Shown: positions 1-64,000 of the stretch, piece after piece | Numbering within the stretch: the first letter of the stretch is position 1 | Layout: each line of letters opens with the position of its first letter | Origin: Lingula anatina | Taxonomy: Eukaryota; Animalia; Brachiopoda | Direction of reading: 5' to 3' | NCBI GenBank assembly: GCA_051362555.1 | Contig: CM120646.1 | Location: forward strand, 5,580,001-5,644,000 | Length of the DNA: 64,000 nucleotides | Notes under the pieces: generated by a model | What the model saw: only the letters and a program-made list of their open reading frames with translations | Database searches by the model: none | Told to the model about the DNA's origin: nothing | Program-made: the position numbers and the translations under genes

Positions 1-123
1 CATGACACATGAATAGAACAATGGTGACACTAAATACAACTGGTAAGAAGGGACAGACAGAGATAAGACAGCTTGACAGAAGTAAGCTTGAATATCTTGA
101 CATATTTGACATGGGGGATAAGG

Positions 124-131
124 TATAAAAG
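124..131 (+). promoter_or_regulatory. TATA box TATAAAAG, first of 37 copies (one per C unit; e.g. 1740, 3518, 5294, 6645, 63806)
   Basis: Exact TATAWAWR consensus (GGTATAAAAGC) with CA dinucleotides ~27-32 nt downstream (CCAGACAG). It lies 91 bp upstream of the first hairpin of each run and is retained in the diverged right-hand copies. Function is inferred. Confidence 0.55.
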
Positions 132-214
132 CAACTACACAGTAGAAACCAGACAGAAAGCTCTTGGATAAGAGCATAAGAACAGTCATGATGTAAGGTG
201 TGCATACATTTTGG

Positions 215-292
215 GCCATGATGTAGAATTGGCAGAAGATTGTGGCTGTGAATGTGACCAGTCATAATTTTATGTCAACATTACACCATGGT
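215..292 (+). ncRNA. Candidate pri-miRNA hairpin H1 (representative; one per A, B and C unit, ~230 copies estimated); predicted 5p AUUGGCAGAAGAUUGUGGCUG(U)
   Basis: Consensus GCCAUGAUGUAGA|AUUGGCAGAAGAUUGUGGCUG-UGAAUGUGAC-CAGUCACAAUUUUAUGUCAACAU|UACACCAUGGU. It has an ~11-bp lower stem, a 20-bp upper stem with G-U pairs and one G.A mismatch, a 10-nt loop, UGUG at the apical junction and CAGC (CNNC) at +17 (298-301). Folded by hand; cut sites are uncertain by 1-2 nt. Confidence 0.68.
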
Positions 293-337
293 ACAGACAG
301 CGTGAAAACACAAGTGAAGAAATAATCGAAGATTCAA

Positions 338-418
338 CCCACTGTATATTTTTGGCAATAAAGGAGTGGCTGGGGAATATAACACCAGTGCTTCTTTTTG
401 TCAAACCTGTTCAGTGGG
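338..418 (+). ncRNA. Candidate pri-miRNA hairpin H2 (representative; one per A unit, ~140 copies estimated); predicted 5p UUUGGCAAUAAAGGAGUGGCUG(G)
   Basis: CCCACUGUAUAUU|UUUGGCAAUAAAGGAGUGGCUGG-GGAAUAUAACA-CCAGUGCUUCUUUUUGUCAAACC|UGUUCAGUGGG. CCCACUG pairs with CAGUGGG at the base, flanks are 13 and 11 nt, the predicted pre-miRNA is 57 nt (351-407), and CCUC (CNNC) sits at +17 (424-427). Confidence 0.68.
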
Positions 419-1235
419 AAAAACCTCAAATAATGTAAAGAAATAGATGCAGATGGGATAAAAATTGGCCATGATGTAGAATTGGCAGAAGATTGTGGCT
501 GTGAATGTGATCAGTCGCAATTTTAAGTCAACATTACACCATGGTACAGACGGCGTTAAAAACAGTAGTGAAGAAATGTAAGAAGAAGATTCAACCCACT
601 GTATATTTTTGGCAATAAAGGAGTGGCTGGGGAATATAACACCAGTGCTTCTTTTTGTCAAACCTGTTCAGTGGGAAAAACCTCAAATAATATGAAGAAA
701 TTGATGCAGATGGAAAATAAATTTGGTCATGATGTAAAATTGGCAGAAGATTGTGGCTGTGAATGTGATCAGTCGCAATTTAAGTCAACATTACAACATG
801 GTATAGACGGCGTGAAAACAGAAGTGAAGAAATGTACGAAGAAGATTTAACCCCACTGTATATTTTTGGCAATAAAGGAGTGGCTGGGGAATATAACACC
901 AGTGCTTCTTTTTGTCAAACCTGTTCAGTGGGTAAAACCTCAAATAATGTGAAGAAATAGATGCAGATGGGATTAAAATTGGCCATGATGTAGAATTGGC
1001 AGAAGATTGTGGCTGTGAAACTGACCAGTCACAATTTTATGTCAACATTACACCATGGTACAGACAGCGTGAAAACAGAAGTGAAGATTTATTCGAAGAT
1101 TCAACCCACTGTATATTTTTGGCAATAAAGGAGTGGCTGGGGAATATAACACCAGTGCTTCTTTTTGTCAAACCTGTTCAGTGGGAAAAACCTCAAATAA
1201 TGTGAAGAAATAGATGCAGGTGGAAAACAAATTTG

Positions 1236-1313
1236 GTCATGATGTAAAATTGGCAGAAGATTGTGGCTGTGAAACTGACCAGTCACAATTTGATGTCAAC
1301 ATTACAACATGGT
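1236..1313 (+). ncRNA. H1 hairpin, B-unit variant (representative)
   Basis: Same 5' arm as H1. The flanks differ but still pair (GGUCAUG/CAUGGUC and UGUAA/UUACA), and the loop is UGAAACUGAC. Confidence 0.62.
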
Positions 1314-1392
1314 CAAGACAGCGTGAAAATACAATTGAAGACGAATCGAATGATGTTAAGAATTTGACACACGTTGGGAAAGATTATTTTAG

Positions 1393-1470
1393 GCCATGAT
1401 GTAGAATTGGCAGAAGATTGTGGCTGTTAAACTGATCAGTTGCAATTTCATGTCAATACTACACCAAAGT
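1393..1470 (+). ncRNA. H1 hairpin, terminal C-unit variant (representative)
   Basis: Same 5' arm. The 3' arm CAGUUGCAAUUUCAUGUCAAU still pairs via G-U and A-U, and UGUAG pairs with CUACA (G-C where other variants have G-U). The most basal pairs are weakened (CCAAAG). Confidence 0.55.
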
Positions 1471-1502
1471 CCAGTCAACAGCTTTGTTTGGTTTGTTGTA
1501 GG

Positions 1503-1508
1503 ATTAAA
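1503..1508 (+). terminator. Candidate polyadenylation signal ATTAAA after the last hairpin of each run (representative)
   Basis: ATTAAA is the common variant poly(A) hexamer. It lies ~35 nt after the C-unit hairpin, next to a GT-rich tract, in nearly all C units (ATTTAA at ~60128). Support is positional only. Confidence 0.3.
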
Positions 1509-1529
1509 CATTGTAAGATGATTAGTTTA

Positions 1530-1775
1530 CAGGTAGACAAGATAAAATCTTGATTGCAATCATAGCTGAGAAGTCACCTGTGGAAAGTCTACTACTTGGG
1601 CTGTGACAACTGTACACATGACACATGAATAGAACAATGGTGACACTAAATACAACTGGTAAGAAGGGACAGACAGAGAAAAGACAGCTTGACAGAAGTA
1701 AACTTGAATATCTTGACATATTTGACATGGGGGATGAGGTATAAAAGCAACTACACAGTAGAAACCAGACAGAAA
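1530..1775 (+). promoter_or_regulatory. Candidate Pol II promoter module in the unique part of unit C (representative)
   Basis: CAGGTAG at 1530, six same-strand TGACA at 1604, 1619, 1641, 1690, 1714 and 1723, AACAAT at 1633 (only some copies), and TATAAAAG at 1740. Confidence 0.45.
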
Positions 1776-4700
1776 GCTCTTGGATAAGAGCATAAGAACA
1801 GTCATGATGTAAGGTGTGCATAAATTTTGGGCCATGATGTAGAATTGGCAGAAGATTGTGGCTGTGAATGTGACCAGTCACAATTTTATGTCAACATTAC
1901 ACCATGGTACAGACAGCATGAAAACACAAGTGAAGAAATATTCAAAGATTCAACCCACTGTATATTTTTGGCAATAAAGGAGTGGCTGGGGAATATAACA
2001 CCAGTGCTTCTTTTTGTCAAACCTGTTCAGAGGGAAAAACCTCAAATAATGTGAAGAAATAGATGCAGATGGGATAAAAATTGGCCATGATGTAGAATTG
2101 GCAGAAGATTGTGGCTGTGAATGTGATCAGTCGCAATTTTAAGTCAACATTACAACATGGTACAGACGGCGTTAAAAACAGAAGTGAAGAAATGTACGAA
2201 GAAGATTTAACCCACTGTATATTTTTGGCAATAAAGGAGTGGCTGGGGAATATAACACCAGTGCTTCTTTTTGTCAAACCTGTTCAGTGGGAAAAACCTC
2301 AAATAATATGAAGAAATTGATGCAGATGTGATAAAAATTGGCCATGATGTAGAATTGGCAGAAGATTGTGGCTGTGAATGTGATCAGTCGCAATTCTAAG
2401 TCAACATTACAACATGGTACAGACGGCGTGAAAACAGAAATGAAGAAATGTACGAAGAAGATTTAACCCTACTGTATATTTTTGGCAATAAAGGAGTGGC
2501 TGGGGAATATAACACCAGTGCTTCTTTTTGTCAAACCTGTTCAGTGGGAAAAACCTCAAATAATATGAAGAAATTGATGCAGATGGAAAACAAATTTGGT
2601 CATGATGTAAAATTGGCAGAAGTTTGTGGCTGTGAAACTGAACAGTCACAATTTTATGTCAACATTACAACATGGTCAAGACAGCATGAAAATACAAGTG
2701 AAGACGAATCGAATGATGTTAAGAATTTGACACACATTGGGAAAGATTATTTTAGGCGATGATGTAGAATTGGCAGAAGATTGTGGCTGTGAATGTGATA
2801 AGTCGCAATTCTAAGTCAACATTACAACATGGTACAGACGGCGTGAAAACAGAAATGAAGAAATGTACGAAGAAGATTTAACCCTACTGTATATTTTTGG
2901 CAATAAAGGAGTGGCTGGGGAATATAACACCAGTGCTTCTTTTTGTCAAACCTGTTCAGTGGGAAAAACCTCAAATAATGTGAAGAAATAGATGCAGATG
3001 GAAAACAAATTTGGTCATGATGTAAAATTGGCAGAAGATTGTGGCTGTGAAACTGACCAGTCACAATTTGATGTCAACATTACAACATGGTCAAGACAGC
3101 GTGAAAATACAAGTGAAGACGAATCGAATGATGTTAAGAATTTGACACACGTTGGGAAAGATTATTTTAGGCCATGATGTAGAATTGGCAGAAGATTGTG
3201 GCTGTAAAACTGATCAGTTGCAATTTCATGTCAATACTACACCAAAGTCCAGTCAACAGCTTTGTTTGGTTTGTTGTAGGATTAAACATTGTAAGATGAT
3301 TAGTTTACAGGTAGACAAGATAAAATCTTGATTGCAATCATAGCTGAGAAGTCACCTGTGGAAAGTCTACTACTTGGGCTGTGACAACTGTACACATGAC
3401 ACATGAATAGAACAATGGTGACACTAAATACAACTGGTAAGAAGGGACAGACAGAGAAAAGACAGCTTGACAGAAGTAAACTTGAATATCTTGACATATT
3501 TGACATGGGGGATGAGGTATAAAAGCAACTACACAGTAGAAACCAGACAGAAAGCTCTTGGATAAGAGCATAAGAACAGTCATGATGTAAGGTGTGCATA
3601 AATTTTGGGCCATGATGTAGAATTGGCAGAAGATTGTGGCTGTGAATGTGACCAGTCACAATTTTATGTCAACATTACACCATGGTACAGACAGCATGAA
3701 AACACAAGTGAAGAAATATTCAAAGATTCAACCCACTGTATATTTTTGGCAATAAAGGAGTGGCTGGGGAATATAACACCAGTGCTTCTTTTTGTCAAAC
3801 CTGTTCAGAGGGAAAAACCTCAAATAATGTGAAGAAATAGATGCAGATGGGATAAAAATTGGCCATGATGTAGAATTGGCAGAAGATTGTGGCTGTGAAT
3901 GTGATCAGTCGCAATTTTAAGTCAACATTACAACATGGTACAGACGGCGTTAAAAACAGAAGTGAAGAAATGTACGAAGAAGATTTAACCCACTGTATAT
4001 TTTTGGCAATAAAGGAGTGGCTGGGGAATATAACACCAGTGCTTCTTTTTGTCAAACCTGTTCAGTGGGAAAAACCTCAAATAATATGAAGAAATTGATG
4101 CAGATGTGATAAAAATTGGCCATGATGTAGAATTGGCAGAAGATTGTGGCTGTGAATGTGATCAGTCGCAATTCTAAGTCAACATTACAACATGGTACAG
4201 ACGGCGTGAAAACAGAAATGAAGAAATGTACGAAGAAGATTTAACCCTACTGTATATTTTTGGCAATAAAGGAGTGGCTGGGGAATATAACACCAGTGCT
4301 TCTTTTTGTCAAACCTGTTCAGTGGGAAAAACCTCAAATAATATGAAGAAATTGATGCAGATGGAAAACAAATTTGGTCATGATGTAAAATTGGCAGAAG
4401 TTTGTGGCTGTGAAACTGAACAGTCACAATTTTATGTCAACATTACAACATGGTCAAGACAGCATGAAAATACAAGTGAAGACGAATCGAATGATGTTAA
4501 GAATTTGACACACATTGGGAAAGATTATTTTAGGCCATGATGTAGAATTGGCAGAAGATTGTGGCTGTGAATGTGATAAGTCGCAATTCTAAGTCAACAT
4601 TACAACATGGTACAGACGGCGTGAAAACAGAAATGAAGAAATGTACGAAGAAGATTTAACCCTACTGTATATTTTTGGCAATAAAGGAGTGGCTGGGGAA

Positions 4701-7700
4701 TATAACACCAGTGCTTCTTTTTGTCAAACCTGTTCAGTGGGAAAAACCTCAAATAATGTGAAGAAATAGATGCAGATGGAAAACAAATTTGGTCATGATG
4801 TAAAATTGGCAGAAGATTGTGGCTGTGAAACTGACCAGTCACAATTTGATGTCAACATTACAACATGGTCAAGACAGCGTGAAAATACAAGTGAAGACGA
4901 ATCGAATGATGTTAAGAATTTGACACACGTTGGGAAAGATTATTTTAGGCCATGATGTAGAATTGGCAGAAGATTGTGGCTGTAAAACTGATCAGTTGCA
5001 ATTTCATGTCAATACTACACCAAAGTCCAGTCAACAGCTTTGTTTGGTTTGTTGTAGGATTAAACATTGTAAGATGATTAGTTTACAGGTAGACAAGATA
5101 AAATCTTGATTGCAATCATAGCTGAGAAGTCACCTGTGGAAAGTCTACTACTTGGGCTGTGACAACTGTACACATGACACATGAATAGAACAAGGGTGAC
5201 ACTAAATACAACTGGTAAGAATGGACAGACAGATAAGACAGCTTGACAGAAGTAAACTTGAATATCTTGACATATTTGACATGGGGGATAAGGTATAAAA
5301 GCAACTACACAGTAGAAACCAGACAGAAAGCTCTTGGATAAGAGCATAAGAACAGTCATGATGTAAGGTGTGCATACATTTTGGGCCATGATGTAGAATT
5401 GGCAGAAGATTGTGGCTGTGAATGTGACCAGTCACAATTTTTTGTCAACATTACACCATGGTACAGACAGCGTGAAAACACAAGTGAAGAAATATTCAAC
5501 CCACTGTATATTTTTGGCAATAAAGGAGTGGCTGGGGAATATAACACCAGTGCTTCTTTTTGTCAAACCTGTTCAGTGGGAAAAACCTCAAATAATGTGA
5601 AGAAATAGATGCAGTTGGGATAAAAATTGGCCATGATGTAGGATTGGCAGAAGATTGTGGCTGTGAATGTGATCAGTCGCAATTTTAAGTCAACATTACA
5701 ACATGGTACAGACGGCGTTAAAAACAGTAGTGAAGAAATGTACGAAGAAGATTCAACCCACTGTATATTTTTGGCAATAAAGGAGTGGCTGGGGAATATA
5801 ACACCAGTGCTTCTTTTTGTCAAACCTGTTCAGTGGGAAAAACCTCAAATAATATGAAGAAATTGATGCAGATGGAAAATAAATTTGGTCATGATGTAAA
5901 ATTGGCAGAAGATTGTGGCTGTGAATGTGATCAGTCGCAATTTAAGTCAACATTACAACATGGTATAGACAGCGTGAAAACACAAGTGAAGATTTATTCG
6001 AAGATTCAACCCACTGTATATTTTTGGCAATAAAGGAGTGGCTGGGGAATATAACACCAGTGCTTCTTTTTGTCAAACCTGTTCAGTGGGAAAAACCTCA
6101 AATAATGTGAAGAAATAGATGCAGATGGAAAACAAATTTGGTCATGATGTAAAATTGGCAGAAGATTGTGGCTGTGAAACTGACCAGTCACAATTTGATG
6201 TCAACATTACAACATGGTCAAGACAGCGTGAAAATACAAGTGAAGGCGAATCGAATGATGTTAAGAATTTGACACACGTTGGGAAAGATTATTTTAGGCC
6301 ATGATGTAGAATTGGCAGAAGATTGTGGCTGTAAAACTGATCAGTTGCAATTTCATGTCAATACTACACCAAAGTCCAGTCAACAGCTTTGTTTGGTTTG
6401 TTGTAGGATTAAACATTGTAAGATGATTAGTTTACAGGTAGACAAGATAAAATCTTGATTGCAATCATAGCTGAGAAGTCACCTGTGGAAAGTCTACTAC
6501 TTGGGCTGTGACAACTGTACACATGACACATGAATAGAACAATGGTGACACTAAATATAACTGGTAAGAAGGGACAGACAGAGATAAGACAGCTTGACAG
6601 AAGTAAACTTGAATATCTTGACATATTTGACATGTGGGATAAGGTATAAAAGCAACTACACAGTAGAAACCAGACAGAAAGCTCTTGGACAAGAGCATAA
6701 GAACAGTCATGATGTAAGGTGTACATAAATTTTGGGCCATGATATAGAATTGGCAGAAGATTGTGGCTGTGAATGTGACCAGTCACAATTTTAAGTCAAC
6801 ATTACACCATGGTACAGACAGCGTGAAAACACAAGTGAAGATTTATTCGAAGATTCAACCCACTGTATATTTTTGGCAATAAAGGAGTGGCTGGGGAATA
6901 TAACACCAGTGCTTCTTTTTGTCAAACCTGTTCAGTGGGAAAAACCTCAAATAATGTGAAGAAATAGATGCAGATGGGATAAAAATTGGCCATGATGTAG
7001 AATTGGCAGAAGATTGTGGCTGTGAATGTGATCAGTCGCAATTTTAAGTCAACATTACAACATGGTACAGACAGCGTGAAAACAGAAGTGAAGAAATGTA
7101 CGAAGAAGATTTAACCCACTGTATATTTTTGGCAATAAAGGAGTGGCTGTGGAATATAACACCAGTGCTTCTTTTTGTCAAACCTGTTCAGTGGGAAAAA
7201 CCTCAAATAATGTGAAGAAATTGATGCAGATGGAAAACAAATTTGGTCATGATGTAAAATTGGCAAAAGATTGTGGCTGTGAAACTGACCAGTCACAATT
7301 TTATGTCAACATTACAACATGGTCAAGACAGCGTGAAAATACGAGTGAAGACGAATCGAATGATGTTAAGAATTTGACACACGTTGGGAAAGATTATTTT
7401 AGGCCATAATGTAGAATTGGCAGAAGATTGTGGCTGTAAAACTGATCAGTTGCAATTTCATGTCAATACTACACCAAAGTCCAGTCAACAGCTTTGTTTG
7501 GTTTGTTGTAGGATTAAACATTGTAAGATGATTAGTTTACAGGTAGACAAGATAAAATCTTGATTGCAATCATAGCTGAGAAGTCACCTGTGGAAAGTCT
7601 ACTACTTGGGCTGTGACAACTGTACACATGACACATGAATAGAACAATGGTGACACTAAATACAACTGGTAAGAAGGGACAGACAGAGATAAGACAGCTT

Positions 7701-10700
7701 GACAGAAGTAAGCTTGAATATCTTGACATATTTGACATGGGGGATAAGGTATAAAAGCAACTACACAGTAGAAACCAGACAGAAAGCTCTTGGATAAGAG
7801 CATAAGAACAGTCATGATGTAAGGTGTGCATACATTTTGGGCCATGATGTAGAATTGGCAGAAGATTGTGGCTGTGAATGTGACCAGTCATAATTTTATG
7901 TCAACATTACACCATGGTACAGACAGCGTGAAAACACAAGTGAAGAAATAATCGAAGATTCAACCCACTGTATATTTTTGGCAATAAAGGAGTGGCTGGG
8001 GAATATAACACCAGTGCTTCTTTTTGTCAAACCTGTTCAGTGGGAAAAACCTCAAATAATGTAAAGAAATAGATGCAGATGGGATAAAAATTGGCCATGA
8101 TGTAGAATTGGCAGAAGATTGTGGCTGTGAATGTGATCAGTCGCAATTTTAAGTCAACATTACACCATGGTACAGACGGCGTTAAAAACAGTAGTGAAGA
8201 AATGTAAGAAGAAGATTCAACCCACTGTATATTTTTGGCAATAAAGGAGTGGCTGGGGAATATAACACCAGTGCTTCTTTTTGTCAAACCTGTTCAGTGG
8301 GAAAAACCTCAAATAATATGAAGAAATTGATGCAGATGGAAAATAAATTTGGTCATGATGTAAAATTGGCAGAAGATTGTGGCTGTGAATGTGATCAGTC
8401 GCAATTTAAGTCAACATTACAACATGGTATAGACGGCGTGAAAACAGAAGTGAAGAAATGTACGAAGAAGATTTAACCCCACTGTATATTTTTGGCAATA
8501 AAGGAGTGGCTGGGGAATATAACACCAGTGCTTCTTTTTGTCAAACCTGTTCAGTGGGTAAAACCTCAAATAATGTGAAGAAATAGATGCAGATGGGATT
8601 AAAATTGGCCATGATGTAGAATTGGCAGAAGATTGTGGCTGTGAAACTGACCAGTCACAATTTTATGTCAACATTACACCATGGTACAGACAGCGTGAAA
8701 ACAGAAGTGAAGATTTATTCGAAGATTCAACCCACTGTATATTTTTGGCAATAAAGGAGTGGCTGGGGAATATAACACCAGTGCTTCTTTTTGTCAAACC
8801 TGTTCAGTGGGAAAAACCTCAAATAATGTGAAGAAATAGATGCAGGTGGAAAACAAATTTGGTCATGATGTAAAATTGGCAGAAGATTGTGGCTGTGAAA
8901 CTGACCAGTCACAATTTGATGTCAACATTACAACATGGTCAAGACAGCGTGAAAATACAATTGAAGACGAATCGAATGATGTTAAGAATTTGACACACGT
9001 TGGGAAAGATTATTTTAGGCCATGATGTAGAATTGGCAGAAGATTGTGGCTGTTAAACTGATCAGTTGCAATTTCATGTCAATACTACACCAAAGTCCAG
9101 TCAACAGCTTTGTTTGGTTTGTTGTAGGATTAAACATTGTAAGATGATTAGTTTACAGGTAGACAAGATAAAATCTTGATTGCAATCATAGCTGAGAAGT
9201 CACCTGTGGAAAGTCTACTACTTGGGCTGTGACAACTGTACACATGACACATGAATAGAACAAGGGTGACACTAAATACAACTGGTAAGAATGGACAGAC
9301 AGAGATAAGACAGCTTGACAGAAGTAAACTTGAATATCTTGACATATTTGACATGGGGGATAAGGTATAAAAGCAACTACACAGTAGAAACCAGACAGAA
9401 AGCTCTTGGATAAGAGCATAAGAACAGTCATGATGTAAGGTGTGCATACATTTTGGGCCATGATGTAGAATTGGCAGAAGATTGTGGCTGTGAATGTGAC
9501 CAGTCACAATTTTTTGTCAACATTACACCATGGTACAGACAGCGTGAAAACACAAGTGAAGAAATATTCAACCCACTGTATATTTTTGGCAATAAAGGAG
9601 TGGCTGGGGAATATAACACCAGTGCTTCTTTTTGTCAAACCTGTTCAGTGGGAAAAACCTCAAATAATGTGAAGAAATAGATGCAGTTGGGATAAAAATT
9701 GGCCATGATGTAGGATTGGCAGAAGATTGTGGCTGTGAATGTGATCAGTCGCAATTTTAAGTCAACATTACAACATGGTACAGACGGCGTTAAAAACAGT
9801 AGTGAAGAAATGTACGAAGAAGATTCAACCCACTGTATATTTTTGGCAATAAAGGAGTGGCTGGGGAATATAACACCAGTGCTTCTTTTTGTCAAACCTG
9901 TTCAGTGGGAAAAACCTCAAATAATATGAAGAAATTGATGCAGATGGAAAATAAATTTGGTCATGATGTAAAATTGGCAGAAGATTGTGGCTGTGAATGT
10001 GATCAGTCGCAATTTAAGTCAACATTACAACATGGTATAGACAGCGTGAAAACACAAGTGAAGATTTATTCGAAGATTCAACCCACTGTATATTTTTGGC
10101 AATAAAGGAGTGGCTGGGGAATATAACACCAGTGCTTCTTTTTGTCAAACCTGTTCAGTGGGAAAAACCTCAAATAATGTGAAGAAATAGATGCAGATGG
10201 AAAACAAATTTGGTCATGATGTAAAATTGGCAGAAGATTGTGGCTGTGAAACTGACCAGTCACAATTTGATGTCAACATTACAACATGGTCAAGACAGCG
10301 TGAAAATACAAGTGAAGGCGAATCGAATGATGTTAAGAATTTGACACACGTTGGGAAAGATTATTTTAGGCCATGATGTAGAATTGGCAGAAGATTGTGG
10401 CTGTAAAACTGATCAGTTGCAATTTCATGTCAATACTACACCAAAGTCCAGTCAACAGCTTTGTTTGGTTTGTTGTAGGATTAAACATTGTAAGATGATT
10501 AGTTTACAGGTAGACAAGATAAAATCTTGATTGCAATCATAGCTGAGAAGTCACCTGTGGAAAGTCTACTACTTGGGCTGTGACAACTGTACACATGACA
10601 CATGAATAGAACAATGGTGACACTAAATACAACTGGTAAGAAGGGACAGACAGAGATAAGACAGCTTGACAGAAGTAAGCTTGAATATCTTGACATATTT

Positions 10701-13700
10701 GACATGGGGGATAAGGTATAAAAGCAATTACACAGTAGAAACCAGACAGAAAGCTCTTGGATAAGAGCATAAGAACAGTCATGATGTAAGGTGTGCATAC
10801 ATTTTGGGCCATGATGTAGAATTGGCAGAAGATTGTGGCTGTGAATGTGACCAGTCATAATTTTATGTCAACATTACACCATGGTACAGACAGCGTGAAA
10901 ACACAAGTGAAGAAATATTCGAAGATTCAACCCACTGTATATTTTTGGCAATAAAGGAGTGGCTGGGGAATATAACACCAGTGCTTCTTTTTGTCAAACC
11001 TGTTCAGTGGGAAAAACCTCAAATAATGTAAAGAAATAGATGCAGATGGGATAAAAATTGGCCATGATGTAGAATTGGCAGAAGATTGTGGCTGTGAATG
11101 TGATCAGTCGCAATTTTAAGTCAACATTACACCATGGTACAGACGGCGTTAAAAACAGTAGTGAAGAAATGTAAGAAGAAGATTCAACCCACTGTATATT
11201 TTTGGCAATAAAGGAGTGGCTGGGGAATATAACACCAGTGCTTCTTTTTGTCAAACCTGTTCAGAGGGAAAAACCTCAAATAATGTGAAGAAATAGATGC
11301 AGATGGGATTAAAATTGGCCATGATGTAGAATTGGCAGAAGATTGTGGCTGTGAAACTGACCAGTCACAATTTTATGTCAACATTACACCATGGTACAGA
11401 CAGCGTGAAAACACAAGTGAAGATTTATTCGAAGATTCAACCCACTGTATATTTTTGGCAATAAAGGAGTGGCTGGGGAATATAACACCAGTGCTTCTAT
11501 TTGTCAAACCTGTTCAGTGGGAAAAACCTCAAATAATGTGAAGAAATAGATGCAGGTGGAAAACAAATTTGGTCATGATGTAAAATTGGCAGAAGATTGT
11601 GGCTGTGAAACTGACCAGTCACAATTTGATGTCAACATTACAACATGGTCAAGACAGCGTGAAAATACAATTGAAGACGAATCGAATGATGTTAAGAATT
11701 TGACACACGTTGGGAAAGATTATTTTAGGCCATGATGTAGAATTGGCAGAAGATTGTGGCTGTAAAACTGATCAGTTGCAATTTCATGTCAATACTACAC
11801 CAAAGTCCAGTCAACAGCTTTGTTTGGTTTGTTGTAGGATTAAACATTGTAAGATGATTAGTTTACAGGTAGACAAGATAAAATCTTGATTGCAATCATA
11901 GCTGAGAAGTCACCTGTGGAAAGTCTACTACTTGGGCTGTGACAACTGTACACATGACACATGAATAGAACAAGGGTGACACTAAATACAACTGGTAAGA
12001 ATGGACAGACAGAGATAAGACAGCTTGACAGAAGTAAACTTGAATATCTTGACATATTTGACATGGGGGATGAGGTATAAAAGCAACTACACAGTAGAAA
12101 CCAGACAGAAAGCTCTTGGATAAGAGCATAAGAACAGTCATGATGTAAGGTGTGCATAAATTTTGGGCCATGATGTAGAATTGGCAGAAGATTGTGGCTG
12201 TGAATGTGACCAGTCACAATTTTTTGTCAACATTACACCATGGAACAGACAGCGTGAAAACACAAGTGAAGAAATATTCAAAGATTCAACCCACTGTATA
12301 TTTTTGGCAATAAAGGAGTGGCTGGGGAATATAACACCAGTGCTTCTTTTTGTCAAACCTGTTCAGAGGGAAAAACCTCAAATAATGTGAAGAAATAGAT
12401 GCAGATGGGATAAAAATTGGCCATGATGTAGAATTGGCAGAAGATTGTGGCTGTGAATGTGATCAGTCGCAATTTTTAGTCAACATTACAACATGGTACA
12501 GACGGCGTTAAAAACAGAAGTGAAGAAATGTACGAAGAAGATTTAACCCACTGTATATTTTTGGCAATAAAGGAGTGGCTGGGGAATATAACACCAGTGC
12601 TTCTTTTTGTCAAACCTGTTCAGTGGGAAAAACCTCAAATAATATGAAGAAATTGATGCAGATGTGATAAAAATTGGCCATGATGTAGAATTGGCAGAAG
12701 ATTGTGGCTGTGAATGTGATAAGTCCCAATTCTAAGTCAACATTACAACATGGTACAGACGGCGTGAAAACAGAAATGAAGAAATGTACGAAGAAGATTT
12801 AACCCTACTGTATATTTTTGGCAATAAAGGAGTGGCTGGGGAATATAACACCAGTGCTTCTTTTTGTCAAACCTGTTCAGTGGGAAAAACCTCAAATAAT
12901 ATGAAGAAATTGATGCAGATGGAAAACAAATTTGGTCATGATGTAAAATTGGCAGAAGTTTGTGGCTGTGAAACTGAACAGTCACAATTTTATGTCAACA
13001 TTACAACATGGTCAAGACAGCATGAAAATACAAGTGAAGACGAATCGAATGATGTTAAGAATTTGACACACATTGGGAAAGATTATTTTAGGCCATGATG
13101 TAGAATTGGCAGAAGATTGTGGCTGTAAAACTGATCAGTTGCAATTTCATGTCAATACTACACCAAAGTCCAGTCAACAGCTTTGTTTGGTTTGTTGTAG
13201 GATTAAACATTGTAAGATGATTAGTTTACAGGTAGACAAGATAAAATCTTGATTGCAATCATAGCTGAGAAGTCACCTGTGGAAAGTCTACTACTTGGGC
13301 TGTGACAACTGTACACATGACACATGAATAGAACAAGGGTGACACTAAATACAACTGGTAAGAATGGACAGACAGAGATAAGACAGCTTGACAGAAGTAA
13401 ACTTGAATATCTTGACATATTTGACATGGGGGATGAGGTATAAAAGCAACTACACAGTAGAAACCAGACAGAAAGCTCTTGGATAAGAGCATAAGAACAG
13501 TCATGATGTAAGGTGTGCATAAATTTTGGGCCATGATGTAGAATTGGCAGAAGATTGTGGCTGTGAATGTGACCAGTCACAATTTTTTGTCAACATTACA
13601 CCATGGTACAGACAGCGTGAAAACACAAGTGAAGAAATATTCAACCCACTGTATATTTTTGGCAATAAAGGAGTGGCTGGGGAATATAACACCAGTGCTT

Positions 13701-16700
13701 CTTTTTGTCAAACCTGTTCAGTGGGAAAAACCTCAAATAATGTGAAGAAATAGATGCAGTTGGGATAAAAATTGGCCATGATGTAGGATTGGCAGAAGAT
13801 TGTGGCTGTGAATGTGATCAGTCGCAATTTTAAGTCAACATTACAACATGGTACACACGGCGTTAAAAACAGTAGTGAAGAAATGTACGAAGAAGATTCA
13901 ACCCACTGTATATTTTTGGCAATAAAGGAGTGGCTGGGGAATATAACACCAGTGCTTCTTTTTGTCAAACCTGTTCAGTGGGAAAAACCTCAAATAATAT
14001 GAAGAAATTGATGCAGATGGAAAATAAATTTGGTCATGATGTAAAATTGGCAGAAGATTGTGGCTGTGAATGTGATCAGTCGCAATTTAAGTCAACATTA
14101 CAACATGGTATAGACGGCGTGAAAACAGAAGTGAAGAAATGTACGAAGAAGATTTAACCCCACTGTATATTTTTGGCAATAAAGGAGTGGCTGGGGAATA
14201 TAACACCAGTGCTTCTTTTTGTCAAACCTGTTCAGTGGGTAAAACCTCAAATAATGTGAAGAAATAGATGCAGATGGGATTAAAATTGGCCATGATGTAG
14301 AATTGGCAGAAGATTGTGGCTGTGAAACTGACCAGTCACAATTTTATGTCAACATTACACCATGGTACAGACAGCGTGAAAACACAAGTGAAGATTTATT
14401 CGAAGATTCAACCCACTGTATATTTTTGGCAATAAAGGAGTGGCTGGGGAATATAACACCAGTGCTTCTTTTTGTCAAACCTGTTCAGTGGGAAAAACCT
14501 CAAATAATGTGAAGAAATAGATGCAGATGGAAAACAAATTTGGTCATGATGTAAAATTGGCAGAAGATTGTGGCTGTGAAACTGACCAGTCACAATTTGA
14601 TGTCAACATTACAACATGGTCAAGACAGCGTGAAAATACAATTGAAGACGAATCGAATGATGTTAAGAATTTGACACACGTTGGGAAAGATTATTTTAGG
14701 CCATGATGTAGAATTGGCAGAAGATTGTGGCTGTTAAACTGATCAGTTGCAATTTCATGTCAATACTACACCAAAGTCCAGTCAACAGCTTTGTTTGGTT
14801 TGTTGTAGGATTAAACATTGTAAGATGATTAGTTTACAGGTAGACAAGATAAAATCTTGATTGCAATCATAGCTGAGAAGTCACCTGTGGAAAGTCTACT
14901 ACTTGGGCTGTGACAACTGTACACATGACACATGAATAGAACAATGGTGACACTAAATACAACTGGTAAGAAGGGACAGACAGAGAAAAGACAGCTTGAC
15001 AGAAGTAAACTTGAATATCTTGACATATTTGACATGGGGGATGAGGTATAAAAGCAACTACACAGTAGAAACCAGACAGAAAGCTCTTGGATAAGAGCAT
15101 AAGAACAGTCATGATGTAAGGTGTGCATAAATTTTGGGCCATGATGTAGAATTGGCAGAAGATTGTGGCTGTGAATGTGACCAGTCACAATTTTATGTCA
15201 ACATTACACCATGGTACAGACAGCATGAAAACACAAGTGAAGAAATATTCAAAGATTCAACCCACTGTATATTTTTGGCAATAAAGGAGTGGCTGGGGAA
15301 TATAACACCAGTGCTTCTTTTTGTCAAACCTGTTCAGAGGGAAAAACCTCAAATAATGTGAAGAAATAGATGCAGATGGGATAAAAATTGGCCATGATGT
15401 AGAATTGGCAGAAGATTGTGGCTGTGAATGTGATCAGTCGCAATTTTAAGTCAACATTACAACATGGTACAGACGGCGTTAAAAACAGAAGTGAAGAAAT
15501 GTACGAAGAAGATTTAACCCACTGTATATTTTTGGCAATAAAGGAGTGGCTGGGGAATATAACACCAGTGCTTCTTTTTGTCAAACCTGTTCAGTGGGAA
15601 AAACCTCAAATAATATGAAGAAATTGATGCAGATGGAAAACAAATTTGGTCATGATGTAAAATTGGCAGAAGTTTGTGGCTGTGAAACTGAACAGTCACA
15701 ATTTTATGTCAACATTACAACATGGTCAAGACAGCATGAAAATACAAGTGAAGACGAATCGAATGATGTTAAGAATTTGACACACATTGGGAAAGATTAT
15801 TTTAGGCCATGATGTAGAATTGGCAGAAGATTGTGGCTGTAAAACTGATCAGTTGCAATTTCATGTCAATACTACACCAAAGTCCAGTCAACAGCTTTGT
15901 TTGGTTTGTTGTAGGATTAAACATTGTAAGATGATTAGTTTACAGGTAGACAAGATAAAATCTTGATTGCAATCATAGCTGAGAAGTCACCTGTGGAAAG
16001 TCTACTACTTGGGCTGTGACAACTGTACACATGACACATGAATAGAACAAGGGTGACACTAAATACAACTGGTAAGAATGGACAGACAGAGATAAGACAG
16101 CTTGACAGAAGTAAACTTGAATATCTTGACATATTTGACATGGGGGATGAGGTATAAAAGCAACTACACAGTAGAAACCAGACAGAAAGCTCTTGGATAA
16201 GAGCATAAGAACAGTCATGATGTAAGGTGTGCATAAATTTTGGGCCATGATGTAGAATTGGCAGAAGATTGTGGCTGTGAATGTGACCAGTCACAATTTT
16301 TTGTCAACATTACACCATGGTACAGACAGCGTGAAAACACAAGTGAAGAAATATTCAACCCACTGTATATTTTTGGCAATAAAGGAGTGGCTGGGGAATA
16401 TAACACCAGTGCTTCTTTTTGTCAAACCTGTTCAGTGGGAAAAACCTCAAATAATGTGAAGAAATAGATGCAGTTGGGATAAAAATTGGCCATGATGTAG
16501 GATTGGCAGAAGATTGTGGCTGTGAATGTGATCAGTCGCAATTTTAAGTCAACATTACAACATGGTACACACGGCGTTAAAAACAGTAGTGAAGAAATGT
16601 ACGAAGAAGATTCAACCCACTGTATATTTTTGGCAATAAAGGAGTGGCTGGGGAATATAACACCAGTGCTTCTTTTTGTCAAACCTGTTCAGTGGGAAAA

Positions 16701-19700
16701 ACCTCAAATAATATGAAGAAATTGATGCAGATGGAAAATAAATTTGGTCATGATGTAAAATTGGCAGAAGATTGTGGCTGTGAATGTGATCAGTCGCAAT
16801 TTAAGTCAACATTACAACATGGTATAGACGGCGTGAAAACAGAAGTGAAGAAATGTACGAAGAAGATTTAACCCCACTGTATATTTTTGGCAATAAAGGA
16901 GTGGCTGGGGAATATAACACCAGTGCTTCTTTTTGTCAAACCTGTTCAGTGGGTAAAACCTCAAATAATGTGAAGAAATAGATGCAGATGGGATTAAAAT
17001 TGGCCATGATGTAGAATTGGCAGAAGATTGTGGCTGTGAAACTGACCAGTCACAATTTTATGTCAACATTACACCATGGTACAGACAGCGTGAAAACACA
17101 AGTGAAGATTTATTCGAAGATTCAACCCACTGTATATTTTTGGCAATAAAGGAGTGGCTGGGGAATATAACACCAGTGCTTCTTTTTGTCAAACCTGTTC
17201 AGTGGGAAAAACCTCAAATAATGTGAAGAAATAGATGCAGATGGAAAACAAATTTGGTCATGATGTAAAATTGGCAGAAGATTGTGGCTGTGAAACTGAC
17301 CAGTCACAATTTGATGTCAACATTACAACATGGTCAAGACAGCGTGAAAATACAATTGAAGACGAATCGAATGATGTTAAGAATTTGACACACGTTGGGA
17401 AAGATTATTTTAGGCCATGATGTAGAATTGGCAGAAGATTGTGGCTGTTAAACTGATCAGTTGCAATTTCATGTCAATACTACACCAAAGTCCAGTCAAC
17501 AGCTTTGTTTGGTTTGTTGTAGGATTAAACATTGTAAGATGATTAGTTTACAGGTAGACAAGATAAAATCTTGATTGCAATCATAGCTGAGAAGTCACCT
17601 GTGGAAAGTCTACTACTTGGGCTGTGACAACTGTACACATGACACATGAATAGAACAATGGTGACACTAAATACAACTGGTAAGAAGGGACAGACAGAGA
17701 AAAGACAGCTTGACAGAAGTAAACTTGAATATCTTGACATATTTGACATGGGGGATGAGGTATAAAAGCAACTACACAGTAGAAACCAGACAGAAAGCTC
17801 TTGGATAAGAGCATAAGAACAGTCATGATGTAAGGTGTGCATAAATTTTGGGCCATGATGTAGAATTGGCAGAAGATTGTGGCTGTGAATGTGACCAGTC
17901 ACAATTTTATGTCAACATTACACCATGGTACAGACAGCATGAAAACACAAGTGAAGAAATATTCAAAGATTCAACCCACTGTATATTTTTGGCAATAAAG
18001 GAGTGGCTGGGGAATATAACACCAGTGCTTCTTTTTGTCAAACCTGTTCAGAGGGAAAAACCTCAAATAATGTGAAGAAATAGATGCAGATGGGATAAAA
18101 ATTGGCCATGATGTAGAATTGGCAGAAGATTGTGGCTGTGAATGTGATCAGTCGCAATTTTAAGTCAACATTACAACATGGTACAGACGGCGTTAAAAAC
18201 AGAAGTGAAGAAATGTACGAAGAAGATTTAACCCACTGTATATTTTTGGCAATAAAGGAGTGGCTGGGGAATATAACACCAGTGCTTCTTTTTGTCAAAC
18301 CTGTTCAGTGGGAAAAACCTCAAATAATATGAAGAAATTGATGCAGAAGGGATAAAAATTGGCCATGATGTAGAATTGGCAGAAGATTGTGGCTGTGAAT
18401 GTGATCAGTCGCAATTCTAAGTCAACATTACAACATGGTACAGAGGGCGTGAAAACAGAAATGAAGAAATGTACGAAGAAGATTTAACCCCACTGTATAT
18501 TTTTGGCAATAAAGGAGTGGCTGGGGAATATAACACCAGTGCTTCTTTTTGTCAAACCTGTTCAGTGGGAAAAACCTCAAATAATATGAAGAAATTGATG
18601 CAGATGGAAAACAAATTTGGTCATGATGTAAAATTGGCAGAAGTTTGTGGCTGTGAAACTGAACAGTCACAATTTTATGTCAACATTACAACATGGTCAA
18701 GACAGCATGAAAATACAAGTGAAGACGAATCGAATGATGTTAAGAATTTGACACACATTGGGAAAGATTATTTTAGGCCATGATGTAGAATTGGCAGAAG
18801 ATTGTGGCTGTAAAACTGATCAGTCACAATTTTATGTCAACATTACACCATGGTACAGACAACGTGAAAACACAAGTGAAGAAATATTCAAAGATTCAAC
18901 CCACTGTATATTTTTGGCAATAAAGGAGTGGCTGGGGAATATAACACCAGTGCTTCTTTTTGTCAAACCTGTTCAGAGGGAAAAACCTCAAATAATGTGA
19001 AGAAATAGATGCAGATGGGATAAAAATTGGCCATGATGTAGAATTGGCAGAAGATTGTGGCTGTGAATGTGATCAGTCGCAATTTTAAGTCAACATTACA
19101 ACATGGTACAGACGGCGTTAAAAACAGTAGTGAAGAAATGTAAGAAGAAGATTCAACCCACTGTATATTTTTGGCAATAAAGGAGTGGCTGGGGAATATA
19201 ACACCAGTGCTTCTTTTTGTCAAACCTGTTCAGTGGGAAAAACCTCAAATAATATGAAGAAATTGATGCAGATGGAAAACAAATTTGGTCATGATGTAAA
19301 ATTGGCAGAAGTTTGTGGCTGTGAATGTGATCAGTCGCAATTTAAGTCAACATTACAACATGGTCAAGACAGCATGAAAATACAAGTGAAGACGAATCGA
19401 ATGATGTTAAGAATTTGACACACATTGGGAAAGATTATTTTAGGCCATGATGTAGAATTGGCAGAAGATTGTGGCTGTAAAACTGATCAGTCACAATTTT
19501 ATGTCAACATTACACCATGGTACAGACAACGTGAAAACACAAGTGAAGAAATATTCGAAGATTCAACCCACTGTATATTTTTGGCAATAAAGGAGTGGCT
19601 GGGGAATATAACACCAGTGCTTCTTTTTGTCAAACCTGTTCAGTGGGAAAAACCTCAAATAATGTGAAGAAATAGATGCAGATGGAAAACAAATTTGGTC

Positions 19701-22700
19701 ATGATGTAAAATTGGCAGAAGATTGTGGCTGTGAAACTGACCAGTCACAATTTGATGTCAACATTACAACATGGTCAAGACAGCGTGAAAATACAAGTGA
19801 AGACAAATCGAATGATGTTAAGAATTTGACACACGTTGGGAAAGATTATTTTAGGCCATGATGTAGAATTGGCAGAAGATTGTGGCTGTTAAACTGATCA
19901 GTTGCAATTTCATGTCAATACTACACCAAAGTCCAGTCAACAGCTTTGTTTGGTTTGTTGTAGGATTAAACATTGTAAGATGATTAGTTTACAGGTAGAC
20001 AAGATAAAATCTTGATTGCAATCATAGCTGAGAAGTCACATGTGGAAAGTCTACTACTTGGGCTGTGACAACTGTACACATGACACATGAATAGAACAAG
20101 GGTGACACTAAATACAATTGGTAAGAAGGGACAGACAGATAAGACAGCTTGACAGAAGTAAACTTGAATATCTTGACATATTTGACATGGGGGATGAGGT
20201 ATAAAAGCAACTACACAGTAGAAACCAGACAGAAAGCTCTTGGATAAGAGCATAAGAACAGTCATAATGTAAGGTGTGCATAAATTTTGGGCCATGATGT
20301 AGAATTGGCAGAAGATTGTGGCTGTGAATGTGACCAGTCACAATTTTATGTCAACATTACACCATGGTACAGACAGCGTGAAAACACAAGTGAAGAAATA
20401 TTCAAAGATTTAACCCACTGTATATTTTTGGCAATAAAGGAGTGGCTGGGGAATATAACACCAGTGCTTCTTTTTGTCAAACCTGTTCAGAGGGAAAAAC
20501 CTCAAATAATGTGAAGAAATAGATGCAGATGGGATAAAAATTGGATATGATGTAGAATTGGCAGAAGATTGTGGCTGTGAATGTGATCAGTCGCAATTTT
20601 AAGTCAACATTACAACATGGTACAGACGGCGTTAAAAACAGAAGTGAAGAAATGTACGAAGAAGATTTAACCCACTGTATATTTTTGGCAATAAAGGAGT
20701 GGCTGGGGAATATAACACCAGTGCTTCTTTTTGTCAAACCTGTTCAGTGGGAAAAACCTCAAATAATGTGAAGAAATAGATGCAGATGGGATAAAAATTG
20801 GCCATGATGTAGAATTGGCAGAAGATTGTGACTGTGAATGTGATCAGTCGCAATTTTAAGTCAACATTACAACATGGTACAGACGGCGTGAAAACAGAAG
20901 TGAAGAAATGTACAAAGAAGATTCAACCCACTGTATATTTTTGGCAATAAAGGAGTGGCTGGGGAATATAACACCAGTGCTTCTTTTTGTCAAACCTGTT
21001 CAGTGGGAAAAACCTCAAATAATGTGAAGAAATAGATGCAGATGGAAAACAAATTTGGTCATGATGTAAAATTGGCAGAAGATTGTGGCTGTGAAACTGA
21101 CCAGTCACAATTTGATGTCAACATTACAACATGGTCAAGACAGCGTGAAAATACAAGTGAAGACGAATCGAATGATGTTAAGAATTTGACACACGTTGGG
21201 AAAGATTATTTTAGGCCATGATGTAGAATTGGCAGAAGATTGTGGCTGTAAAACTGATCAGTTGCAATTTCATGTCAATACTACACCAAAGTCCAGTCAA
21301 CAGCTTTGTTTGGTTTGTTGTAGGATTAAACATTGTAAGATGATTAGTTTACAGGTAGACAAGATAAAATCTTGATTGCAATCATAGCTGAGAAGTCACC
21401 TGTGGAAAGTCTACTACTTGGGCTGTGACAACTGTACACATGACACATGAATAGAACAAGGGTGACACTAAATACAACTGGTAAGAATGGACAGACAGAG
21501 ATAAGACAGCTTGACAGAAGTAAACTTGAATATCTTGACATATTTGACATGGGGGATGAGGTATAAAAGCAACTACACAGTAGAAACCAGACAGAAAGCT
21601 CTTGGATAAGAGCATAAGAACAGTCATGATGTAAGGTGTGCATAAATTTTGGGCCATGATGTAGAATTGGCAGAAGATTGTGGCTGTGAATGTGACCAGT
21701 CACAATTTTATGTCAACATTACACCATGGTACAGACAGCGTGAAAACACAAGTGAAGAAATATTCAAAGATTCAACCCACTGTATATTTTTGGCAATAAA
21801 GGAGTGGCTGGGGAATATAACACCAGTGCTTCTTTTTGTCAAACCTGTTCAGAGGGAAAAACCTCAAATAATGTGAAGAAATAGATGCAGATGGGATAAA
21901 AATTGGCCATGATGTAGAATTGGCAGAAGATTGTGGCTGTGAATGTGATCAGTCGCAATTTTAAGTCAACATTACAACATGGTACAGACGGCGTTAAAAA
22001 CAGTAGTGAAGAAATGTAAGAAGAAGATTCAACCCACTGTATATTTTTGGCAATAAAGGAGTGGCTGGGGAATATAACACCAGTGCTTCTTTTTGTCAAA
22101 CCTGTTCAGTGGGAAAAACCTCAAATAATATGAAGAAATTGATGCAGATGGAAAACAAATTTGGTCATGATGTAAAATTGGCAGAAGTTTGTGGCTGTGA
22201 ATGTGATCAGTCGCAATTTAAGTCAACATTACAACATGGTCAAGACAGCATGAAAATACAAGTGAAGACGAATCGAATGATGTTAAGAATTTGACACACA
22301 TTGGGAAAGATTATTTTAGGCTATGATGTAGAATTGGCAGAAGATTGTGGCTGTAAAACTGATCAGTCACAATTTTATGTCAACATTACACCATGGTACA
22401 GACAACGTGAAAACACAAGTGAAGAAATATTCGAAAATTCAACCCACTGTATATTTTTAGCAATAAAGGAGTGGCTGGGGAATATAACACCAGTGCTTCT
22501 TTTTGTCAAACCTGTTCAGTGGGAAAAACCTCAAATAATGTGAAGAAATAGATGCAGATGGAAAACAAATTTGGTCATGATGTAAAATTGGCAGAAGATT
22601 GTGGCTGTGAAACTGACCAGTCACAATTTGATGTCAACATTACAACATGGTCAAGACAGCGTGAAAATACAATTGAAGACGAATCGAATGATGTTAAGAA

Positions 22701-25700
22701 TTTGACACACGTTGGGAAAGATTATTTTAGGCCATGATGTAGAATTGGCAGAAGATTGTGGCTGTAAAACTGATCAGTTGCAATTTCATGTCAATACTAC
22801 ACCAAAGTCCAGTCAACAGCTTTGTTTGGTTTGTTGTAGGATTAAACATTGTAAGATGATTAGTTTACAGGTAGACAAGATAAAATCTTGATTGCAATCA
22901 TAGCTGAGAAGTCACCTGTGGAAAGTCTACTACTTGGGCTGTGACAACTGTACACATGACACATGAATAGAACAAGGGTGACACTAAATACAACTGGTAA
23001 GAAGGGACAGACAGAGATAAGACAGCTTGACAGAAGTAAACTTGAATATCTTGACATATTTGACATGGGGGATGAGGTATAAAAGCAACTACACAGTAGA
23101 AACCAGACAGAAAGCTCTTGGATAAGAGCATAAGAACAGTCATGATGTAAGGTGTGCATAAATTTTGGGCCATGATGTAGAATTGGCAGAAGATTGTGGC
23201 TGTGAATGTGACCAGTCACAATTTTATGTCAACATTACACCATGGTACAGACAGCGTGAAAACACAAGTGAAGAAATATTCAATGATTCAACCCACTGTA
23301 TATTTTTGGCAATAAAGGAGTGGCTGGGGAATATAACACCAGTGCTTCTTTTTGTCAAACCTGTTCAGAGGGAAAAACCTCAAATAATGTGAAGAAATAG
23401 ATGCAGATGGGATAAAAATTGGCCATGATGTAGAATTGGCAGAAGATTGTGGCTGTGAATGTGATCAGTCGCAATTTTAAGTCAACATTACAACATGGTA
23501 CAGACGGCGTTAAAACAGAAGTGAAGAAATGTACGAAGAAGATTTAACCCCACTGTATATTTTTGGCAATAAAGGAGTGGCTGGGGAATATAACACCAGT
23601 GCTTCTTTTTGTCAAACCTGTTCAGTGGGAAAAACCTCAAATAATATGAAGAAATTGATGCAGATGGGATAAAAATTGGCCATGATGTAGAATTGGCAGA
23701 AGATTGTGACTGTGAATGTGATCAGTCGCAATTTTAAGTCAACATGACAACATGGTCAAGACAGCGTGAAAATACAAGTGAAGACGAATCGAATGATGTT
23801 AAGAATTTGACACACGTTGGGAAAGATTATTTTAGGCCATGATGTAGAATTGGCAGAAGATTGTGGCTGTAAAACTGATCAGTTGCAATTTCATGTCAAT
23901 ACTACACCAAAGTCCAGTCAACAGCTTTGTTTGGTTTGTTGTAGGATTAAACATTGTAAGATGATTAGTTTACAGGTAGACAAGATAAAATCTTGATTGC
24001 AATCATAGCTGAGAAGTCACCTGTGGAAAGTCTACTACTTGGGCTGTGACAACTGTACACATGACACATGAATAGAACAAGGGTGACACTAAATACAACT
24101 GGTAAGAATGGACAGACAGAGATAAGACAGCTTGACAGAAGTAAACTTGAATATCTTGACATATTTGACATGGGGGATGAGGTATAAAAGCAACTACACA
24201 GTAGAAACCAGACAGAAAGCTCTTGGATAAGAGCATAAGAACAGTCATGATGTAAGGTGTGCATAAATTTTGGACCATGATGTAGAATTGGCAGAAGATT
24301 GTGGCTGTGAATGTGACCAGTCACAATTTTATGTCAACATTACACCATGGTACAGACAGCGTGAAAACACAAGTGAAGAAATATTCAAAGATTCAACCCA
24401 CTGTATATTTTTGGCAATAAAGGAGTGGCTGGGGAATATAACACCAGTGCTTCTTTTTGTCAAACCTGTTCAGTGGGAAAAACCTCAAATAATGTGAAGA
24501 AATAGATGCAGATGGGATAAAAATTGGCCATGATGTAGAATTGGCAGAAGATTGTGGCTGTGAATGTGATCAGTCACAATTTTATGTCAACATTACACCA
24601 TGGTACAGACAGCGTGAAAACACAAGTGAAGAAATATTCGAAGATTCAACCCACTGTATATTTTTGGCAATAAAGGAGTGGCTGGGGAATATAACACCAG
24701 TGCTTCTTTTTGTCAAACCTGTTCAGTGGGAAAAACCTCAAATAATGTGAAGAAATAGATGCAGATGGAAAACAAATTTGGTCATGATGTAAAATTGGCA
24801 GAAGATTGTGGCTGTGAAACTGACCAGTCACAATTTGATGTCAACATTACAACATGGTCAAGACAGCGTGAAAATACAAGTGAAGGCGAATCGAATGATG
24901 TTAAGAATTTGACACACGTTGGGAAAGATTATTTTAGGCCATGATGTAGAATTGGCAGAAGATTGTGGCTGTAAAACTGATCAGTTGCAATTTCATGTCA
25001 ATACTACACCAAAGTCCAGTCAACAGCTTTGTTTGGTTTGTTGTAGGATTAAACATTGTAAGATGATTAGTTTACAGGTAGACAAGATAAAATCTTGATT
25101 GCAATCATAGCTGAGAAGTCACCTGTGGAAAGTCTACTACTTGGGCTGTGACAACTGTACACATGACACATGAATAGAACAAGGGTGACACTAAATACAA
25201 CTGGTAAGAATGGACAGACAGAGATAAGACAGCTTGACAGAAGTAAACTTGAATATCTTGACATATTTGACATGGGGGATGAGGTATAAAAGCAACTACA
25301 CAGTAGAAACCAGACAGAAAGCTCTAGGATAAGAGCATAAGAACAGTCATGATGTAAGGTGTGCATAAATTTTGGGCCATGATGTAGAATTGGCAGAAGA
25401 TTGTGGCTGTGAATGTGACCAGTCACAATTTTATGTCAACATTACACCATGGTACAGACAGCGTGAAAACACAAGTGAAGAAATATTCAAAGATTCAACC
25501 CACTGTATATTTTTGGCAACAAAGGAGTGGCTGGGGAATATAACACCAGTGCTTCTTTTTGTCAAACCTGTTCAGTGGGAAAAACCTCAAATAATGTGAA
25601 GAAATAGATGCAGATGGGATAAAAATTGGCCATGATGTAGAATTGGCAGAAGATTGTGGCTGTGAATGTGATCAGTCGCAATTTTAAGTCAACATTACAA

Positions 25701-27316
25701 CATGGTACAGACGGCGTGAAAACAGTAGTGAAGAAATGTACGAAGAAGATTCAACCCACTGTATATTTTTGGCAATAAAGGAGTGGCTGGGGAATATAAC
25801 ACCAGTGCTTCTTTTTGTCAAACCTGTTCAGTGGGAAAAACCTCAAATAATATGAAGAAATTGATGCAGATGGAAAACAAATTTGGTCATGATGTAAAAT
25901 TGGCAGAAGTTTGTGGCTGTGAAACTGAACAGTCACAATTTTATGTCAACATTACAACATGGTCAAAACAGCATGAAAATACAAGTGAAGACGAATCGAA
26001 TGATGTTAAGAATTTGACACACATTGGGAAAGATTATTTTAGGCCATGATGTAGAATTGGCAGAAGATTGTGGCTGTAAAACTGATCAGTCACAATTTTA
26101 TGTCAACATTACACCATGGTACAGACAGCGTGAAAACACAAGTGAAGAAATATTCAAAGATTCATCCCACTGTATATTTTTGGCAATAAAGGAGTGGCTG
26201 GGGAATATAACACCAGTGCTTCTTTTTGTCAAACCTGTTCAGTGGGAAAAACCTCAAATAATGTGAAGAAATAGATGCAGATGGAAAACAAATTTGGTCA
26301 TGATGTAAAATTGGCAGAAGATTGTGGCTGTGAAACTGACCAGTCACAATTTGATGTCAACATTACAACATGGTCAAGACAGCGTGAAAATACAAGTGAA
26401 GACGAATCGAATGATGTTAAGAATTTGACACACTTTGGGAAAGATTATTTTAGGCCATGATGTAGAATTGGCAGAAGATTGTGGCTGTAAAACTGATCAG
26501 TTGCAATTTCATGTCAATACTACACCAAAGTCCAGTCAACAGCTTTGTTTGGTTTGTTGTAGGATTAAACATTGTAAGATGATTAGTTTACAGGTAGACA
26601 AGATAAAATCTTGATTGCAATCATAGCTGAGAAGTCACCTGTGGAAAGTCTACTACTTGGGCTGTGACAACTGTACACATGACACATGAATAGAACAAGG
26701 GTGACACTAAATACAACTGGTAAGAATGGACAGACAGAGATAAGACAGCTTGACAGAAGTAAACTTGAATATCTTGACATATTTGACATGGGGGATGAGG
26801 TATAAAAGCAACTACACAGTAGAAACCAGACAGAAAGCTCTTGGATAAGAGCATAAGAACAGTCATGATGTAAGATGTGCATAAATTTTGGACCATGATG
26901 TAGAATTGGCAGAAGATTGTGGCTGTGAATGTGACCAGTCACAATTTTATGTCAACATTACACCATGGTACAGACAGCGTGAAAACACAAGTGAAGAAAT
27001 ATTCAAAGATTCAACCCACTGTATATTTTTGGCAATAAAGGAGTGGCTGGGGAATATAACACCAGTGCTTTTTTTTTGTCAAACCTGTTCAGTGGGAAAA
27101 ACCTCAAATAATGTGAAGAAATAGATGCAGATGGGATAACAAGGCAGCAAAGCTGTCAAATGTACAGACAAAAACCAGAAAATAAAAACGCAGGAAATAG
27201 GATACTGTCAATTCTGATGAACTAATGTATTATGCTTACTGTAACTGCATAGCCAACATCAAATTCTTATTCTGCATAACATTGGATTAGGATGAAAGTA
27301 AAATGTGTATCAAGCA

Positions 27317-27541
27317 TTAGACTAAGTTCCCATACCTAAATCAATCTAACAGGATCAATGCAACTCCAAGGGGTTTCTCACTAAATTGCTTTCAGTTTGA
27401 GAGTCTTAGGATTCTGGCATGCCAGTTTCAGAAGGCGTGACAGACAACTAAGCCACTTACATTGATTGCAATTTAGCGAGAATTCCCATGGAGATAGATC
27501 GATCCACAGTTAGCGTGATAGGGTCTGGAAATAGTCCCTAA
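27317..27541. mobile_element. Decayed MITE-like foldback nested in the HINE
   Basis: CTCCAAGGGGTTTCTCACTAAATTGC (27364-27389) matches the reverse complement of 27468-27493 at 22/26. Similarity extends outward with indels to ~70-bp arms. A central palindrome CTGGCATGCCAG lies at 27415-27426. Confidence 0.55.
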
Positions 27542-27627
27542 GGTGTCAGGCTGATAAGAGTTAAACTTTGGAAATGCCAGAATGAGGTACAGTGAAAATC
27601 ACACACAAAAAAATTGCTTAAACTCAT

Positions 27628-27682
27628 TAAAAAAAAAAATATATATATATATATATGTATATATTATTAATTTTTTTTTTTT
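27628..27682. repeat. poly(A)-(TA)n-poly(T) low-complexity tract
   Basis: An A-run, about nine AT dinucleotides and a T-run are directly visible. Confidence 0.9.
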
Positions 27683-29043
27683 GGGCTGTATGTCAATCCT
27701 AAGAATCATTCTTGTAACTTAACAAAATACAGAAAATGTTACAAAGTAAGAGTACAGGGCTCCTGGCAGATGGGAGTGATAAGTCACAACTTGAAAATGC
27801 CAGTATAGCACTCTATAAACCTGCATTGCCTCCAAAACAGAAAACAATCACACTGGTTTTCAAACACAAGCTGCGCACTTCTGTCTTATGAAACTTTTCA
27901 CTAAGTTTCAGTATCGTAAGTAACATGGTTTTCCCTTAATCGCTATCCTGGCAGCAGTGTCCAAAATAGGGTTTTCTTCAACTTTCATGCAATAAAACAT
28001 AATACTTAACAGCATAATGACCATCAAATTTTTTATAAAAAAATAAAAGTATCATGAAAATTCAGAAAATGTGATTTGGGAAGGTCTTCAAGGCCATGGA
28101 AGTTCAGAGTCACACTTTCAAAATGCCAAAATGTAAACAAGAGATAACTGTACTGAAATGATTTTCTTTCCATTTTCAACACCTTTTTTAAAACAAAATG
28201 ATCAATAAACTGTCATTTTTAAATGTTCAACTAGGAAAATATAGGAAAAATAGCAATAGAACAATTTTCAATGTCCAATTTGCTCCATTTGCAGATGCTG
28301 AACATAGTGAATGATTAAATCTGACAAACTGCAATGATGAGTTCCTTTCCATTTATGATACTTTATTACACAATGCACAATATTATAACAGGTTTACCGT
28401 CATTTTTATATAATCAACAAACAATATTGTTAAGAAGCAGAAAATGTCAAAACAACACTTTTACATATCTTATTAGTTCCATAATGAGACTGTTAACATG
28501 CCTAAGAATTAAATCTGAAGAAATAACAATTATATACAAAAATACAGAAAATGCACAGCACTTCTGGTGGATGGGAGTATAAAATCACATCTTGAAGATG
28601 CTTGTGTTTGAAAAATAATTTTAAAAAATTTTTAAATAAAACGTAAAAAATTCCAATAAAGCTGCTATTCAAACTTTTAATCTAGCTGTATTAACTTGAT
28701 ATTAATAACCCCACCAAGTTTGAGAAAAATAAAGCACTGTTATTCATCTATAGCATGTTGGCATAACACAATCTTTTTGTTGTAAATTTATTTGCAATGT
28801 TAAATACCATTTATCTGCACAATTATCACCAAATCCTAATTTTGTGACACAGTTAAGAGAGCTAAACCTATGGGACTTTACAGGGAAATCTCAAGGAGTG
28901 TTTTATGTAATCTCATTTAATGGCCAATTGAAAATTAATGAGTAGGCAAGTGACTTTATAGACCTTAATTTAATTAGTGATCACCCAAGGGACAATTTTA
29001 TAGACTAGCTGCCATCCATACAGTACCATCATATAGCACAAAG

Positions 29044-29706
29044 GTGTTGCATACATGCTGAAAAAAGTGAAAAAAACAGCATAACTTCCCTAAAAATGAC
29101 CCGATGATGCTGATTTTCAAACTTGACCTGCGTATTATGAATATTCATTAGTTCTGCAAGTTTCAAACCAAAAGGTAAAATGGTTTTCCACTTATCATGT
29201 TATCAGTGTTGCATATATGCTGAAAAAAGTGAAAAACAGCATAACTTCCCTAAAAATGACCCAATCATACTGATTTTCAAACTTGACCTGCGTATTATGA
29301 ATATTCATCAGTTCTGTAAGTTTGAAACCAAAAGGTAAAATGGTTTTCCACTTATCGTGTTATCGGTGCTGCATATATGCTGAAAAAAGTGAAAAAACAG
29401 CATAACTACCCTAAAAATGACCCATTCATGCTGATTTTCGAACTTGACCTGCGTAATATGAATATTCATTAGTTCTGCAAGTTTCAAGCCAAAAGGTAAA
29501 ATGATTTTTCACTTATCATGTTATCAGTGTTGCATATATGGTGAAAAAAGTGAAAAACAGCATAACTTCCCTAAAAATGACCCGATCATGCTGATTTTCG
29601 AACTTGACCTGCGTATTATGAATATTCATCAGTTTTGTAAGTTTCAAGGGAAAAGGTAAAATGGTTTTCCACTTATCGTGTTATCGGTGCTGCATATATG
29701 CTGAAA
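29044..29706. repeat. HINE internal tandem repeat block 1, four ~161-bp monomers
   Basis: G(C/G)TGAAA...CAGCATAACTTCCCTAAAAATGACCC...AACTTGACCTGCGTATTATGAATATTC recurs from 29057, 29219, 29379 and 29540, ending at ~29700. Confidence 0.95.
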
Positions 29707-30098
29707 CAAGACAGCACTGTTCTGCAATGGGTTTACTTCCATTTTTAAAACACTTTTTTAACATAAAACAAAATAAACAGTTTTCTACCATTTGTATATG
29801 ATCAACTAAGAAAATTGATGAGATGGGAAAAATATCAATAGAACAGTGTTAAATGTCCAATTTCCTCCATTCTGAGATAATGAATATAGTAGATGATTGA
29901 ATCTGCCAAACTGCAATAATATTTATTTCCATTTTTGACACTTTATAACATAATGCACAATAACAAGTTTACCATCATTTTTACATAATCAACTAACAAT
30001 GTTATTAAGATGCAGGAAATGTCAAACAAACACTTTTACGTATCTTATTAGTTCAATAATGAGACTGTTAATATGCCTAACAATTGAATCTGAGGAAA

Positions 30099-31044
30099 TG
30101 TGAAAAAACAGCATAACTTCTAAAAGAATGGCCCAATTATGCTGATTTTGGAACTCAACTTGCGTTTTAGTTAGTTTGACTACTCCTGTGAGTATAATGA
30201 CAATTGGCCTATCTGTTTTTCTTATATTGTGTTATAAGCGTTGCATATATGTTGAAAGAAGTGAAAAAACAGCATAACATCCCTAAAAATGGCCCGATCA
30301 TGCTGATTTTCAAACTTGACCTGCGTAATTTGAATATTCATCAGTTTTATAAGTTTCAAGCCAAAAGGTAAAATGATTTTCCATTTATGGTGTTATCGGT
30401 GCTGCATATATGCTGAAAAAAGAGAAAAAATAGCCTAAATTCACTAAAAATGATCCAATCACGCTGATTTTCGAACTTGACCTGCGTATTATGAATATTC
30501 ATCAGTTCTGTAAGTTTCAAGTCAAAAGGTAAAATGGTTTTCCACTTATCGTGTTATCGGTGCTGCATATATGCTGAAAAAAGTGAAAAAACAGCATAAA
30601 TTCCCTAAAAGTGACCCGATCATGCTGATTTTCGAACTTGACCTGCGTATTATGAATATTCATCAGTTCTGTAAGTTTCAAGTCAAAAGGTAAAATGGTT
30701 TTCCACTTATCGTGTTATCGGTGCTGCATACATGCTGAAAAAAGTGAAAAAACAGCATAAATTCCCTAAAAGTAACCCGATTATGCTGATTTTCGAACTT
30801 GACCTGCGTATTATGAATATTCATCAGTTCTGTAAGTTTCAAGTCAAAAGGTAAAATGGTTTTCCACTTATCGTGTTATCGGTGCTGCATATATGCTGAA
30901 AAAAGTGAAAAAACAGCATAAATTCCCTAAAAGCGACCCGATCATGCTGATTTTCGAACTTGACCTGCGTATTATGAATATTCATCAGTTCTGCAAGTTT
31001 CAAGTCAAAAGGTAAAATGGTTTTCCACTTATCGTGTTATCGGT
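30099..31044. repeat. HINE internal tandem repeat block 2, about six 161-bp monomers (first degenerate, last truncated)
   Basis: Monomer starts at 30251, 30412, 30573, 30734 and 30895, with a period of 161. Confidence 0.95.
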
Positions 31045-31050
31045 AAAAGT

Positions 31051-31099
31051 GCACGGCGACGGCAACGGCGACGACGGCGACGACAGACGCAGATGATGG
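31051..31099. repeat. Cryptic (GAC/GGC)n microsatellite next to the HINE terminal hairpin
   Basis: GCACGGCGACGGCAACGGCGACGACGGCGACGACAGACGCAGATGATGG. This position is typical of HINE/DINE-1-like elements. Confidence 0.85.
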
Positions 31100-31133
31100 C
31101 AATATGTACAGACACATCTGTGTCTGTACATAA

Positions 31134-34100
31134 AAATTGGCCATGATGTAGAATTGGCAGAAGATTGTGGCTGTGAATGTGATCAGTCGCAATTCTAAGT
31201 CAACATTACAACATGGTACAGACGGCGTGAAAACAGAAGTGAAGAAATGTACGAAGAAGATTTAACCCCACTGTATATTTTTGGCAATAAAGGAGTGGCT
31301 GGGGAATATAACACCAGTGCTTCTTTTTGTCAAACCTGTTCAGAGGGAAAAACCTCAAATAATGTGAAGAAATAGATGCAGATGGGATAAAAATTGGCCA
31401 TGATGTAGAATTGGCAGAAGATTGTGGCTGTGAATGTGATCAGTCGCAATTTTAAGTCAACATTACAACATGGTACAGACGGCGTTAAAAACAGAAGTGA
31501 AGAAATGTACGAAGAAGATTTAACCCACTGTATATTTTTGGCAATAAAGGAGTGGCTGGGGAATATAACACCAGTGCTTCTTTTTGTCAAACCTGTTCAG
31601 TGGGAAAAACCTCAAATAATATGAAGAAATTGATGCAGATGGGATAAAAATTGGCCATGATGTAGAATTGGCAGAAGATTGTGACTGTGAATGTGATCAG
31701 TCGCAATTTTAAGTCAACATTACAACATGGTACAGACGGCGTGAAAACAGAAGTGAAGAAATGTACAAAGAAGATTCAACCCACTGTATATTTTTGGCAA
31801 TAAAGGAGTGGCTGGGGAATATAACACCAGTGCTTCTTTTTGTGAAACCTGTTCAGTGGGAAAAACCTCAAATAATGTGAAGAAATAGATGCAGATGGAA
31901 AACAAATTTGGTCATGATGTAAAATTGGCAGAAGATTGTGGCTGTGAAACTGACCAGTCACAATTTGATGTCAACATTACAACATGGTCAAGACAGCGTG
32001 AAAATACAAGTGAAGACGAATCGAATGATGTTAAGAATTTGACACACGTTGGGAAAGATTATTTTAGGCCATGATGTAGAATTGGCAGAAGATTGTGGCT
32101 GTAAAACTGATCAGTTGCAATTTCATGTCAATAATACACCAAAGTCCAGTCAACAGCTTTGTTTGGTTTGTTGTAGGATTAAACATTGTAAGATGATTAG
32201 TTTACAGGTAGACAAGATAAAATCTTGATTGCAATCATAGCTGAGAAGTCACCTGTGGAAAGTCTACTACTTGGGCTGTGACAACTGTACACATGACACA
32301 TGAATAGAACAAGGGTGACACTAAATACAACTGGTAAGAATGGACAGACAGAGATAAGACAGCTTGACAGAAGTAAACTTGAATATCTTGACATATTTGA
32401 CATGGGGGATGAGGTATAAAAGCAACTACACAGTAGAAACCAGACAGAAAGCTCTTGGATAAGAGCATAAGAACAGTCATGATGTAAGGTGTGCATAAAT
32501 TTTGGGCCATGATGTAGAATTGGCAGAAGATTGTGGCTGTGAATGTGACCAGTCACAATTTTATGTCAACATTACACCATGGTACAGACAGCGTGAAAAC
32601 ACAAGTGAAGAAATATTCAAAGATTCAACCCACTGTATATTTTTGGCAATAAAGGAGTGGCTGGGGAATATAACACCAGTGCTTCTTTTTGTCAAACCTG
32701 TTCAGAGGGAAAAACCTCAAATAATGTGAAGAAATAGATGCAGATGGGATAAAAATTGGCCATGATGTAGAATTGGCAGAAGATTGTGGCTGTGAATGTG
32801 ATCAGTCGCAATTTTAAGTCAACATTACAACATGGTACAGACGGCGTGAAAACAGAAGTGAAGAAATGTACAAAGAAGATTCAACCCACTGTATATTTTT
32901 GGCAATAAAGGAGTGGCTGGGGAATATAACACCAGTGCTTCTTTTTGTCAAACCTGTTCAGTGGGAAAAACCTCAAATAATATGAAGAAATTGATGCAGA
33001 TGGGATAAAAATTGGCCATGATGTAGAATTGGCAGAAGATTGTGACTGTGAATGTGATCAGTCGCAATTTTAAGTCAACATTACAACATGGTACAGACGG
33101 CGTGAAAACAGAAGTGAAGAAATGTACAAAGAAGATTCAACCCACTGTATATTTTTGGCAATAAAGGAGTGGCTGGGGAATATAACACCAGTGCTTCTTT
33201 TTGTGAAACCTGTTCAGTGGGAAAAACCTCAAATAATGTGAAGAAATAGATGCAGATGGAAAACAAATTTGGTCATGATGTAAAATTGGCAGAAGATTGT
33301 GGCTGTGAAACTGACCAGTCACAATTTGATGTCAACATTACAACATGGTCAAGACAGCGTGAAAATACAAGTGAAGACGAATCGAATGATGTTAAGAATT
33401 TGACACACGTTGGGAAAGATTATTTTAGGCCATGATGTAGAATTGGCAGAAGATTGTGGCTGTAAAACTGATCAGTTGCAATTTCATGTCAATAATACAC
33501 CAAAGTCCAGTCAACAGCTTTGTTTGGTTTGTTGTAGGATTAAACATTGTAAGATGATTAGTTTACAGGTAGACAAGATAAAATCTTGATTGCAATCATA
33601 GCTGAGAAGTCACCTGTGGAAAGTCTACTACTTGGGCTGTGACAACTGTACACATGACACATGAATAGAACAAGGGTGACACTAAATACAACTGGTAAGA
33701 ATGGACAGACAGAGATAAGACAGCTTGACAGAAGTAAACTTGAATATCTTGACATATTTGACATGGGGGATGAGGTATAAAAGCAACTACACAGTAGAAA
33801 CCAGACAGAAAGCTCTTGGATAAGAGCATAAGAACAGTCATGATGTAAGGTGTGCATAAAATTTGGGCCATGATGTAGAATTGGCAGAAGATTGTGGCTG
33901 TGAATGTGACCAGTCACAATTTTATGTCAACATTACACCATGGTACAGACAGCGTGAAAACACAAGTGAAGAAATATTCAAAGATTCAACCCACTGTATA
34001 TTTTTGGCAATAAAGGAGTGGCTGGGGAATATAACACCAGTGCTTCTTTTTGTCAAACCTGTTCAGAGGGAAAAACCTCAAATAATGTGAAGAAATAGAT

Positions 34101-37100
34101 GCAGATGGGATAAAAATTGGCCATGATGTAGAATTGGCAGAAGATTGTGGCTGTGAATGTGATCAGTCGCAATTTTAAGTCAACATTACAACATGGTACA
34201 GACGGCGTGAAAACAGAAGTGAAGAAATGTACAAAGAAGATTCAACCCACTGTATATTTTTGGCAATAAAGGAGTGGCTGGGGAATATAACACCAGTGCT
34301 TCTTTTTGTCAAACCTGTTCAGTGGGAAAAACCTCAAATAATGTGAAGAAATAGATGCAGATGGGATAAAAATTGGCCATGATGTAGAATTGGCAGAAGA
34401 TTGTGGCTGTGAATGTGATCAGTCACAATTTTATGTCAACATTACACCATGGTACAGACAGCGTGAAAACACAAGTGAAGAAATATTCGAAGATTCAACC
34501 CACTGTATATTTTTGGCAATAAAGGAGTGGCTGGGGAATATAACACCAGTGCTTCTTTTTGTCAAACCTGTTCAGTGGGTAAAACCTCAAATAATGTGAA
34601 GAAATAGATGCAGATGGGATTAAAATTGGCCATGATGTAGAATTGGCAGAAGATTGTGGCTGTGAAACTGACCAGTCACAATTTTATGTCAACATTACAC
34701 CATGGTACAGACAGCGTGAAAACACAAGTGAAGAAATATTCGAAGATTCAACCCACTGTATATTTTTGGCAATAAAGGAGTGGCTGGGGAATATAACACC
34801 AGTGCTTCTTTTTGTCAAACCTGTTCAGTGGGAAAAACCTCAAATAATGTGAAGAAATAGATGTAGATGGAAAACAAATTTGGTCATGATGTAAAATTGG
34901 CAGAAGATTGTGGCTGTGAAACTGACCAGTCACAATTTGATGTCAACATTACAACATGGTCAAGACAGCGTGAAAATACAAGTGAAGACGAATCGAATGA
35001 TGTTAAGAATTTGACACGCGTTGGGAAAGATTATTTTAGGCCATGATGTAGAATTGGCAGAAGATTGTGGCTGTAAAACTGATCAGTCACAATTTTATGT
35101 CAACATTACACCATGGTACAGACAGCGTGAAAACACAAGTGAAGAAATATTCGAAGATTCAACCCACTGTATATTTTTGGCAATAAAGGAGTGGCTGGGG
35201 AATATAACACCAGTGCTTCTTTTTGTCAAACCTGTTCAGTGGGAAAAACCTCAAATAATGTGAAGAAATAGATGCAGATGGAAAACAAATTTGGTCATGA
35301 TGTAAAATTGGCAGAAGATTGTGGCTGTGAAACTGACCAGTCACAATTTGATGTCAACATTACAACATGGTCAAGACAGCGTGAAAATACAAGTGAAGAC
35401 GAATCGAATGATGTTAAGAATTTGACACACGTTGGGAAAGATTATTTTAGGCCATGATGTAGAATTGGCAGAAGATTGTGGCTGTAAAACTGATCAGTTG
35501 CAATTTCATGTCAATACTACACCAAAGTCCAGTCAACAGCTTTGTTTGGTTTGTTGTAGGATTAAACATTGTAAGATGATTAGTTTACAGGTAGACAAGA
35601 TAAAATCTTGATTGCAATCATAGCTGAGAAGTCACCTGTGGAAAGTCTACTACTTGGGCTGTGACAACTGTACACATGACACATGAATAGAACAAGGGTG
35701 ACACTAAATACAACTGGTAAGAATGGACAGACAGAGATAAGACAGCTTGACAGAAGTAAACTTGAATATCTTGACATATTTGGCATGGGGGATGAGGTAT
35801 AAAAGCAACTACACAGTAGAAACCAGACAGAAAGCTCTAGGATAAGAGCATAAGAACAGTCATGATGTAAGGTGTGCATAAATTTTGGGCCATGATGTAG
35901 AATTGGCAGAAGATTGTGGCTGTGAATGTGACCAGTCACAATTTTATGTCAACATTACACCATGGTACAGACAGCGTGAAAACACAAGTGAAGAAATATT
36001 CAAAGATTCAACCCACTGTATATTTTTGGCAATAAAGGAGTGGCTGGGGAATATAACACCAGTGCTTCTTTTTGTCAAACCTGTTCAGTGGGAAAAACGT
36101 CAAATAATGTGAAGAAATAGATGCAGATGGGATAAAAATTGGCCATGATGTAGAATTGGCAGAAGATTGTGGCTGTGAATGTGATCAGTCGCAATTTTAA
36201 GTCAACATTACAACATGGTACAGACGGCGTTAAAAACAGTAGTGAAGAAATGTACGAAGAAGATTCAACCCACTGTATATTTTTGGCAATAAAGGAGTGG
36301 CTGGGGAATATAACACCAGTGCTTCTTTTTGTCAAACCTGTTCAGTGGGTAAAACCTCAAATAATGTGAAGAAATAGATGCAGATGGGATTAAAATTGGC
36401 CATGATGTAGAATTGGCAGAAGATTGTGGCTGTGAAACTGACCAGTCACAATTTTATGTCAACATTACACCATGGTACAGACAGCGTGAAAACACAAGTG
36501 AAGAAATATTCGAAGATTCAACCCACTGTATATTTTTGGCAATAAAGGAGTGGCTGGGGAATATAACACCAGTGCTTCTTTTTGTCAAACCTGTTCAGTG
36601 GGAAAAACCTCAAATAATATGAAGAAATTGATGCAGATGGAAAACAAATTTGGTCATGATGTAAAATTGGCAGAAGATTGTGGCTGTGAATGTGTTCAGT
36701 CGCAATTTTAAGTCAACATTACAACATGGTATAGACGGCATGAAAACAGAAGTGAAGAAATGTACGAAGAAGATTTAACCCACTGTATATTTTTGGCAAT
36801 AAAGGAGTGGCTGGGGAATATAACACCAGTGCTTCTTTTTGTCAAACCTGTTCAGTGGGTAAAACCTCAAATAATGTGAAGAAATAGATGCAGATGGGAT
36901 TAAAATTGGCCATGATGTAGAATTGGCAGAAGATTGTGGCTGTGAAACTGACCAGTCACAATTTTATGTCAACATTACACCATGGTACAGACAGCGTGAA
37001 AACACAAGTGAAGAAATATTCGAAGATTCAACCCACTGTATATTTTTGGCAATAAAGGAGTGGCTGGGGAATATAACACCAGTGCTTCTTTTTGTCAAAC

Positions 37101-40100
37101 CTGTTCAGTGGGAAAAACCTCAAATAATGTGAAGAAATAGATGCAGATGGAAAACAAATTTGGTCATGATGTAAAATTGGCAGAAGATTGTGGCTGTGAA
37201 ACTGACCAGTCACAATTTGATGTCAACATTACAACATGGTCAAGACAGCGTGAAAATACAAGTGAAGACGAATCGAATGATGTTAAGAATTTGACACACG
37301 TTGGGAAAGATTATTTTAGGCCATGATGTAGAATTGGCAGAAGATTGTGGCTGTAAAACTGATCAGTTGCAATTTCATGTCAATACTACACCAAAGTCCA
37401 GTCAACAGCTTTGTTTGGTTTGTTGTAGGATTAAACATTGTAAGATGATTAGTTTACAGGTAGACAAGATAAAATCTTGATTGCAATCATAGCTGAGAAG
37501 TCACCTGTGGAAAGTCTACTACTTGGGCTGTGACAACTGTACACATGACACATGAATAGAACAAGGGTGACACTAAATACAACTGGTAAGAATGGACAGA
37601 CAGAGATAAGACAGCTTGACAGAAGTAAACTTGAATATCTTGACATATTTGACATGGGGGATGAGGTATAAAAGCAACTACACAGTAGAAACCAGACAGA
37701 AAGCTCTTGGATAAGAGCATAAGAACAGTCATGATGTAAGGTGTGCATAAATTTTGGGCCATGATGTAGAATTGGCAGAAGATTGTGGCTGTGAATGTGA
37801 CCAGTCACAATTTTATGTCAACATTACACCATGGTACAGACAGCGTGAAAACACAAGTGAAGAAATATTCAAAGATTCAACCCACTGTATATTTTTGGCA
37901 ATAAAGGAGTGGCTGGGGAATATAACACCAGTGCTTCTTTTTGTCAAACCTGTTCAGTGGGAAAAACCTCAAATAATGTGAAGAAATAGATGTAGATGGA
38001 AAACAAATTTGGTCATGATGTAAAATTGGCAGAAGATTGTGGCTGTGAAACTGACCAGTCACAATTTGATGTCAACATTACAACATGGTCAAGACAGCGT
38101 GAAAATACAAGTGAAGACGAATCGAATGATGTTAAGAATTTGACACGCGTTGGGAAAGATTATTTTAGGCCATGATGTAGAATTGGCAGAAGATTGTGGC
38201 TGTAAAACTGATCAGTCACAATTTTATGTCAACATTACACCATGGTACAGACAGCGTGAAAACACAAGTGAAGAAATATTCGAAGATTCAACCCACTGTA
38301 TATTTTTGGCAATAAAGGAGTGGCTGGGGAATATAACACCAGTGCTTCTTTTTGTCAAACCTGTTCAGTGGGTAAAACCTCAAATAATGTGAAGAAATAG
38401 ATGCAGATGGGATTAAAATTGGCCATGATGTAGAATTGGCAGAAGATTGTGGCTGTGAAACTGACCAGTCACAATTTTATGTCAACATTACACCATGGTA
38501 CAGACAGCGTGAAAACACAAGTGAAGAAATATTCGAAGATTCAACCCACTGTATATTTTTGGCAATAAAGGAGTGGCTGGGGAATATAACACCAGTGCTT
38601 CTTTTTGTCAAACCTGTTCAGTGGGAAAAACCTCAAATAATGTGAAGAAATAGATGTAGATGGAAAACAAATTTGGTCATGATGTAAAATTGGCAGAAGA
38701 TTGTGGCTGTGAAACTGACCAGTCACAATTTGATGTCAACATTACAACATGGTCAAGACAGCGTGAAAATACAAGTGAAGACGAATCGAATGATGTTAAG
38801 AATTTGACACGCGTTGGGAAAGATTATTTTAGGCCATGATGTAGAATTGGCAGAAGATTGTGGCTGTAAAACTGATCAGTCACAATTTTATGTCAACATT
38901 ACACCATGGTACAGACAGCGTGAAAACACAAGTGAAGAAATATTCGAAGATTCAACCCACTGTATATTTTTGGCAATAAAGGAGTGGCTGGGGAATATAA
39001 CACCAGTGCTTCTTTTTGTCAAACCTGTTCAGTGGGAAAAACCTCAAATAATGTGAAGAAATAGATGCAGATGGAAAACAAATTTGGTCATGATGTAAAA
39101 TTGGCAGAAGATTGTGGCTGTGAAACTGACCAGTCACAATTTGATGTCAACATTACAACATGGTCAAGACAGCGTGAAAATACAAGTGAAGACGAATCGA
39201 ATGATGTTAAGAATTTGACACACGTTGGGAAAGATTATTTTAGGCCATGATGTAGAATTGGCAGAAGATTGTGGCTGTAAAACTGATCAGTTGCAATTTC
39301 ATGTCAATACTACACCAAAGTCCAGTCAACAGCTTTGTTTGGTTTGTTGTAGGATTAAACATTGTAAGATGATTAGTTTACAGGTAGACAAGATAAAATC
39401 TTGATTGCAATCATAGCTGAGAAGTCACCTGTGGAAAGTCTACTACTTGGGCTGTGACAACTGTACACATGACACATGAATAGAACAAGGGTGACACTAA
39501 ATACAACTGGTAAGAATGGACAGACAGAGATAAGACAGCTTGACAGAAGTAAACTTGAATATCTTGACATATTTGGCATGGGGGATGAGGTATAAAAGCA
39601 ACTACACAGTAGAAACCAGACAGAAAGCTCTAGGATAAGAGCATAAGAACAGTCATGATGTAAGGTGTGCATAAATTTTGGGCCATGATGTAGAATTGGC
39701 AGAAGATTGTGGCTGTGAATGTGACCAGTCACAATTTTATGTCAACATTACACCATGGTACAGACAGCGTGAAAACACAAGTGAAGAAATATTCAAAGAT
39801 TCAACCCACTGTATATTTTTGGCAATAAAGGAGTGGCTGGGGAATATAACACCAGTGCTTCTTTTTGTCAAACCTGTTCAGTGGGAAAAACGTCAAATAA
39901 TGTGAAGAAATAGATGCAGATGGGATAAAAATTGGCCATGATGTAGAATTGGCAGAAGATTGTGGCTGTGAATGTGATCAGTCGCAATTTTAAGTCAACA
40001 TTACAACATGGTACAGACGGCGTTAAAAACAGTAGTGAAGAAATGTACGAAGAAGATTCAACCCACTGTATATTTTTGGCAATAAAGGAGTGGCTGGGGA

Positions 40101-43100
40101 ATATAACACCAGTGCTTCTTTTTGTCAAACCTGTTCAGTGGGTAAAACCTCAAATAATGTGAAGAAATAGATGCAGATGGGATTAAAATTGGCCATGATG
40201 TAGAATTGGCAGAAGATTGTGGCTGTGAAACTGACCAGTCACAATTTTATGTCAACATTACACCATGGTACAGACAGCGTGAAAACACAAGTGAAGAAAT
40301 ATTCGAAGATTCAACCCACTGTATATTTTTGGCAATAAAGGAGTGGCTGGGGAATATAACACCAGTGCTTCTTTTTGTCAAACCTGTTCAGTGGGAAAAA
40401 CCTCAAATAATATGAAGAAATTGATGCAGATGGAAAACAAATTTGGTCATGATGTAAAATTGGCAGAAGATTGTGGCTGTGAATGTGTTCAGTCGCAATT
40501 TTAAGTCAACATTACAACATGGTATAGACGGCATGAAAACAGAAGTGAAGAAATGTACGAAGAAGATTTAACCCACTGTATATTTTTGGCAATAAAGGAG
40601 TGGCTGGGGAATATAACACCAGTGCTTCTTTTTGTCAAACCTGTTCAGTGGGTAAAACCTCAAATAATGTGAAGAAATAGATGCAGATGGGATTAAAATT
40701 GGCCATGATGTAGAATTGGCAGAAGATTGTGGCTGTGAAACTGACCAGTCACAATTTTATGTCAACATTACACCATGGTACAGACAGCGTGAAAACACAA
40801 GTGAAGAAATATTCGAAGATTCAACCCACTGTATATTTTTGGCAATAAAGGAGTGGCTGGGGAATATAACACCAGTGCTTCTTTTTGTCAAACCTGTTCA
40901 GTGGGAAAAACCTCAAATAATGTGAAGAAATAGATGCAGATGGAAAACAAATTTGGTCATGATGTAAAATTGGCAGAAGATTGTGGCTGTGAAACTGACC
41001 AGTCACAATTTGATGTCAACATTACAACATGGTCAAGACAGCGTGAAAATACAAGTGAAGACGAATCGAATGATGTTAAGAATTTGACACACGTTGGGAA
41101 AGATTATTTTAGGCCATGATGTAGAATTGGCAGAAGATTGTGGCTGTAAAACTGATCAGTTGCAATTTCATGTCAATACTACACCAAAGTCCAGTCAACA
41201 GCTTTGTTTGGTTTGTTGTAGGATTAAACATTGTAAGATGATTAGTTTACAGGTAGACAAGATAAAATCTTGATTGCAATCATAGCTGAGAAGTCACCTG
41301 TGGAAAGTCTACTACTTGGGCTGTGACAACTGTACACATGACACATGAATAGAACAAGGGTGACACTAAATACAACTGGTAAGAATGGACAGACAGAGAT
41401 AAGACAGCTTGACAGAAGTAAACTTGAATATCTTGACATATTTGACATGGGGGATGAGGTATAAAAGCAACTACACAGTAGAAACCAGACAGAAAGCTCT
41501 TGGATAAGAGCATAAGAACAGTCATGATGTAAGGTGTGCATAAATTTTGGGCCATGATGTAGAATTGGCAGAAGATTGTGGCTGTGAATGTGACCAGTCA
41601 CAATTTTATGTCAACATTACACCATGGTACAGACAGCGTGAAAACACAAGTGAAGAAATATTCAAAGATTCAACCCACTGTATATTTTTGGCAATAAAGG
41701 AGTGGCTGGGGAATATAACACCAGTGCTTCTTTTTGTCAAACCTGTTCAGTGGGAAAAACCTCAAATAATGTGAAGAAATAGATGTAGATGGAAAACAAA
41801 TTTGGTCATGATGTAAAATTGGCAGAAGATTGTGGCTGTGAAACTGACCAGTCACAATTTGATGTCAACATTACAACATGGTCAAGACAGCGTGAAAATA
41901 CAAGTGAAGACGAATCGAATGATGTTAAGAATTTGACACGCGTTGGGAAAGATTATTTTAGGCCATGATGTAGAATTGGCAGAAGATTGTGGCTGTAAAA
42001 CTGATCAGTCACAATTTTATGTCAACATTACACCATGGTACAGACAGCGTGAAAACACAAGTGAAGAAATATTCGAAGATTCAACCCACTGTATAATTTT
42101 GGCAATAAAGGAGTGGCTGGGGAATATAACACCAGTGCTTCTTTTTGTCAAACCTGTTCAGTGGGAAAAACCTCAAATAATGTGAAGAAATAGATGCAGA
42201 TGGAAAACAAATTTGGTCATGATGTAAAATTGGCAGAAGATTGTGGCTGTGAAACTGACCAGTCACAATTTGATGTCAACATTACAACATGGTCAAGACA
42301 GCGTGAAAATACAAGTGAAGACGAATCAAATGATGTTAAGAATTTGACACACGTTGGGAAAGATTATTTTAGGCCATGATGTAGAATTGGCAGAAGATTG
42401 TGGCTGTAAAACTGATCAGTTGCAATTTCATGTCAATACTACACCAAAGTCCAGTCAACAGCTTTGTTTGGTTTGTTGTAGGATTAAACATTGTAAGATG
42501 ATTAGTTTACAGGTAGACAAGATAAAATCTTGATTGCAATCATAGCTGAGAAGTCACCTGTGGAAAGTCTACTACTTGGGCTGTGACAACTGTACACATG
42601 ACACATGAATAGAACAAGGGTGACACTAAATACAACTGGTAAGAATGGACAGACAGAGATAAGACAGCTTGACAGAAGTAAACTTGAATATCTTGACATA
42701 TTTGACATGGGGGATGAGGTATAAAAGCAACTACACAGTAGAAACCAGACAGAAAGCTCTAGGATAAGAGCATAAGAACAGTCATGATGTAAGGTGTGCA
42801 TAAATTTTGGGCCATGATGTAGAATTAGCAGAAGATTGTGGCTGTGAATGTGACAAGTCACAATTTTATGTCAACATTACACCATGGTACAGACAGCGTG
42901 AAAACACAAGTGAAGAAATATTCAAAGATTCAACCCACTGTATATTTTTGGCAATAAAGGAGTGGCTGGGGAATATAACACCAGTGCTTCTTTTTGTCAA
43001 ACCTGTTCAGTGGGAAAAAAATCAAATAATGTGAAGAAATAGATGCAGATGGGATAAAAATTGGCCATGATGTAGAATTGGCAGAAGATTGTGGCTGTGA

Positions 43101-46100
43101 ATGTGATCAGTCGCAATTTTAAGTCAACATTACAACATGGTACAGACGGCGTTAAAAACAGTAGTGAAGAAATGTACGAAGAAGATTCAACCCACTGTAT
43201 ATTTTTGGCAATAAAGGAGTGGCTGGGGAATATAACACCAGTGCTTCTTTTTGTCAAACCTGTTCAGTGGGTAAAACCTCAAATAATGTGAAGAAATAGA
43301 TGCAGATGGGATTAAAATTGGCCATGATGTAGAATTGGCAGAAGATTGTGGCTGTGAAACTGACCAGTCACAATTTTATGTCAACATTACACCATGGTAC
43401 AGACAGCGTGAAAACACAAGTGAAGAAATATTCGAAGATTCAACCCACTGTATATTTTTGGCAATAAAGGAGTGGCTGGGGAATATAACACCAGTGCTTC
43501 TTTTTGTCAAACCTGTTCAGTGGGAAAAACCTCAAATAATGTGAAGAAATAGATGCAGATGGAAAACAAATTTGGTCATGATGTAAAATTGGCAGAAGAT
43601 TGTGGCTGTGAAACTGACCAGTCACAATTTGATGTCAACATTACAACATGGTCAAGACAGCGTGAAAATACAAGTGAAGACGAATCGAATGATGTTAAGA
43701 ATTTGACACACGTTGGGAAAGATTATTTTAGGCCATGATGTAGAATTGGCAGAAGATTGTGGCTGTAAAACTGATCAGTTGCAATTTCATGTCAATACTA
43801 CACCAAAGTCCAGTCAACAGCTTTGTTTGGTTTGTTGTAGGATTAAACATTGTAAGATGATTAGTTTACAGGTAGACAAGATAAAATCTTGATTGCAATC
43901 ATAGCTGAGAAGTCACCTGTGGAAAGTCTACTACTTGGGCTGTGACAACTGTACACATGACACATGAATAGAACAAGGGTGACACTAAATACAACTGGTA
44001 AGAATGGACAGACAGAGATAAGACAGCTTGACAGAAGTAAACTTGAATATCTTGACATATTTGACATGGGGGATGAGGTATAAAAGCAACTACACAGTAG
44101 AAACCAGACAGAAAGCTCTTGGATAAGAGCATAAGAACAGTCATGATGTAAGGTGTGCATAAATTTTGGGCCATGATGTAGAATTGGCAGAAGATTGTGG
44201 CTGTGAATGTGACCAGTCACAATTTTATGTCAACATTACACCATGGTACAGACAGCGTGAAAACACAAGTGAAGAAATATTCAAAGATTCAACCCACTGT
44301 ATATTTTTGGCAATTAAGGAGTGGCTGGGGAATATAACACCAGTGCTTCTTTTTGTCAAACCTGTTCAGTGGGAAAAACCTCAAATAATGTGAAGAAATA
44401 GATGCAGATGGGATAAAAATTGGCATTGATGTTGAATTGGCAGAAGATTGTGGCTGTGAATGTGATCAGTCGCAATTTTAAGTCAACATTACAACATGGT
44501 ACAGACGGCGTTAAAAACAGAAGTGAAGAAATGTACGAAGAAGATTTAACCCACTGTATATTTTTGGCAATAAAGGAGTGGCTGGGGAATATAACACCAG
44601 TACTTCTTTTTGTCAAACCTGTTCAGTGGGAAAAACCTCAAATAATATGAAGAAATTGATGCAGATGGAAAATAAATTTGGTCATGATGTAAAATTGGCA
44701 GAAGATTGTGGCTGTGAATGTGATCAGTCGCAATTTAAGTCAACATTACAACATGGTATAGACGGCGTGAAAACAGAAGTGAAGAAATGTACGAAGAAGA
44801 TTTAACCCACTGTATATTTTTGGCAATAAAGGAGTGGCTGGGGAATATAACACCAGTGCTTCTTTTTGTCAAACCTGTTCAGTGGGAAAAACCTCAAATA
44901 ATATGAAGAAATTGATGCAGATGGGATAAAAATTGGCCATGATGTAGAATTGGCAGAAGATTGTGGCTGTGAATGTGATCAGTCGCAATTTTAAGTCAAC
45001 ATTACAACATGGTACAGACGGCGTTAAAAACCGAAGTGAAGAAATGTACGAAGAAGATTTAACCCACTGTATATTTTTGGCAATAAAGGAGTGGCTGGGG
45101 AATATAACACCAGTGCTTCTTTTTGTCAAACCTGTTCAGTGGGAAAAACCTCAAATAATATGAAGAAATTGATGCAGATGGGATAAAAATTGGCCATGAT
45201 GTAGAATTGGCAGAAGATTGTGGCTGTGAATGTGATCAGTCGCAATTTTAAGTCAACATTACAACATGGTACAGACGGCGTGAAAACAGAAGTGAAGAAA
45301 TGTACAAAGAAGATTCAACCCACTGTATATTTTTGGCAATAAAGGAGTGGCTGGGGAATATAACACCAGTGCTTCTTTTTGTCAAACCTGTTCAGTGGGA
45401 AAAACCTCAAATAATGTGAAGAAATTGATGCAGAAGGGATAAAAATTGGCCATGATGTAGAATTGGCAGAAGATTGTGGCTGTGAATGTGATTAGTCGCA
45501 ATTTTAAGTCAACATTACAACATGGTACAGACGGCGTTAAAAACAGTAGTGAAGAAATGTACGAAGAAGATTCAACCCACTGTATATTTTTGGCAATAAA
45601 GGAGTGGCTGGGGAATATAACACCAGTGCTTCTTTTTGTCAAACCTGTTCAGTGGGAAAAACCTCAAATAATATGAAGAAATTGATGCAGATGGGATAAA
45701 AATTGGCCATGATGTAGAATTGGCAGAAGATTGTGGCTGTGAATGTGATCAGTCGCAATTTTAAGTCAACATTACAACATGGTACAGACGGCGTGAAAAC
45801 AGAAGTGAAGAAATGTACGAAGAAGATTTAACCCCACTGTATATTTTTGGCAATAAAGGAGTGGCTGGGGAATATAACACCAGTGCTTCTTTTTGTCAAA
45901 CCTGTTCAGTGGGAAAAACCTCAAATAATATGAAGAAATTGATGCAGATGGAAAACAAATTTGGTCATGATGTAAAATTGGCAGAAGATTGTGGCTGTGA
46001 ATGTGTTCAGTCGCAATTTTTAGTCAACATTACAACATGGTACAGACAGCGTGAAAACACGAGTGAAGAAATATTCGAAGATTCAACCCACTGTATATTT

Positions 46101-49100
46101 TTGGCAATAAAGGAGTGGCTGGGGAATATAACACCAGTGCTTCTTTTTGTCAAACCTGTTCAGTGGGTAAAACCTCAAATAATGTGAAGAAATAGATGCA
46201 GATGGGATTAAAATTGGCCATGATGTAGAATTGGCAGAAGATTGTGGCTGTGAAACTGACCAGTCACAATTTTATGTCAACATTACACCATGGTACAGAC
46301 AGCGTGAAAACACAAGTGAAGAAATATTCGAAGATTCAACCCACTGTATATTTTTGGCAATAAAGGAGTGGCTGGGGAATATAACACCAGTGCTTCTTTT
46401 TGTCAAACCTGTTCAGTGGGAAAAACCTCAAATAATGTGAAGAAATAGATGCAGATGGAAAACAAATTTGGTCATGATGTAAAATTGGCAGAAGATTGTG
46501 GCTGTGAAACTGACCAGTCACAATTTGATGTCAACATTACAACATGGTCAAGACAGCGTGAAAATACAAGTGAAGACGAATCGAATGATGTTAAGAATTT
46601 GACACGCGTTGGGAAAGATTATTTTAGGCCATGATGTAGAATTGGCAGAAGATTGTGGCTGTAAAACTGATCAGTCACAATTTTATGTCAACATTACACC
46701 ATGGTCAAGACAGCGTGAAAATACAAGTGAAGACGAATCGAATGATGTTAAGAATTTGACACACGTTGGGAAAGATTATTTTAGGCCATGATGTAGAATT
46801 GGCAGAAGATTGTGGCTGTAAAACTGATCAGTTGCAATTTCTGGTCAATACTACACCAAAGTCCAGTCAACAGCTTTGTTTGGTTTGTTGTAGGATTAAA
46901 CATTGTAAGATGATTAGTTTACAGGTAGACAAGATAAAATCTTGATTGCAATCATAGCTGAGAAGTCACCTGTGGAAAGTCTACTACTTGGGCTGTGACA
47001 ACTGTACACATGACACATGAATAGAACAAGGGTGACACTAAATACAACTGGTAAGAATGGACAGACAGAGATAAGACAGCTTGACAGAAGTAAACTTGAA
47101 TATCTTGACATATTTGACATGGGGGATGAGGTATAAAAGCAACTACACAGTAGAAACCAGACAGAAAGCTCTAGGATAAGAGCATAAGAACAGTCATGAT
47201 GTAAGGTGTGCATAAATTTTGGGCCATGATGTAGAATTGGCAGAAGATTGTGGCTGTGAATGTGACCAGTCACAATTTTATGTCAACATTACACCATGGT
47301 ACAGACAGCGTGAAAACACAAGTGAAGAAATATTCAAAGATTCAACCCACTGTACATTTTTGGCAATAAAGGAGTGGCTGGGGAATATAACACCAGTGCT
47401 TCTTTTTGTCAAACCTGTTCAGTGGGAAAAACCTCAAATAATGTGAAGAAATAGATGCAGATGGGATAAAAATTGGCCATGATGTAGAATTGGCAGAAGA
47501 TTGTGGCTGTGAATGTGATCAGTCGCAATTTTAAGTCAACATTACAACATGGTACAGACGGCGTTAAAAACAGTAGTGAAGAAATGTACGAAGAAGATTC
47601 AACCCACTGTATATTTTTGGCAATAAAGGAGTGGCTGAGGAATATAACACCAGTGCTTCTTTTTGTCAAAACTGTTCAGTGGGAAAAACCTCAAATAATA
47701 TGAAGAAATTGATGCAGATGGAAAACAAATTTGGTCATGATGTAAAATTGGCAGAAGATTGTGGCTGTGAATGTGATCAGTCGCAATTTTAAGTCAACAT
47801 TACAACATGGTATAGACGGCGTGAAAACAGAAGTGAAGAAATGTACGAAGAAGATTTAACCCACTGTATATTTTTGGCAATAAAGGAGTGGCTGGGGAAT
47901 ATAACACCAGTGCTTCTTTTTGTCAAACCTGTTCAGTGGGTAAAACCTCAAATAATGTGAAGAAATAGATGCAGATGGGATTAAAATTGGCCATGATGTA
48001 GAATTGGCAGAAGATTGTGGCTGTGAAACTGACCAGTCACAATTTTATGTCAACATTACACCATGGTACAGACAGCGTGAAAACACAAGTGAAGAAATAT
48101 TCGAAGATTCAACCCACTGTATATTTTTGGCAATAAAGGAGTGGCTGGGGAATATAACACCAGTGCTTCTTTTTGTCAAACCTGTTCAGTGGGAAAAACC
48201 TCAAATAATGTGAAGAAATAGATGCAGATGGAAAACAAATTTGGTCATGATGTAAAATTGGCAGAAGATTGTGGCTGTGAAACTGACCAGTCACAATTTG
48301 ATGTCAACATTACAACATGGTCAAGACAGCGTGAAAATACAAGTGAAGACGAATCGAATGATGTTAAGAATTTGACACACGTTGGGAAAGATTATTTTAG
48401 GCCATGATGTAGAATTGGCAGAAGATTGTGGCTGTAAAACTGATCAGTTGCAATTTCATGTCAATACTACACCAAAGTCCAGTCAACAGCTTTGTTTGGT
48501 TTGTTGTAGGATTAAACATTGTAAGATGATTAGTTTACAGGTAGACAAGATAAAATCTTGATTGCAATCATAGCTGAGAAGTCACCTGTGGAAAGTCTAC
48601 TACTTGGGCTGTGACAACTGTACACATGACACATGAATAGAACAAGGGTGACACTAAATACAACTGGTAAGAATGGACAGACAGAGATAAGACAGCTTGA
48701 CAGAAGTAAACTTGAATATCTTGACATATTTGACATGGGGGATGAGGTATAAAAGCAACTACACAGTAGAAACCAGACAGAAAGCTCTTGGATAAGAGCA
48801 TAAGAACAGTCATGATGTAAGGTGTGCATAAATTTTGGGCCATGATGTAGAATTGGCAGAAGATTGTGGCTGTGAATGTGACCAGTCACAATTTTATGTC
48901 AACATTACACCATGGTACAGACAGCGTGAAAACACAAGTGAAGAAATATTCAAAGATTCAACCCACTGTATATTTTTGGCAATAAAGGAGTGGCTGGGGA
49001 ATATAACACCAGTGCTTCTTTTTGTCAAACCTGTTCAGTGGGAAAAACCTCAAATAATGTGAAGAAATTGATGCAGATGGGATAAAAATTGGCCATGATG

Positions 49101-52100
49101 TAGAATTGGCAGAAGATTGTGGCTGTGAATGTGATCAGTCGCAATTTTAAGTCAACATTACAACATGGTACAGACGGCGTTAAAAACAGAAGTGAAGAAA
49201 TGTACGAAGAAGATTTAACCCACTGTATATTTTTGGCAATAAAGGAGTGGCTGGGGAATATAACACCAGTGCTTCTTTTTGTCAAACCTGTTCAGTGGGA
49301 AAAACCTCAAATAATATGAAGAAATTGATGCAGATGGGATAAAAATTGGCCATGATTTAGAATTGGCAGAAGATTGTGGCTGTGAATGTGATCAGTCGCA
49401 ATTTTAAGTCAACATTACAACATGGTACAGACGGCGTGAAAACAGAAGTGAAGAAATGTACGAAGAAGATTTAACCCCACTGTATATTTTTGGCAATAAA
49501 GGAGTGGCTGGGGAATATAACACCAGTGCTTCTTTTTGTCAAACCTGTTCAGTGGGAAAAACCTCAAATAATATGAAGAAATTGATGCAGATGGAAAATA
49601 AATTTGGTCATGATGTAAAATTGGCAGAAGATTGTGGCTGTGAATGTGATCAGTCGCAATTTTAAGTCAACATTACAACATGGTACAGACAGCGTGAAAA
49701 CAGAAGTGAAGAAATGTACGAAGAAGATTTAACCCACTGTATATTTTTGGCAATAAAGGAGTGGCTGGGGAATATAACACCAGTGCTTCTTTTTGTCAAA
49801 CCTGTTCAGTGGGTAAAACCTCAAATAATGTGAAGAAATAGATGCAGATGGGATTAAAATTGGCCATGATGTAGAATTGGCAGAAGATTGTGGCTGTGAA
49901 ACTGACCATTCACAATTTTATGTCAACATTACAACATGGTCAAGACAGCATGAAAATACAAGTGAAGACGAATCGAATGATGTTAAGAATTTGACACACA
50001 TTGGGAAAGATTATTTTAGGCCATGATGTAGAATTGGCAGAAGATTGTGGCTGTAAAACTGATCAGTCACAATTTTATGTCAACATTACACCATGGTACA
50101 GACAGCGTGAAAACACAAGTGAAGAAATATTCGAAGATTCAACCCACTGTATATTTTTGGCAATAAAGGAGTGGCTGGGGAATATAACACCAGTGCTTCT
50201 TTTTGTCAAACCTGTTCAGTGGGAAAAACCTCAAATAATGTGAAGAAATAGATGCAGATGGAAAACAAATTTGGTCATGATGTAAAATTGGCAGAAGATT
50301 GTGGCTGTGAAACTGACCAGTAACAATTTGATGTCAACATTACAACATGGTCAAGACAGCGTGAAAATACAAGTGAAGACGAATCGAATGATGTTAAGAA
50401 TTTGACACACATTGGGAAAGATTATTTTAGGCCATGATGTAGAATTGGCAGAAGATTGTGGCTGTAAAACTGATCAGTCGCAATTGTCAACATTACACCA
50501 TGTCAACATTACACCATGGTACAGACAGCGTGAAAACACAAGTGAAGAAATATTCAAAGATTCAACCCACTGTATATTTTTGGCAATAAAGGAGTGGCTG
50601 GGGAATATAACACCAGTGCTTCTTTTTGTCAAACCTGTTCAGTGGGAAAAACCTCAAATAATGTGAAGAAATAGATGCAGATGGAAAACAAATTTGGTCA
50701 TGATGTAAAATTGGCAGAAGATTGTGGCTGTGAAACTGACCAGTCACAATTTGATGTCAACATTACAACATGGTCAAGACAGCGTGAAAATACAAGTGAA
50801 GACGAATCGAATGATGTTAAGAATTTGACACACGTTGGGAAAGATTATTTTAGGCCATGATGTAGAATTGGCAGAAGATTGTGGCTGTAAAACTGATCAG
50901 TTGCAATTTCATGTCAATACTACACCAAAGTCCAGTCAACAGCTTTGTTTGGTTTGTTGTAGGATTAAACATTGTAAGATGATTAGTTTACAGGTAGACA
51001 AGATAAAATCTTGATTGCAATCATAGCTGAGAAGTCACCTGTGGAAAGTCTACTACTTGGGCTGTGACAACTGTACACATGACACATGAATAGAACAAGG
51101 GTGACACTAAATACAACTGGTAAGAATGGACAGACAGAGATAAGACAGCTTGACAGAAGTAAACTTGAATATCTTGACATATTTGACATGGGGGATGAGG
51201 TATAAAAGCAACTACACAGTAGAAACCAGACAGAAAGCTCTTGGATAAGAGCATAAGAACAGTCATGATGTAAGGTGTGCATAAATTTTGGGCCAGACGG
51301 CGTGAAAACAGAAGTGAAGAAATGTACGAAGAAGATTTAACCCACTGTATATTTTTGGCAATAAAGGAGTGGCTGGGGAATATAACACCAGTGCTTCTTT
51401 TTGTCAAACCTGTTCAGTGGGTAAAACCTCAAATAATGTGAAGAAATAGATGCAGATGGGATTAAAATTGGCCATGATGTAGAATTGGCAGAAGATTGTG
51501 GCTGTGAAACTGACCAGTCACAATTTTATGTCAACATTACACCATGGTACAGACAGCGTGAAAACACAAGTGAAGAAATATTCGAAGATTCAACCCACTG
51601 TATATTTTTGGCAATAAAGGAGTGGCTGGGGAATATAACACCAGTGCTTCTTTTTGTCAAACCTGTTCAGTGGGAAAAACCTCAAATAATGTGAAGAAAT
51701 AGATGCAGATGGGATAAAAATTGGCCATGATGTAGAATTGGCAGAAGATTGTGGCTGTGAATGTGATCAGTCGCAATTTTAAGTCAACATTACAACATGG
51801 TACAGACGGCGTTAAAAACAGTAGTGAAGAAATGTACGAAGAAGATTCAACCCACTGTATATTTTTGGCAATAAAGGAGTGGCTGAGGAATATAACACCA
51901 GTGCTTCTTTTTGTCAAAACTGTTCAGTGGGAAAAACCTCAAATAATATGAAGAAATTGATGCAGATGGAAAATAAATTTGGTCATGATGTAAAATTGGC
52001 AGAAGATTGTGGCTGTGAATGTGATCAGTCGCAATTTTAAGTCAACATTACAACATGGTATAGACGGCGTGAAAACAGAAGTGAAGAAATGTACGAAGAA

Positions 52101-55100
52101 GATTTAACCCACTGTATATTTTTGGCAATAAAGGAGTGGCTGGGGAATATAACACCAGTGCTTCTTTTTGTCAAACCTGTTCAGTGGGAAAAACCTCAAA
52201 TAATATGAAGAAATTGATGCAGATGGGATAAAAATTGGCCATGATTTAGAATTGGCAGAAGATTGTGGCTGTGAATGTGATCAGTCGCAATTTTAAGTCA
52301 ACATTACAACATGGTACAGACGGCGTGAAAACAGAAGTGAAGAAATGTACGAAGAAGATTTAACCCACTGTATATTTTTGGCAATAAAGGAGTGGCTGGG
52401 GAATATAACACCAGTGCTTCTTTTTGTCAAACCTGTTCAGTGGGTAAAACCTCAAATAATGTGAAGAAATAGATGCAGATGGGATTAAAATTGGCCATGA
52501 TGTAGAATTGGCAGAAGATTGTGGCTGTGAAACTGACCAGTCACAATTTTATGTCAACATTACACCATGGTACAGACAGCGTGAAAACACAAGTGAAGAA
52601 ATATTCGAAGATTCAACCCACTGTATATTTTTGGCAATAAAGGAGTGGCTGGGGAATATAACACCAGTGCTTCTTTTTGTCAAACCTGTTCAGTGGGAAA
52701 AACCTCAAATAATGTGAAGAAATAGATGCAGATGGGATAAAAATTGGCCATGATGTAGAATTGGCAGAAGATTGTGGCTGTGAATGTGATCAGTCGCAAT
52801 TTTAAGTCAACATTACAACATGGTACAGACGGCGTTAAAAACAGTAGTGAAGAAATGTACGAAGAAGATTCAACCCACTGTATATTTTTGGCAATAAAGG
52901 AGTGGCTGAGGAATATAACACCAGTGCTTCTTTTTGTCAAAACTGTTCAGTGGGAAAAACCTCAAATAATATGAAGAAATTGATGCAGATGGAAAATAAA
53001 TTTGGTCATGATGTAAAATTGGCAGAAGATTGTGGCTGTGAATGTGATCAGTCGCAATTTTAAGTCAACATTACAACATGGTACAGACGGCGTGAAAACA
53101 GAAGTGAAGAAATGTACGAAGAAGATTTAACCCACTGTATATTTTTGGCAATAAAGGAGTGGCTGGGGAATATAACACCAGTGCTTCTTTTTGTCAAACC
53201 TGTTCAGTGGGTAAAACCTCAAATAATGTGAAGAAATAGATGCAGATGGGATTAAAATTGGCCATGATGTAGAATTGGCAGAAGATTGTGGCTGTGAAAC
53301 TGACCATTCACAATTTTATGTCAACATTACAACATGGTCAAGACAGCATGAAAATACAAGTGAAGACGAATCGAATGATGTTAAGAATTTGACACACATT
53401 GGGAAAGATTATTTTAGGCCATGATGTAGAATTGGCAGAAGATTGTGGCTGTAAAACTGATCAGTCACAATTTTATGTCAACATTACACCATGGTACAGA
53501 CAGCGTGAAAACACAAGTGAAGAAATATTCGAAGATTCAACCCACTGTATATTTTTGGCAATAAAGGAGTGGCTGGGGAATATAACACCAGTGCTTCTTT
53601 TTGTCAAACCTGTTCAGTGGGAAAAACCTCAAATAATGTGAAGAAATAGATGCAGATGGAAAACAAATTTGGTCATGATGTAAAATTGGCAGAAGATTGT
53701 GGCTGTGAAACTGACCAGTAACAATTTGATGTCAACATTACAACATGGTCAAGACAGCGTGAAAATACAAGTGAAGACGAATCGAATGATGTTAAGAATT
53801 TGACACACATTGGGAAAGATTATTTTAGGCCATGATGTAGAATTGGCAGAAGATTGTGGCTGTAAAACTGATCAGTCGCAATTGTCAACATTACACCATG
53901 TCAACATTACACCATGGTACAGACAGCGTGAAAACACAAGTGAAGAAATATTCAAAGATTCAACCCACTGTATATTTTTGGCAATAAAGGAGTGGCTGGG
54001 GAATATAACACCAGTGCTTCTTTTTGTCAAACCTGTTCAGTGGGAAAAACCTCAAATAATGTGAAGAAATAGATGCAGATGGAAAACAAATTTGGTCATG
54101 ATGTAAAATTGGCAGAAGATTGTGGCTGTGAAACTGACCAGTCACAATTTGATGTCAACATTACAACATGGTCAAGACAGCGTGAAAATACAAGTGAAGA
54201 CGAATCGAATGATGTTAAGAATTTGACACACGTTGGGAAAGATTATTTTAGGCCATGATGTAGAATTGGCAGAAGATTGTGGCTGTAAAACTGATCAGTT
54301 GCAATTTCTGGTCAATACTACACCAAAGTCCAGTCAACAGCTTTGTTTGGTTTGTTGTAGGATTAAACATTGTAAGATGATTAGTTTACAGGTAGACAAG
54401 ATAAAATCTTGATTGCAATCATAGCTGAGAAGTCACCTGTGGAAAGTCTACTACTTGGGCTGTGACAACTGTATACATGACACATGAATAGAACAAGGGT
54501 GACACTAAATACAACTGGTAAGAATGGACAGACAGAGATAAGACAGCTTGACAGAAGTAAACTTGAATATCTTGACATATTTGACATGGGGGATGAGGTA
54601 TAAAAGCAACTACACAGTAGAAACCAGACAGAAAGCTCTAGGATAAGAGCATAAGAACAGTCATGATGTAAGGTGTGCATAAATTTTGGGCCATGATGTA
54701 GAATTGGCAGAAGATTGTGGCTGTGAATGTGACCAGTCACAATTTTATGTCAACATTACACCATGGTACAGACAGCGTGAAAACACAAGTGAAGAAATAT
54801 TCAAAGATTCAACCCACTGTACATTTTTGGCAATAAAGGAGTGGCTGGGGAATATAACACCAGTGCTTCTTTTTGTCAAACCTGTTCAGTGGGAAAAACC
54901 TCAAATAATGTGAAGAAATAGATGCAGATGGGATAAAAATTGGCCATGATGTAGAATTGGCAGAAGATTGTGGCTGTGAATGTGATCAGTCGCAATTTTA
55001 AGTCAACATTACAACATGGTACAGACGGCGTTAAAAACAGTAGTGAAGAAATGTACGAAGAAGATTCAACCCACTGTATATTTTTGGCAATAAAGGAGTG

Positions 55101-58100
55101 GCTGAGGAATATAACACCAGTGCTTCTTTTTGTCAAAACTGTTCAGTGGGAAAAACCTCAAATAATATGAAGAAATTGATGCAGATGGAAAATAAATTTG
55201 GTCATGATGTAAAATTGGCAGAAGATTGTGGCTGTGAATGTGATCAGTCGCAATTTTAAGTCAACATTACAACATGGTATAGACGGCGTGAAAACAGAAG
55301 TGAAGAAATGTACGAAGAAGATTTAACCCACTGTATATTTTTGGCAATAAAGGAGTGGCTGGGGAATATAACACCAGTGCTTCTTTTTGTCAAACCTGTT
55401 CAGTGGGTAAAACCTCAAATAATGTGAAGAAATAGATGCAGATGGGATTAAAATTGGCCATGATGTAGAATTGGCAGAAGATTGTGGCTGTGAAACTGAC
55501 CAGTCACAATTTTATGTCAACATTACACCATGGTACAGACAGCGTGAAAACACAAGTGAAGAAATATTCGAAGATTCAACCCACTGTATATTTTTGGCAA
55601 TAAAGGAGTGGCTGGGGAATATAACACCAGTGCTTCTTTTTGTCAAACCTGTTCAGTGGGAAAAACCTCAAATAATGTGAAGAAATAGATGCAGATGGAA
55701 AACAAATTTGGTCATGATGTAAAATTGGCAGAAGATTGTGGCTGTGAAACTGACCAGTCACAATTTGATGTCAACATTACAACATGGTCAAGACAGCGTG
55801 AAAATACAAGTGAAGACGAATCGAATGATGTTAAGAATTTGACACACGTTGGGAAAGATTATTTTAGGCCATGATGTAGAATTGGCAGAAGATTGTGGCT
55901 GTAAAACTGATCAGTTGCAATTTCATGTCAATACTACACCAAAGTCCAGTCAACAGCTTTGTTTGGTTTGTTGTAGGATTAAACATTGTAAGATGATTAG
56001 TTTACAGGTAGACAAGATAAAATCTTGATTGCAATCATAGCTGAGAAGTCACCTGTGGAAAGTCTACTACTTGGGCTGTGACAACTGTACACATGACACA
56101 TGAATAGAACAAGGGTGACACTAAATACAACTGGTAAGAATGGACAGACAGAGATAAGACAGCTTGACAGAAGTAAACTTGAATATCTTGACATATTTGA
56201 CATGGGGGATGAGGTATAAAAGCAACTACACAGTAGAAACCAGACAGAAAGCTCTTGGATAAGAGCATGAGAACAGTCATGATGTAAGGTGTGCATAAAT
56301 TTTGGGCCATGATGTAGAATTGGCAGAAGATTGTGGCTGTGAATGTGACCAGTCACAATTTTATGTCAACATTACACCATGGTACAGACAGCGTGAAAAC
56401 ACAAGTGAAGAAATATTCAAAGATTCAACCCACTGTATATTTTTGGCAATAAAGGAGTGGCTGGGGAATATAACACCAGTGCTTCTTTTTGTCAAACCTG
56501 TTCAGTGGGAAAAACCTCAAATAATGTGAAGAAATAGATGCAGATGGGATAAAAATTGGCCATGATGTAGAATTGGCAGAAGATTGTGGCTGTGAATGTG
56601 ATCAGTCGCAATTTTAAGTCAACATTACAACATGGTACAGACGGCGTTAAAAACAGAAGTGAAGAAATGTACGAAGAAGATTTAACCCACTGTATATTTT
56701 TGGCAATAAAGGAGTGGCTGGGGAATATAACACCAGTGCTTCTTTTTGTCAAACCTGTTCAGTGGGAAAAACCTCAAATAATATGAAGAAATTGATGCAG
56801 ATGGGATAAAAATTGGCCATGATGTAGAATTGGCAGAAGATTGTGGCTGTGAATGTGATCAGTCGCAATTTTAAGTCAACATTACAACATGGTACAGACG
56901 GCGTGAAAACAGAAGTGAAGAAATGTACGAAGAAGATTTAACCCCACTGTATATTTTTGGCAATAAAGGAGTGGCTGGGGAATATAACACCAGTGCTTCT
57001 TTTTGTCAAACCTGTTCAGTGGGAAAAACCTCAAATAATATGAAGAAATTGATGCAGATGGAAAACAAATTTGGTCATGATGTAAAATTGGCAGAAGATT
57101 GTGGCTGTGAATGTGATCAGTCGCAATTTTAAGTCAACATTACAACATGGTACAGACGGCGTGAAAACAGAAGTGAAGAAATGTACGAAGAAGATTTAAC
57201 CCACTGTATATTTTTGGCAATAAAGGAGTGGCTGGGGAATATAACACCAGTGCTTCTTTTTGTCAAACCTGTTCAGTGGGTAAAACCTCAAATAATGTGA
57301 AGAAATAGATGCAGATGGGATTAAAATTGGCCATGATGTAGAATTGGCAGAAGATTGTGGCTGTGAAACTGACCATTCACAATTTTATGTCAACATTACA
57401 ACATGGTCAAGACAGCATGAAAATACAAGTGAAGACGAATCGAATGATGTTAAGAATTTGACACACATTGGGAAAGATTATTTTAGGCCATGATGTAGAA
57501 TTGGCAGAAGATTGTGGCTGTAAAACTGATCAGTCACAATTTTATGTCAACATTACACCATGGTACAGACAGCGTGAAAACACAAGTGAAGAAATATTCG
57601 AAGATTCAACCCACTGTATATTTTTGGCAATAAAGGAGTCGCAGGGGAATATAACACCAGTGCTTCTTTTTGTCAAACCTGTTCAGTGGGAAAAACCTCA
57701 AATAATGTGAAGAAATAGATGCAGATGGAAAACAAATTTGGTCATGATGTAAAATTGGCAGAAGATTGTGGCTGTGAAACTGACCAGTAACAATTTGATG
57801 TCAACATTACAACATGGTCAAGACAGCGTGAAAATACAAGTGAAGACGAATTGAATGATGTTAAGAATTTGACACACATTGGGAAAGATTATTTTAGGCC
57901 ATGATGTAGAATTGGCAGAAGATTGTGGCTGTAAAACTGATCAGTCGCAATTGTCAACATTACACCATGTCAACATTACACCATGGTACAGACAGCGTGA
58001 AAACACAAGTGAAGAAATATTCAAAGATTCAACCCACTGTATATTTTTGGCAATAAAGGAGTGGCTGGGGAATATAACACCAGTGCTTCTTTTTGTCAAA

Positions 58101-61100
58101 CCTGTTCAGTGGGAAAAAGCTCCAATAATGCGAAGAAATAGATGCAGATGGAAAACAAATTTGGTCATGATGTAAAATTGGCAGAAGATTGTGGCTGTGA
58201 AACTGACCAGTCACAATTTGATGTCAACATTACAACATGGTCAAGACAGCGTGAAAATACAAGTGAAGACGAATCGAATGATGTTAAGAATTTGACACAC
58301 GTTGGGAAAGATTATTTTAGGCCATGATGTAGAATTGGCAGAAGATTGTGGCTGTAAAACTGATCAGTTGCAATTTCATGTCAATACTACACCAAAGTCC
58401 AGTCAACAGCTTTGTTTGGTTTGTTGTAGGATTAAACATTGTAAGATGATTAGTTTACAGGTAGACAAGATAAAATCTTGATTGCAATCATAGCTGAGAA
58501 GTCACCTGTGGAAAGTCTACTACTTGGGCTGTGACAACTGTACACATGACACATGAATAGAACAATGGTGACACTAAATACAACTGGTAAGAAGGGACAG
58601 ACAGAGATAAGACAGCTTGACAGAAGTAAGCTTGAATATCTTGACATATTTGACATGTGGGATAAGGTATAAAAGCAACTACACAGTAGAAACAGACAGA
58701 AAGCTCTTGGATAAGAGCATAAGAACAGTCATGATGTAAGGTGTGCATAAATTTTGGGCCATGATGTAGTATTGGCAGAAGATTGTGGCTGTGAATGTGA
58801 CCAGGCACAATTTTATGTCAACATTACACCATGGTACAGACAGCGTGAAAACACAATTGAAGAATTATTCGAAGATTCAACCCACTGTATATTTTTGGCA
58901 ATAAAGGAGTGGCTGGGGAATATTACACCAGCGCTTCTTTTTGTCAAACCTGTTCGGTGGGAAAAACCTCCAATAATGTGAAGAAATAGCTGCAGAAGGG
59001 AAAAAATGGCCATGATGTAGAATTGGCAGAAGATTGTGGCTGTGAATGTGATCAGTCGCAATTTTATGTCAACATTACAACATGGTATAGACAGCGTGAA
59101 AAAAGAAGTGAAGAAATGTACGAAGAAGATTAACCCACTGTATATTTTTGGCAATAAAGGAGTGGCTGGGGAATATAACACCAGTGCTTCTTTTTGTCAA
59201 ACCTGCTCAGTGGGAAAAACCTCCAATAATGCGAAGAAATAGATGCAGATGGAAAACAAATTTAATCTTGATGTAAAATTGGCAGAAGATTGTGGCTGTG
59301 AAACTGACCAGTCACAATTTTATGTCAACATTACAACATGGCAAAGACAGCGTGAAAATACAAGTGAAGACGAAAAGAATAATGTTAAGAATTTGACACA
59401 CATTGGAAAAAATTTATTTTAGGCCATGATGTAGAATTGGCAGAAGATTGTGGCTGTAAAACTGATCAGTTACAATTTCATGTCAAAACTACACCAAAGT
59501 ACAGTCAACAGTTTTGTTTGGTTTGTTGTAGGATTAAACACTGTAAGATGATTAGTTTACAGGTAGACAAGATAAAATCTTGATTGCAATCATAGCTGAG
59601 AAGTCACCTGTGGAAAGTCTACTACTTGGGCTGTGACAACTGTACACATGACACATGAATAGAACAAGGGTGACACTAAATACAACTGGTAAGAATGGAC
59701 AGACAGAGATAAGACAGCTTGACAGAAGTAAGCTTGAATATCTTGACATATTTGACATGTGGGATAAGGTATAAAAGCAACTACACAGTAGAAACCAGAC
59801 AGAAAGCTCTTGGATAATAGCATAACAACAGTCATGATGTAAGGTGTGCATAAATTTTGGGCCATGTTGTAGAACTGGCAGAAGATTGTGGCTGTGAATG
59901 TGATCAGTCACAATTTTATGTCAACATTACAACATGGTATAGACAGCGTGAAAATACAAATGAAGACGAAAAGAATGATGTTAAGAATTTGACACACATT
60001 GGGAAAGATTATTTTAGGCCATGATGTAGAATTGGCAGAAGATTGTGGCTGTAAAACTGATCAGTTGCAATTTCATGTCAATACTACACCAAAGTCCAGT
60101 CAACAGCTTTGTTTGGTTTGTTGTAGGATTTAACACTGTAAGATGATTAGTTTACAGGTAGACAAGATAAAATCTTGATTGCAATTATAGCTGAGAAGTC
60201 ACCTGTGGAAAGTCTACTACTTGGGCTGTGACAACTATACACATGACACATGAATAGAACAATGGTGACACTAAATACAACTGGTAAGAAGGGACAGACA
60301 GATAAGACAGCTTGACAGAAGTAAGCTTGAATATCTTGACATATTTGACATGTGGGATAAGGTATAAAAGCAACTACACAGTAGAAACCAGAGAGAAAGC
60401 TCTTGGATAAGAGCATAACAACAGTCATGATGTAAGGTGTGCATAAATTTTGGGCCATGATGTAGAATTGGCAGAAGATTGTGGCTGTGAATGTGATCAG
60501 TCACAATTTTATGTCAACATTACACCATGGTATAGACAGCTTGAAAACAGAAGTGAAGATATGTACGAAAAAGAATACACCGACAGAATATTTTTGGCAA
60601 TAAAGGAGTGGCTGGGGAATATTACACCAGCGCTTCTTTTTGTCAAACCTGTTCAGTGAGAAAAACCTCCAATAATGCCAAGAAATTGATGTAGATGGAA
60701 AACAAATTTGGTCATGATGTAAAATTGGCAAAAGATTGTGGCTGTGAAACTGACCAGTCGCGATTTTATGTCAACATTGCACCATGGTATAGACAGCGTG
60801 AACACATAAGTGAAGAAATATTCGAAGATTTAATCCACTGTATATTTTTGGCAATAAAGGAGTGGCTGGGGAATATAACACCAGTGCTTCTTTTTGTCAA
60901 ACCTGTTCAGTGGGAAAAACCTCCAATAATGCGAAGAAATAGCTGCAGATGGAAAAAATGGCCATGATGTAGAATTGGCAAGAAATGCGAAGAAATAGAT
61001 GCAGATGGAAAACAAATTTGGTCTTGATGTAAAATTGGCAGAAGATTGTGGCTGTGAATGTGACCAGTCACAATTTTATGTCAACATTACACCATGGTAT

Positions 61101-64000
61101 AGACAGCTTGAAAACAGAAGTGAAGATATATACGAAAAAGAATACACCGACAGAATATTTTTGGCAATAAAGGAGTGGCTGGGGAATATAACACCAGTGC
61201 TTCTTTTTGTCAAACCTGTTCAGTGGGAAAAACCTCCAATAATGTGAAGAAATAGCTGAAGATGGAAAAAATGGCCATGATGTAGAATTGGCAGAAGATT
61301 GTGGCTGTGAATGTGATCAGTCGCAATTTTATGTCAACATTACACCATGGTATAGACAGCTTTAAAACAGAAGTGAAGAAATGTACGAAGAAGATTTAAC
61401 CCACTGTATATTTTTGGCAATAAAGGAGTGGCTGGGGAATATAACACCAGTGCTTCTTTTTGTCAAACCTGCTCAGTGGGAAAAATCTCCAATAATGCGA
61501 AGAAATAGATGCAGATGGAAAACAAATTTGGTCTTGATGTAAAATTGGCAGAAGATTGTGGCTGTATATTTTTGGCAATAAAGGAGTGGCTGGGGAATAT
61601 AACACCAGTGCTTCTTTTTGTCAATCCTGCTCAGTGGGAAAAATCTCCAATAATGCGAAGAAATAGATGCAGATGGAAAACAAATTTGGTCTTGATGTAA
61701 AATTGGCAGAAGATTGTGGCTGTGAAACTGACCAGTCACAATTTTATGTCAACAATACAACATGGTATAGACAGCGTGAAAAAAGAGGTGAAGAAATGTA
61801 CGAAGAAGATTAACCCACTGTATATTTTTGGCAATAAAGGAGTGGCTGGGGAATATAACACCAGTGCATCTTTTTGTCAAACCTGCTCAGTGGGAAAAAC
61901 CTCCAATAATGCGAAGAAATAGATGCACATGGAAAAAAAATTCGGTCTTGATGTAAAATTGGCAGAAGATTGTGGCTGTGAAACTGACCAGTCACAATTT
62001 TATGTCAACATTACAACATGGCAAAGACAGCGTGAAAATACAAGTGAAGACGAAACGAATGATGTTAAGAATTTGACACACATTGGGAAAGATTATTTTA
62101 GGCCATGATGTAGAATTGGCAGAAGATTGTGGCTGTAAAACTGATCAGTTGCAATTTCATGTCAATACTACACCAAAGTCCAGTCAACAGCTTTGTTTGG
62201 TTTGTTGTAGGATTAAACACTGTAAGATGATAAGTTTACAGGTAGACAAGATAAAATCTTGATTGCAATTATAGCTGAGAAGTCACCTGTGGAAAGTCTA
62301 CTACTTGGGCTGTGACAACTGTACACATGACACATGAATAGAACAATGGTGACACTAAATACAACTGGTAAGAATGGACAGACAGAGATAAGACAGCTTG
62401 ACAGAAGTAAGCTTGAATATCTTGACATATTGGACATGGGGGATGAGGTATAAAAGCAACTACACAGTAGAAACCAGACAGAAAGCTCTTGGATAAGAGC
62501 ATAACAACAGTCATGATGTAAGGTGTGCATAAATTGTGGGCCATGATGTAGAATTGGCAGAAGATTGTGGCTGTGAATGTGCCCAGTCACAATTTTATGT
62601 CAACATTACACCATGGTACAGACAGCGTGAAAACAGAAGTGAAGAAATGTATGAAGAAGATTACACCCATTGTATATTTTTGGCAATAAAGGAGTGGCTG
62701 GGGAATATAACACCAGCGCTTCTTTTTGTCAAACCTGTCCAGTGGGAAAAACCTCCAATAATGTGAAGAAATAGCTGAAGATGGAAAAAATGGCCATGAT
62801 GTAGAATTGGCAGAAGATTGTGGCTGTGAATGTGATCAGTCGCAATTTTATGTCAACATTACAACATGGTACAGACGGCGTGAAAAAAGAAGTGAAGAAA
62901 TGTACGAAGAAGATTAACCCACTGTATATTTTTGGCAATAAAGGAGTGGCTGGGGAATATAACACCAGTGCTTCTTTTTGTCAAACCTGCTCAGTGGGAA
63001 AAATCTCCAATAATGCGAAGAAATAGATGCAGATGGAAAAAATGGCCATGATGTAGAATTGGCAGAAGATTGTGGCTGTGAATGTGATCAGTCGCAATTT
63101 TATGTCAACATTACAACATGGTATAGACAGCGTGAAAAAAGAAGTGAAGAAATGTACGAAGAAGATTAACCCACTGTATATTTTTGGCAATAAAGGAGTG
63201 GCTGGGGAATATAGCACCAGCGCTTCTTTTTGTCAAACCTGCTCAGTGGGAAAAACCTCCAATAATGCGAAGAAATAGATGCAGATGGAAAACAAATTTG
63301 GTCTTGATGTAAAATTGGCAGAAGATTGTGGCTGTGAAACTGACCAGTCACAATTTTATGTCAACATTACAACATGGCAAAGACAGCGTGAAAATACAAG
63401 TGAAGACGAAAAGAATGATGTTAAGAATTTGACACACATTGGAAAAAATTTATTTTAGGCCATGATGTAGAATTGGCAGAAGATTGTGGCTGTAAAACTG
63501 ACCAGTTGCAATTTCATGTCAAAACTACACCAAAGTCCAGTCAACAGCTTTGTTTGGTTTGTTGTAGGATTAAACACTGTAAGATGATTAGTTTACAGGT
63601 AGACAAGATAAAATCTTGATTGCAATCATAGCTCAGAAGTCACCTGTGGAAAGTCTACTACTTGGGCTGTGACAACTGTACACATGACACATGAATAGAA
63701 CAACGGTGACACTAAATACAACTGGTAAGAATGGACAGACAGAGATAAGACAGCTTGACAGAAGTAAGCTTGAATATCTTGACATATTTGACATGGGGGA
63801 TAAGGTATAAAAGCAACTACACAGTAGAAACCAGACAGAAAGCTCTTGGATAAGAGCAAAACAACAGTCATGATGTAAGGTGTGCATAAATTTTGGGCCG
63901 TGATGTAGAATTGGCAGAAGATTGTGGCTGTGAATGTGATCAGTCGCAATTTTATGTCAACATTACAACATGGTACAGACAGCGTAAAAAATGAAGTGAA
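31134..64000 (+). repeat. Modular tandem array, right part (same A/B/C units), running off the window end
   Basis: Resumes at AAAATTGGCCATGATG, exactly where the left part was interrupted. It contains 18 further C units, and copies are more diverged beyond ~58100. Confidence 0.98.

Follow-up and report, generated by a model that had tools for sequence, protein, structure and literature searches.

The window analyzed here, a stretch of 64,000 nt taken as a whole, holds a tandem array of short hairpins that extends past both of its ends. The motif count gave 37 modules headed by the TATA box TATAAAAG on the forward strand, which is the number given in a first-pass annotation, and none on the reverse strand; TTGGCA occurred 371 times on the forward and 3 times on the reverse strand. 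A fuzzy arm search of the whole window found 369 forward-strand hairpins (229 of type A and 140 of type B), within the 350 to 400 estimated earlier from length. The features, mostly from the first module, are the following.

1..64000, forward strand: 37 modules in tandem, each headed by a promoter, with 229 A and 140 B hairpins (motif and arm searches)
124..131, forward strand: module 1 TATA box TATAAAAG, the same in 37/37 modules
150..155, forward strand: predicted initiation region, with CA dinucleotides 27 and 31 nt past the TATA T
215..292, forward strand: first copy of the type A hairpin, predicted precursor at 228-281 (folding)
228..249, forward strand: predicted A 5p mature arm ATTGGCAGAAGATTGTGGCTGT, exact in 213/229 copies
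298..301, forward strand: CNNC of A, 17 nt past the predicted 3' Drosha cut (222/227 scored copies)
338..418, forward strand: first copy of the type B hairpin, predicted precursor at 351-407 (folding)
351..372, forward strand: predicted B 5p mature arm TTTGGCAATAAAGGAGTGGCTG, exact in 136/140 copies
424..427, forward strand: CNNC of B, 17 nt past the predicted 3' cut (132/137 scored copies)
1392..1479, forward strand: terminal A subtype with the 5p arm unchanged, the 3p arm and flank diverged, and CNNC retained at 1476-1479
1480..1770, forward strand: intermodule spacer and promoter, with ATTAAA at 1503, six TGACA at 1604-1727, and TATA at 1740 (one-strand poly(A) reads in three runs)
27138..31132, reverse strand: nonautonomous Helentron-like element (HINE) inserted in the array (terminal palindrome, microsatellite, and repeats)

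Each module runs from its promoter through (AB)n and usually AA to an ATTAAA block and carries between 2 and 23 hairpins (median, 10). Further TATA boxes lie at 1740, 3518, and onward to 63806. The first stem begins at position 215. The TATA T at 124 precedes it by 91 nt, and this spacing, already noticed in the first-pass annotation, is kept in 35 of the 37 modules. Hairpin runs had also been described as ending near an ATTAAA, and the position held: there are 36 such blocks for the 37 promoters, each 238 to 240 nt upstream of the next TATA motif. A transposon-like insertion of 4 kb breaks the array at about 27138-31132. It has a terminal palindrome (31103-31132), a GC microsatellite, and two arrays of 160- to 161-nt repeats. 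The Helentron-associated Cg_HINE elements of the oyster likewise combine a terminal palindrome, a microsatellite, and central arrays of approximately 160-nt repeats (PMC7492417), a resemblance of layout. The array carries the insertion as a passenger.

A canonical Drosha/Dicer precursor is a single imperfect hairpin of about 55 to 60 nt with long paired arms and a loop of at least 8 nt. The 369 hairpins have this shape and size, with a single loop in 368 and predicted precursor lengths of 54 nt (A) and 57 nt (B). In the comparison with shuffled sequences that the first-pass annotation had proposed, 368 of the 369 folded better than their shuffles on the forward strand (z < -2), comprising 228/229 A hairpins (mean z, -5.7) and 140/140 B hairpins (mean z, -5.9). 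Folding on the reverse strand was weaker (z of -2.5 for A and -2.0 for B), and 11 control windows from the spacer and promoter ranged from -1.4 to +2.4. One stretch of the leader (182-205) that resembled miR-2013 lies outside any strong hairpin (z of -1.3), and we dismissed the likeness as chance.

MirGeneDB criteria include a CNNC at 17 nt and a UGU ending the 5p arm. We scored CNNC with the cut set before the base preceding TTGGCA, leaving out one A and three B copies with an unpaired anchor base and one A copy at the window edge. In the CNNC of A, both C's are fixed and the middle letters vary. UGU ends the 5p arm in 227/227 scored A copies and is absent from B. Under this placement of the cut, the lower stem begins at -13 in 118/137 B copies and 87/227 A copies. 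The basal UG, which like UGU is an optional motif and is expected 14 nt upstream, is missing in this preferred register (GG in A and AC in B); it appears in 138/227 A copies when the cut is moved one base earlier, a shift that would alter the A seed.

Variation among the copies follows these structures. Common variants (at least 5%) in A fell at 0/22 sites of the 5p arm versus 10/32 sites of the loop and 3p arm (Fisher P = 0.003). Changes that break the stem were under-represented (6/150 possible versus 11/90; P = 0.02). These P values are only indicative, because paralogous copies are not independent. B was near uniform along its full length, with no arm-specific contrast visible. A and B share a common fold in which 8 of 27 pairs are altered on both sides, i.e., compensatorily. 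The hairpins look like microRNA precursors under selection, and variation in the array is not blind to RNA structure and strand, as it would be in a plain satellite. The array might nevertheless be a satellite or silenced relic descended from an old hairpin, or it might give rise to piRNAs or endo-siRNAs, with no canonical microRNA output now. Exact duplications of up to 3887 nt inside the array amount to satellite-like turnover and agree with such an origin, as does the lack of an Rfam family match. We consider it improbable, since variation keeps clear of the 5p arm and leaves pairing undisturbed, 366/369 copies retain the seed, and CNNC persists in the terminal A subtype despite divergence elsewhere in its flank.

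RNA evidence came from eight long-RNA runs with coded samples (nine runs were listed, all of them long-RNA libraries). Expression of the array was low or absent: X1 gave 42 reads out of 12.4 million records, X2 gave 21 and X7 gave 2, and there were none in X5 or in X4 (a run without control). The poly(A) reads of X1, X2, and X3 lay in one direction on the spacer past the last hairpin, at mean depths of 20.0, 9.6, and 12.3; depth on the hairpins in the same direction was 0 to 2, although hairpins are 4 to 6 times more numerous. Reads on the spacer and nearly none on the hairpins form the pattern expected from hairpin excision, and the missing hairpins likewise speak against a mere satellite. 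The spacer reads could also be a separate short transcript. Their single direction ruled out DNA contamination as the source. We also rejected a host gene spliced at an acceptor close to position 1500: no joints were listed, and the reads reach upstream to 1479. In the other direction, they continue about 250 nt beyond ATTAAA, and a role of ATTAAA as poly(A) signal or transcript end is unsupported by these reads, in which short RNAs ending there would fall below the visible size. In X6, the whole module was covered on the strand opposite that of X1 to X3, at a depth that followed copy number and made no step at the TATA box. Both strands are therefore transcribed in some samples, and this coverage would suit a satellite or a piRNA or endo-siRNA source.

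The spacer reads of X1 to X3 also overlap a reverse-strand frame of 99 amino acids (1522-1821), which raises the alternative of a small protein-coding gene in the spacer with the hairpins as incidental neighbors. An ATG frame of at least 99 amino acids arose in 1.35% of 2000 shuffles, and the frame is intact in 31/36 modules. Against coding, its variants divide into 19 nonsynonymous and 4 synonymous, as expected without selection; indels throw 4/36 modules out of register; none of four frames tested had a Pfam match; and read depth fades before the start codon. We rejected the reverse-strand frames as coding, and we regard this alternative as extremely improbable.

We infer promoter activity for the TATA-headed modules, with initiation sites predicted from the canonical spacing between a TATA box and its start site. 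In 36/36 modules, five or six TGACA sites lie no more than 160 nt from the TATA box (corrected P of about 0.02), and only 10/36 have the Sox-like site seen at 1631-1640. TGACA is a TALE/TGIF-type motif. In flies, spermatocyte genes are driven by TGIF-type factors, and there are known germline microRNA clusters that are large and evolve fast. The array might serve the germline (spermatogenesis or oocyte loading) and not zygotic genome activation. All structural evidence fits that assignment equally well, and even with a germline role, 369 precursors in 64 kb would make an extreme microRNA locus. However, TALE factors are active in blastulae too, high expression was seen in 0/8 runs, whose samples are coded, and one TATA promoter per 1.7 kb is a hallmark described for minor-wave genome activation. 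A germline role seems unlikely, if still worth keeping in mind.

The predicted seed, UUGGCA, lies on the 5p arm of both A and B and is that of miR-182 and miR-96. Positions 1 to 10 of B are identical to those of miR-182 in the sea star and the acorn worm (PMC3247247 supplement), whereas miR-182 of amphioxus and oyster has the form UUGGCAC, unlike B. The first-pass annotation had proposed an independently evolved equivalent of miR-430 with a different seed; the seed does differ from that of miR-430, but it is not new, being already known from miR-182 and miR-96. From the seed and the first 10 nt of B, the array may have arisen by amplification and divergence of a MIR-96-family gene and need not be entirely new. 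Such descent is likely, even though similarity does not extend over the whole mature and precursor sequence and we do not count the array as a family member: the 3' halves of the array arms are unlike miR-182, and the mature arm of B matches that of the sea star at 12/22 positions (counted by eye). The MIR-96 family is, moreover, one three-gene cluster, whereas the array has hundreds of copies and internal promoters, and no miR-183 or miR-96 paralogue was recognized within the window.

Wider searches gave no further relatives. Rfam returned 0 matches for the whole window at the gathering score and, for positions 100-1800 with E up to 10, 17 weak shape matches far under threshold, none of them to the MIR-96 family. 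Six arm fragments of 15 to 16 nt matched the main texts of seven papers, all on apparently unrelated subjects, and we took these matches as chance. The full A and B arms were absent from the available parts of the supplements of PMC3247247, PMC6943042, PMC2728532, PMC11521371, and PMC4138081; in the first of these, miR-182 was the one sequence with the same start as B. A pattern scan gave at least 118 metagenome stretches, the 80 listed having a single pattern match each; when module 1 and the insertion were compared by blastn with all 118, there was no hit at E 0.01.

Amplification of an ancestral miR-182-type role in sensory, ciliated, or other somatic cells or in a larval stage would account for the ambulacrarian-like seed and start of B, and miR-183/96/182 are expressed in sensory cells across animals. 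Yet the ancestral cluster suffices with single copies in a few kilobases, the 3' halves do not resemble miR-182, and a steady somatic role would hardly account for hundreds of promoters. We think a somatic function of this kind quite doubtful.

We conclude that the window very probably holds a real microRNA mega-array. Its best explanation, toward which we lean modestly by analogy with known loci, is a live multi-promoter microRNA locus expressed as a burst in the early embryo. The 37 TATA-headed modules would yield two paralogous 22-nt microRNAs with a UUGGCA seed. RNA polymerase II would start about 30 nt past each TATA box, Drosha would cut just ahead of the base preceding TTGGCA, and Dicer would free the 5p guide, which would then repress mRNAs bearing TGCCAA sites. 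Hundreds of copies with their own promoters could give a short, massive burst and so the rapid output that zebrafish miR-430 provides when the zygotic genome is activated. Unequal crossing-over and homogenization would have built the array and would maintain it; it probably goes back to a miR-182-like gene whose duplication gave A and B. A fuller version, which we offer tentatively as somewhat short of an even chance, makes the locus an invertebrate transcription hub of miR-430 style that arose independently when a miR-182-derived gene was amplified to hundreds of copies under TATA promoters. A seed of sensory-cell microRNAs would have been recruited to clear maternal mRNA at genome activation, and antisense read-through would go with silence of the locus in other tissues. 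Several observations count against the best explanation, namely, the low or absent expression in the eight runs, the antisense whole-module coverage in X6, the uniformity of B together with the basal UG missing in the preferred register, and the usual link of the miR-183/96/182 family with sensory cells, not the early embryo.

Clustered microRNAs for maternal clearance are also found in flies, where miR-309 forms a small single cluster. The array could be likened to clusters of this type in its proposed function; their seeds differ from its own, and no sequence relation was found. Convergence has precedent, since a paper notes that the fly and vertebrate clearance clusters are unrelated. The multipromoter microRNA mega-loci described so far are those of fishes. 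Frogs have a related cluster, and the seed in these loci is AAGUGC. The array does not belong to the miR-430/427/302 family by sequence (AAGTGC occurs once on the forward and twice on the reverse strand of the window), and it differs in having AB doublets of two types instead of triplets and a predicted guide on the 5p arm, the miR-430 guide being on the 3p arm. Its hairpin density is also higher (5.8/kb versus about 3.4/kb). In layout, it is of the miR-430 type: as in zebrafish, every tandem unit opens with a TATA promoter and continues with repeated sets of precursors that share one seed (here 37 modules with a median of 10 hairpins). Promoter density is 0.58/kb, compared with 0.54/kb in zebrafish (313 promoters in 577 kb; bioRxiv 10.1101/2021.08.09.455629). 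A satellite-like appearance is common to the array and the fish clusters, which a survey located with a repeat-clustering tool (PMC10417697); as Rfam finds nothing here, such loci can hide as satellite DNA. If the embryonic explanation is correct, maternal-clearance microRNAs and transcription bodies outside vertebrates would become testable, as would the recruitment of an old tissue-specific microRNA by amplification. The array would then join miR-430 as a locus of almost equal promoter density but unrelated seed, and would show that early embryos select the architecture and not the seed.

A single tandem array on the plus strand fills the window. By motif count, the TATA motif TATAAAAG occurs 37 times on the plus strand and 0 times on the minus strand, and TTGGCA occurs 371 times versus 3; a fuzzy search of the plus strand recovered 229 type A and 140 type B hairpins, the two kinds of predicted microRNA precursor. 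The hairpin array seen in the first-pass annotation is thus confirmed, and its estimates (37 TATA modules and roughly 350 to 400 hairpins) were borne out by 37 motifs and 369 hairpins. Each module runs from a promoter through (AB)n, usually followed by AA, to an ATTAAA block and holds 2 to 23 hairpins (median, 10). Exact duplications reach 3887 nt and suggest that unequal exchange was recent; some could be assembly artefacts, but the copies include 62 distinct sequences of type A and 32 of type B. Modules at 58600-64000 diverge more, with hairpins truncated or fused near 60975 and 61550, suggesting an array edge on the right. RNA reads are enriched for variants found in this section, and several read variants are those of the rightmost modules. 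The array also contains a transposon-like element:

27138-31132: Helentron-like (HINE) insertion, 4 kb, within an A-run between hairpins B and A

The insertion (for the element type, compare PMC7492417) has a 14-nt terminal palindrome, a GC microsatellite, two arrays of 160- to 161-nt repeats, and, at 27352-27505, a 72-nt inverted repeat that is 72% complementary.

We computed folding z-scores for all 369 hairpin copies. The fold proposed at first pass stood up on the plus strand (type A, mean z of -5.7, with 228/229 below -2; type B, mean z of -5.9, with 140/140 below -2), compared with -1.4 to +2.4 in control windows from spacers or promoters (n = 11). The same hairpins on the minus strand gave -2.5 (A) and -2.0 (B), and 368/369 folded copies had a single loop. 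The seed is intact in 366/369 copies. In the 216 A copies that are colinear (a further 13 have indels and were left out), common variants fell at 0/22 sites in the 5p arm, which is the predicted guide, 4/10 in the loop, and 6/22 in the 3p arm (P = 0.003 for the 5p arm versus the rest), and pair-breaking was rarer among common changes than among possible ones (6/150 versus 11/90; P = 0.02); because the copies are related by descent, these P values are indicative only. Type B copies vary too little for this test to discriminate. An alignment of five A and four B hairpins has a common fold of 27 pairs, 8 of them changed on both sides, which makes it likely that A and B are paralogues. The seed stem, including its G-U pair, is conserved in 9/9 of these sequences.

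For processing geometry, the predicted Drosha cut was set ahead of the base preceding TTGGCA, and the 3' cut was derived copy by copy from the individual fold, assuming a 2-nt overhang. In this predicted register, CNNC lies at exactly +17 in 222/227 A and 132/137 B copies (scoring left out one A and three B with an unpaired anchor and one A at the window edge); across the whole window, CNNC occurs at 0.028 per position. In type A, both C's are fixed and the letters between them variable; the terminal A subtype kept the motif although the rest of its flank diverged. In 118/137 B and 87/227 A copies, the lower stem begins at -13; most remaining A copies pair further outward. MirGeneDB likewise places CNNC at 17 nt and gives a UGU at the end of the 5p arm; UGU is present in A and absent in B. 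Basal UG is absent in the chosen register; because 138/227 A copies have UG one base earlier, the 5' end of A is uncertain by one base. The predicted B guide includes a canonical AATAAA (357-362 and 136 other B copies, 137 in total), which would be buried within the stem.

The TATA box is identical in 37/37 modules and is followed by CA dinucleotides, at +27 and +31 relative to it. The most enriched spacer word is TGACA (6 versus 0.62 expected; corrected P of about 0.02), with five to six copies in each of 36/36 modules. At 1689-1698, the promoter contains TTGACAGAAG, which differs by one letter from the first bases of the 5p arm of A, and CATGATGTA from A's lower stem recurs in the leader. 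The promoter may be partly descended from decayed hairpins.

Nine long-RNA sequencing runs have the same species label; the analysis used eight of them (X1 to X8, 6 to 26% of each run) and left out X9. Reads on 1430-2085 numbered 42 in X1, 21 in X2, 2 in X7, and 0 in X4, a run without a control. On 26490-27590, X3 repeated the pattern of X1 and X2, X8 gave about two array reads, X6 covered the whole module, and X5 had 0 array reads yet 448 on the transposon end. In X1 to X3, nearly all reads were one-directional and lay on the spacer between modules (~1474 to 1760-1800; mean depths of 20.0, 9.6, and 12.3, respectively), continuing across ATTAAA and fading close to the next TATA box. Depth on the hairpins was 0 to 2, though hairpins are four to six times more numerous than the spacer and their reads are mappable, as X6 coverage shows. 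In most stranded libraries, the first mate is opposite to the RNA. If so here, the spacer reads are plus-strand poly(A) RNA whose start lies right behind the last hairpin, which is what processing of a primary transcript should leave behind; they may also come from a separate short transcript of the spacer. At 1740-1800, poly(A) reads fade 15 to 50 nt past the next promoter's TATAAA, as if this hexamer or a bound promoter also terminated the upstream transcript. Six X1 molecules, which could be duplicates, end exactly at 1479, on the final C of the CNNC belonging to the terminal hairpin, a position 20 nt past the predicted Drosha cut.

X6 reads ran solely in the opposite direction to those of X1 to X3 (depths of 14 on spacer, 56 on A, and 25 on B) with no step at the promoter. 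Since X3, X5, and X6 are skewed in the same direction over the transposon end (544/94, 217/74, and 415/133) and X6 is reversed on the array, transcription of the array runs one way in some samples and the other way in others; in X6 it is probably antisense. X8 is unstranded (699/707). The left end of the insertion is a common, transcribed repeat in 4/4 runs examined there (X3, X5, X6, and X8). At 27024, 23/26 X6 reads carry a C found in 2/140 window copies of B, which suggests an origin in another haplotype or another section of the array; it converts a lower-stem G-U pair to G-C. The reads show a transcribable locus, not an embryonic burst: levels are low in these coded samples.

All microRNA readings taken together, we are confident that this is a real microRNA locus. 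A satellite, relic, or piRNA/siRNA source is improbable, and a small coding gene is highly improbable. We lean toward a TATA-driven polycistronic array that would release two 5p guides with the same seed, as a burst at about the time of genome activation. A microRNA array serving the germline is a lesser possibility, and an amplified somatic or sensory role is unlikely.

The first-pass interpretation, a miR-430-like locus with a different seed, held in part: the layout is miR-430-like and the seed differs from that of miR-430 (AAGTGC occurs three times in the window), but it is the known miR-182/miR-96 seed. The predicted B guide starts with TTTGGCAATA, identical to positions 1 to 10 of miR-182 from sea star and acorn worm (PMC3247247); past position 10, just 2/12 positions agree by eye. 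The match hints at a host among echinoderms or hemichordates. The chance of such a 5'-anchored 10-nt match is ~1 in 10,000 (hand estimate; ~55 listed families and two hairpins). In amphioxus and oyster, miR-182 instead carries UUGGCAC (PMC2728532 and PMC4138081). MicroRNA seeds do converge, however, and amphioxus miR-s11 begins like miR-96 but comes off the 3p arm (PMC2728532). An Rfam search gave no family match. Derivation from a miR-182-like gene is likely, and we keep the locus outside the miR-182/miR-96 family as a formal member.

A literature search that took in few subscription journals, without MirGeneDB or miRBase, returned no earlier report of such an array with a UUGGCA seed. In the portions available, PMC10417697 surveys fishes and mammals, and PMC10197650 already regards fly and vertebrate maternal-clearance microRNAs as unrelated. 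A zebrafish miR-430 unit, as described in 10.1101/2021.08.09.455629, consists of one promoter plus two to three precursor triplets, and its TATA boxes are of the kind typical for minor-wave genes. The zebrafish contig has 313 promoters in 577 kb, versus 0.58 per kb in our window; the array described here shares the layout of miR-430 but not its family membership.

Follow-up and report, generated by a model that had tools for sequence, protein, structure and literature searches.

Is an array of several hundred closely similar hairpins a working set of microRNA genes, or is it satellite DNA that still carries their outline? The question is raised by a 64,000-nucleotide stretch of Lingula anatina DNA (contig CM120646.1, positions 5,580,001 to 5,644,000; hereafter the window), for which a first-pass annotation had reported two hairpins, H1 and H2, sharing a Microprocessor register and the position of a downstream CNNC motif. 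Nearly the whole 64 kb is one tandem array, with a GC content of 37% and a steady strand skew, and it extends past both ends of the window, which is therefore a 64-kb slice. The array contains 229 H1 and 140 H2 copies, all on the + strand (at least 369 fold-back units), with an H1-H2 repeat length of 256 nt and a mean likeness among copies of 86% for H1 and 97% for H2. The large-scale layout is as follows:

1..27137, + strand, left array arm, continuing beyond the window start
27138..31130, no strand assigned, multi-copy mobile insertion that splits one unit and sits in an A-run of the array
31131..64000, + strand, right array arm, continuing beyond the window end

H1 frequencies refer to 228 parsed copies of the 229, the remaining one being a chimera (61545-61600) in which an H1 5p arm is fused via a common CTGT to an H2 lower stem, with the remaining part of H1 deleted. 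Three other H1 copies (50445, 53843 and 57912) are missing a portion of the 3p arm and contain a 16-bp tandem duplication; these are probably broken precursors. Copies from ~58000 to 64000 represent a more diverged subfamily, in which H2 carries CTCC at +18, and this may be a sign of a nearby array edge.

The hairpin features, whose coordinates and motifs were as first annotated, are listed below for the first copy of each type:

215..292, + strand, hairpin H1, 13/11 lower stem, predicted pre-miRNA 228-281 of 54 nt with a loop of 10
228..249, + strand, predicted H1 guide (5p arm), seed 2-8 UUGGCAG, identical in 212/228 copies
247..250, + strand, apical UGUG of H1, pre-miRNA positions 20-23
260..281, + strand, predicted H1 passenger (3p arm), 22 sequence variants
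298..301, + strand, CNNC of H1 (CAGC), starting at +17
338..418, + strand, hairpin H2, 13/11 lower stem, predicted pre-miRNA 351-407 of 57 nt with a loop of 13
351..372, + strand, predicted H2 guide (5p arm), seed 2-8 UUGGCAA, U at positions 1 and 9, identical in 136/140 copies
386..407, + strand, predicted H2 passenger (3p arm), C first, identical in 125/140 copies
424..427, + strand, CNNC of H2 (CCTC), starting at +17

H1 (215-292) folds at -31.7 kcal/mol and H2 (338-418) at -35.6 kcal/mol, each with a z score of -5.7 and with 0 of 200 shuffles as good. Including the flanks, the + strand values are -35.2 for H1 and -36.7 for H2, compared to -21.1 and -26.7 on the - strand (z of -1.1 and -2.3, respectively), indicating that strong folding is confined to the + strand. 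The stems measure 34-35 bp including G-U pairs, occur on one strand only, pair 19-20 of 22 arm nucleotides and span -13 to position 21-24; cuts are predicted before 228 and 351 and after 281 and 407, and both hairpins have a mismatch at -14/+12. Both thus display the arms of ~22 nt, ~19 pairs and loops of at least 8 nt of a canonical hairpin, and the available part of the MirGeneDB 3.0 description gives 22-nt arms, 19 +/- 1.6 pairs and loops of at least 8 (PMC11701709). The ~35-bp stem with a 13/11 basal junction is likewise present in both, measured from a cut that is itself predicted.

This register was the central claim of the first-pass annotation, and it is present in both hairpins; since the cut was placed 13 nt above the stem base, however, the argument is circular, and the 13/11 register provides no independent evidence. 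Some H1 variants also have a predicted stem that is 4 bp longer. Three points are not circular: the stem ends 21-24 nt above the cut, H2 bears a U-U mismatch at -6/+4 (the lower-stem mismatch of H1 is at -7/+5), and a conserved 22-nt window starts at 228. The apical UGU reported for H1 occurs at pre-miRNA positions 20-22 in all 228 copies, as UGUG in 177, and is nearly absent from H2 (1/140). As the annotation had suspected, a basal UG at -14 is missing (0/228 H1, 1/140 H2), as is a full GHG/CmR, of which H2 has no more than the -6/+4 mismatch, placed at -7/+5 in H1. Relative to canonical animal pri-miRNAs as described in the accessible parts of two sources (PMC11701709, PMC10954719), the array hairpins share the ~35-bp stem from -13 to +22, the CNNC, the UGU(G) of H1 and a wobble or bulge near 9-11; they differ in being without basal UG, full CmR/GHG and bulged GWG. 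According to the same parts of these sources, a subset of the motifs is usual in animal pri-miRNAs. The motif finding alone restates known pri-miRNA rules.

Retention of the CNNC motif was tabulated across all copies. A CNNC at +16 to +18 is found in 224/228 parsed H1 and 139/140 H2 copies, and three of the four H1 exceptions have an internal duplication that shifts the anchor. The variants CGGC, CGTC (motif at 36098 in the copy that begins the hairpin at 36026) and CTCC at +18, all noted earlier, were recovered. Based on local flank composition, the chance of a CNNC at +16 to +18 is 0.10 for H1 and 0.033 for H2, giving a joint chance of ~0.003 if the two were independent; because H1 and H2 are probably paralogues, they are not independent trials. 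Moreover, as copies are 86% (H1) and 97% (H2) alike, the retention counts mostly reflect homogenisation, and since a CNNC at +16 to +18 tolerates a 1-nt shift, it pins down neither the cut nor the seed.

Whether the motif mutates less than its neighbours, which the annotation had made decisive, received a divided answer: the H1 Cs are kept (1 step vs 5 at the Ns), while in H2 C+17 changes more. Among 216 H1 copies of modal length, parsimony assigned 4.2 steps per site to flank positions +21 to +30 and 1 step jointly to C+17 and C+20, placing this C pair 15th of 171 flank pairs by steps and 3rd of 171 by copies. C+20 is unchanged in 180 non-terminal copies; its CpG partner G+21 changed in 18. 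The 36 terminal-type H1 copies have another 3' flank, and their CNNC is still at +17. Few flank sites of H2 have changed as much as C+17 (4 steps, 5 copies, rank 165/171), and 4 of the 5 copies that lost it fall within the 12 that gained CTCC at +18. Pooling the four CNNC Cs against six other linker Cs gave 11/210, and a lack of change is also seen at 42 of 93 linker sites. Taken together, selection on CNNC is borderline in H1, does not emerge in H2 and is at most suggestive overall.

The description of H1 and H2 as two different hairpins was too strong. Their local alignment beats 1975 of 2000 shuffles, in a test that takes no account of both being hairpins, and they have in common UUGGCA at positions 2-7, a stem-top GUGGCUG, and CAGU and UGUCAA on the 3p side. 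The predicted guides differ by one seed base, at position 8. H1 and H2 are therefore, by their sequences, probably paralogues of one family. When placed in an assumed register, 9 lower-stem positions pair in both hairpins; at 4 of these both sides have changed, at 1 a single side, and 4 are the same. The geometry was kept while the letters changed, which favours selection on the precursor.

The distribution of variation among copies carries more weight than the motifs. Seed 2-7 UUGGCA lies at the predicted cut in 226/228 H1 and 139/140 H2 copies. Of the 235 windows of 22 nt in the 256-nt repeat, the one formed by the H1 5p arm, beginning exactly at the predicted cut (228), ranks first in conservation, and the H2 5p window is among the best 10. 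In a set of 136 H1-H2 units (89 haplotypes, terminal copies excluded), parsimony steps per site amounted to 0.09 (H1) and 0.23 (H2) in the 5p arms, compared to 0.95 and 0.41 in the 3p arms, 2.0 and 1.67 in the linkers and 2.3 in the H1 loop, which has 14 variants. The 5p arms differ from the linkers with p = 7e-7 and from the 3p arms with p = 0.009; gene conversion within the array makes the steps non-independent, so these p values are too small. The 5p arm is thus more conserved than the 3p arm, loop and flanks, as is expected of a mature arm. Further signatures of a 5p mature product are a weak or mismatched 5' end, U1 and U9 in H2, and 3p arms starting with C, a pattern taken from the part of the MirGeneDB 3.0 text that was available (PMC11701709).

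These data bear on two alternatives. One is that real microRNAs are produced in another register or from another arm, either by cuts shifted by 1 nt, with other seeds, or with H2-3p as the main product. The latitude of the CNNC permits such a shift, the H1 mismatch is at -7/+5 instead of -6/+4, and H2-3p is well kept (125/140 copies, 0.41 steps per site); its seed, AGUGCUU, is what we take to be a 1-nt shift of the miR-430/302 seed. In contrast, the minimum of steps begins at 228, the H2 mismatch is at -6/+4 in the stated register, the 3p arms start with C and do so in the stronger duplex end, and Rfam gave no mir-430 or other match at gathering level or at a meaningful E-value. We consider a different register or arm unlikely.

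The other alternative, that the array is satellite DNA amplified from an old microRNA pair and now mostly inert, with its motifs retained through homogenisation, draws on the youth and homogeneity of the copies (86% and 97%) and on the tolerance of a mobile element, the chimera and internal duplications. It also draws on the lack of a pair-keeping excess at paired sites within the array, where such substitutions, against an expected 0.29, made up 5/13 common and 9/27 rare changes in H1 and 1/3 common and 8/22 rare changes in H2. Against it, the variation that arose between copies spares the 5p arms with single-nucleotide precision, and a 160-bp satellite in the same window is without any fold signal (z above -1.4). 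Two further observations speak to this alternative, namely the promoter-like elements and the RNA considered below.

The hairpins are grouped in 37 units, each with its own TATA box. The elements of the first complete unit are:

124..131, + strand, TATAAAAG, predicted TATA box, first of 37
124..1739, + strand, first complete higher-order unit: TATA, H1-H2-H1-H2-H1-H2-H1-H2-H1-H1(terminal), spacer
1393..1479, + strand, terminal-type H1 with a weaker basal stem and a distinct 3' flank, CAAC at 1476-1479 (+17)
1471..1830, + strand, unit spacer, no strong hairpin (z above -2.3 for folds of 90-nt windows)

The unit grammar is uniform: (H1-H2) repeats are followed by H1 and then by a terminal H1, a type with 36 copies in the window. 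Units have a mean length of 1659 bp and contain on average 10.2 hairpins (range 2-23; n=35 units), corresponding to one TATA box per 1.7 kb. TATAAAAG occurs 37 times in the window, every time in a unit spacer, is present in 36/36 aligned spacers, and is separated from the first stem by 91 nt in 35/37 units. This spacing suggests that the boxes act as promoters, and a TATA word kept at a fixed distance in every unit is not what an inert satellite predicts. The TATAAA within TATAAAAG may have a second role as a variant poly(A) signal for the upstream unit. One unit (50868-51355) is without its first H1 and begins with H2, 140 nt below the TATA box.

The spacer at 1471-1830 also contains ATTAAA (1503-1508), the next TATA box at 1740, and six TGACA words. 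The latter lie at 1604-1728, in the 130 bp above the TATA box, and other spacers are alike in this respect. TGACA is presumably the TALE homeodomain word, and the six may represent a cluster of binding sites. The excess in this spacer (6 vs 2.1 expected) fails a best-5-mer test, being equalled in 407/2000 shuffles, and hence no transcription-factor claim is made.

The 27138..31130 insertion raises the question of whether the hairpins themselves might be transposon ends or a source of endo-siRNAs or piRNAs instead of microRNA genes, as a hairpin-bearing mobile element lies within the array. Reads ending at 27137-27138 carry a wide variety of flanks, indicating that the insertion is multi-copy. 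It has matching short terminal words, a 3' palindrome (31105-31130), a GAC-rich microsatellite and two runs of 160-161-bp tandem repeats (29043-29710 and 30242-31044), and is without a long reading frame (31 frames of 50-85 aa). In these respects it is built like the non-autonomous Helentron (HINE) of oyster, as far as the available portion of that report describes it (PMC7492417). Together with the hairpin anatomy, this build points to an animal genome, without narrowing it to one phylum. It is nevertheless unrelated in sequence to the hairpins, and it arrived later, splitting a unit. The hairpins, for their part, have stems of 34-35 bp that include G-U pairs and occur on one strand, as well as a constrained arm of 22 nt, and no minus-strand H1 or H2 copy with both arms reversed was found in the window (73 minus-strand matches to the H1 core were taken to be 3p arms). 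An origin of this kind is highly improbable.

Six RNA runs from three studies were analysed, with 6 to 26 in 100 of each examined. In three poly(A) runs of one study (X16, X17 and X18), sense reads cover only the spacers and the hairpins are depleted. Strand was called on the usual library type, a first mate on the - strand being taken as + strand RNA. The best-covered region is:

26540..26800 (end approximate), + strand, spacer copy with sense reads in runs X16, X17 and X18

Spacer depth reached 26.6, 13.9 and 19.9 in X16, X17 and X18, respectively, as compared to 0 to 1.9 in H1 and H2 bins, despite H1 outnumbering the spacers 6.2 times and H2 3.8 times. Array reads were almost absent from X19, X22 and X23. 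At 44 reads in 12.4 million records, or a few per million, the signal is low, as an inert satellite would predict; against that alternative, the RNA is stranded and skips the hairpins. With this evidence included, we judge a mostly inert satellite to be improbable. If hairpins are excised and only the polyadenylated tail is captured, a spacer-only pattern is expected, and the pattern is consistent with, rather than proof of, such excision.

The 5' edge of the RNA lies at +20, 19 nt below the predicted terminal-hairpin cut (6 molecules at depth 11 in one run), and is alike in X16, X17 and X18. This edge (1479 and 26540) coincides with the C that closes the CNNC of the terminal hairpin and at the same time opens a second CNNC (CAACAGC). 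One candidate reading is that it marks the stop of 5'-3' decay at a bound protein. Alternatively, the spacer RNA could be unrelated to Drosha, coming from a separate short transcript or from spacer-like copies elsewhere. An edge at +20 and not at +1 is in keeping with this, as are 5 of 13 tested X16 alleles (20 listed) that are absent from all 36 window spacers and 4 reads that stem from a diverged copy without the TATA word; these alleles and reads imply that part of the RNA derives from other copies. On the other side, 17 of the 44 reads are at least 99% and 40 at least 95% alike, no loose letters stand above the edge in the reads checked, and the edge is equal in three runs. A Drosha-independent origin is accordingly a real possibility, albeit the less favoured one.

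The earlier interpretation is thus partly supported: the claim that H1 and H2 are animal pri-miRNA hairpins stands, but mainly on evidence beyond that of the annotation, namely the 5p constraint, the arm lengths, the TATA grammar and the RNA footprint. We regard it as likely that the array is a genuine, very large multi-promoter pri-miRNA cluster with a miR-96/182-type seed. RNA polymerase II would transcribe the array, each TATA-headed unit representing one gene, with transcription expected to start ~30 nt below the TATA box (near 155), to pass through the alternating H1 and H2 hairpins and to terminate in the spacer that follows. From the stem base, Microprocessor would count 13/11 nt, aided by the apical UGU(G) in H1, the -6/+4 mismatch in H2 and the CNNC in both. 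Cleavage by Drosha-DGCR8 and then Dicer would yield two related 5p guides sharing the seed UUGGCA, and once the hairpins are excised, poly(A) selection would retain nothing but the polyadenylated tail downstream of the last one. Both guides would repress mRNAs with UGCCAA sites, the same 6-mer as for the miR-96/182 family. The high copy number and many promoters would suit a short burst of output, most likely in the early embryo or germ line, a setting suggested by analogy to miR-430 and the Tribolium clusters.

To which family does the array belong? Rfam returned 0 matches at gathering level in the 64 kb and, up to E 10, 19 weak matches (best 0.22), none of them meaningful and none from the miR-96/182/183 family. 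Membership in miR-430/427/302 was rejected on the grounds that there is no Rfam match and that the constrained arm is the 5p. As in the MIR-96 family, the predicted guide is a 5p arm with UUGGCA at positions 2-7. The H2 seed 2-8 equals that of flounder (PMC3144956) and Ciona (PMC2884542) miR-182, and nucleotides 1-9 equal those of flounder miR-182; by eye, the 3p side begins CAGUG or CGGUG in flounder, oyster (PMC4138081) and Ciona miR-182 and in H2. Ungapped identity, also by eye, is 11/22 to flounder miR-182, 10/20 to Ciona miR-182 and 10/22 to sea cucumber miR-96 (PMC4221132). The available text of one source permits no more than 4 mismatches to the mature sequence of a known member (PMC2884542); with identity at about half in four species, the array falls outside this four-mismatch rule and was not filed as a MIR-96 member. 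On sequence grounds, descent from miR-182/96 is about evenly balanced. Short matches call for caution: a mussel hairpin labelled miR-302a has the same first 10 nt as H2-3p, but its 5p arm is unrelated, and so 9-10-nt matches can arise by chance. The MIR-96 family moreover forms a three-gene cluster, miR-96/182/183, tied to sensory organs in the part of the source at hand (PMC4551935), unlike the array of hundreds found here.

In its build, the array resembles the zebrafish miR-430 locus, for which the accessible portion of a preprint describes 313 TATA-box promoters spread over 577 kb (bioRxiv 2021.08.09.455629). As far as that portion goes, both consist of tandem units with their own TATA box and several paralogous hairpins, hundreds in total, and the 313 promoters per 577 kb compare with 37 TATA spacers per 64 kb here, where the promoters are predicted. 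The spacer is ~360 bp here vs 650 bp in the miR-430 locus, and alternating pairs with a special terminal hairpin replace the miR-430 triplets. The predicted guides also differ from miR-430 in being 5p, with the seed UUGGCA. Embryonic expression, in miR-430 a burst at zygotic genome activation with clearance of maternal mRNA, is a feature that would extend to this array by analogy. The sequences thus liken the array to MIR-96 in target choice and to miR-430 in build, and it would not itself be miR-430.

Invertebrate precedents are smaller. In the excerpts available, the Tribolium mir-3851/mir-3836 clusters comprise 40 genes that are switched on shortly after genome activation and act on maternal mRNA (PMC4691753), and Ciona has clusters of 25 and 11 genes (PMC2884542). 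Judging from those excerpts, these clusters are similar to the array in being lineage-specific, with fast-evolving paralogues that differ by one seed base; they have ~ten times fewer copies (25 to 40) and other seeds, and a promoter repeated in each unit, as predicted here, was not noted for them. A metagenome scan gave 0 matches to a pattern fitting H2 only and 5 matches to a 20-nt H1 core, all without a hairpin and attributed to chance. No mature H1 or H2 match was among the matches listed for the available portions of the mollusc-survey, oyster, sea cucumber, Ciona and MirGeneDB 3.0 supplements. The array was not described in the titles and opening lines of abstracts retrieved by topic and sequence; a prior miRBase or MirGeneDB annotation is possible. 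Putative hairpins of an annelid, with UUGGCAAGU at their start and a hairpin array of 30 copies next to them, may be a candidate hint of a wider, unrecognised array family.

Although it resembles satellite DNA, the array likely ranks among the largest microRNA clusters other than the vertebrate miR-430 loci, whose many-promoter plan it would share while carrying another seed. Its hundreds of natural variants represent a ready series for studying CNNC use outside mammals. More speculatively, an invertebrate may have independently built a miR-430-type locus, its hundreds of hairpins headed by dozens to hundreds of TATA promoters, from the ancient sensory-organ seed of miR-96/182, fired at zygotic genome activation and clearing maternal mRNAs with UGCCAA sites, perhaps also seeding a transcription body; we offer this as a tentative proposal that could well prove wrong. 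If the array is active at genome activation, it would be a candidate maternal-clearance microRNA in an invertebrate group for which we found none described, and extreme promoter density would have arisen more than once.

Follow-up and report, generated by a model that had tools for sequence, protein, structure and literature searches.

A probable microRNA mega-array in Lingula anatina with a miR-430-like layout and a predicted miR-96/182-type seed

We analyzed a 64,000-nt stretch of Lingula anatina DNA (the window), the whole of which, apart from one 4-kb insertion, is a single array of two hairpins, H1 and H2. The reading that we favor, with reasonable but far from complete confidence, is that H1 and H2 are microRNA genes in an array of at least 37 units, each marked by a TATA-like box, and that they share a predicted UUGGCA seed and would be delivered at a very high dose. 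The array is probably a new microRNA mega-array with a miR-430-like layout and a predicted seed of the miR-96/182 type. The features on which this reading is built are listed in Table 1.

Table 1. Positions of the main features in the 64,000-nt window (position 1 is its first letter).
Feature	Positions	Strand	Remarks
Array, first part, units of TATA (putative) (H1 H2)n H1 H1	1-27140	+	
Array, second part, beyond the 4-kb insertion	31130-64000	+	runs off the end of the window
GGTATAAAAG box	122-131	+	about 104 nt upstream of each unit's first predicted cut
H1 primary hairpin, including 13/11-nt lower stem	215-292	+	229 copies
H1 predicted precursor, 54 nt	228-281	+	predicted guide 228-249, seed nt 2-7 at 229-234
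H1 apical UGUG	247-250	+	
H1 CNNC	298-301	+	+17 past predicted 3′ cut
H2 primary hairpin, including 13/11-nt lower stem	338-418	+	mismatch -6/+4; 140 copies
H2 predicted precursor, 57 nt	351-407	+	predicted guide 351-373, seed nt 2-7 at 352-357
H2 CNNC	424-427	+	+17 past predicted 3′ cut
Terminal H1 subtype, last of each unit	1393-1470	+	predicted precursor 1406-1459; 36 of 36 terminal copies
Terminal H1 CNNC, in its own 3′ flank	1476-1479	+	again at +17
Spacer with stranded poly(A) RNA reads	1479-1786	+	run X1; sharp left edge at 1479
11-mer GTGAAGAAATA, spacer after H1	1930-1940	+	
11-mer GTGAAGAAATA, spacer after H2	2051-2061	+	

All 229 H1 and 140 H2 copies lie on the + strand, and their numbers did not change when copies were sought by the 3′ side alone (193 + 36 for H1). 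They are ordered into 37 units of the form box (H1 H2)n H1 H1, with a mean length of 1.66 kb when the insertion is left out, so that within the window H1 copies outnumber the spacer 6.2-fold and H2 copies 3.8-fold. First, internal, penultimate and terminal subtypes of H1 can be told apart. All 37 units carry the same GGTATAAAAG box, an invariant TATAAAAG precedes the hairpins in every one of them, and the distance from the box to the first H1 is 107-108 nt (anchor to anchor) in 36 of 37. Spacing from H1 to H2 is mostly 123-127 and from H2 to H1 130-131. A third hairpin was sought in the longer H1-H1 spacer and in the promoter spacer, and none was found there (z -0.7 to +1.0). Upstream of the TATA-like box lie TTGACA(G/T) words, AGATAAG, AACAATGG and CATTGT, which we take to resemble TALE, GATA and Sox sites. 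Just past each unit's predicted start site there is also a short palindromic stem, GCTCTT-GGAT-AAGAGC (1776-1791 and copies). The spacers differ on average by 1.4%, so the array is recent or homogenised, and H1 and H2 are far older than this divergence. Uniformity of copies could be explained by concerted evolution alone, as in a higher-order satellite without microRNA that is inert, gives rise to endogenous siRNAs or piRNAs, or acts as a structural RNA, and whose GGTATAAAAG box is a poly(A) signal or a product of chance. We consider such a satellite improbable, for reasons that emerge from the hairpins themselves.

On the + strand, H1 and H2 each fold into a single long stem (-35.0 and -36.7 kcal/mol; z -5.9 and -4.9, with 0 of 200 shuffles equal). 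Folds of the - strand are weak (z -1.8 for H1 and -2.3 for H2) because the stems hold five G-U pairs each, as against two and none when the - strand is folded. With the lower stem included there are 31 pairs in H1 and 32 in H2, and the loops measure 8-10, in keeping with the form of animal microRNA hairpins (a precursor of about 50-80 nt, at least 16 paired arm positions and a loop of at least 8). The repeated arms are also able to pair between copies in long folds, as a satellite or siRNA source would have it. A structural RNA finds less in the unit to recommend it, since the hammerhead core and the C box motif, searched in their familiar forms, are absent from both strands; hammerhead or C/D snoRNA identity was rejected on this ground.

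The hairpins also carry marks of microRNA processing. Predicted cuts at 228 and 351 with 2-nt overhangs yield the precursors of 54 and 57 nt and leave a lower stem of 13/11 nt in both. A CNNC motif stands at +17 in 224 of 229 H1 and 135 of 140 H2 copies (background rate 0.028 per position), and it does so in three different flanks, those of H1, terminal H1 and H2; the common H1 allele within it alters an N only. Three H1 copies (50485-50518, 53883-53916 and 57952-57985) have lost part of the 3′ arm and carry a 16-bp duplication behind it, so that their motif is shifted to +19; at a spacing of 27, another H1 has fused with the H2 that comes after it. An 11-bp ruler, UGUG and CNNC are Microprocessor marks (PMC6298569), and CNNC is placed at about +16 to +21 (PMC9111935). 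UGU occurs at nt 20-22 in H1 only. H2 has a -6/+4 mismatch, and the lower-stem mismatch of H1 lies at -7, not -6. Such a -6/+4 mismatch and precursor lengths are described in the MirGeneDB 3.0 preprint, and both the 54-nt and 57-nt precursors and the H2 mismatch fit its patterns. The remaining marks are incomplete: the basal UG expected at -14 is 1 nt off in internal H1 copies or absent, C at -5 and a purine at +5 are absent from both hairpins, and of the GHG/CmR mark only the -6/+4 mismatch of CmR is present, in H2. Since the H1 mismatch lies at -7, the basal UG is off and the -5 and +5 letters are absent, H1 may be cut 1 nt earlier. Taken together, the 228/351 register is likely, with an uncertainty of 1 nt.

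In this predicted register, H1 and H2 are identical at nt 2-7 (UUGGCA) and differ at nt 1 and 8. The common seed thus follows from the predicted cut, as judged by lower-stem length and CNNC position, and a shift of 1 nt would give seeds that differ at nt 7. It is conceivable, if rather unlikely, that the two are real paralogues processed in another register, with different seeds; the shared block would then persist because processing requires it, or through common descent. Starting 1 nt later would give UGGCAG and UGGCAA, and starting 1 nt earlier in H1 would give AUUGGC. Such registers are allowed by the tolerance of CNNC for +16 to +21; a start at 227 would put the H1 mismatch at the usual -6, and with a start at 229 the first letter of H1 would be U. 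However, only in the 228/351/1406 register do 13/11-nt stems coincide with a +17 CNNC in three flanks, and the identity of H1 and H2 spans exactly nt 2-7, ending at nt 1 and nt 8.

The initial annotation had described H1 and H2 as paralogues that share UUGGCA, GUGGCUG, GAAU.U.AC, CAGU and UGUCAA, with 5′ arms from 228 and 351, and the letters are as it gave them. The middle of the duplex, said to have changed while remaining paired, indeed contains three pairs changed on both sides and one changed on one side. Two details need qualification. CAAUUU is the H1 consensus, and the copy at 228 itself carries a rare 3′-arm allele (U at 265 marks a rare H1 variant, 3 of 229 copies); the loop match GAAU holds in about half of H1 copies and fails in 81 of 190, which read GAAAC.

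Common origin is backed by shuffle tests and by the agreement of both arms. Global alignment of the precursors scores 39, whereas dinucleotide shuffles average 10.7 and none of 2000 scores as high; pair-keeping shuffles that permute H2 base pairs never reach that score (0 of 5000), and each arm alone beats its shuffles (4 and 23 of 2000). In a structural alignment, a covariance model of eight H1 copies fits H2 end to end in the register of the initial annotation. The H1-only model gives H2 21.3 bits on the + strand and 3.5 on the -, but an ordinary long hairpin from a decoy contig also reaches 22 bits with it (1 of 29 loci, 64 kb), and the bit score alone is therefore no proof of paralogy. That decoy, at L026:909-1000 in a metagenome contig, is nearly symmetric (22 bits on +, 21.4 on -), lies apart from the pattern match and was treated as a generic inverted repeat. 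MAFFT, which uses sequence only, missed the 5′-arm register in two of two tries.

For pair counts, the register was set by structure with a hand-set pair table, MAFFT consensus folding being left out as misaligned. We compared 31 columns against consensus H2, leaving out gap columns and columns unpaired in both. Twenty-seven are paired in both hairpins, 17 of them identical, 3 changed on one side and 7 changed on both. Three of the two-sided changes are mid-duplex, and the other four, at -13, -9, -8 and -5 in the gap-free lower stem, are beyond those used in the initial annotation. Seen from H1, 27 of 29 paired columns stay paired in H2, vs. 16.5 when the same number of changes is placed at random (0 of 200000 as good) and 21.7 when random letters are drawn at the same sites (408 of 200000); under the stricter null, the lower stem alone is not significant (15484 of 200000). 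H1 and H2 are two sequences and so provide one independent comparison, which is below R-scape-grade covariation. Among the eight H1 copies, none of the 30 pairs shows a two-sided change. Of the common H1 alleles at paired columns, 6 preserve the pairing and 9 disrupt it, the disruptive ones lying for the most part close to the internal loop (nt 7-10) and the stem base. Paralogues with compensated stems are ordinary for microRNA clusters.

The array unit had further been taken for an old dimer of a hairpin unit of about 125 bp. This is borne out only in part. It holds for the hairpin, and the spacings lie mostly at 123-127 and 130-131, but the spacers after H1 and H2 align overall at chance level (202 of 2000 and 992 of 2000). 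They share only one 11-mer, GTGAAGAAATA, at a similar distance from the hairpin in both (as good in 8 of 3000 single-letter shuffles). It is plausible that a unit of about 125 bp was ancestral, its hairpin part being well grounded in the sequence and its spacer part only hinted at.

Variation among copies bears on the choice of arm. The 5′ arm of H1 has a diversity of 0.006 (0.005 at nt 2-8), the 3′ arm one of 0.109 and the loop one of 0.212; the corresponding values for H2 are 0.003, 0.010 and 0.009. Constraint on the 5′ arm, as annotated initially, is thereby borne out. Selection on RNA structure likewise stands, with 27 of 29 pairs kept vs. 21.7 expected, and selection on nt 2-7 as a seed depends on the predicted cut. 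In H1, alleles present in at least 4 of 228 copies occur at 2 of 22 sites of the 5′ arm, at none of the 7 sites of nt 2-8, and at 9 of 23 sites of the 3′ arm (Fisher p 0.035); in H2, they occur at 3 of 57 precursor sites vs. 21 of 64 spacer sites (Fisher p 0.0002). Copies of an array are related, not independent, and these p values are accordingly generous. In both hairpins the 5′ arm is more conserved than star and loop, the pattern expected of a guide arm, and a crude end-stability estimate from 6-mers favors it in 2 of 4 hairpin types only. The guide of H1 is likely its 5′ arm, and in H2 the 3′ arm could conceivably be a second guide besides the 5′ arm. The 3′-arm seeds of H1 vary (AGUCAC, AGUCGC and AGUUGC), and none is common to H2. 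A satellite without microRNA would leave unexplained this asymmetry between the arms, the seven two-sided changes, the +17 CNNC in three flanks and the G-U-rich folds of one strand only.

The predicted 5′ guides are comparable with those of the MIR-96 family (miR-96, miR-182 and annelid and mollusc Mir-96-P1/P2), in which a 5′ guide likewise has UUGGCA at nt 2-7. The family's seed, UUGGCA or AUGGCA at nt 2-7, is present here in the predicted register. H2 nt 1-9 equal nt 1-9 of sea-urchin and mouse miR-182 (PMC6039759, PMC7014274), H1 and H2 start like earthworm Mir-96-P1 and P2 for 7 nt, and both end in CUG, as P2 does (PMC8915122). Among the matches listed from the same source, annelid and limpet Mir-96 genes share UUGGCA at nt 2-7, and the labels Efe-Mir-96-P2o and Lgi-Mir-96-P1i suggest, from the names only, that MIR-96 has multiplied in earthworm and limpet. 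Outside the seed, however, a comparison by eye of H2 with Capitella P1 gives agreement at 5 positions out of 15, which is close to chance, and the family's 3′ block GAAU(U)CAC, as given there, is missing, H1 having GAUUGUGG and H2 GAGUGG. Rfam gave no MIR-96 match up to E 10. Because the 3′ block is missing, H1 and H2 cannot be filed as MIR-96 members, although by analogy they would act like them. We found no report of MIR-96 in a promoter-repeated array of hundreds of copies.

In its architecture, the array is closest to miR-430. The zebrafish miR-430 locus has more than 300 units, one per 1.8 kb, each with a 650-bp TATA promoter and two or three hairpin triplets (10.1101/2021.08.09.455629). 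As in fish miR-430, a TATA spacer is followed by a block of paralogous hairpins with variable repeats (10.1101/2021.08.09.455629, PMC10417697), there is one unit per 1.7-1.8 kb, hairpins number in the hundreds with subtypes in fixed order, and mobile DNA is found within or near the repeats. The likeness to miR-430 that the initial annotation had seen extends to this tandem multi-promoter layout (37 units with a TATA-like box whose promoter role is predicted) and not to the sequence family. The predicted seed is UUGGCA in place of AAGUGC, the conserved arm is the 5′ and not the 3′, and two subtypes in the order (H1 H2)n H1 H1 replace the triplets; promoter activity and embryonic expression are predictions here. 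An AAGUGC 3′ seed is found in neither hairpin, H2 having CAGUGC and H1 a variable sequence.

Descent from miR-430/427/302, with the H2 3′ arm still a guide whose seed has shifted by one base (AGUGCUU), appears very unlikely to us. The H2 3′ arm (385-407) does match miR-430c nt 3-16 at 13 of 14 positions in a near-correct register (by eye, with the sequence given in PMC8269179) and the whole arm at 13 of 22 (uncorrected binomial p 0.002). It is also nearly as fixed as the 5′ arm (0.010 vs. 0.003), and the array architecture is that of miR-430. Against this, AAGTGC occurs only once in 64 kb, no miR-430, -302, -290 or -515 model is among Rfam matches up to E 10, and the H1 3′ seeds are variable and differ from that of H2. 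AGUG also begins the star of Capitella Mir-96-P2, which offers another possible source for the start of the match; it is because of this star and the varying H1 seeds that we keep this origin low. More generally, no Rfam model matched the window at gathering score, and matches up to E 10 were weak generic hairpins, the best being mir-599 (19.9 bits vs. a cut-off of 94). In PMC10417697, miR-430 is stated to be absent from tunicates, cephalochordates, insects and molluscs. CpG observed/expected values of 0.2-0.3 would be compatible with a vertebrate host as well. They are 0.21-0.30 outside the 160-bp repeats of the insertion, with no CpG in the 371-nt spacer (1460-1830 and copies), and such low values point to heavy methylation of the host DNA.

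The insertion (27140-31130) is AT-rich and splits an H2-H1 spacer. Repeats of 160/161 bp occupy two blocks within it (29044-29710 and 30242-31044). Beyond these come a microsatellite rich in GAC, around 31054-31090, and, at about 31104-31129, a palindrome with TAAAAA behind it. The insertion presumably resembles non-autonomous rolling-circle elements of the Helentron/DINE-1/pearl type. DINE-1/pearl-type elements are known mostly from invertebrates. A search for a coding role turned up short stop-to-stop frames only, the longest of 85 aa. At 27370-27490 the insertion forms a long imperfect hairpin (z -6.8, 0 of 200 shuffles), which has no Rfam match up to E 1 and reaches 7 bits with the H1 model.

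RNA over the spacer was examined by comparing four of nine runs (all nine being long-RNA libraries; 6-25% of each run) with 1435-2085. Run X1 gave 42 reads, X7 gave 2, and X4 and X5 gave none; the X1 support amounts to 21 read pairs from one poly(A) run of unstated tissue. In the spacer reads of X1 the first mate is always on the - strand, meaning + strand RNA if the library is of the usual type. Coverage has a depth of 11-30 over 1479-1720 and has faded out by 1786; over the hairpins, despite their higher copy number, it does not exceed 2. The left edge at 1479, where 6 molecules end, lies 19 nt beyond the last cut as predicted (1459/1460). This pattern fits hairpins cut from a longer transcript whose tail survives. 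A satellite without microRNA would be in accord with the low RNA level and with read coverage that ends past TATAAA. Sequences that look like 3′-end signals also follow the terminal CNNC (1476-1510), namely CA, then a tract rich in GU at 1481-1499, then an ATTAAA at 1503.

The GGTATAAAAG box is likely a TATA box, its function being predicted. However, the spacer RNA crosses the presumed promoter and fades 20-40 nt past TATAAA, a word that can also serve as a variant poly(A) signal. Because the RNA tail ends there, the box is possibly a poly(A) signal also, or instead, and its role may be to end transcripts, whether or not it also starts them.

Searches for relatives of the hairpins gave little. 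A degenerate H1/H2 pattern found 29 metagenome and 7 viral loci, all single matches without a BLAST hit to the unit (E 0.01); as relatives these were rejected and taken as chance. An H1 21-mer had no match in prokaryote genomes, and an H2 pattern met 3 viral loci, none reaching 9 bits with the H1 model. Four 18-letter arm motifs had no match in the literature searched (supplements and most subscription journals lie outside it), and we found no description of such an array there, although the mature sequences may be catalogued as unnamed novel microRNAs. The nearest invertebrate parallel is an embryo-expressed cluster on scaffold 488 of Capitella teleta, in which tandem paralogues share a seed and which its authors liken to miR-430. 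Among the rows listed, it spans at least about 7 kb and has mostly 3′ guides with the seed AAGCAC or near; by eye, these show no sequence likeness to H1 or H2 (PMC8915122).

Based on these observations, the microRNA array could have arisen and worked as follows. One ancestral hairpin would have been duplicated long ago, and the hairpin pair, then a cassette of promoter plus hairpins, would have been amplified by unequal exchange and kept uniform. RNA polymerase II would start about 30 nt past each TATA box, Microprocessor would cut 13/11 nt from the stem base with the aid of an SR protein on CNNC, and Dicer would produce duplexes of about 22 nt. The 5′ arms, with A or U as first letter, would be loaded on Argonaute and bind UGCCAA sites, and nt 8 (G or A) together with nt 9-14 would widen the target set. 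By analogy with miR-430/427, the use may be a microRNA burst in the early embryo or germ line, a suggestion that we put forward tentatively, at somewhat below even chances. The known clearance microRNAs named in PMC10197650 are miR-430, miR-427 and miR-309, those of fly and fish being called unrelated there. More doubtful still, in our estimation, is the specific case of an invertebrate machine of miR-430 type with a MIR-96/182-type seed, in which hundreds of hairpins behind dozens to hundreds of TATA promoters would be fired at genome activation against maternal mRNAs with UGCCAA sites; among the papers listed, nothing linked UGCCAA to maternal clearance. Candidate annelid hairpins starting UUGGCAAGU would, if they are of the same kind, make such arrays a recurring solution.

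In the literature examined, the known promoter-dense arrays are those of fish miR-430, along with high-copy frog miR-427. The compensated stems of H1 and H2 are evidence of RNA-level selection on an apparent satellite, and UGCCAA is a predictable target word that can be checked in staged transcriptomes. If the microRNA reading is true, a conserved seed class, that of miR-96/182, would have been reused at several hundred copies. The layout of many TATA promoters and polycistronic same-seed hairpins would then be a convergent route to a fast, large dose, and with this array the transcription-body idea could be tested directly in an animal other than zebrafish.

Follow-up and report, generated by a model that had tools for sequence, protein, structure and literature searches.

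The window analysed here, a 64,000-nucleotide stretch of the Lingula anatina genome, contains a tandem hairpin array (positions 1 to 64,000, + strand) that extends past both window edges and is very probably a multi-copy miRNA locus. Apart from an insertion of approximately 4 kb, the window consists of array throughout (37% GC). It carries 229 H1 hairpins and 140 H2 hairpins (369 in total), every one on the + strand and all grouped in 37 higher-order units with a median length of 1608 bp. The commonest unit order is TATA-(H1-H2)n-H1-H1c-spacer, where H1c is the final hairpin of the unit (for example 1393 to 1470, with its 5' arm at 1406 to 1427, predicted star at 1438 to 1459 and CNNC motif at 1476 to 1479). 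All 37 units are headed by the motif TATAAAAG (1740 to 1747 in one copy; 37 copies on the + strand and none on the - strand), a candidate TATA box and/or poly(A) signal whose distance to the first hairpin is constant in 35 of the 37. Based on its sequence, the predicted guide is likely a miR-96/182-like 22-nt RNA from the conserved 5' arm.

The H1 hairpin of the B type is found at 1236 to 1313 (+) and includes a 13-nt lower stem (1236 to 1248), a predicted pre-miRNA (1249 to 1302, predicted cut sites) and a 3' lower stem (1303 to 1313). Its near-invariant 22-nt 5' arm (1249 to 1270) is the predicted mature strand and its variable 3' arm (1281 to 1302; 22 haplotypes in 228 copies) the predicted star strand. 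The 5' arms, loops and 3' arms quoted in a preliminary description of this DNA are all present in the window: two of the 5' arms start at 1249 and 1406, within the span that it covered, and A-type arms start nearby at 481, 995 and 1844. A search for the 5' arm with up to three mismatches returned 229 matches on the + strand, where none are expected by chance, and none on the - strand of the 64-kb window. Because an independent downstream anchor identified 228 sites, each adjoining a 5'-arm match, the invariance is not a product of the search pattern, and ascertainment bias was ruled out as the source of the constant arm. The H1 statistics below are based on these 228 copies, as an H1/H2 chimera fused by deletion (61544) was left out.

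The two arms of H1 differ markedly in variability. The 5' arm is identical in 212 of the 228 copies and has five variant alleles, none at a frequency of 5% or more; the preliminary statement that this arm is the same in A, B and C units is thus correct for the great majority of copies and not for all of them. The opposite 22 nt have 20 alleles, seven of them at 5% or more (binomial p = 0.004 for all alleles and p = 0.016 for common alleles, which represent few events). No column of the 5' arm is polymorphic (0/22), compared to 6/23 on the opposite side (p = 0.022) and 21/67 among all other columns (p = 0.001). At most 23 consecutive H1 columns lack common variants (permutation P = 0.016), and the invariant block is 22 nt, flanked by variable positions at -2 and +23. 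The asymmetry is not removed by correction for copy phylogeny: among 66 haplotypes, parsimony assigns 7 steps to the 5' arm and 34 to the 3' arm (8 and 45 when the arms are left out of tree building), although gene conversion inflates such counts and the numbers of alleles are more reliable. The H1 arm asymmetry is therefore real. Rare alleles are commoner in the final 5 kb of the window, and three H1 copies (50444, 53842 and approximately 57900) have a 12-16-nt internal duplication within the 3' arm.

The variable 3' arm was also described as still pairing with its partner. This is true of the hairpin as a whole, as 16-20 of 22 arm positions are paired in 227 of 228 H1 copies, and less so of individual changes: of the six common duplex alleles, two retain the pair, one adds a pair and three break one. 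The pair-breaking alleles lie on either side of position 8, where a G-A mismatch is fixed; only 2/228 copies have lost pairing on both of its sides. When the common alleles over the entire H1 stem are counted, pairing is retained in 5 of 10 cases (expected fraction 0.27). In a folding simulation of 11 haplotypes, all performed better than the mean of random substitution, but only one of the 11 did so at the 5% level on the + strand and the - strand behaved alike.

Wobble changes had been put forward as tolerable only in RNA and hence as an argument against a DNA cruciform. H1 copies do have more G-U than A-C appositions (5.5 and 1.7 per copy, respectively). The two wobble-type alleles, though, belong to one dinucleotide (CA in 113 copies, CG in 75 and TG in 35), and both fit CpG deamination: CpG observed/expected is 0.28 in the array and two flanking CpGs show like variation. 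Since H2 has G at the matching place, CG is probably the ancestral H1 dinucleotide, in which case one of the two changes would run from wobble to Watson-Crick. G-T appositions are moreover tolerated in DNA stems, and DNA energies also favour the + strand. With both main changes compatible with CpG deamination and the simulated folds alike on the two strands, wobble is a weak argument, and these alleles were rejected as proof of RNA-level selection on account of the CpG confound. With the two CpG-type alleles removed, the arm asymmetry remains for all alleles (5 vs 18, p = 0.011) and is marginal for common alleles (0 vs 5, p = 0.06).

The + strand folds better in all 58 distinct H1 variants (mean -32.2 vs -20.7 kcal/mol) and in all 27 H2 variants (mean -35.1 vs -20.6 kcal/mol), so the - strand of H1 is weaker by approximately 11 kcal/mol and the two strands are not equally stable. 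In control windows the strand difference is -1.3 (spacer) and +0.9 (insertion). Shuffle z-scores in the eight copies tested range from -4.1 to -5.7 on the + strand and from -0.9 to -3.6 on the - strand. These results support the preliminary view of a + strand RNA hairpin with a mature-versus-star pattern rather than a DNA cruciform, with mature and star being predicted assignments. It is very improbable that the inverted repeats act as DNA, whether as cruciforms or single-strand hairpins (serving, for example, as amplification or protein sites). The - strand does still beat shuffled sequences somewhat (H1 z -1.4 to -3.6) and a protein might bind the 5' arm, but the arms are imperfect, with 5.5 G-T appositions per copy, folds computed with DNA energies reach only -13 and -9 kcal/mol, and a cruciform needs both strands and leaves the CNNC motif and the 22-nt block unexplained.

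Several features of the hairpins are those expected of miRNA precursors. In miRNA annotation, a duplex is expected to have at least 16 paired positions and a loop of at least 8 nt. The stem here is ~35 bp and at least 16 duplex positions are paired in 227/228 H1 and 140/140 H2 copies, with a lower stem of 13 nt, an upper stem of 21-22 nt and, in H1, a loop of 10 nt. The H2 hairpin is a paralogue of H1 (1105 to 1185, +, in one copy; 5' arm at 1118 to 1139, CNNC motif at 1191 to 1194). In H1 as in H2, the stem stops 13 nt upstream of the conserved block: positions -13, -14 and -15 from the start of the block are paired in 226, 84 and 86 of 228 H1 copies and in 139, 17 and 1 of 140 H2 copies. Cut sites were predicted using the 13-nt rule, with the 3' cut set 2 nt beyond the opposite base. 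The H1 CNNC motif (1319 to 1322, +) lies at +17 from the predicted 3' cut; its two Cs are fixed in 227 and 228 of 228 copies, while its Ns vary in 60 and 39. CNNC is found at +17 in 224/228 H1 and 135/140 H2 copies (background 2.8% per position). The -13 junction and the CNNC motif count as evidence from two independent hairpin types and not from 369 events. UGU is found at the end of the 5' arm in most H1 copies and a lone mismatch at -6 in H2; the basal UG at -14/-13 is absent from both hairpins, GHG is absent from H1 and the apical UGU is absent from H2.

H1 and H2 are old paralogues. They have the same stem geometry and differ by double-sided pair changes at four lower-stem and three upper-stem pairs (other gap placements are possible), with 10 of 11 lower-stem positions paired in each. 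Under the predicted 5' end, nt 2-7 are TTGGCA in 226/228 H1 and 139/140 H2 copies; nt 2-8 are TTGGCAG in 224/228 H1 copies and TTGGCAA in 139/140 H2 copies. Were the true 5' end one nucleotide further on, H1 would have another seed and would no longer match miR-96/182. Greater conservation of the mature arm than of the star and loop is seen in H1, but H2 is near-invariant in both arms, the loop and the linker, so that no arm asymmetry is found among its 140 copies (5 vs 9 alleles, none common). As H2 and the spacer are both nearly invariant, long constant stretches in this array arise by homogenisation alone.

This last point bears on whether the array could be satellite DNA derived from once-functional or chance hairpins, in which the constant 5' arm would be due to few mutations, CpG hot spots opposite and patchy conversion instead of selection. 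The higher-order repeat grammar, the equal constancy of H2 and the spacer, the CpG-type alleles in a CpG-depleted array and the lack of spacer reads in three of four RNA runs (see below) are what such a satellite would be expected to show. We nevertheless consider this origin improbable, because the asymmetry persists when the CpG alleles are removed and all others are counted, two diverged hairpins have the -13 junction, the +17 CNNC motif and the seed in common, the RNA in one run is of one orientation, and all 369 hairpins and 37 TATA motifs are on one strand.

The units are separated by a nearly invariant spacer of approximately 350 bp (36 copies; 1471 to 1830, +, in one), which may supply the 3' end of the preceding unit and the promoter of the following one. 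It contains no additional miRNA-like hairpins, as the best sliding fold in the spacer is not below -20 kcal/mol. The motif CAGGTAG, identical to the Zelda/TAGteam early-zygotic motif of insects, occurs once in each spacer (36 copies; 1530 to 1536 and equivalent sites). As the entire spacer is nearly invariant, conservation of CAGGTAG or of the TATA motif was dropped as evidence of selection. The motif of the H1 5' lower stem recurs once more, with no partner arm (1799 to 1812 and equivalents); this extra copy precedes the first hairpin of each unit by approximately 45 nt and is probably the leftover of an older duplication. One damaged unit (51197 to 51290) has lost its first H1.

Four of the nine long-RNA runs listed for the species were mapped to positions 26540 to 28900, with 6-30% of each run read. 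In run X1, from an apparently stranded poly(A) library, reads of a single orientation cover the spacer copy at 26540 to 26855 (+), just downstream of a predicted Drosha cut at 26521. Depth in successive bins is 14.8, 27, 23.2 and 6.3, with none in the opposite orientation; the last value is from the bin containing the TATA motif at 26801, and depth in the next bin is 0. First mates are on the - strand, which by the usual library convention (uncalibrated for this run) indicates + strand RNA. The signal amounts to ~40 reads (an estimate from depth) in this one run. Depth on H1 and H2 is at most 2, although the hairpins have 4-6 times more copies than the spacer; given this difference, contaminating DNA or unprocessed transcript would be expected to give more reads on the hairpins. 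No spacer reads were found in the other three runs (in X4 and X9 the hairpins are also without reads, and X7 has approximately one on H1). The X1 reads could come from another locus. They fit a polyadenylated 3' remnant left after hairpin excision, with its end close to the TATA motif at 26801. Among the known variants of the poly(A) signal is TATAAA. Since the X1 poly(A) reads stop at about TATAAAAG (26801 to 26855), this motif may serve both as a TATA box and as a poly(A) signal for the unit before it.

A repeated short protein-coding gene or a source of siRNAs or piRNAs was also considered. Across the spacer, the - strand repeatedly shows stop-to-stop frames of 105-122 codons, and the uncalibrated orientation of X1 leaves room for such a transcript. 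However, none of the four frames compared with Pfam (out of 83 recurring frames) has a match at E<=0.1, no frame exceeds 140 codons, and short 35-bp stems with a fixed 22-nt arm suit miRNAs rather than long-hairpin siRNA or piRNA sources. We therefore regard a coding, siRNA or piRNA role as quite unlikely.

The only interruption of the array is an interspersed-repeat insertion of ~4 kb (27138 to 31131) that splits one unit within a T/A run and is outside the hairpin system. Its interior contains tandem repeats of 160 bp, the 10-mer ATGTACAGAC lies close to each end and a palindrome of 28 nt is terminal, and we take the insertion to resemble a Helentron-associated (HINE/DINE-1-like) element. 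RNA reads from other loci match pieces of it in number and break off at 27138. An imperfect inverted repeat (27352 to 27505; 72 nt, 72% complementary, 10-nt loop) is located inside it.

The organization of the array is most similar to that of the zebrafish miR-430 locus, which has 313 TATA promoters in ~577 kb and hairpin triplets (10.1101/2021.08.09.455629). Both loci have head-to-tail units in which a spacer with a TATA motif accompanies hairpin blocks of variable number (10.1101/2021.08.09.455629; PMC10417697), as well as a few hairpin subtypes with one seed. The length per promoter is ~1.8 kb for miR-430 and a median of 1.6 kb here, whereas the spacer is 650 bp in miR-430 and ~350 bp in Lingula. 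A TATA unit with several hairpins, one per 1-3 kb, is thus found in this array, the promoters being predicted ones. The sequences are unrelated: the Lingula seed is UUGGCA, on the predicted 5' arm. The miR-430 seed is AAGUGC, on the 3' arm. Rfam has no match to the window at gathering score, and the 14 weak matches at E<=10 in 1220 to 2090 (E 0.98-9.5), none of them meaningful, include none to miR-430, -96, -182, -183 or -263. The array is like miR-430 in layout and, judged by sequence, is not a member of that family.

The seed, by contrast, is identical to the miR-96/182 one, and miR-182 has A at nt 8 (PMC3273822). Nucleotides 2-7 are UUGGCA in both Lingula hairpins, and nt 2-8 of H2 are the same as those of miR-182. 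H1 differs in having G at nt 8, and the known miR-96/182/183 cluster has three genes, not hundreds (PMC3273822, PMC4551935). The common seed may reflect either descent or convergence; according to MirGeneDB, seeds do converge (PMC6943042). Unrelated multi-copy clusters have been described in other invertebrates: mir-3851/mir-3836 of Tribolium, expressed just after genome activation (PMC4691753), and an embryonic cluster on Capitella scaffold 488 (PMC8915122). Like the Lingula array, these non-homologous clusters are multi-copy and have been likened to miR-430. They have tens of copies (40 genes in the Tribolium cluster) compared to at least 369 in Lingula, the Tribolium seeds differ, and the available passages mention no promoter-per-unit layout.

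In a literature search of titles and abstracts for invertebrate miR-430-like arrays and miR-96/182 expansions, nothing describing the Lingula array was found, and the accessible parts of PMC11701709 and PMC4551935 mention no such expansion. The H1 and H2 arm sequences (in DNA and RNA letters) are absent from the literature searched and may be listed in miRNA databases. A metagenome scan with a 20-nt arm returned five loci, none with the partner arm, and these were taken as chance matches.

The proposed model for the array is as follows. Each TATA-led unit would be transcribed by Pol II as a precursor with one to about ten or more hairpins. Microprocessor (Drosha) and Dicer would then cut each hairpin, H1 and H2 together yielding two different 5' guides that have a 6-nt seed in common, the 5' arm presumably being the strand loaded, and the excised transcript would leave behind the polyadenylated 3' remnants seen as spacer reads. 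Selection would keep the guide constant while the star, loop and flanks drift, their variants being spread by unequal exchange and conversion. The copy number might serve a brief, very-high-output burst, and by analogy with miR-430 and the Tribolium and Capitella clusters there is about an even chance that this burst removes maternal mRNAs carrying UGCCAA sites when the zygotic genome is activated.

Only this last step is contested by a role in the germline, testis or another tissue, to which we assign a substantial but less than even probability. Tandem miRNA clusters are also found in Drosophila testis (PMC8915122) and miR-96/182/183 act in sensory organs (PMC4551935); on the other side, the promoter-per-unit layout and unit size are like those of miR-430, and the Tribolium and Capitella clusters are early-embryonic. 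The model in its fullest form is an independent invention of a miR-430-type locus, with hundreds of hairpins, dozens to hundreds of TATA promoters, an ancient miR-96/182 seed that would clear maternal mRNA at genome activation, and in each unit a TATA motif that would also provide the preceding unit with its poly(A) signal. We offer this complete form tentatively, as its parts are somewhat unlikely to hold all together. In zebrafish, the extreme promoter density of miR-430 has been proposed to nucleate the embryo's first transcription body.

Loci like the Lingula array resemble satellite DNA and are missed by Rfam. As the exact guide sequences and target sites are predicted, the model is directly testable, and should the timing not be embryonic, the array would still be among the larger miRNA arrays. 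If the model is correct, it would name a maternal-clearance miRNA for a lineage in which none was found in the literature searched, and the existence of another locus that matches miR-430 in layout and unit size, with no relation in sequence, would point to convergent evolution of this architecture and to a tie between architecture and output.
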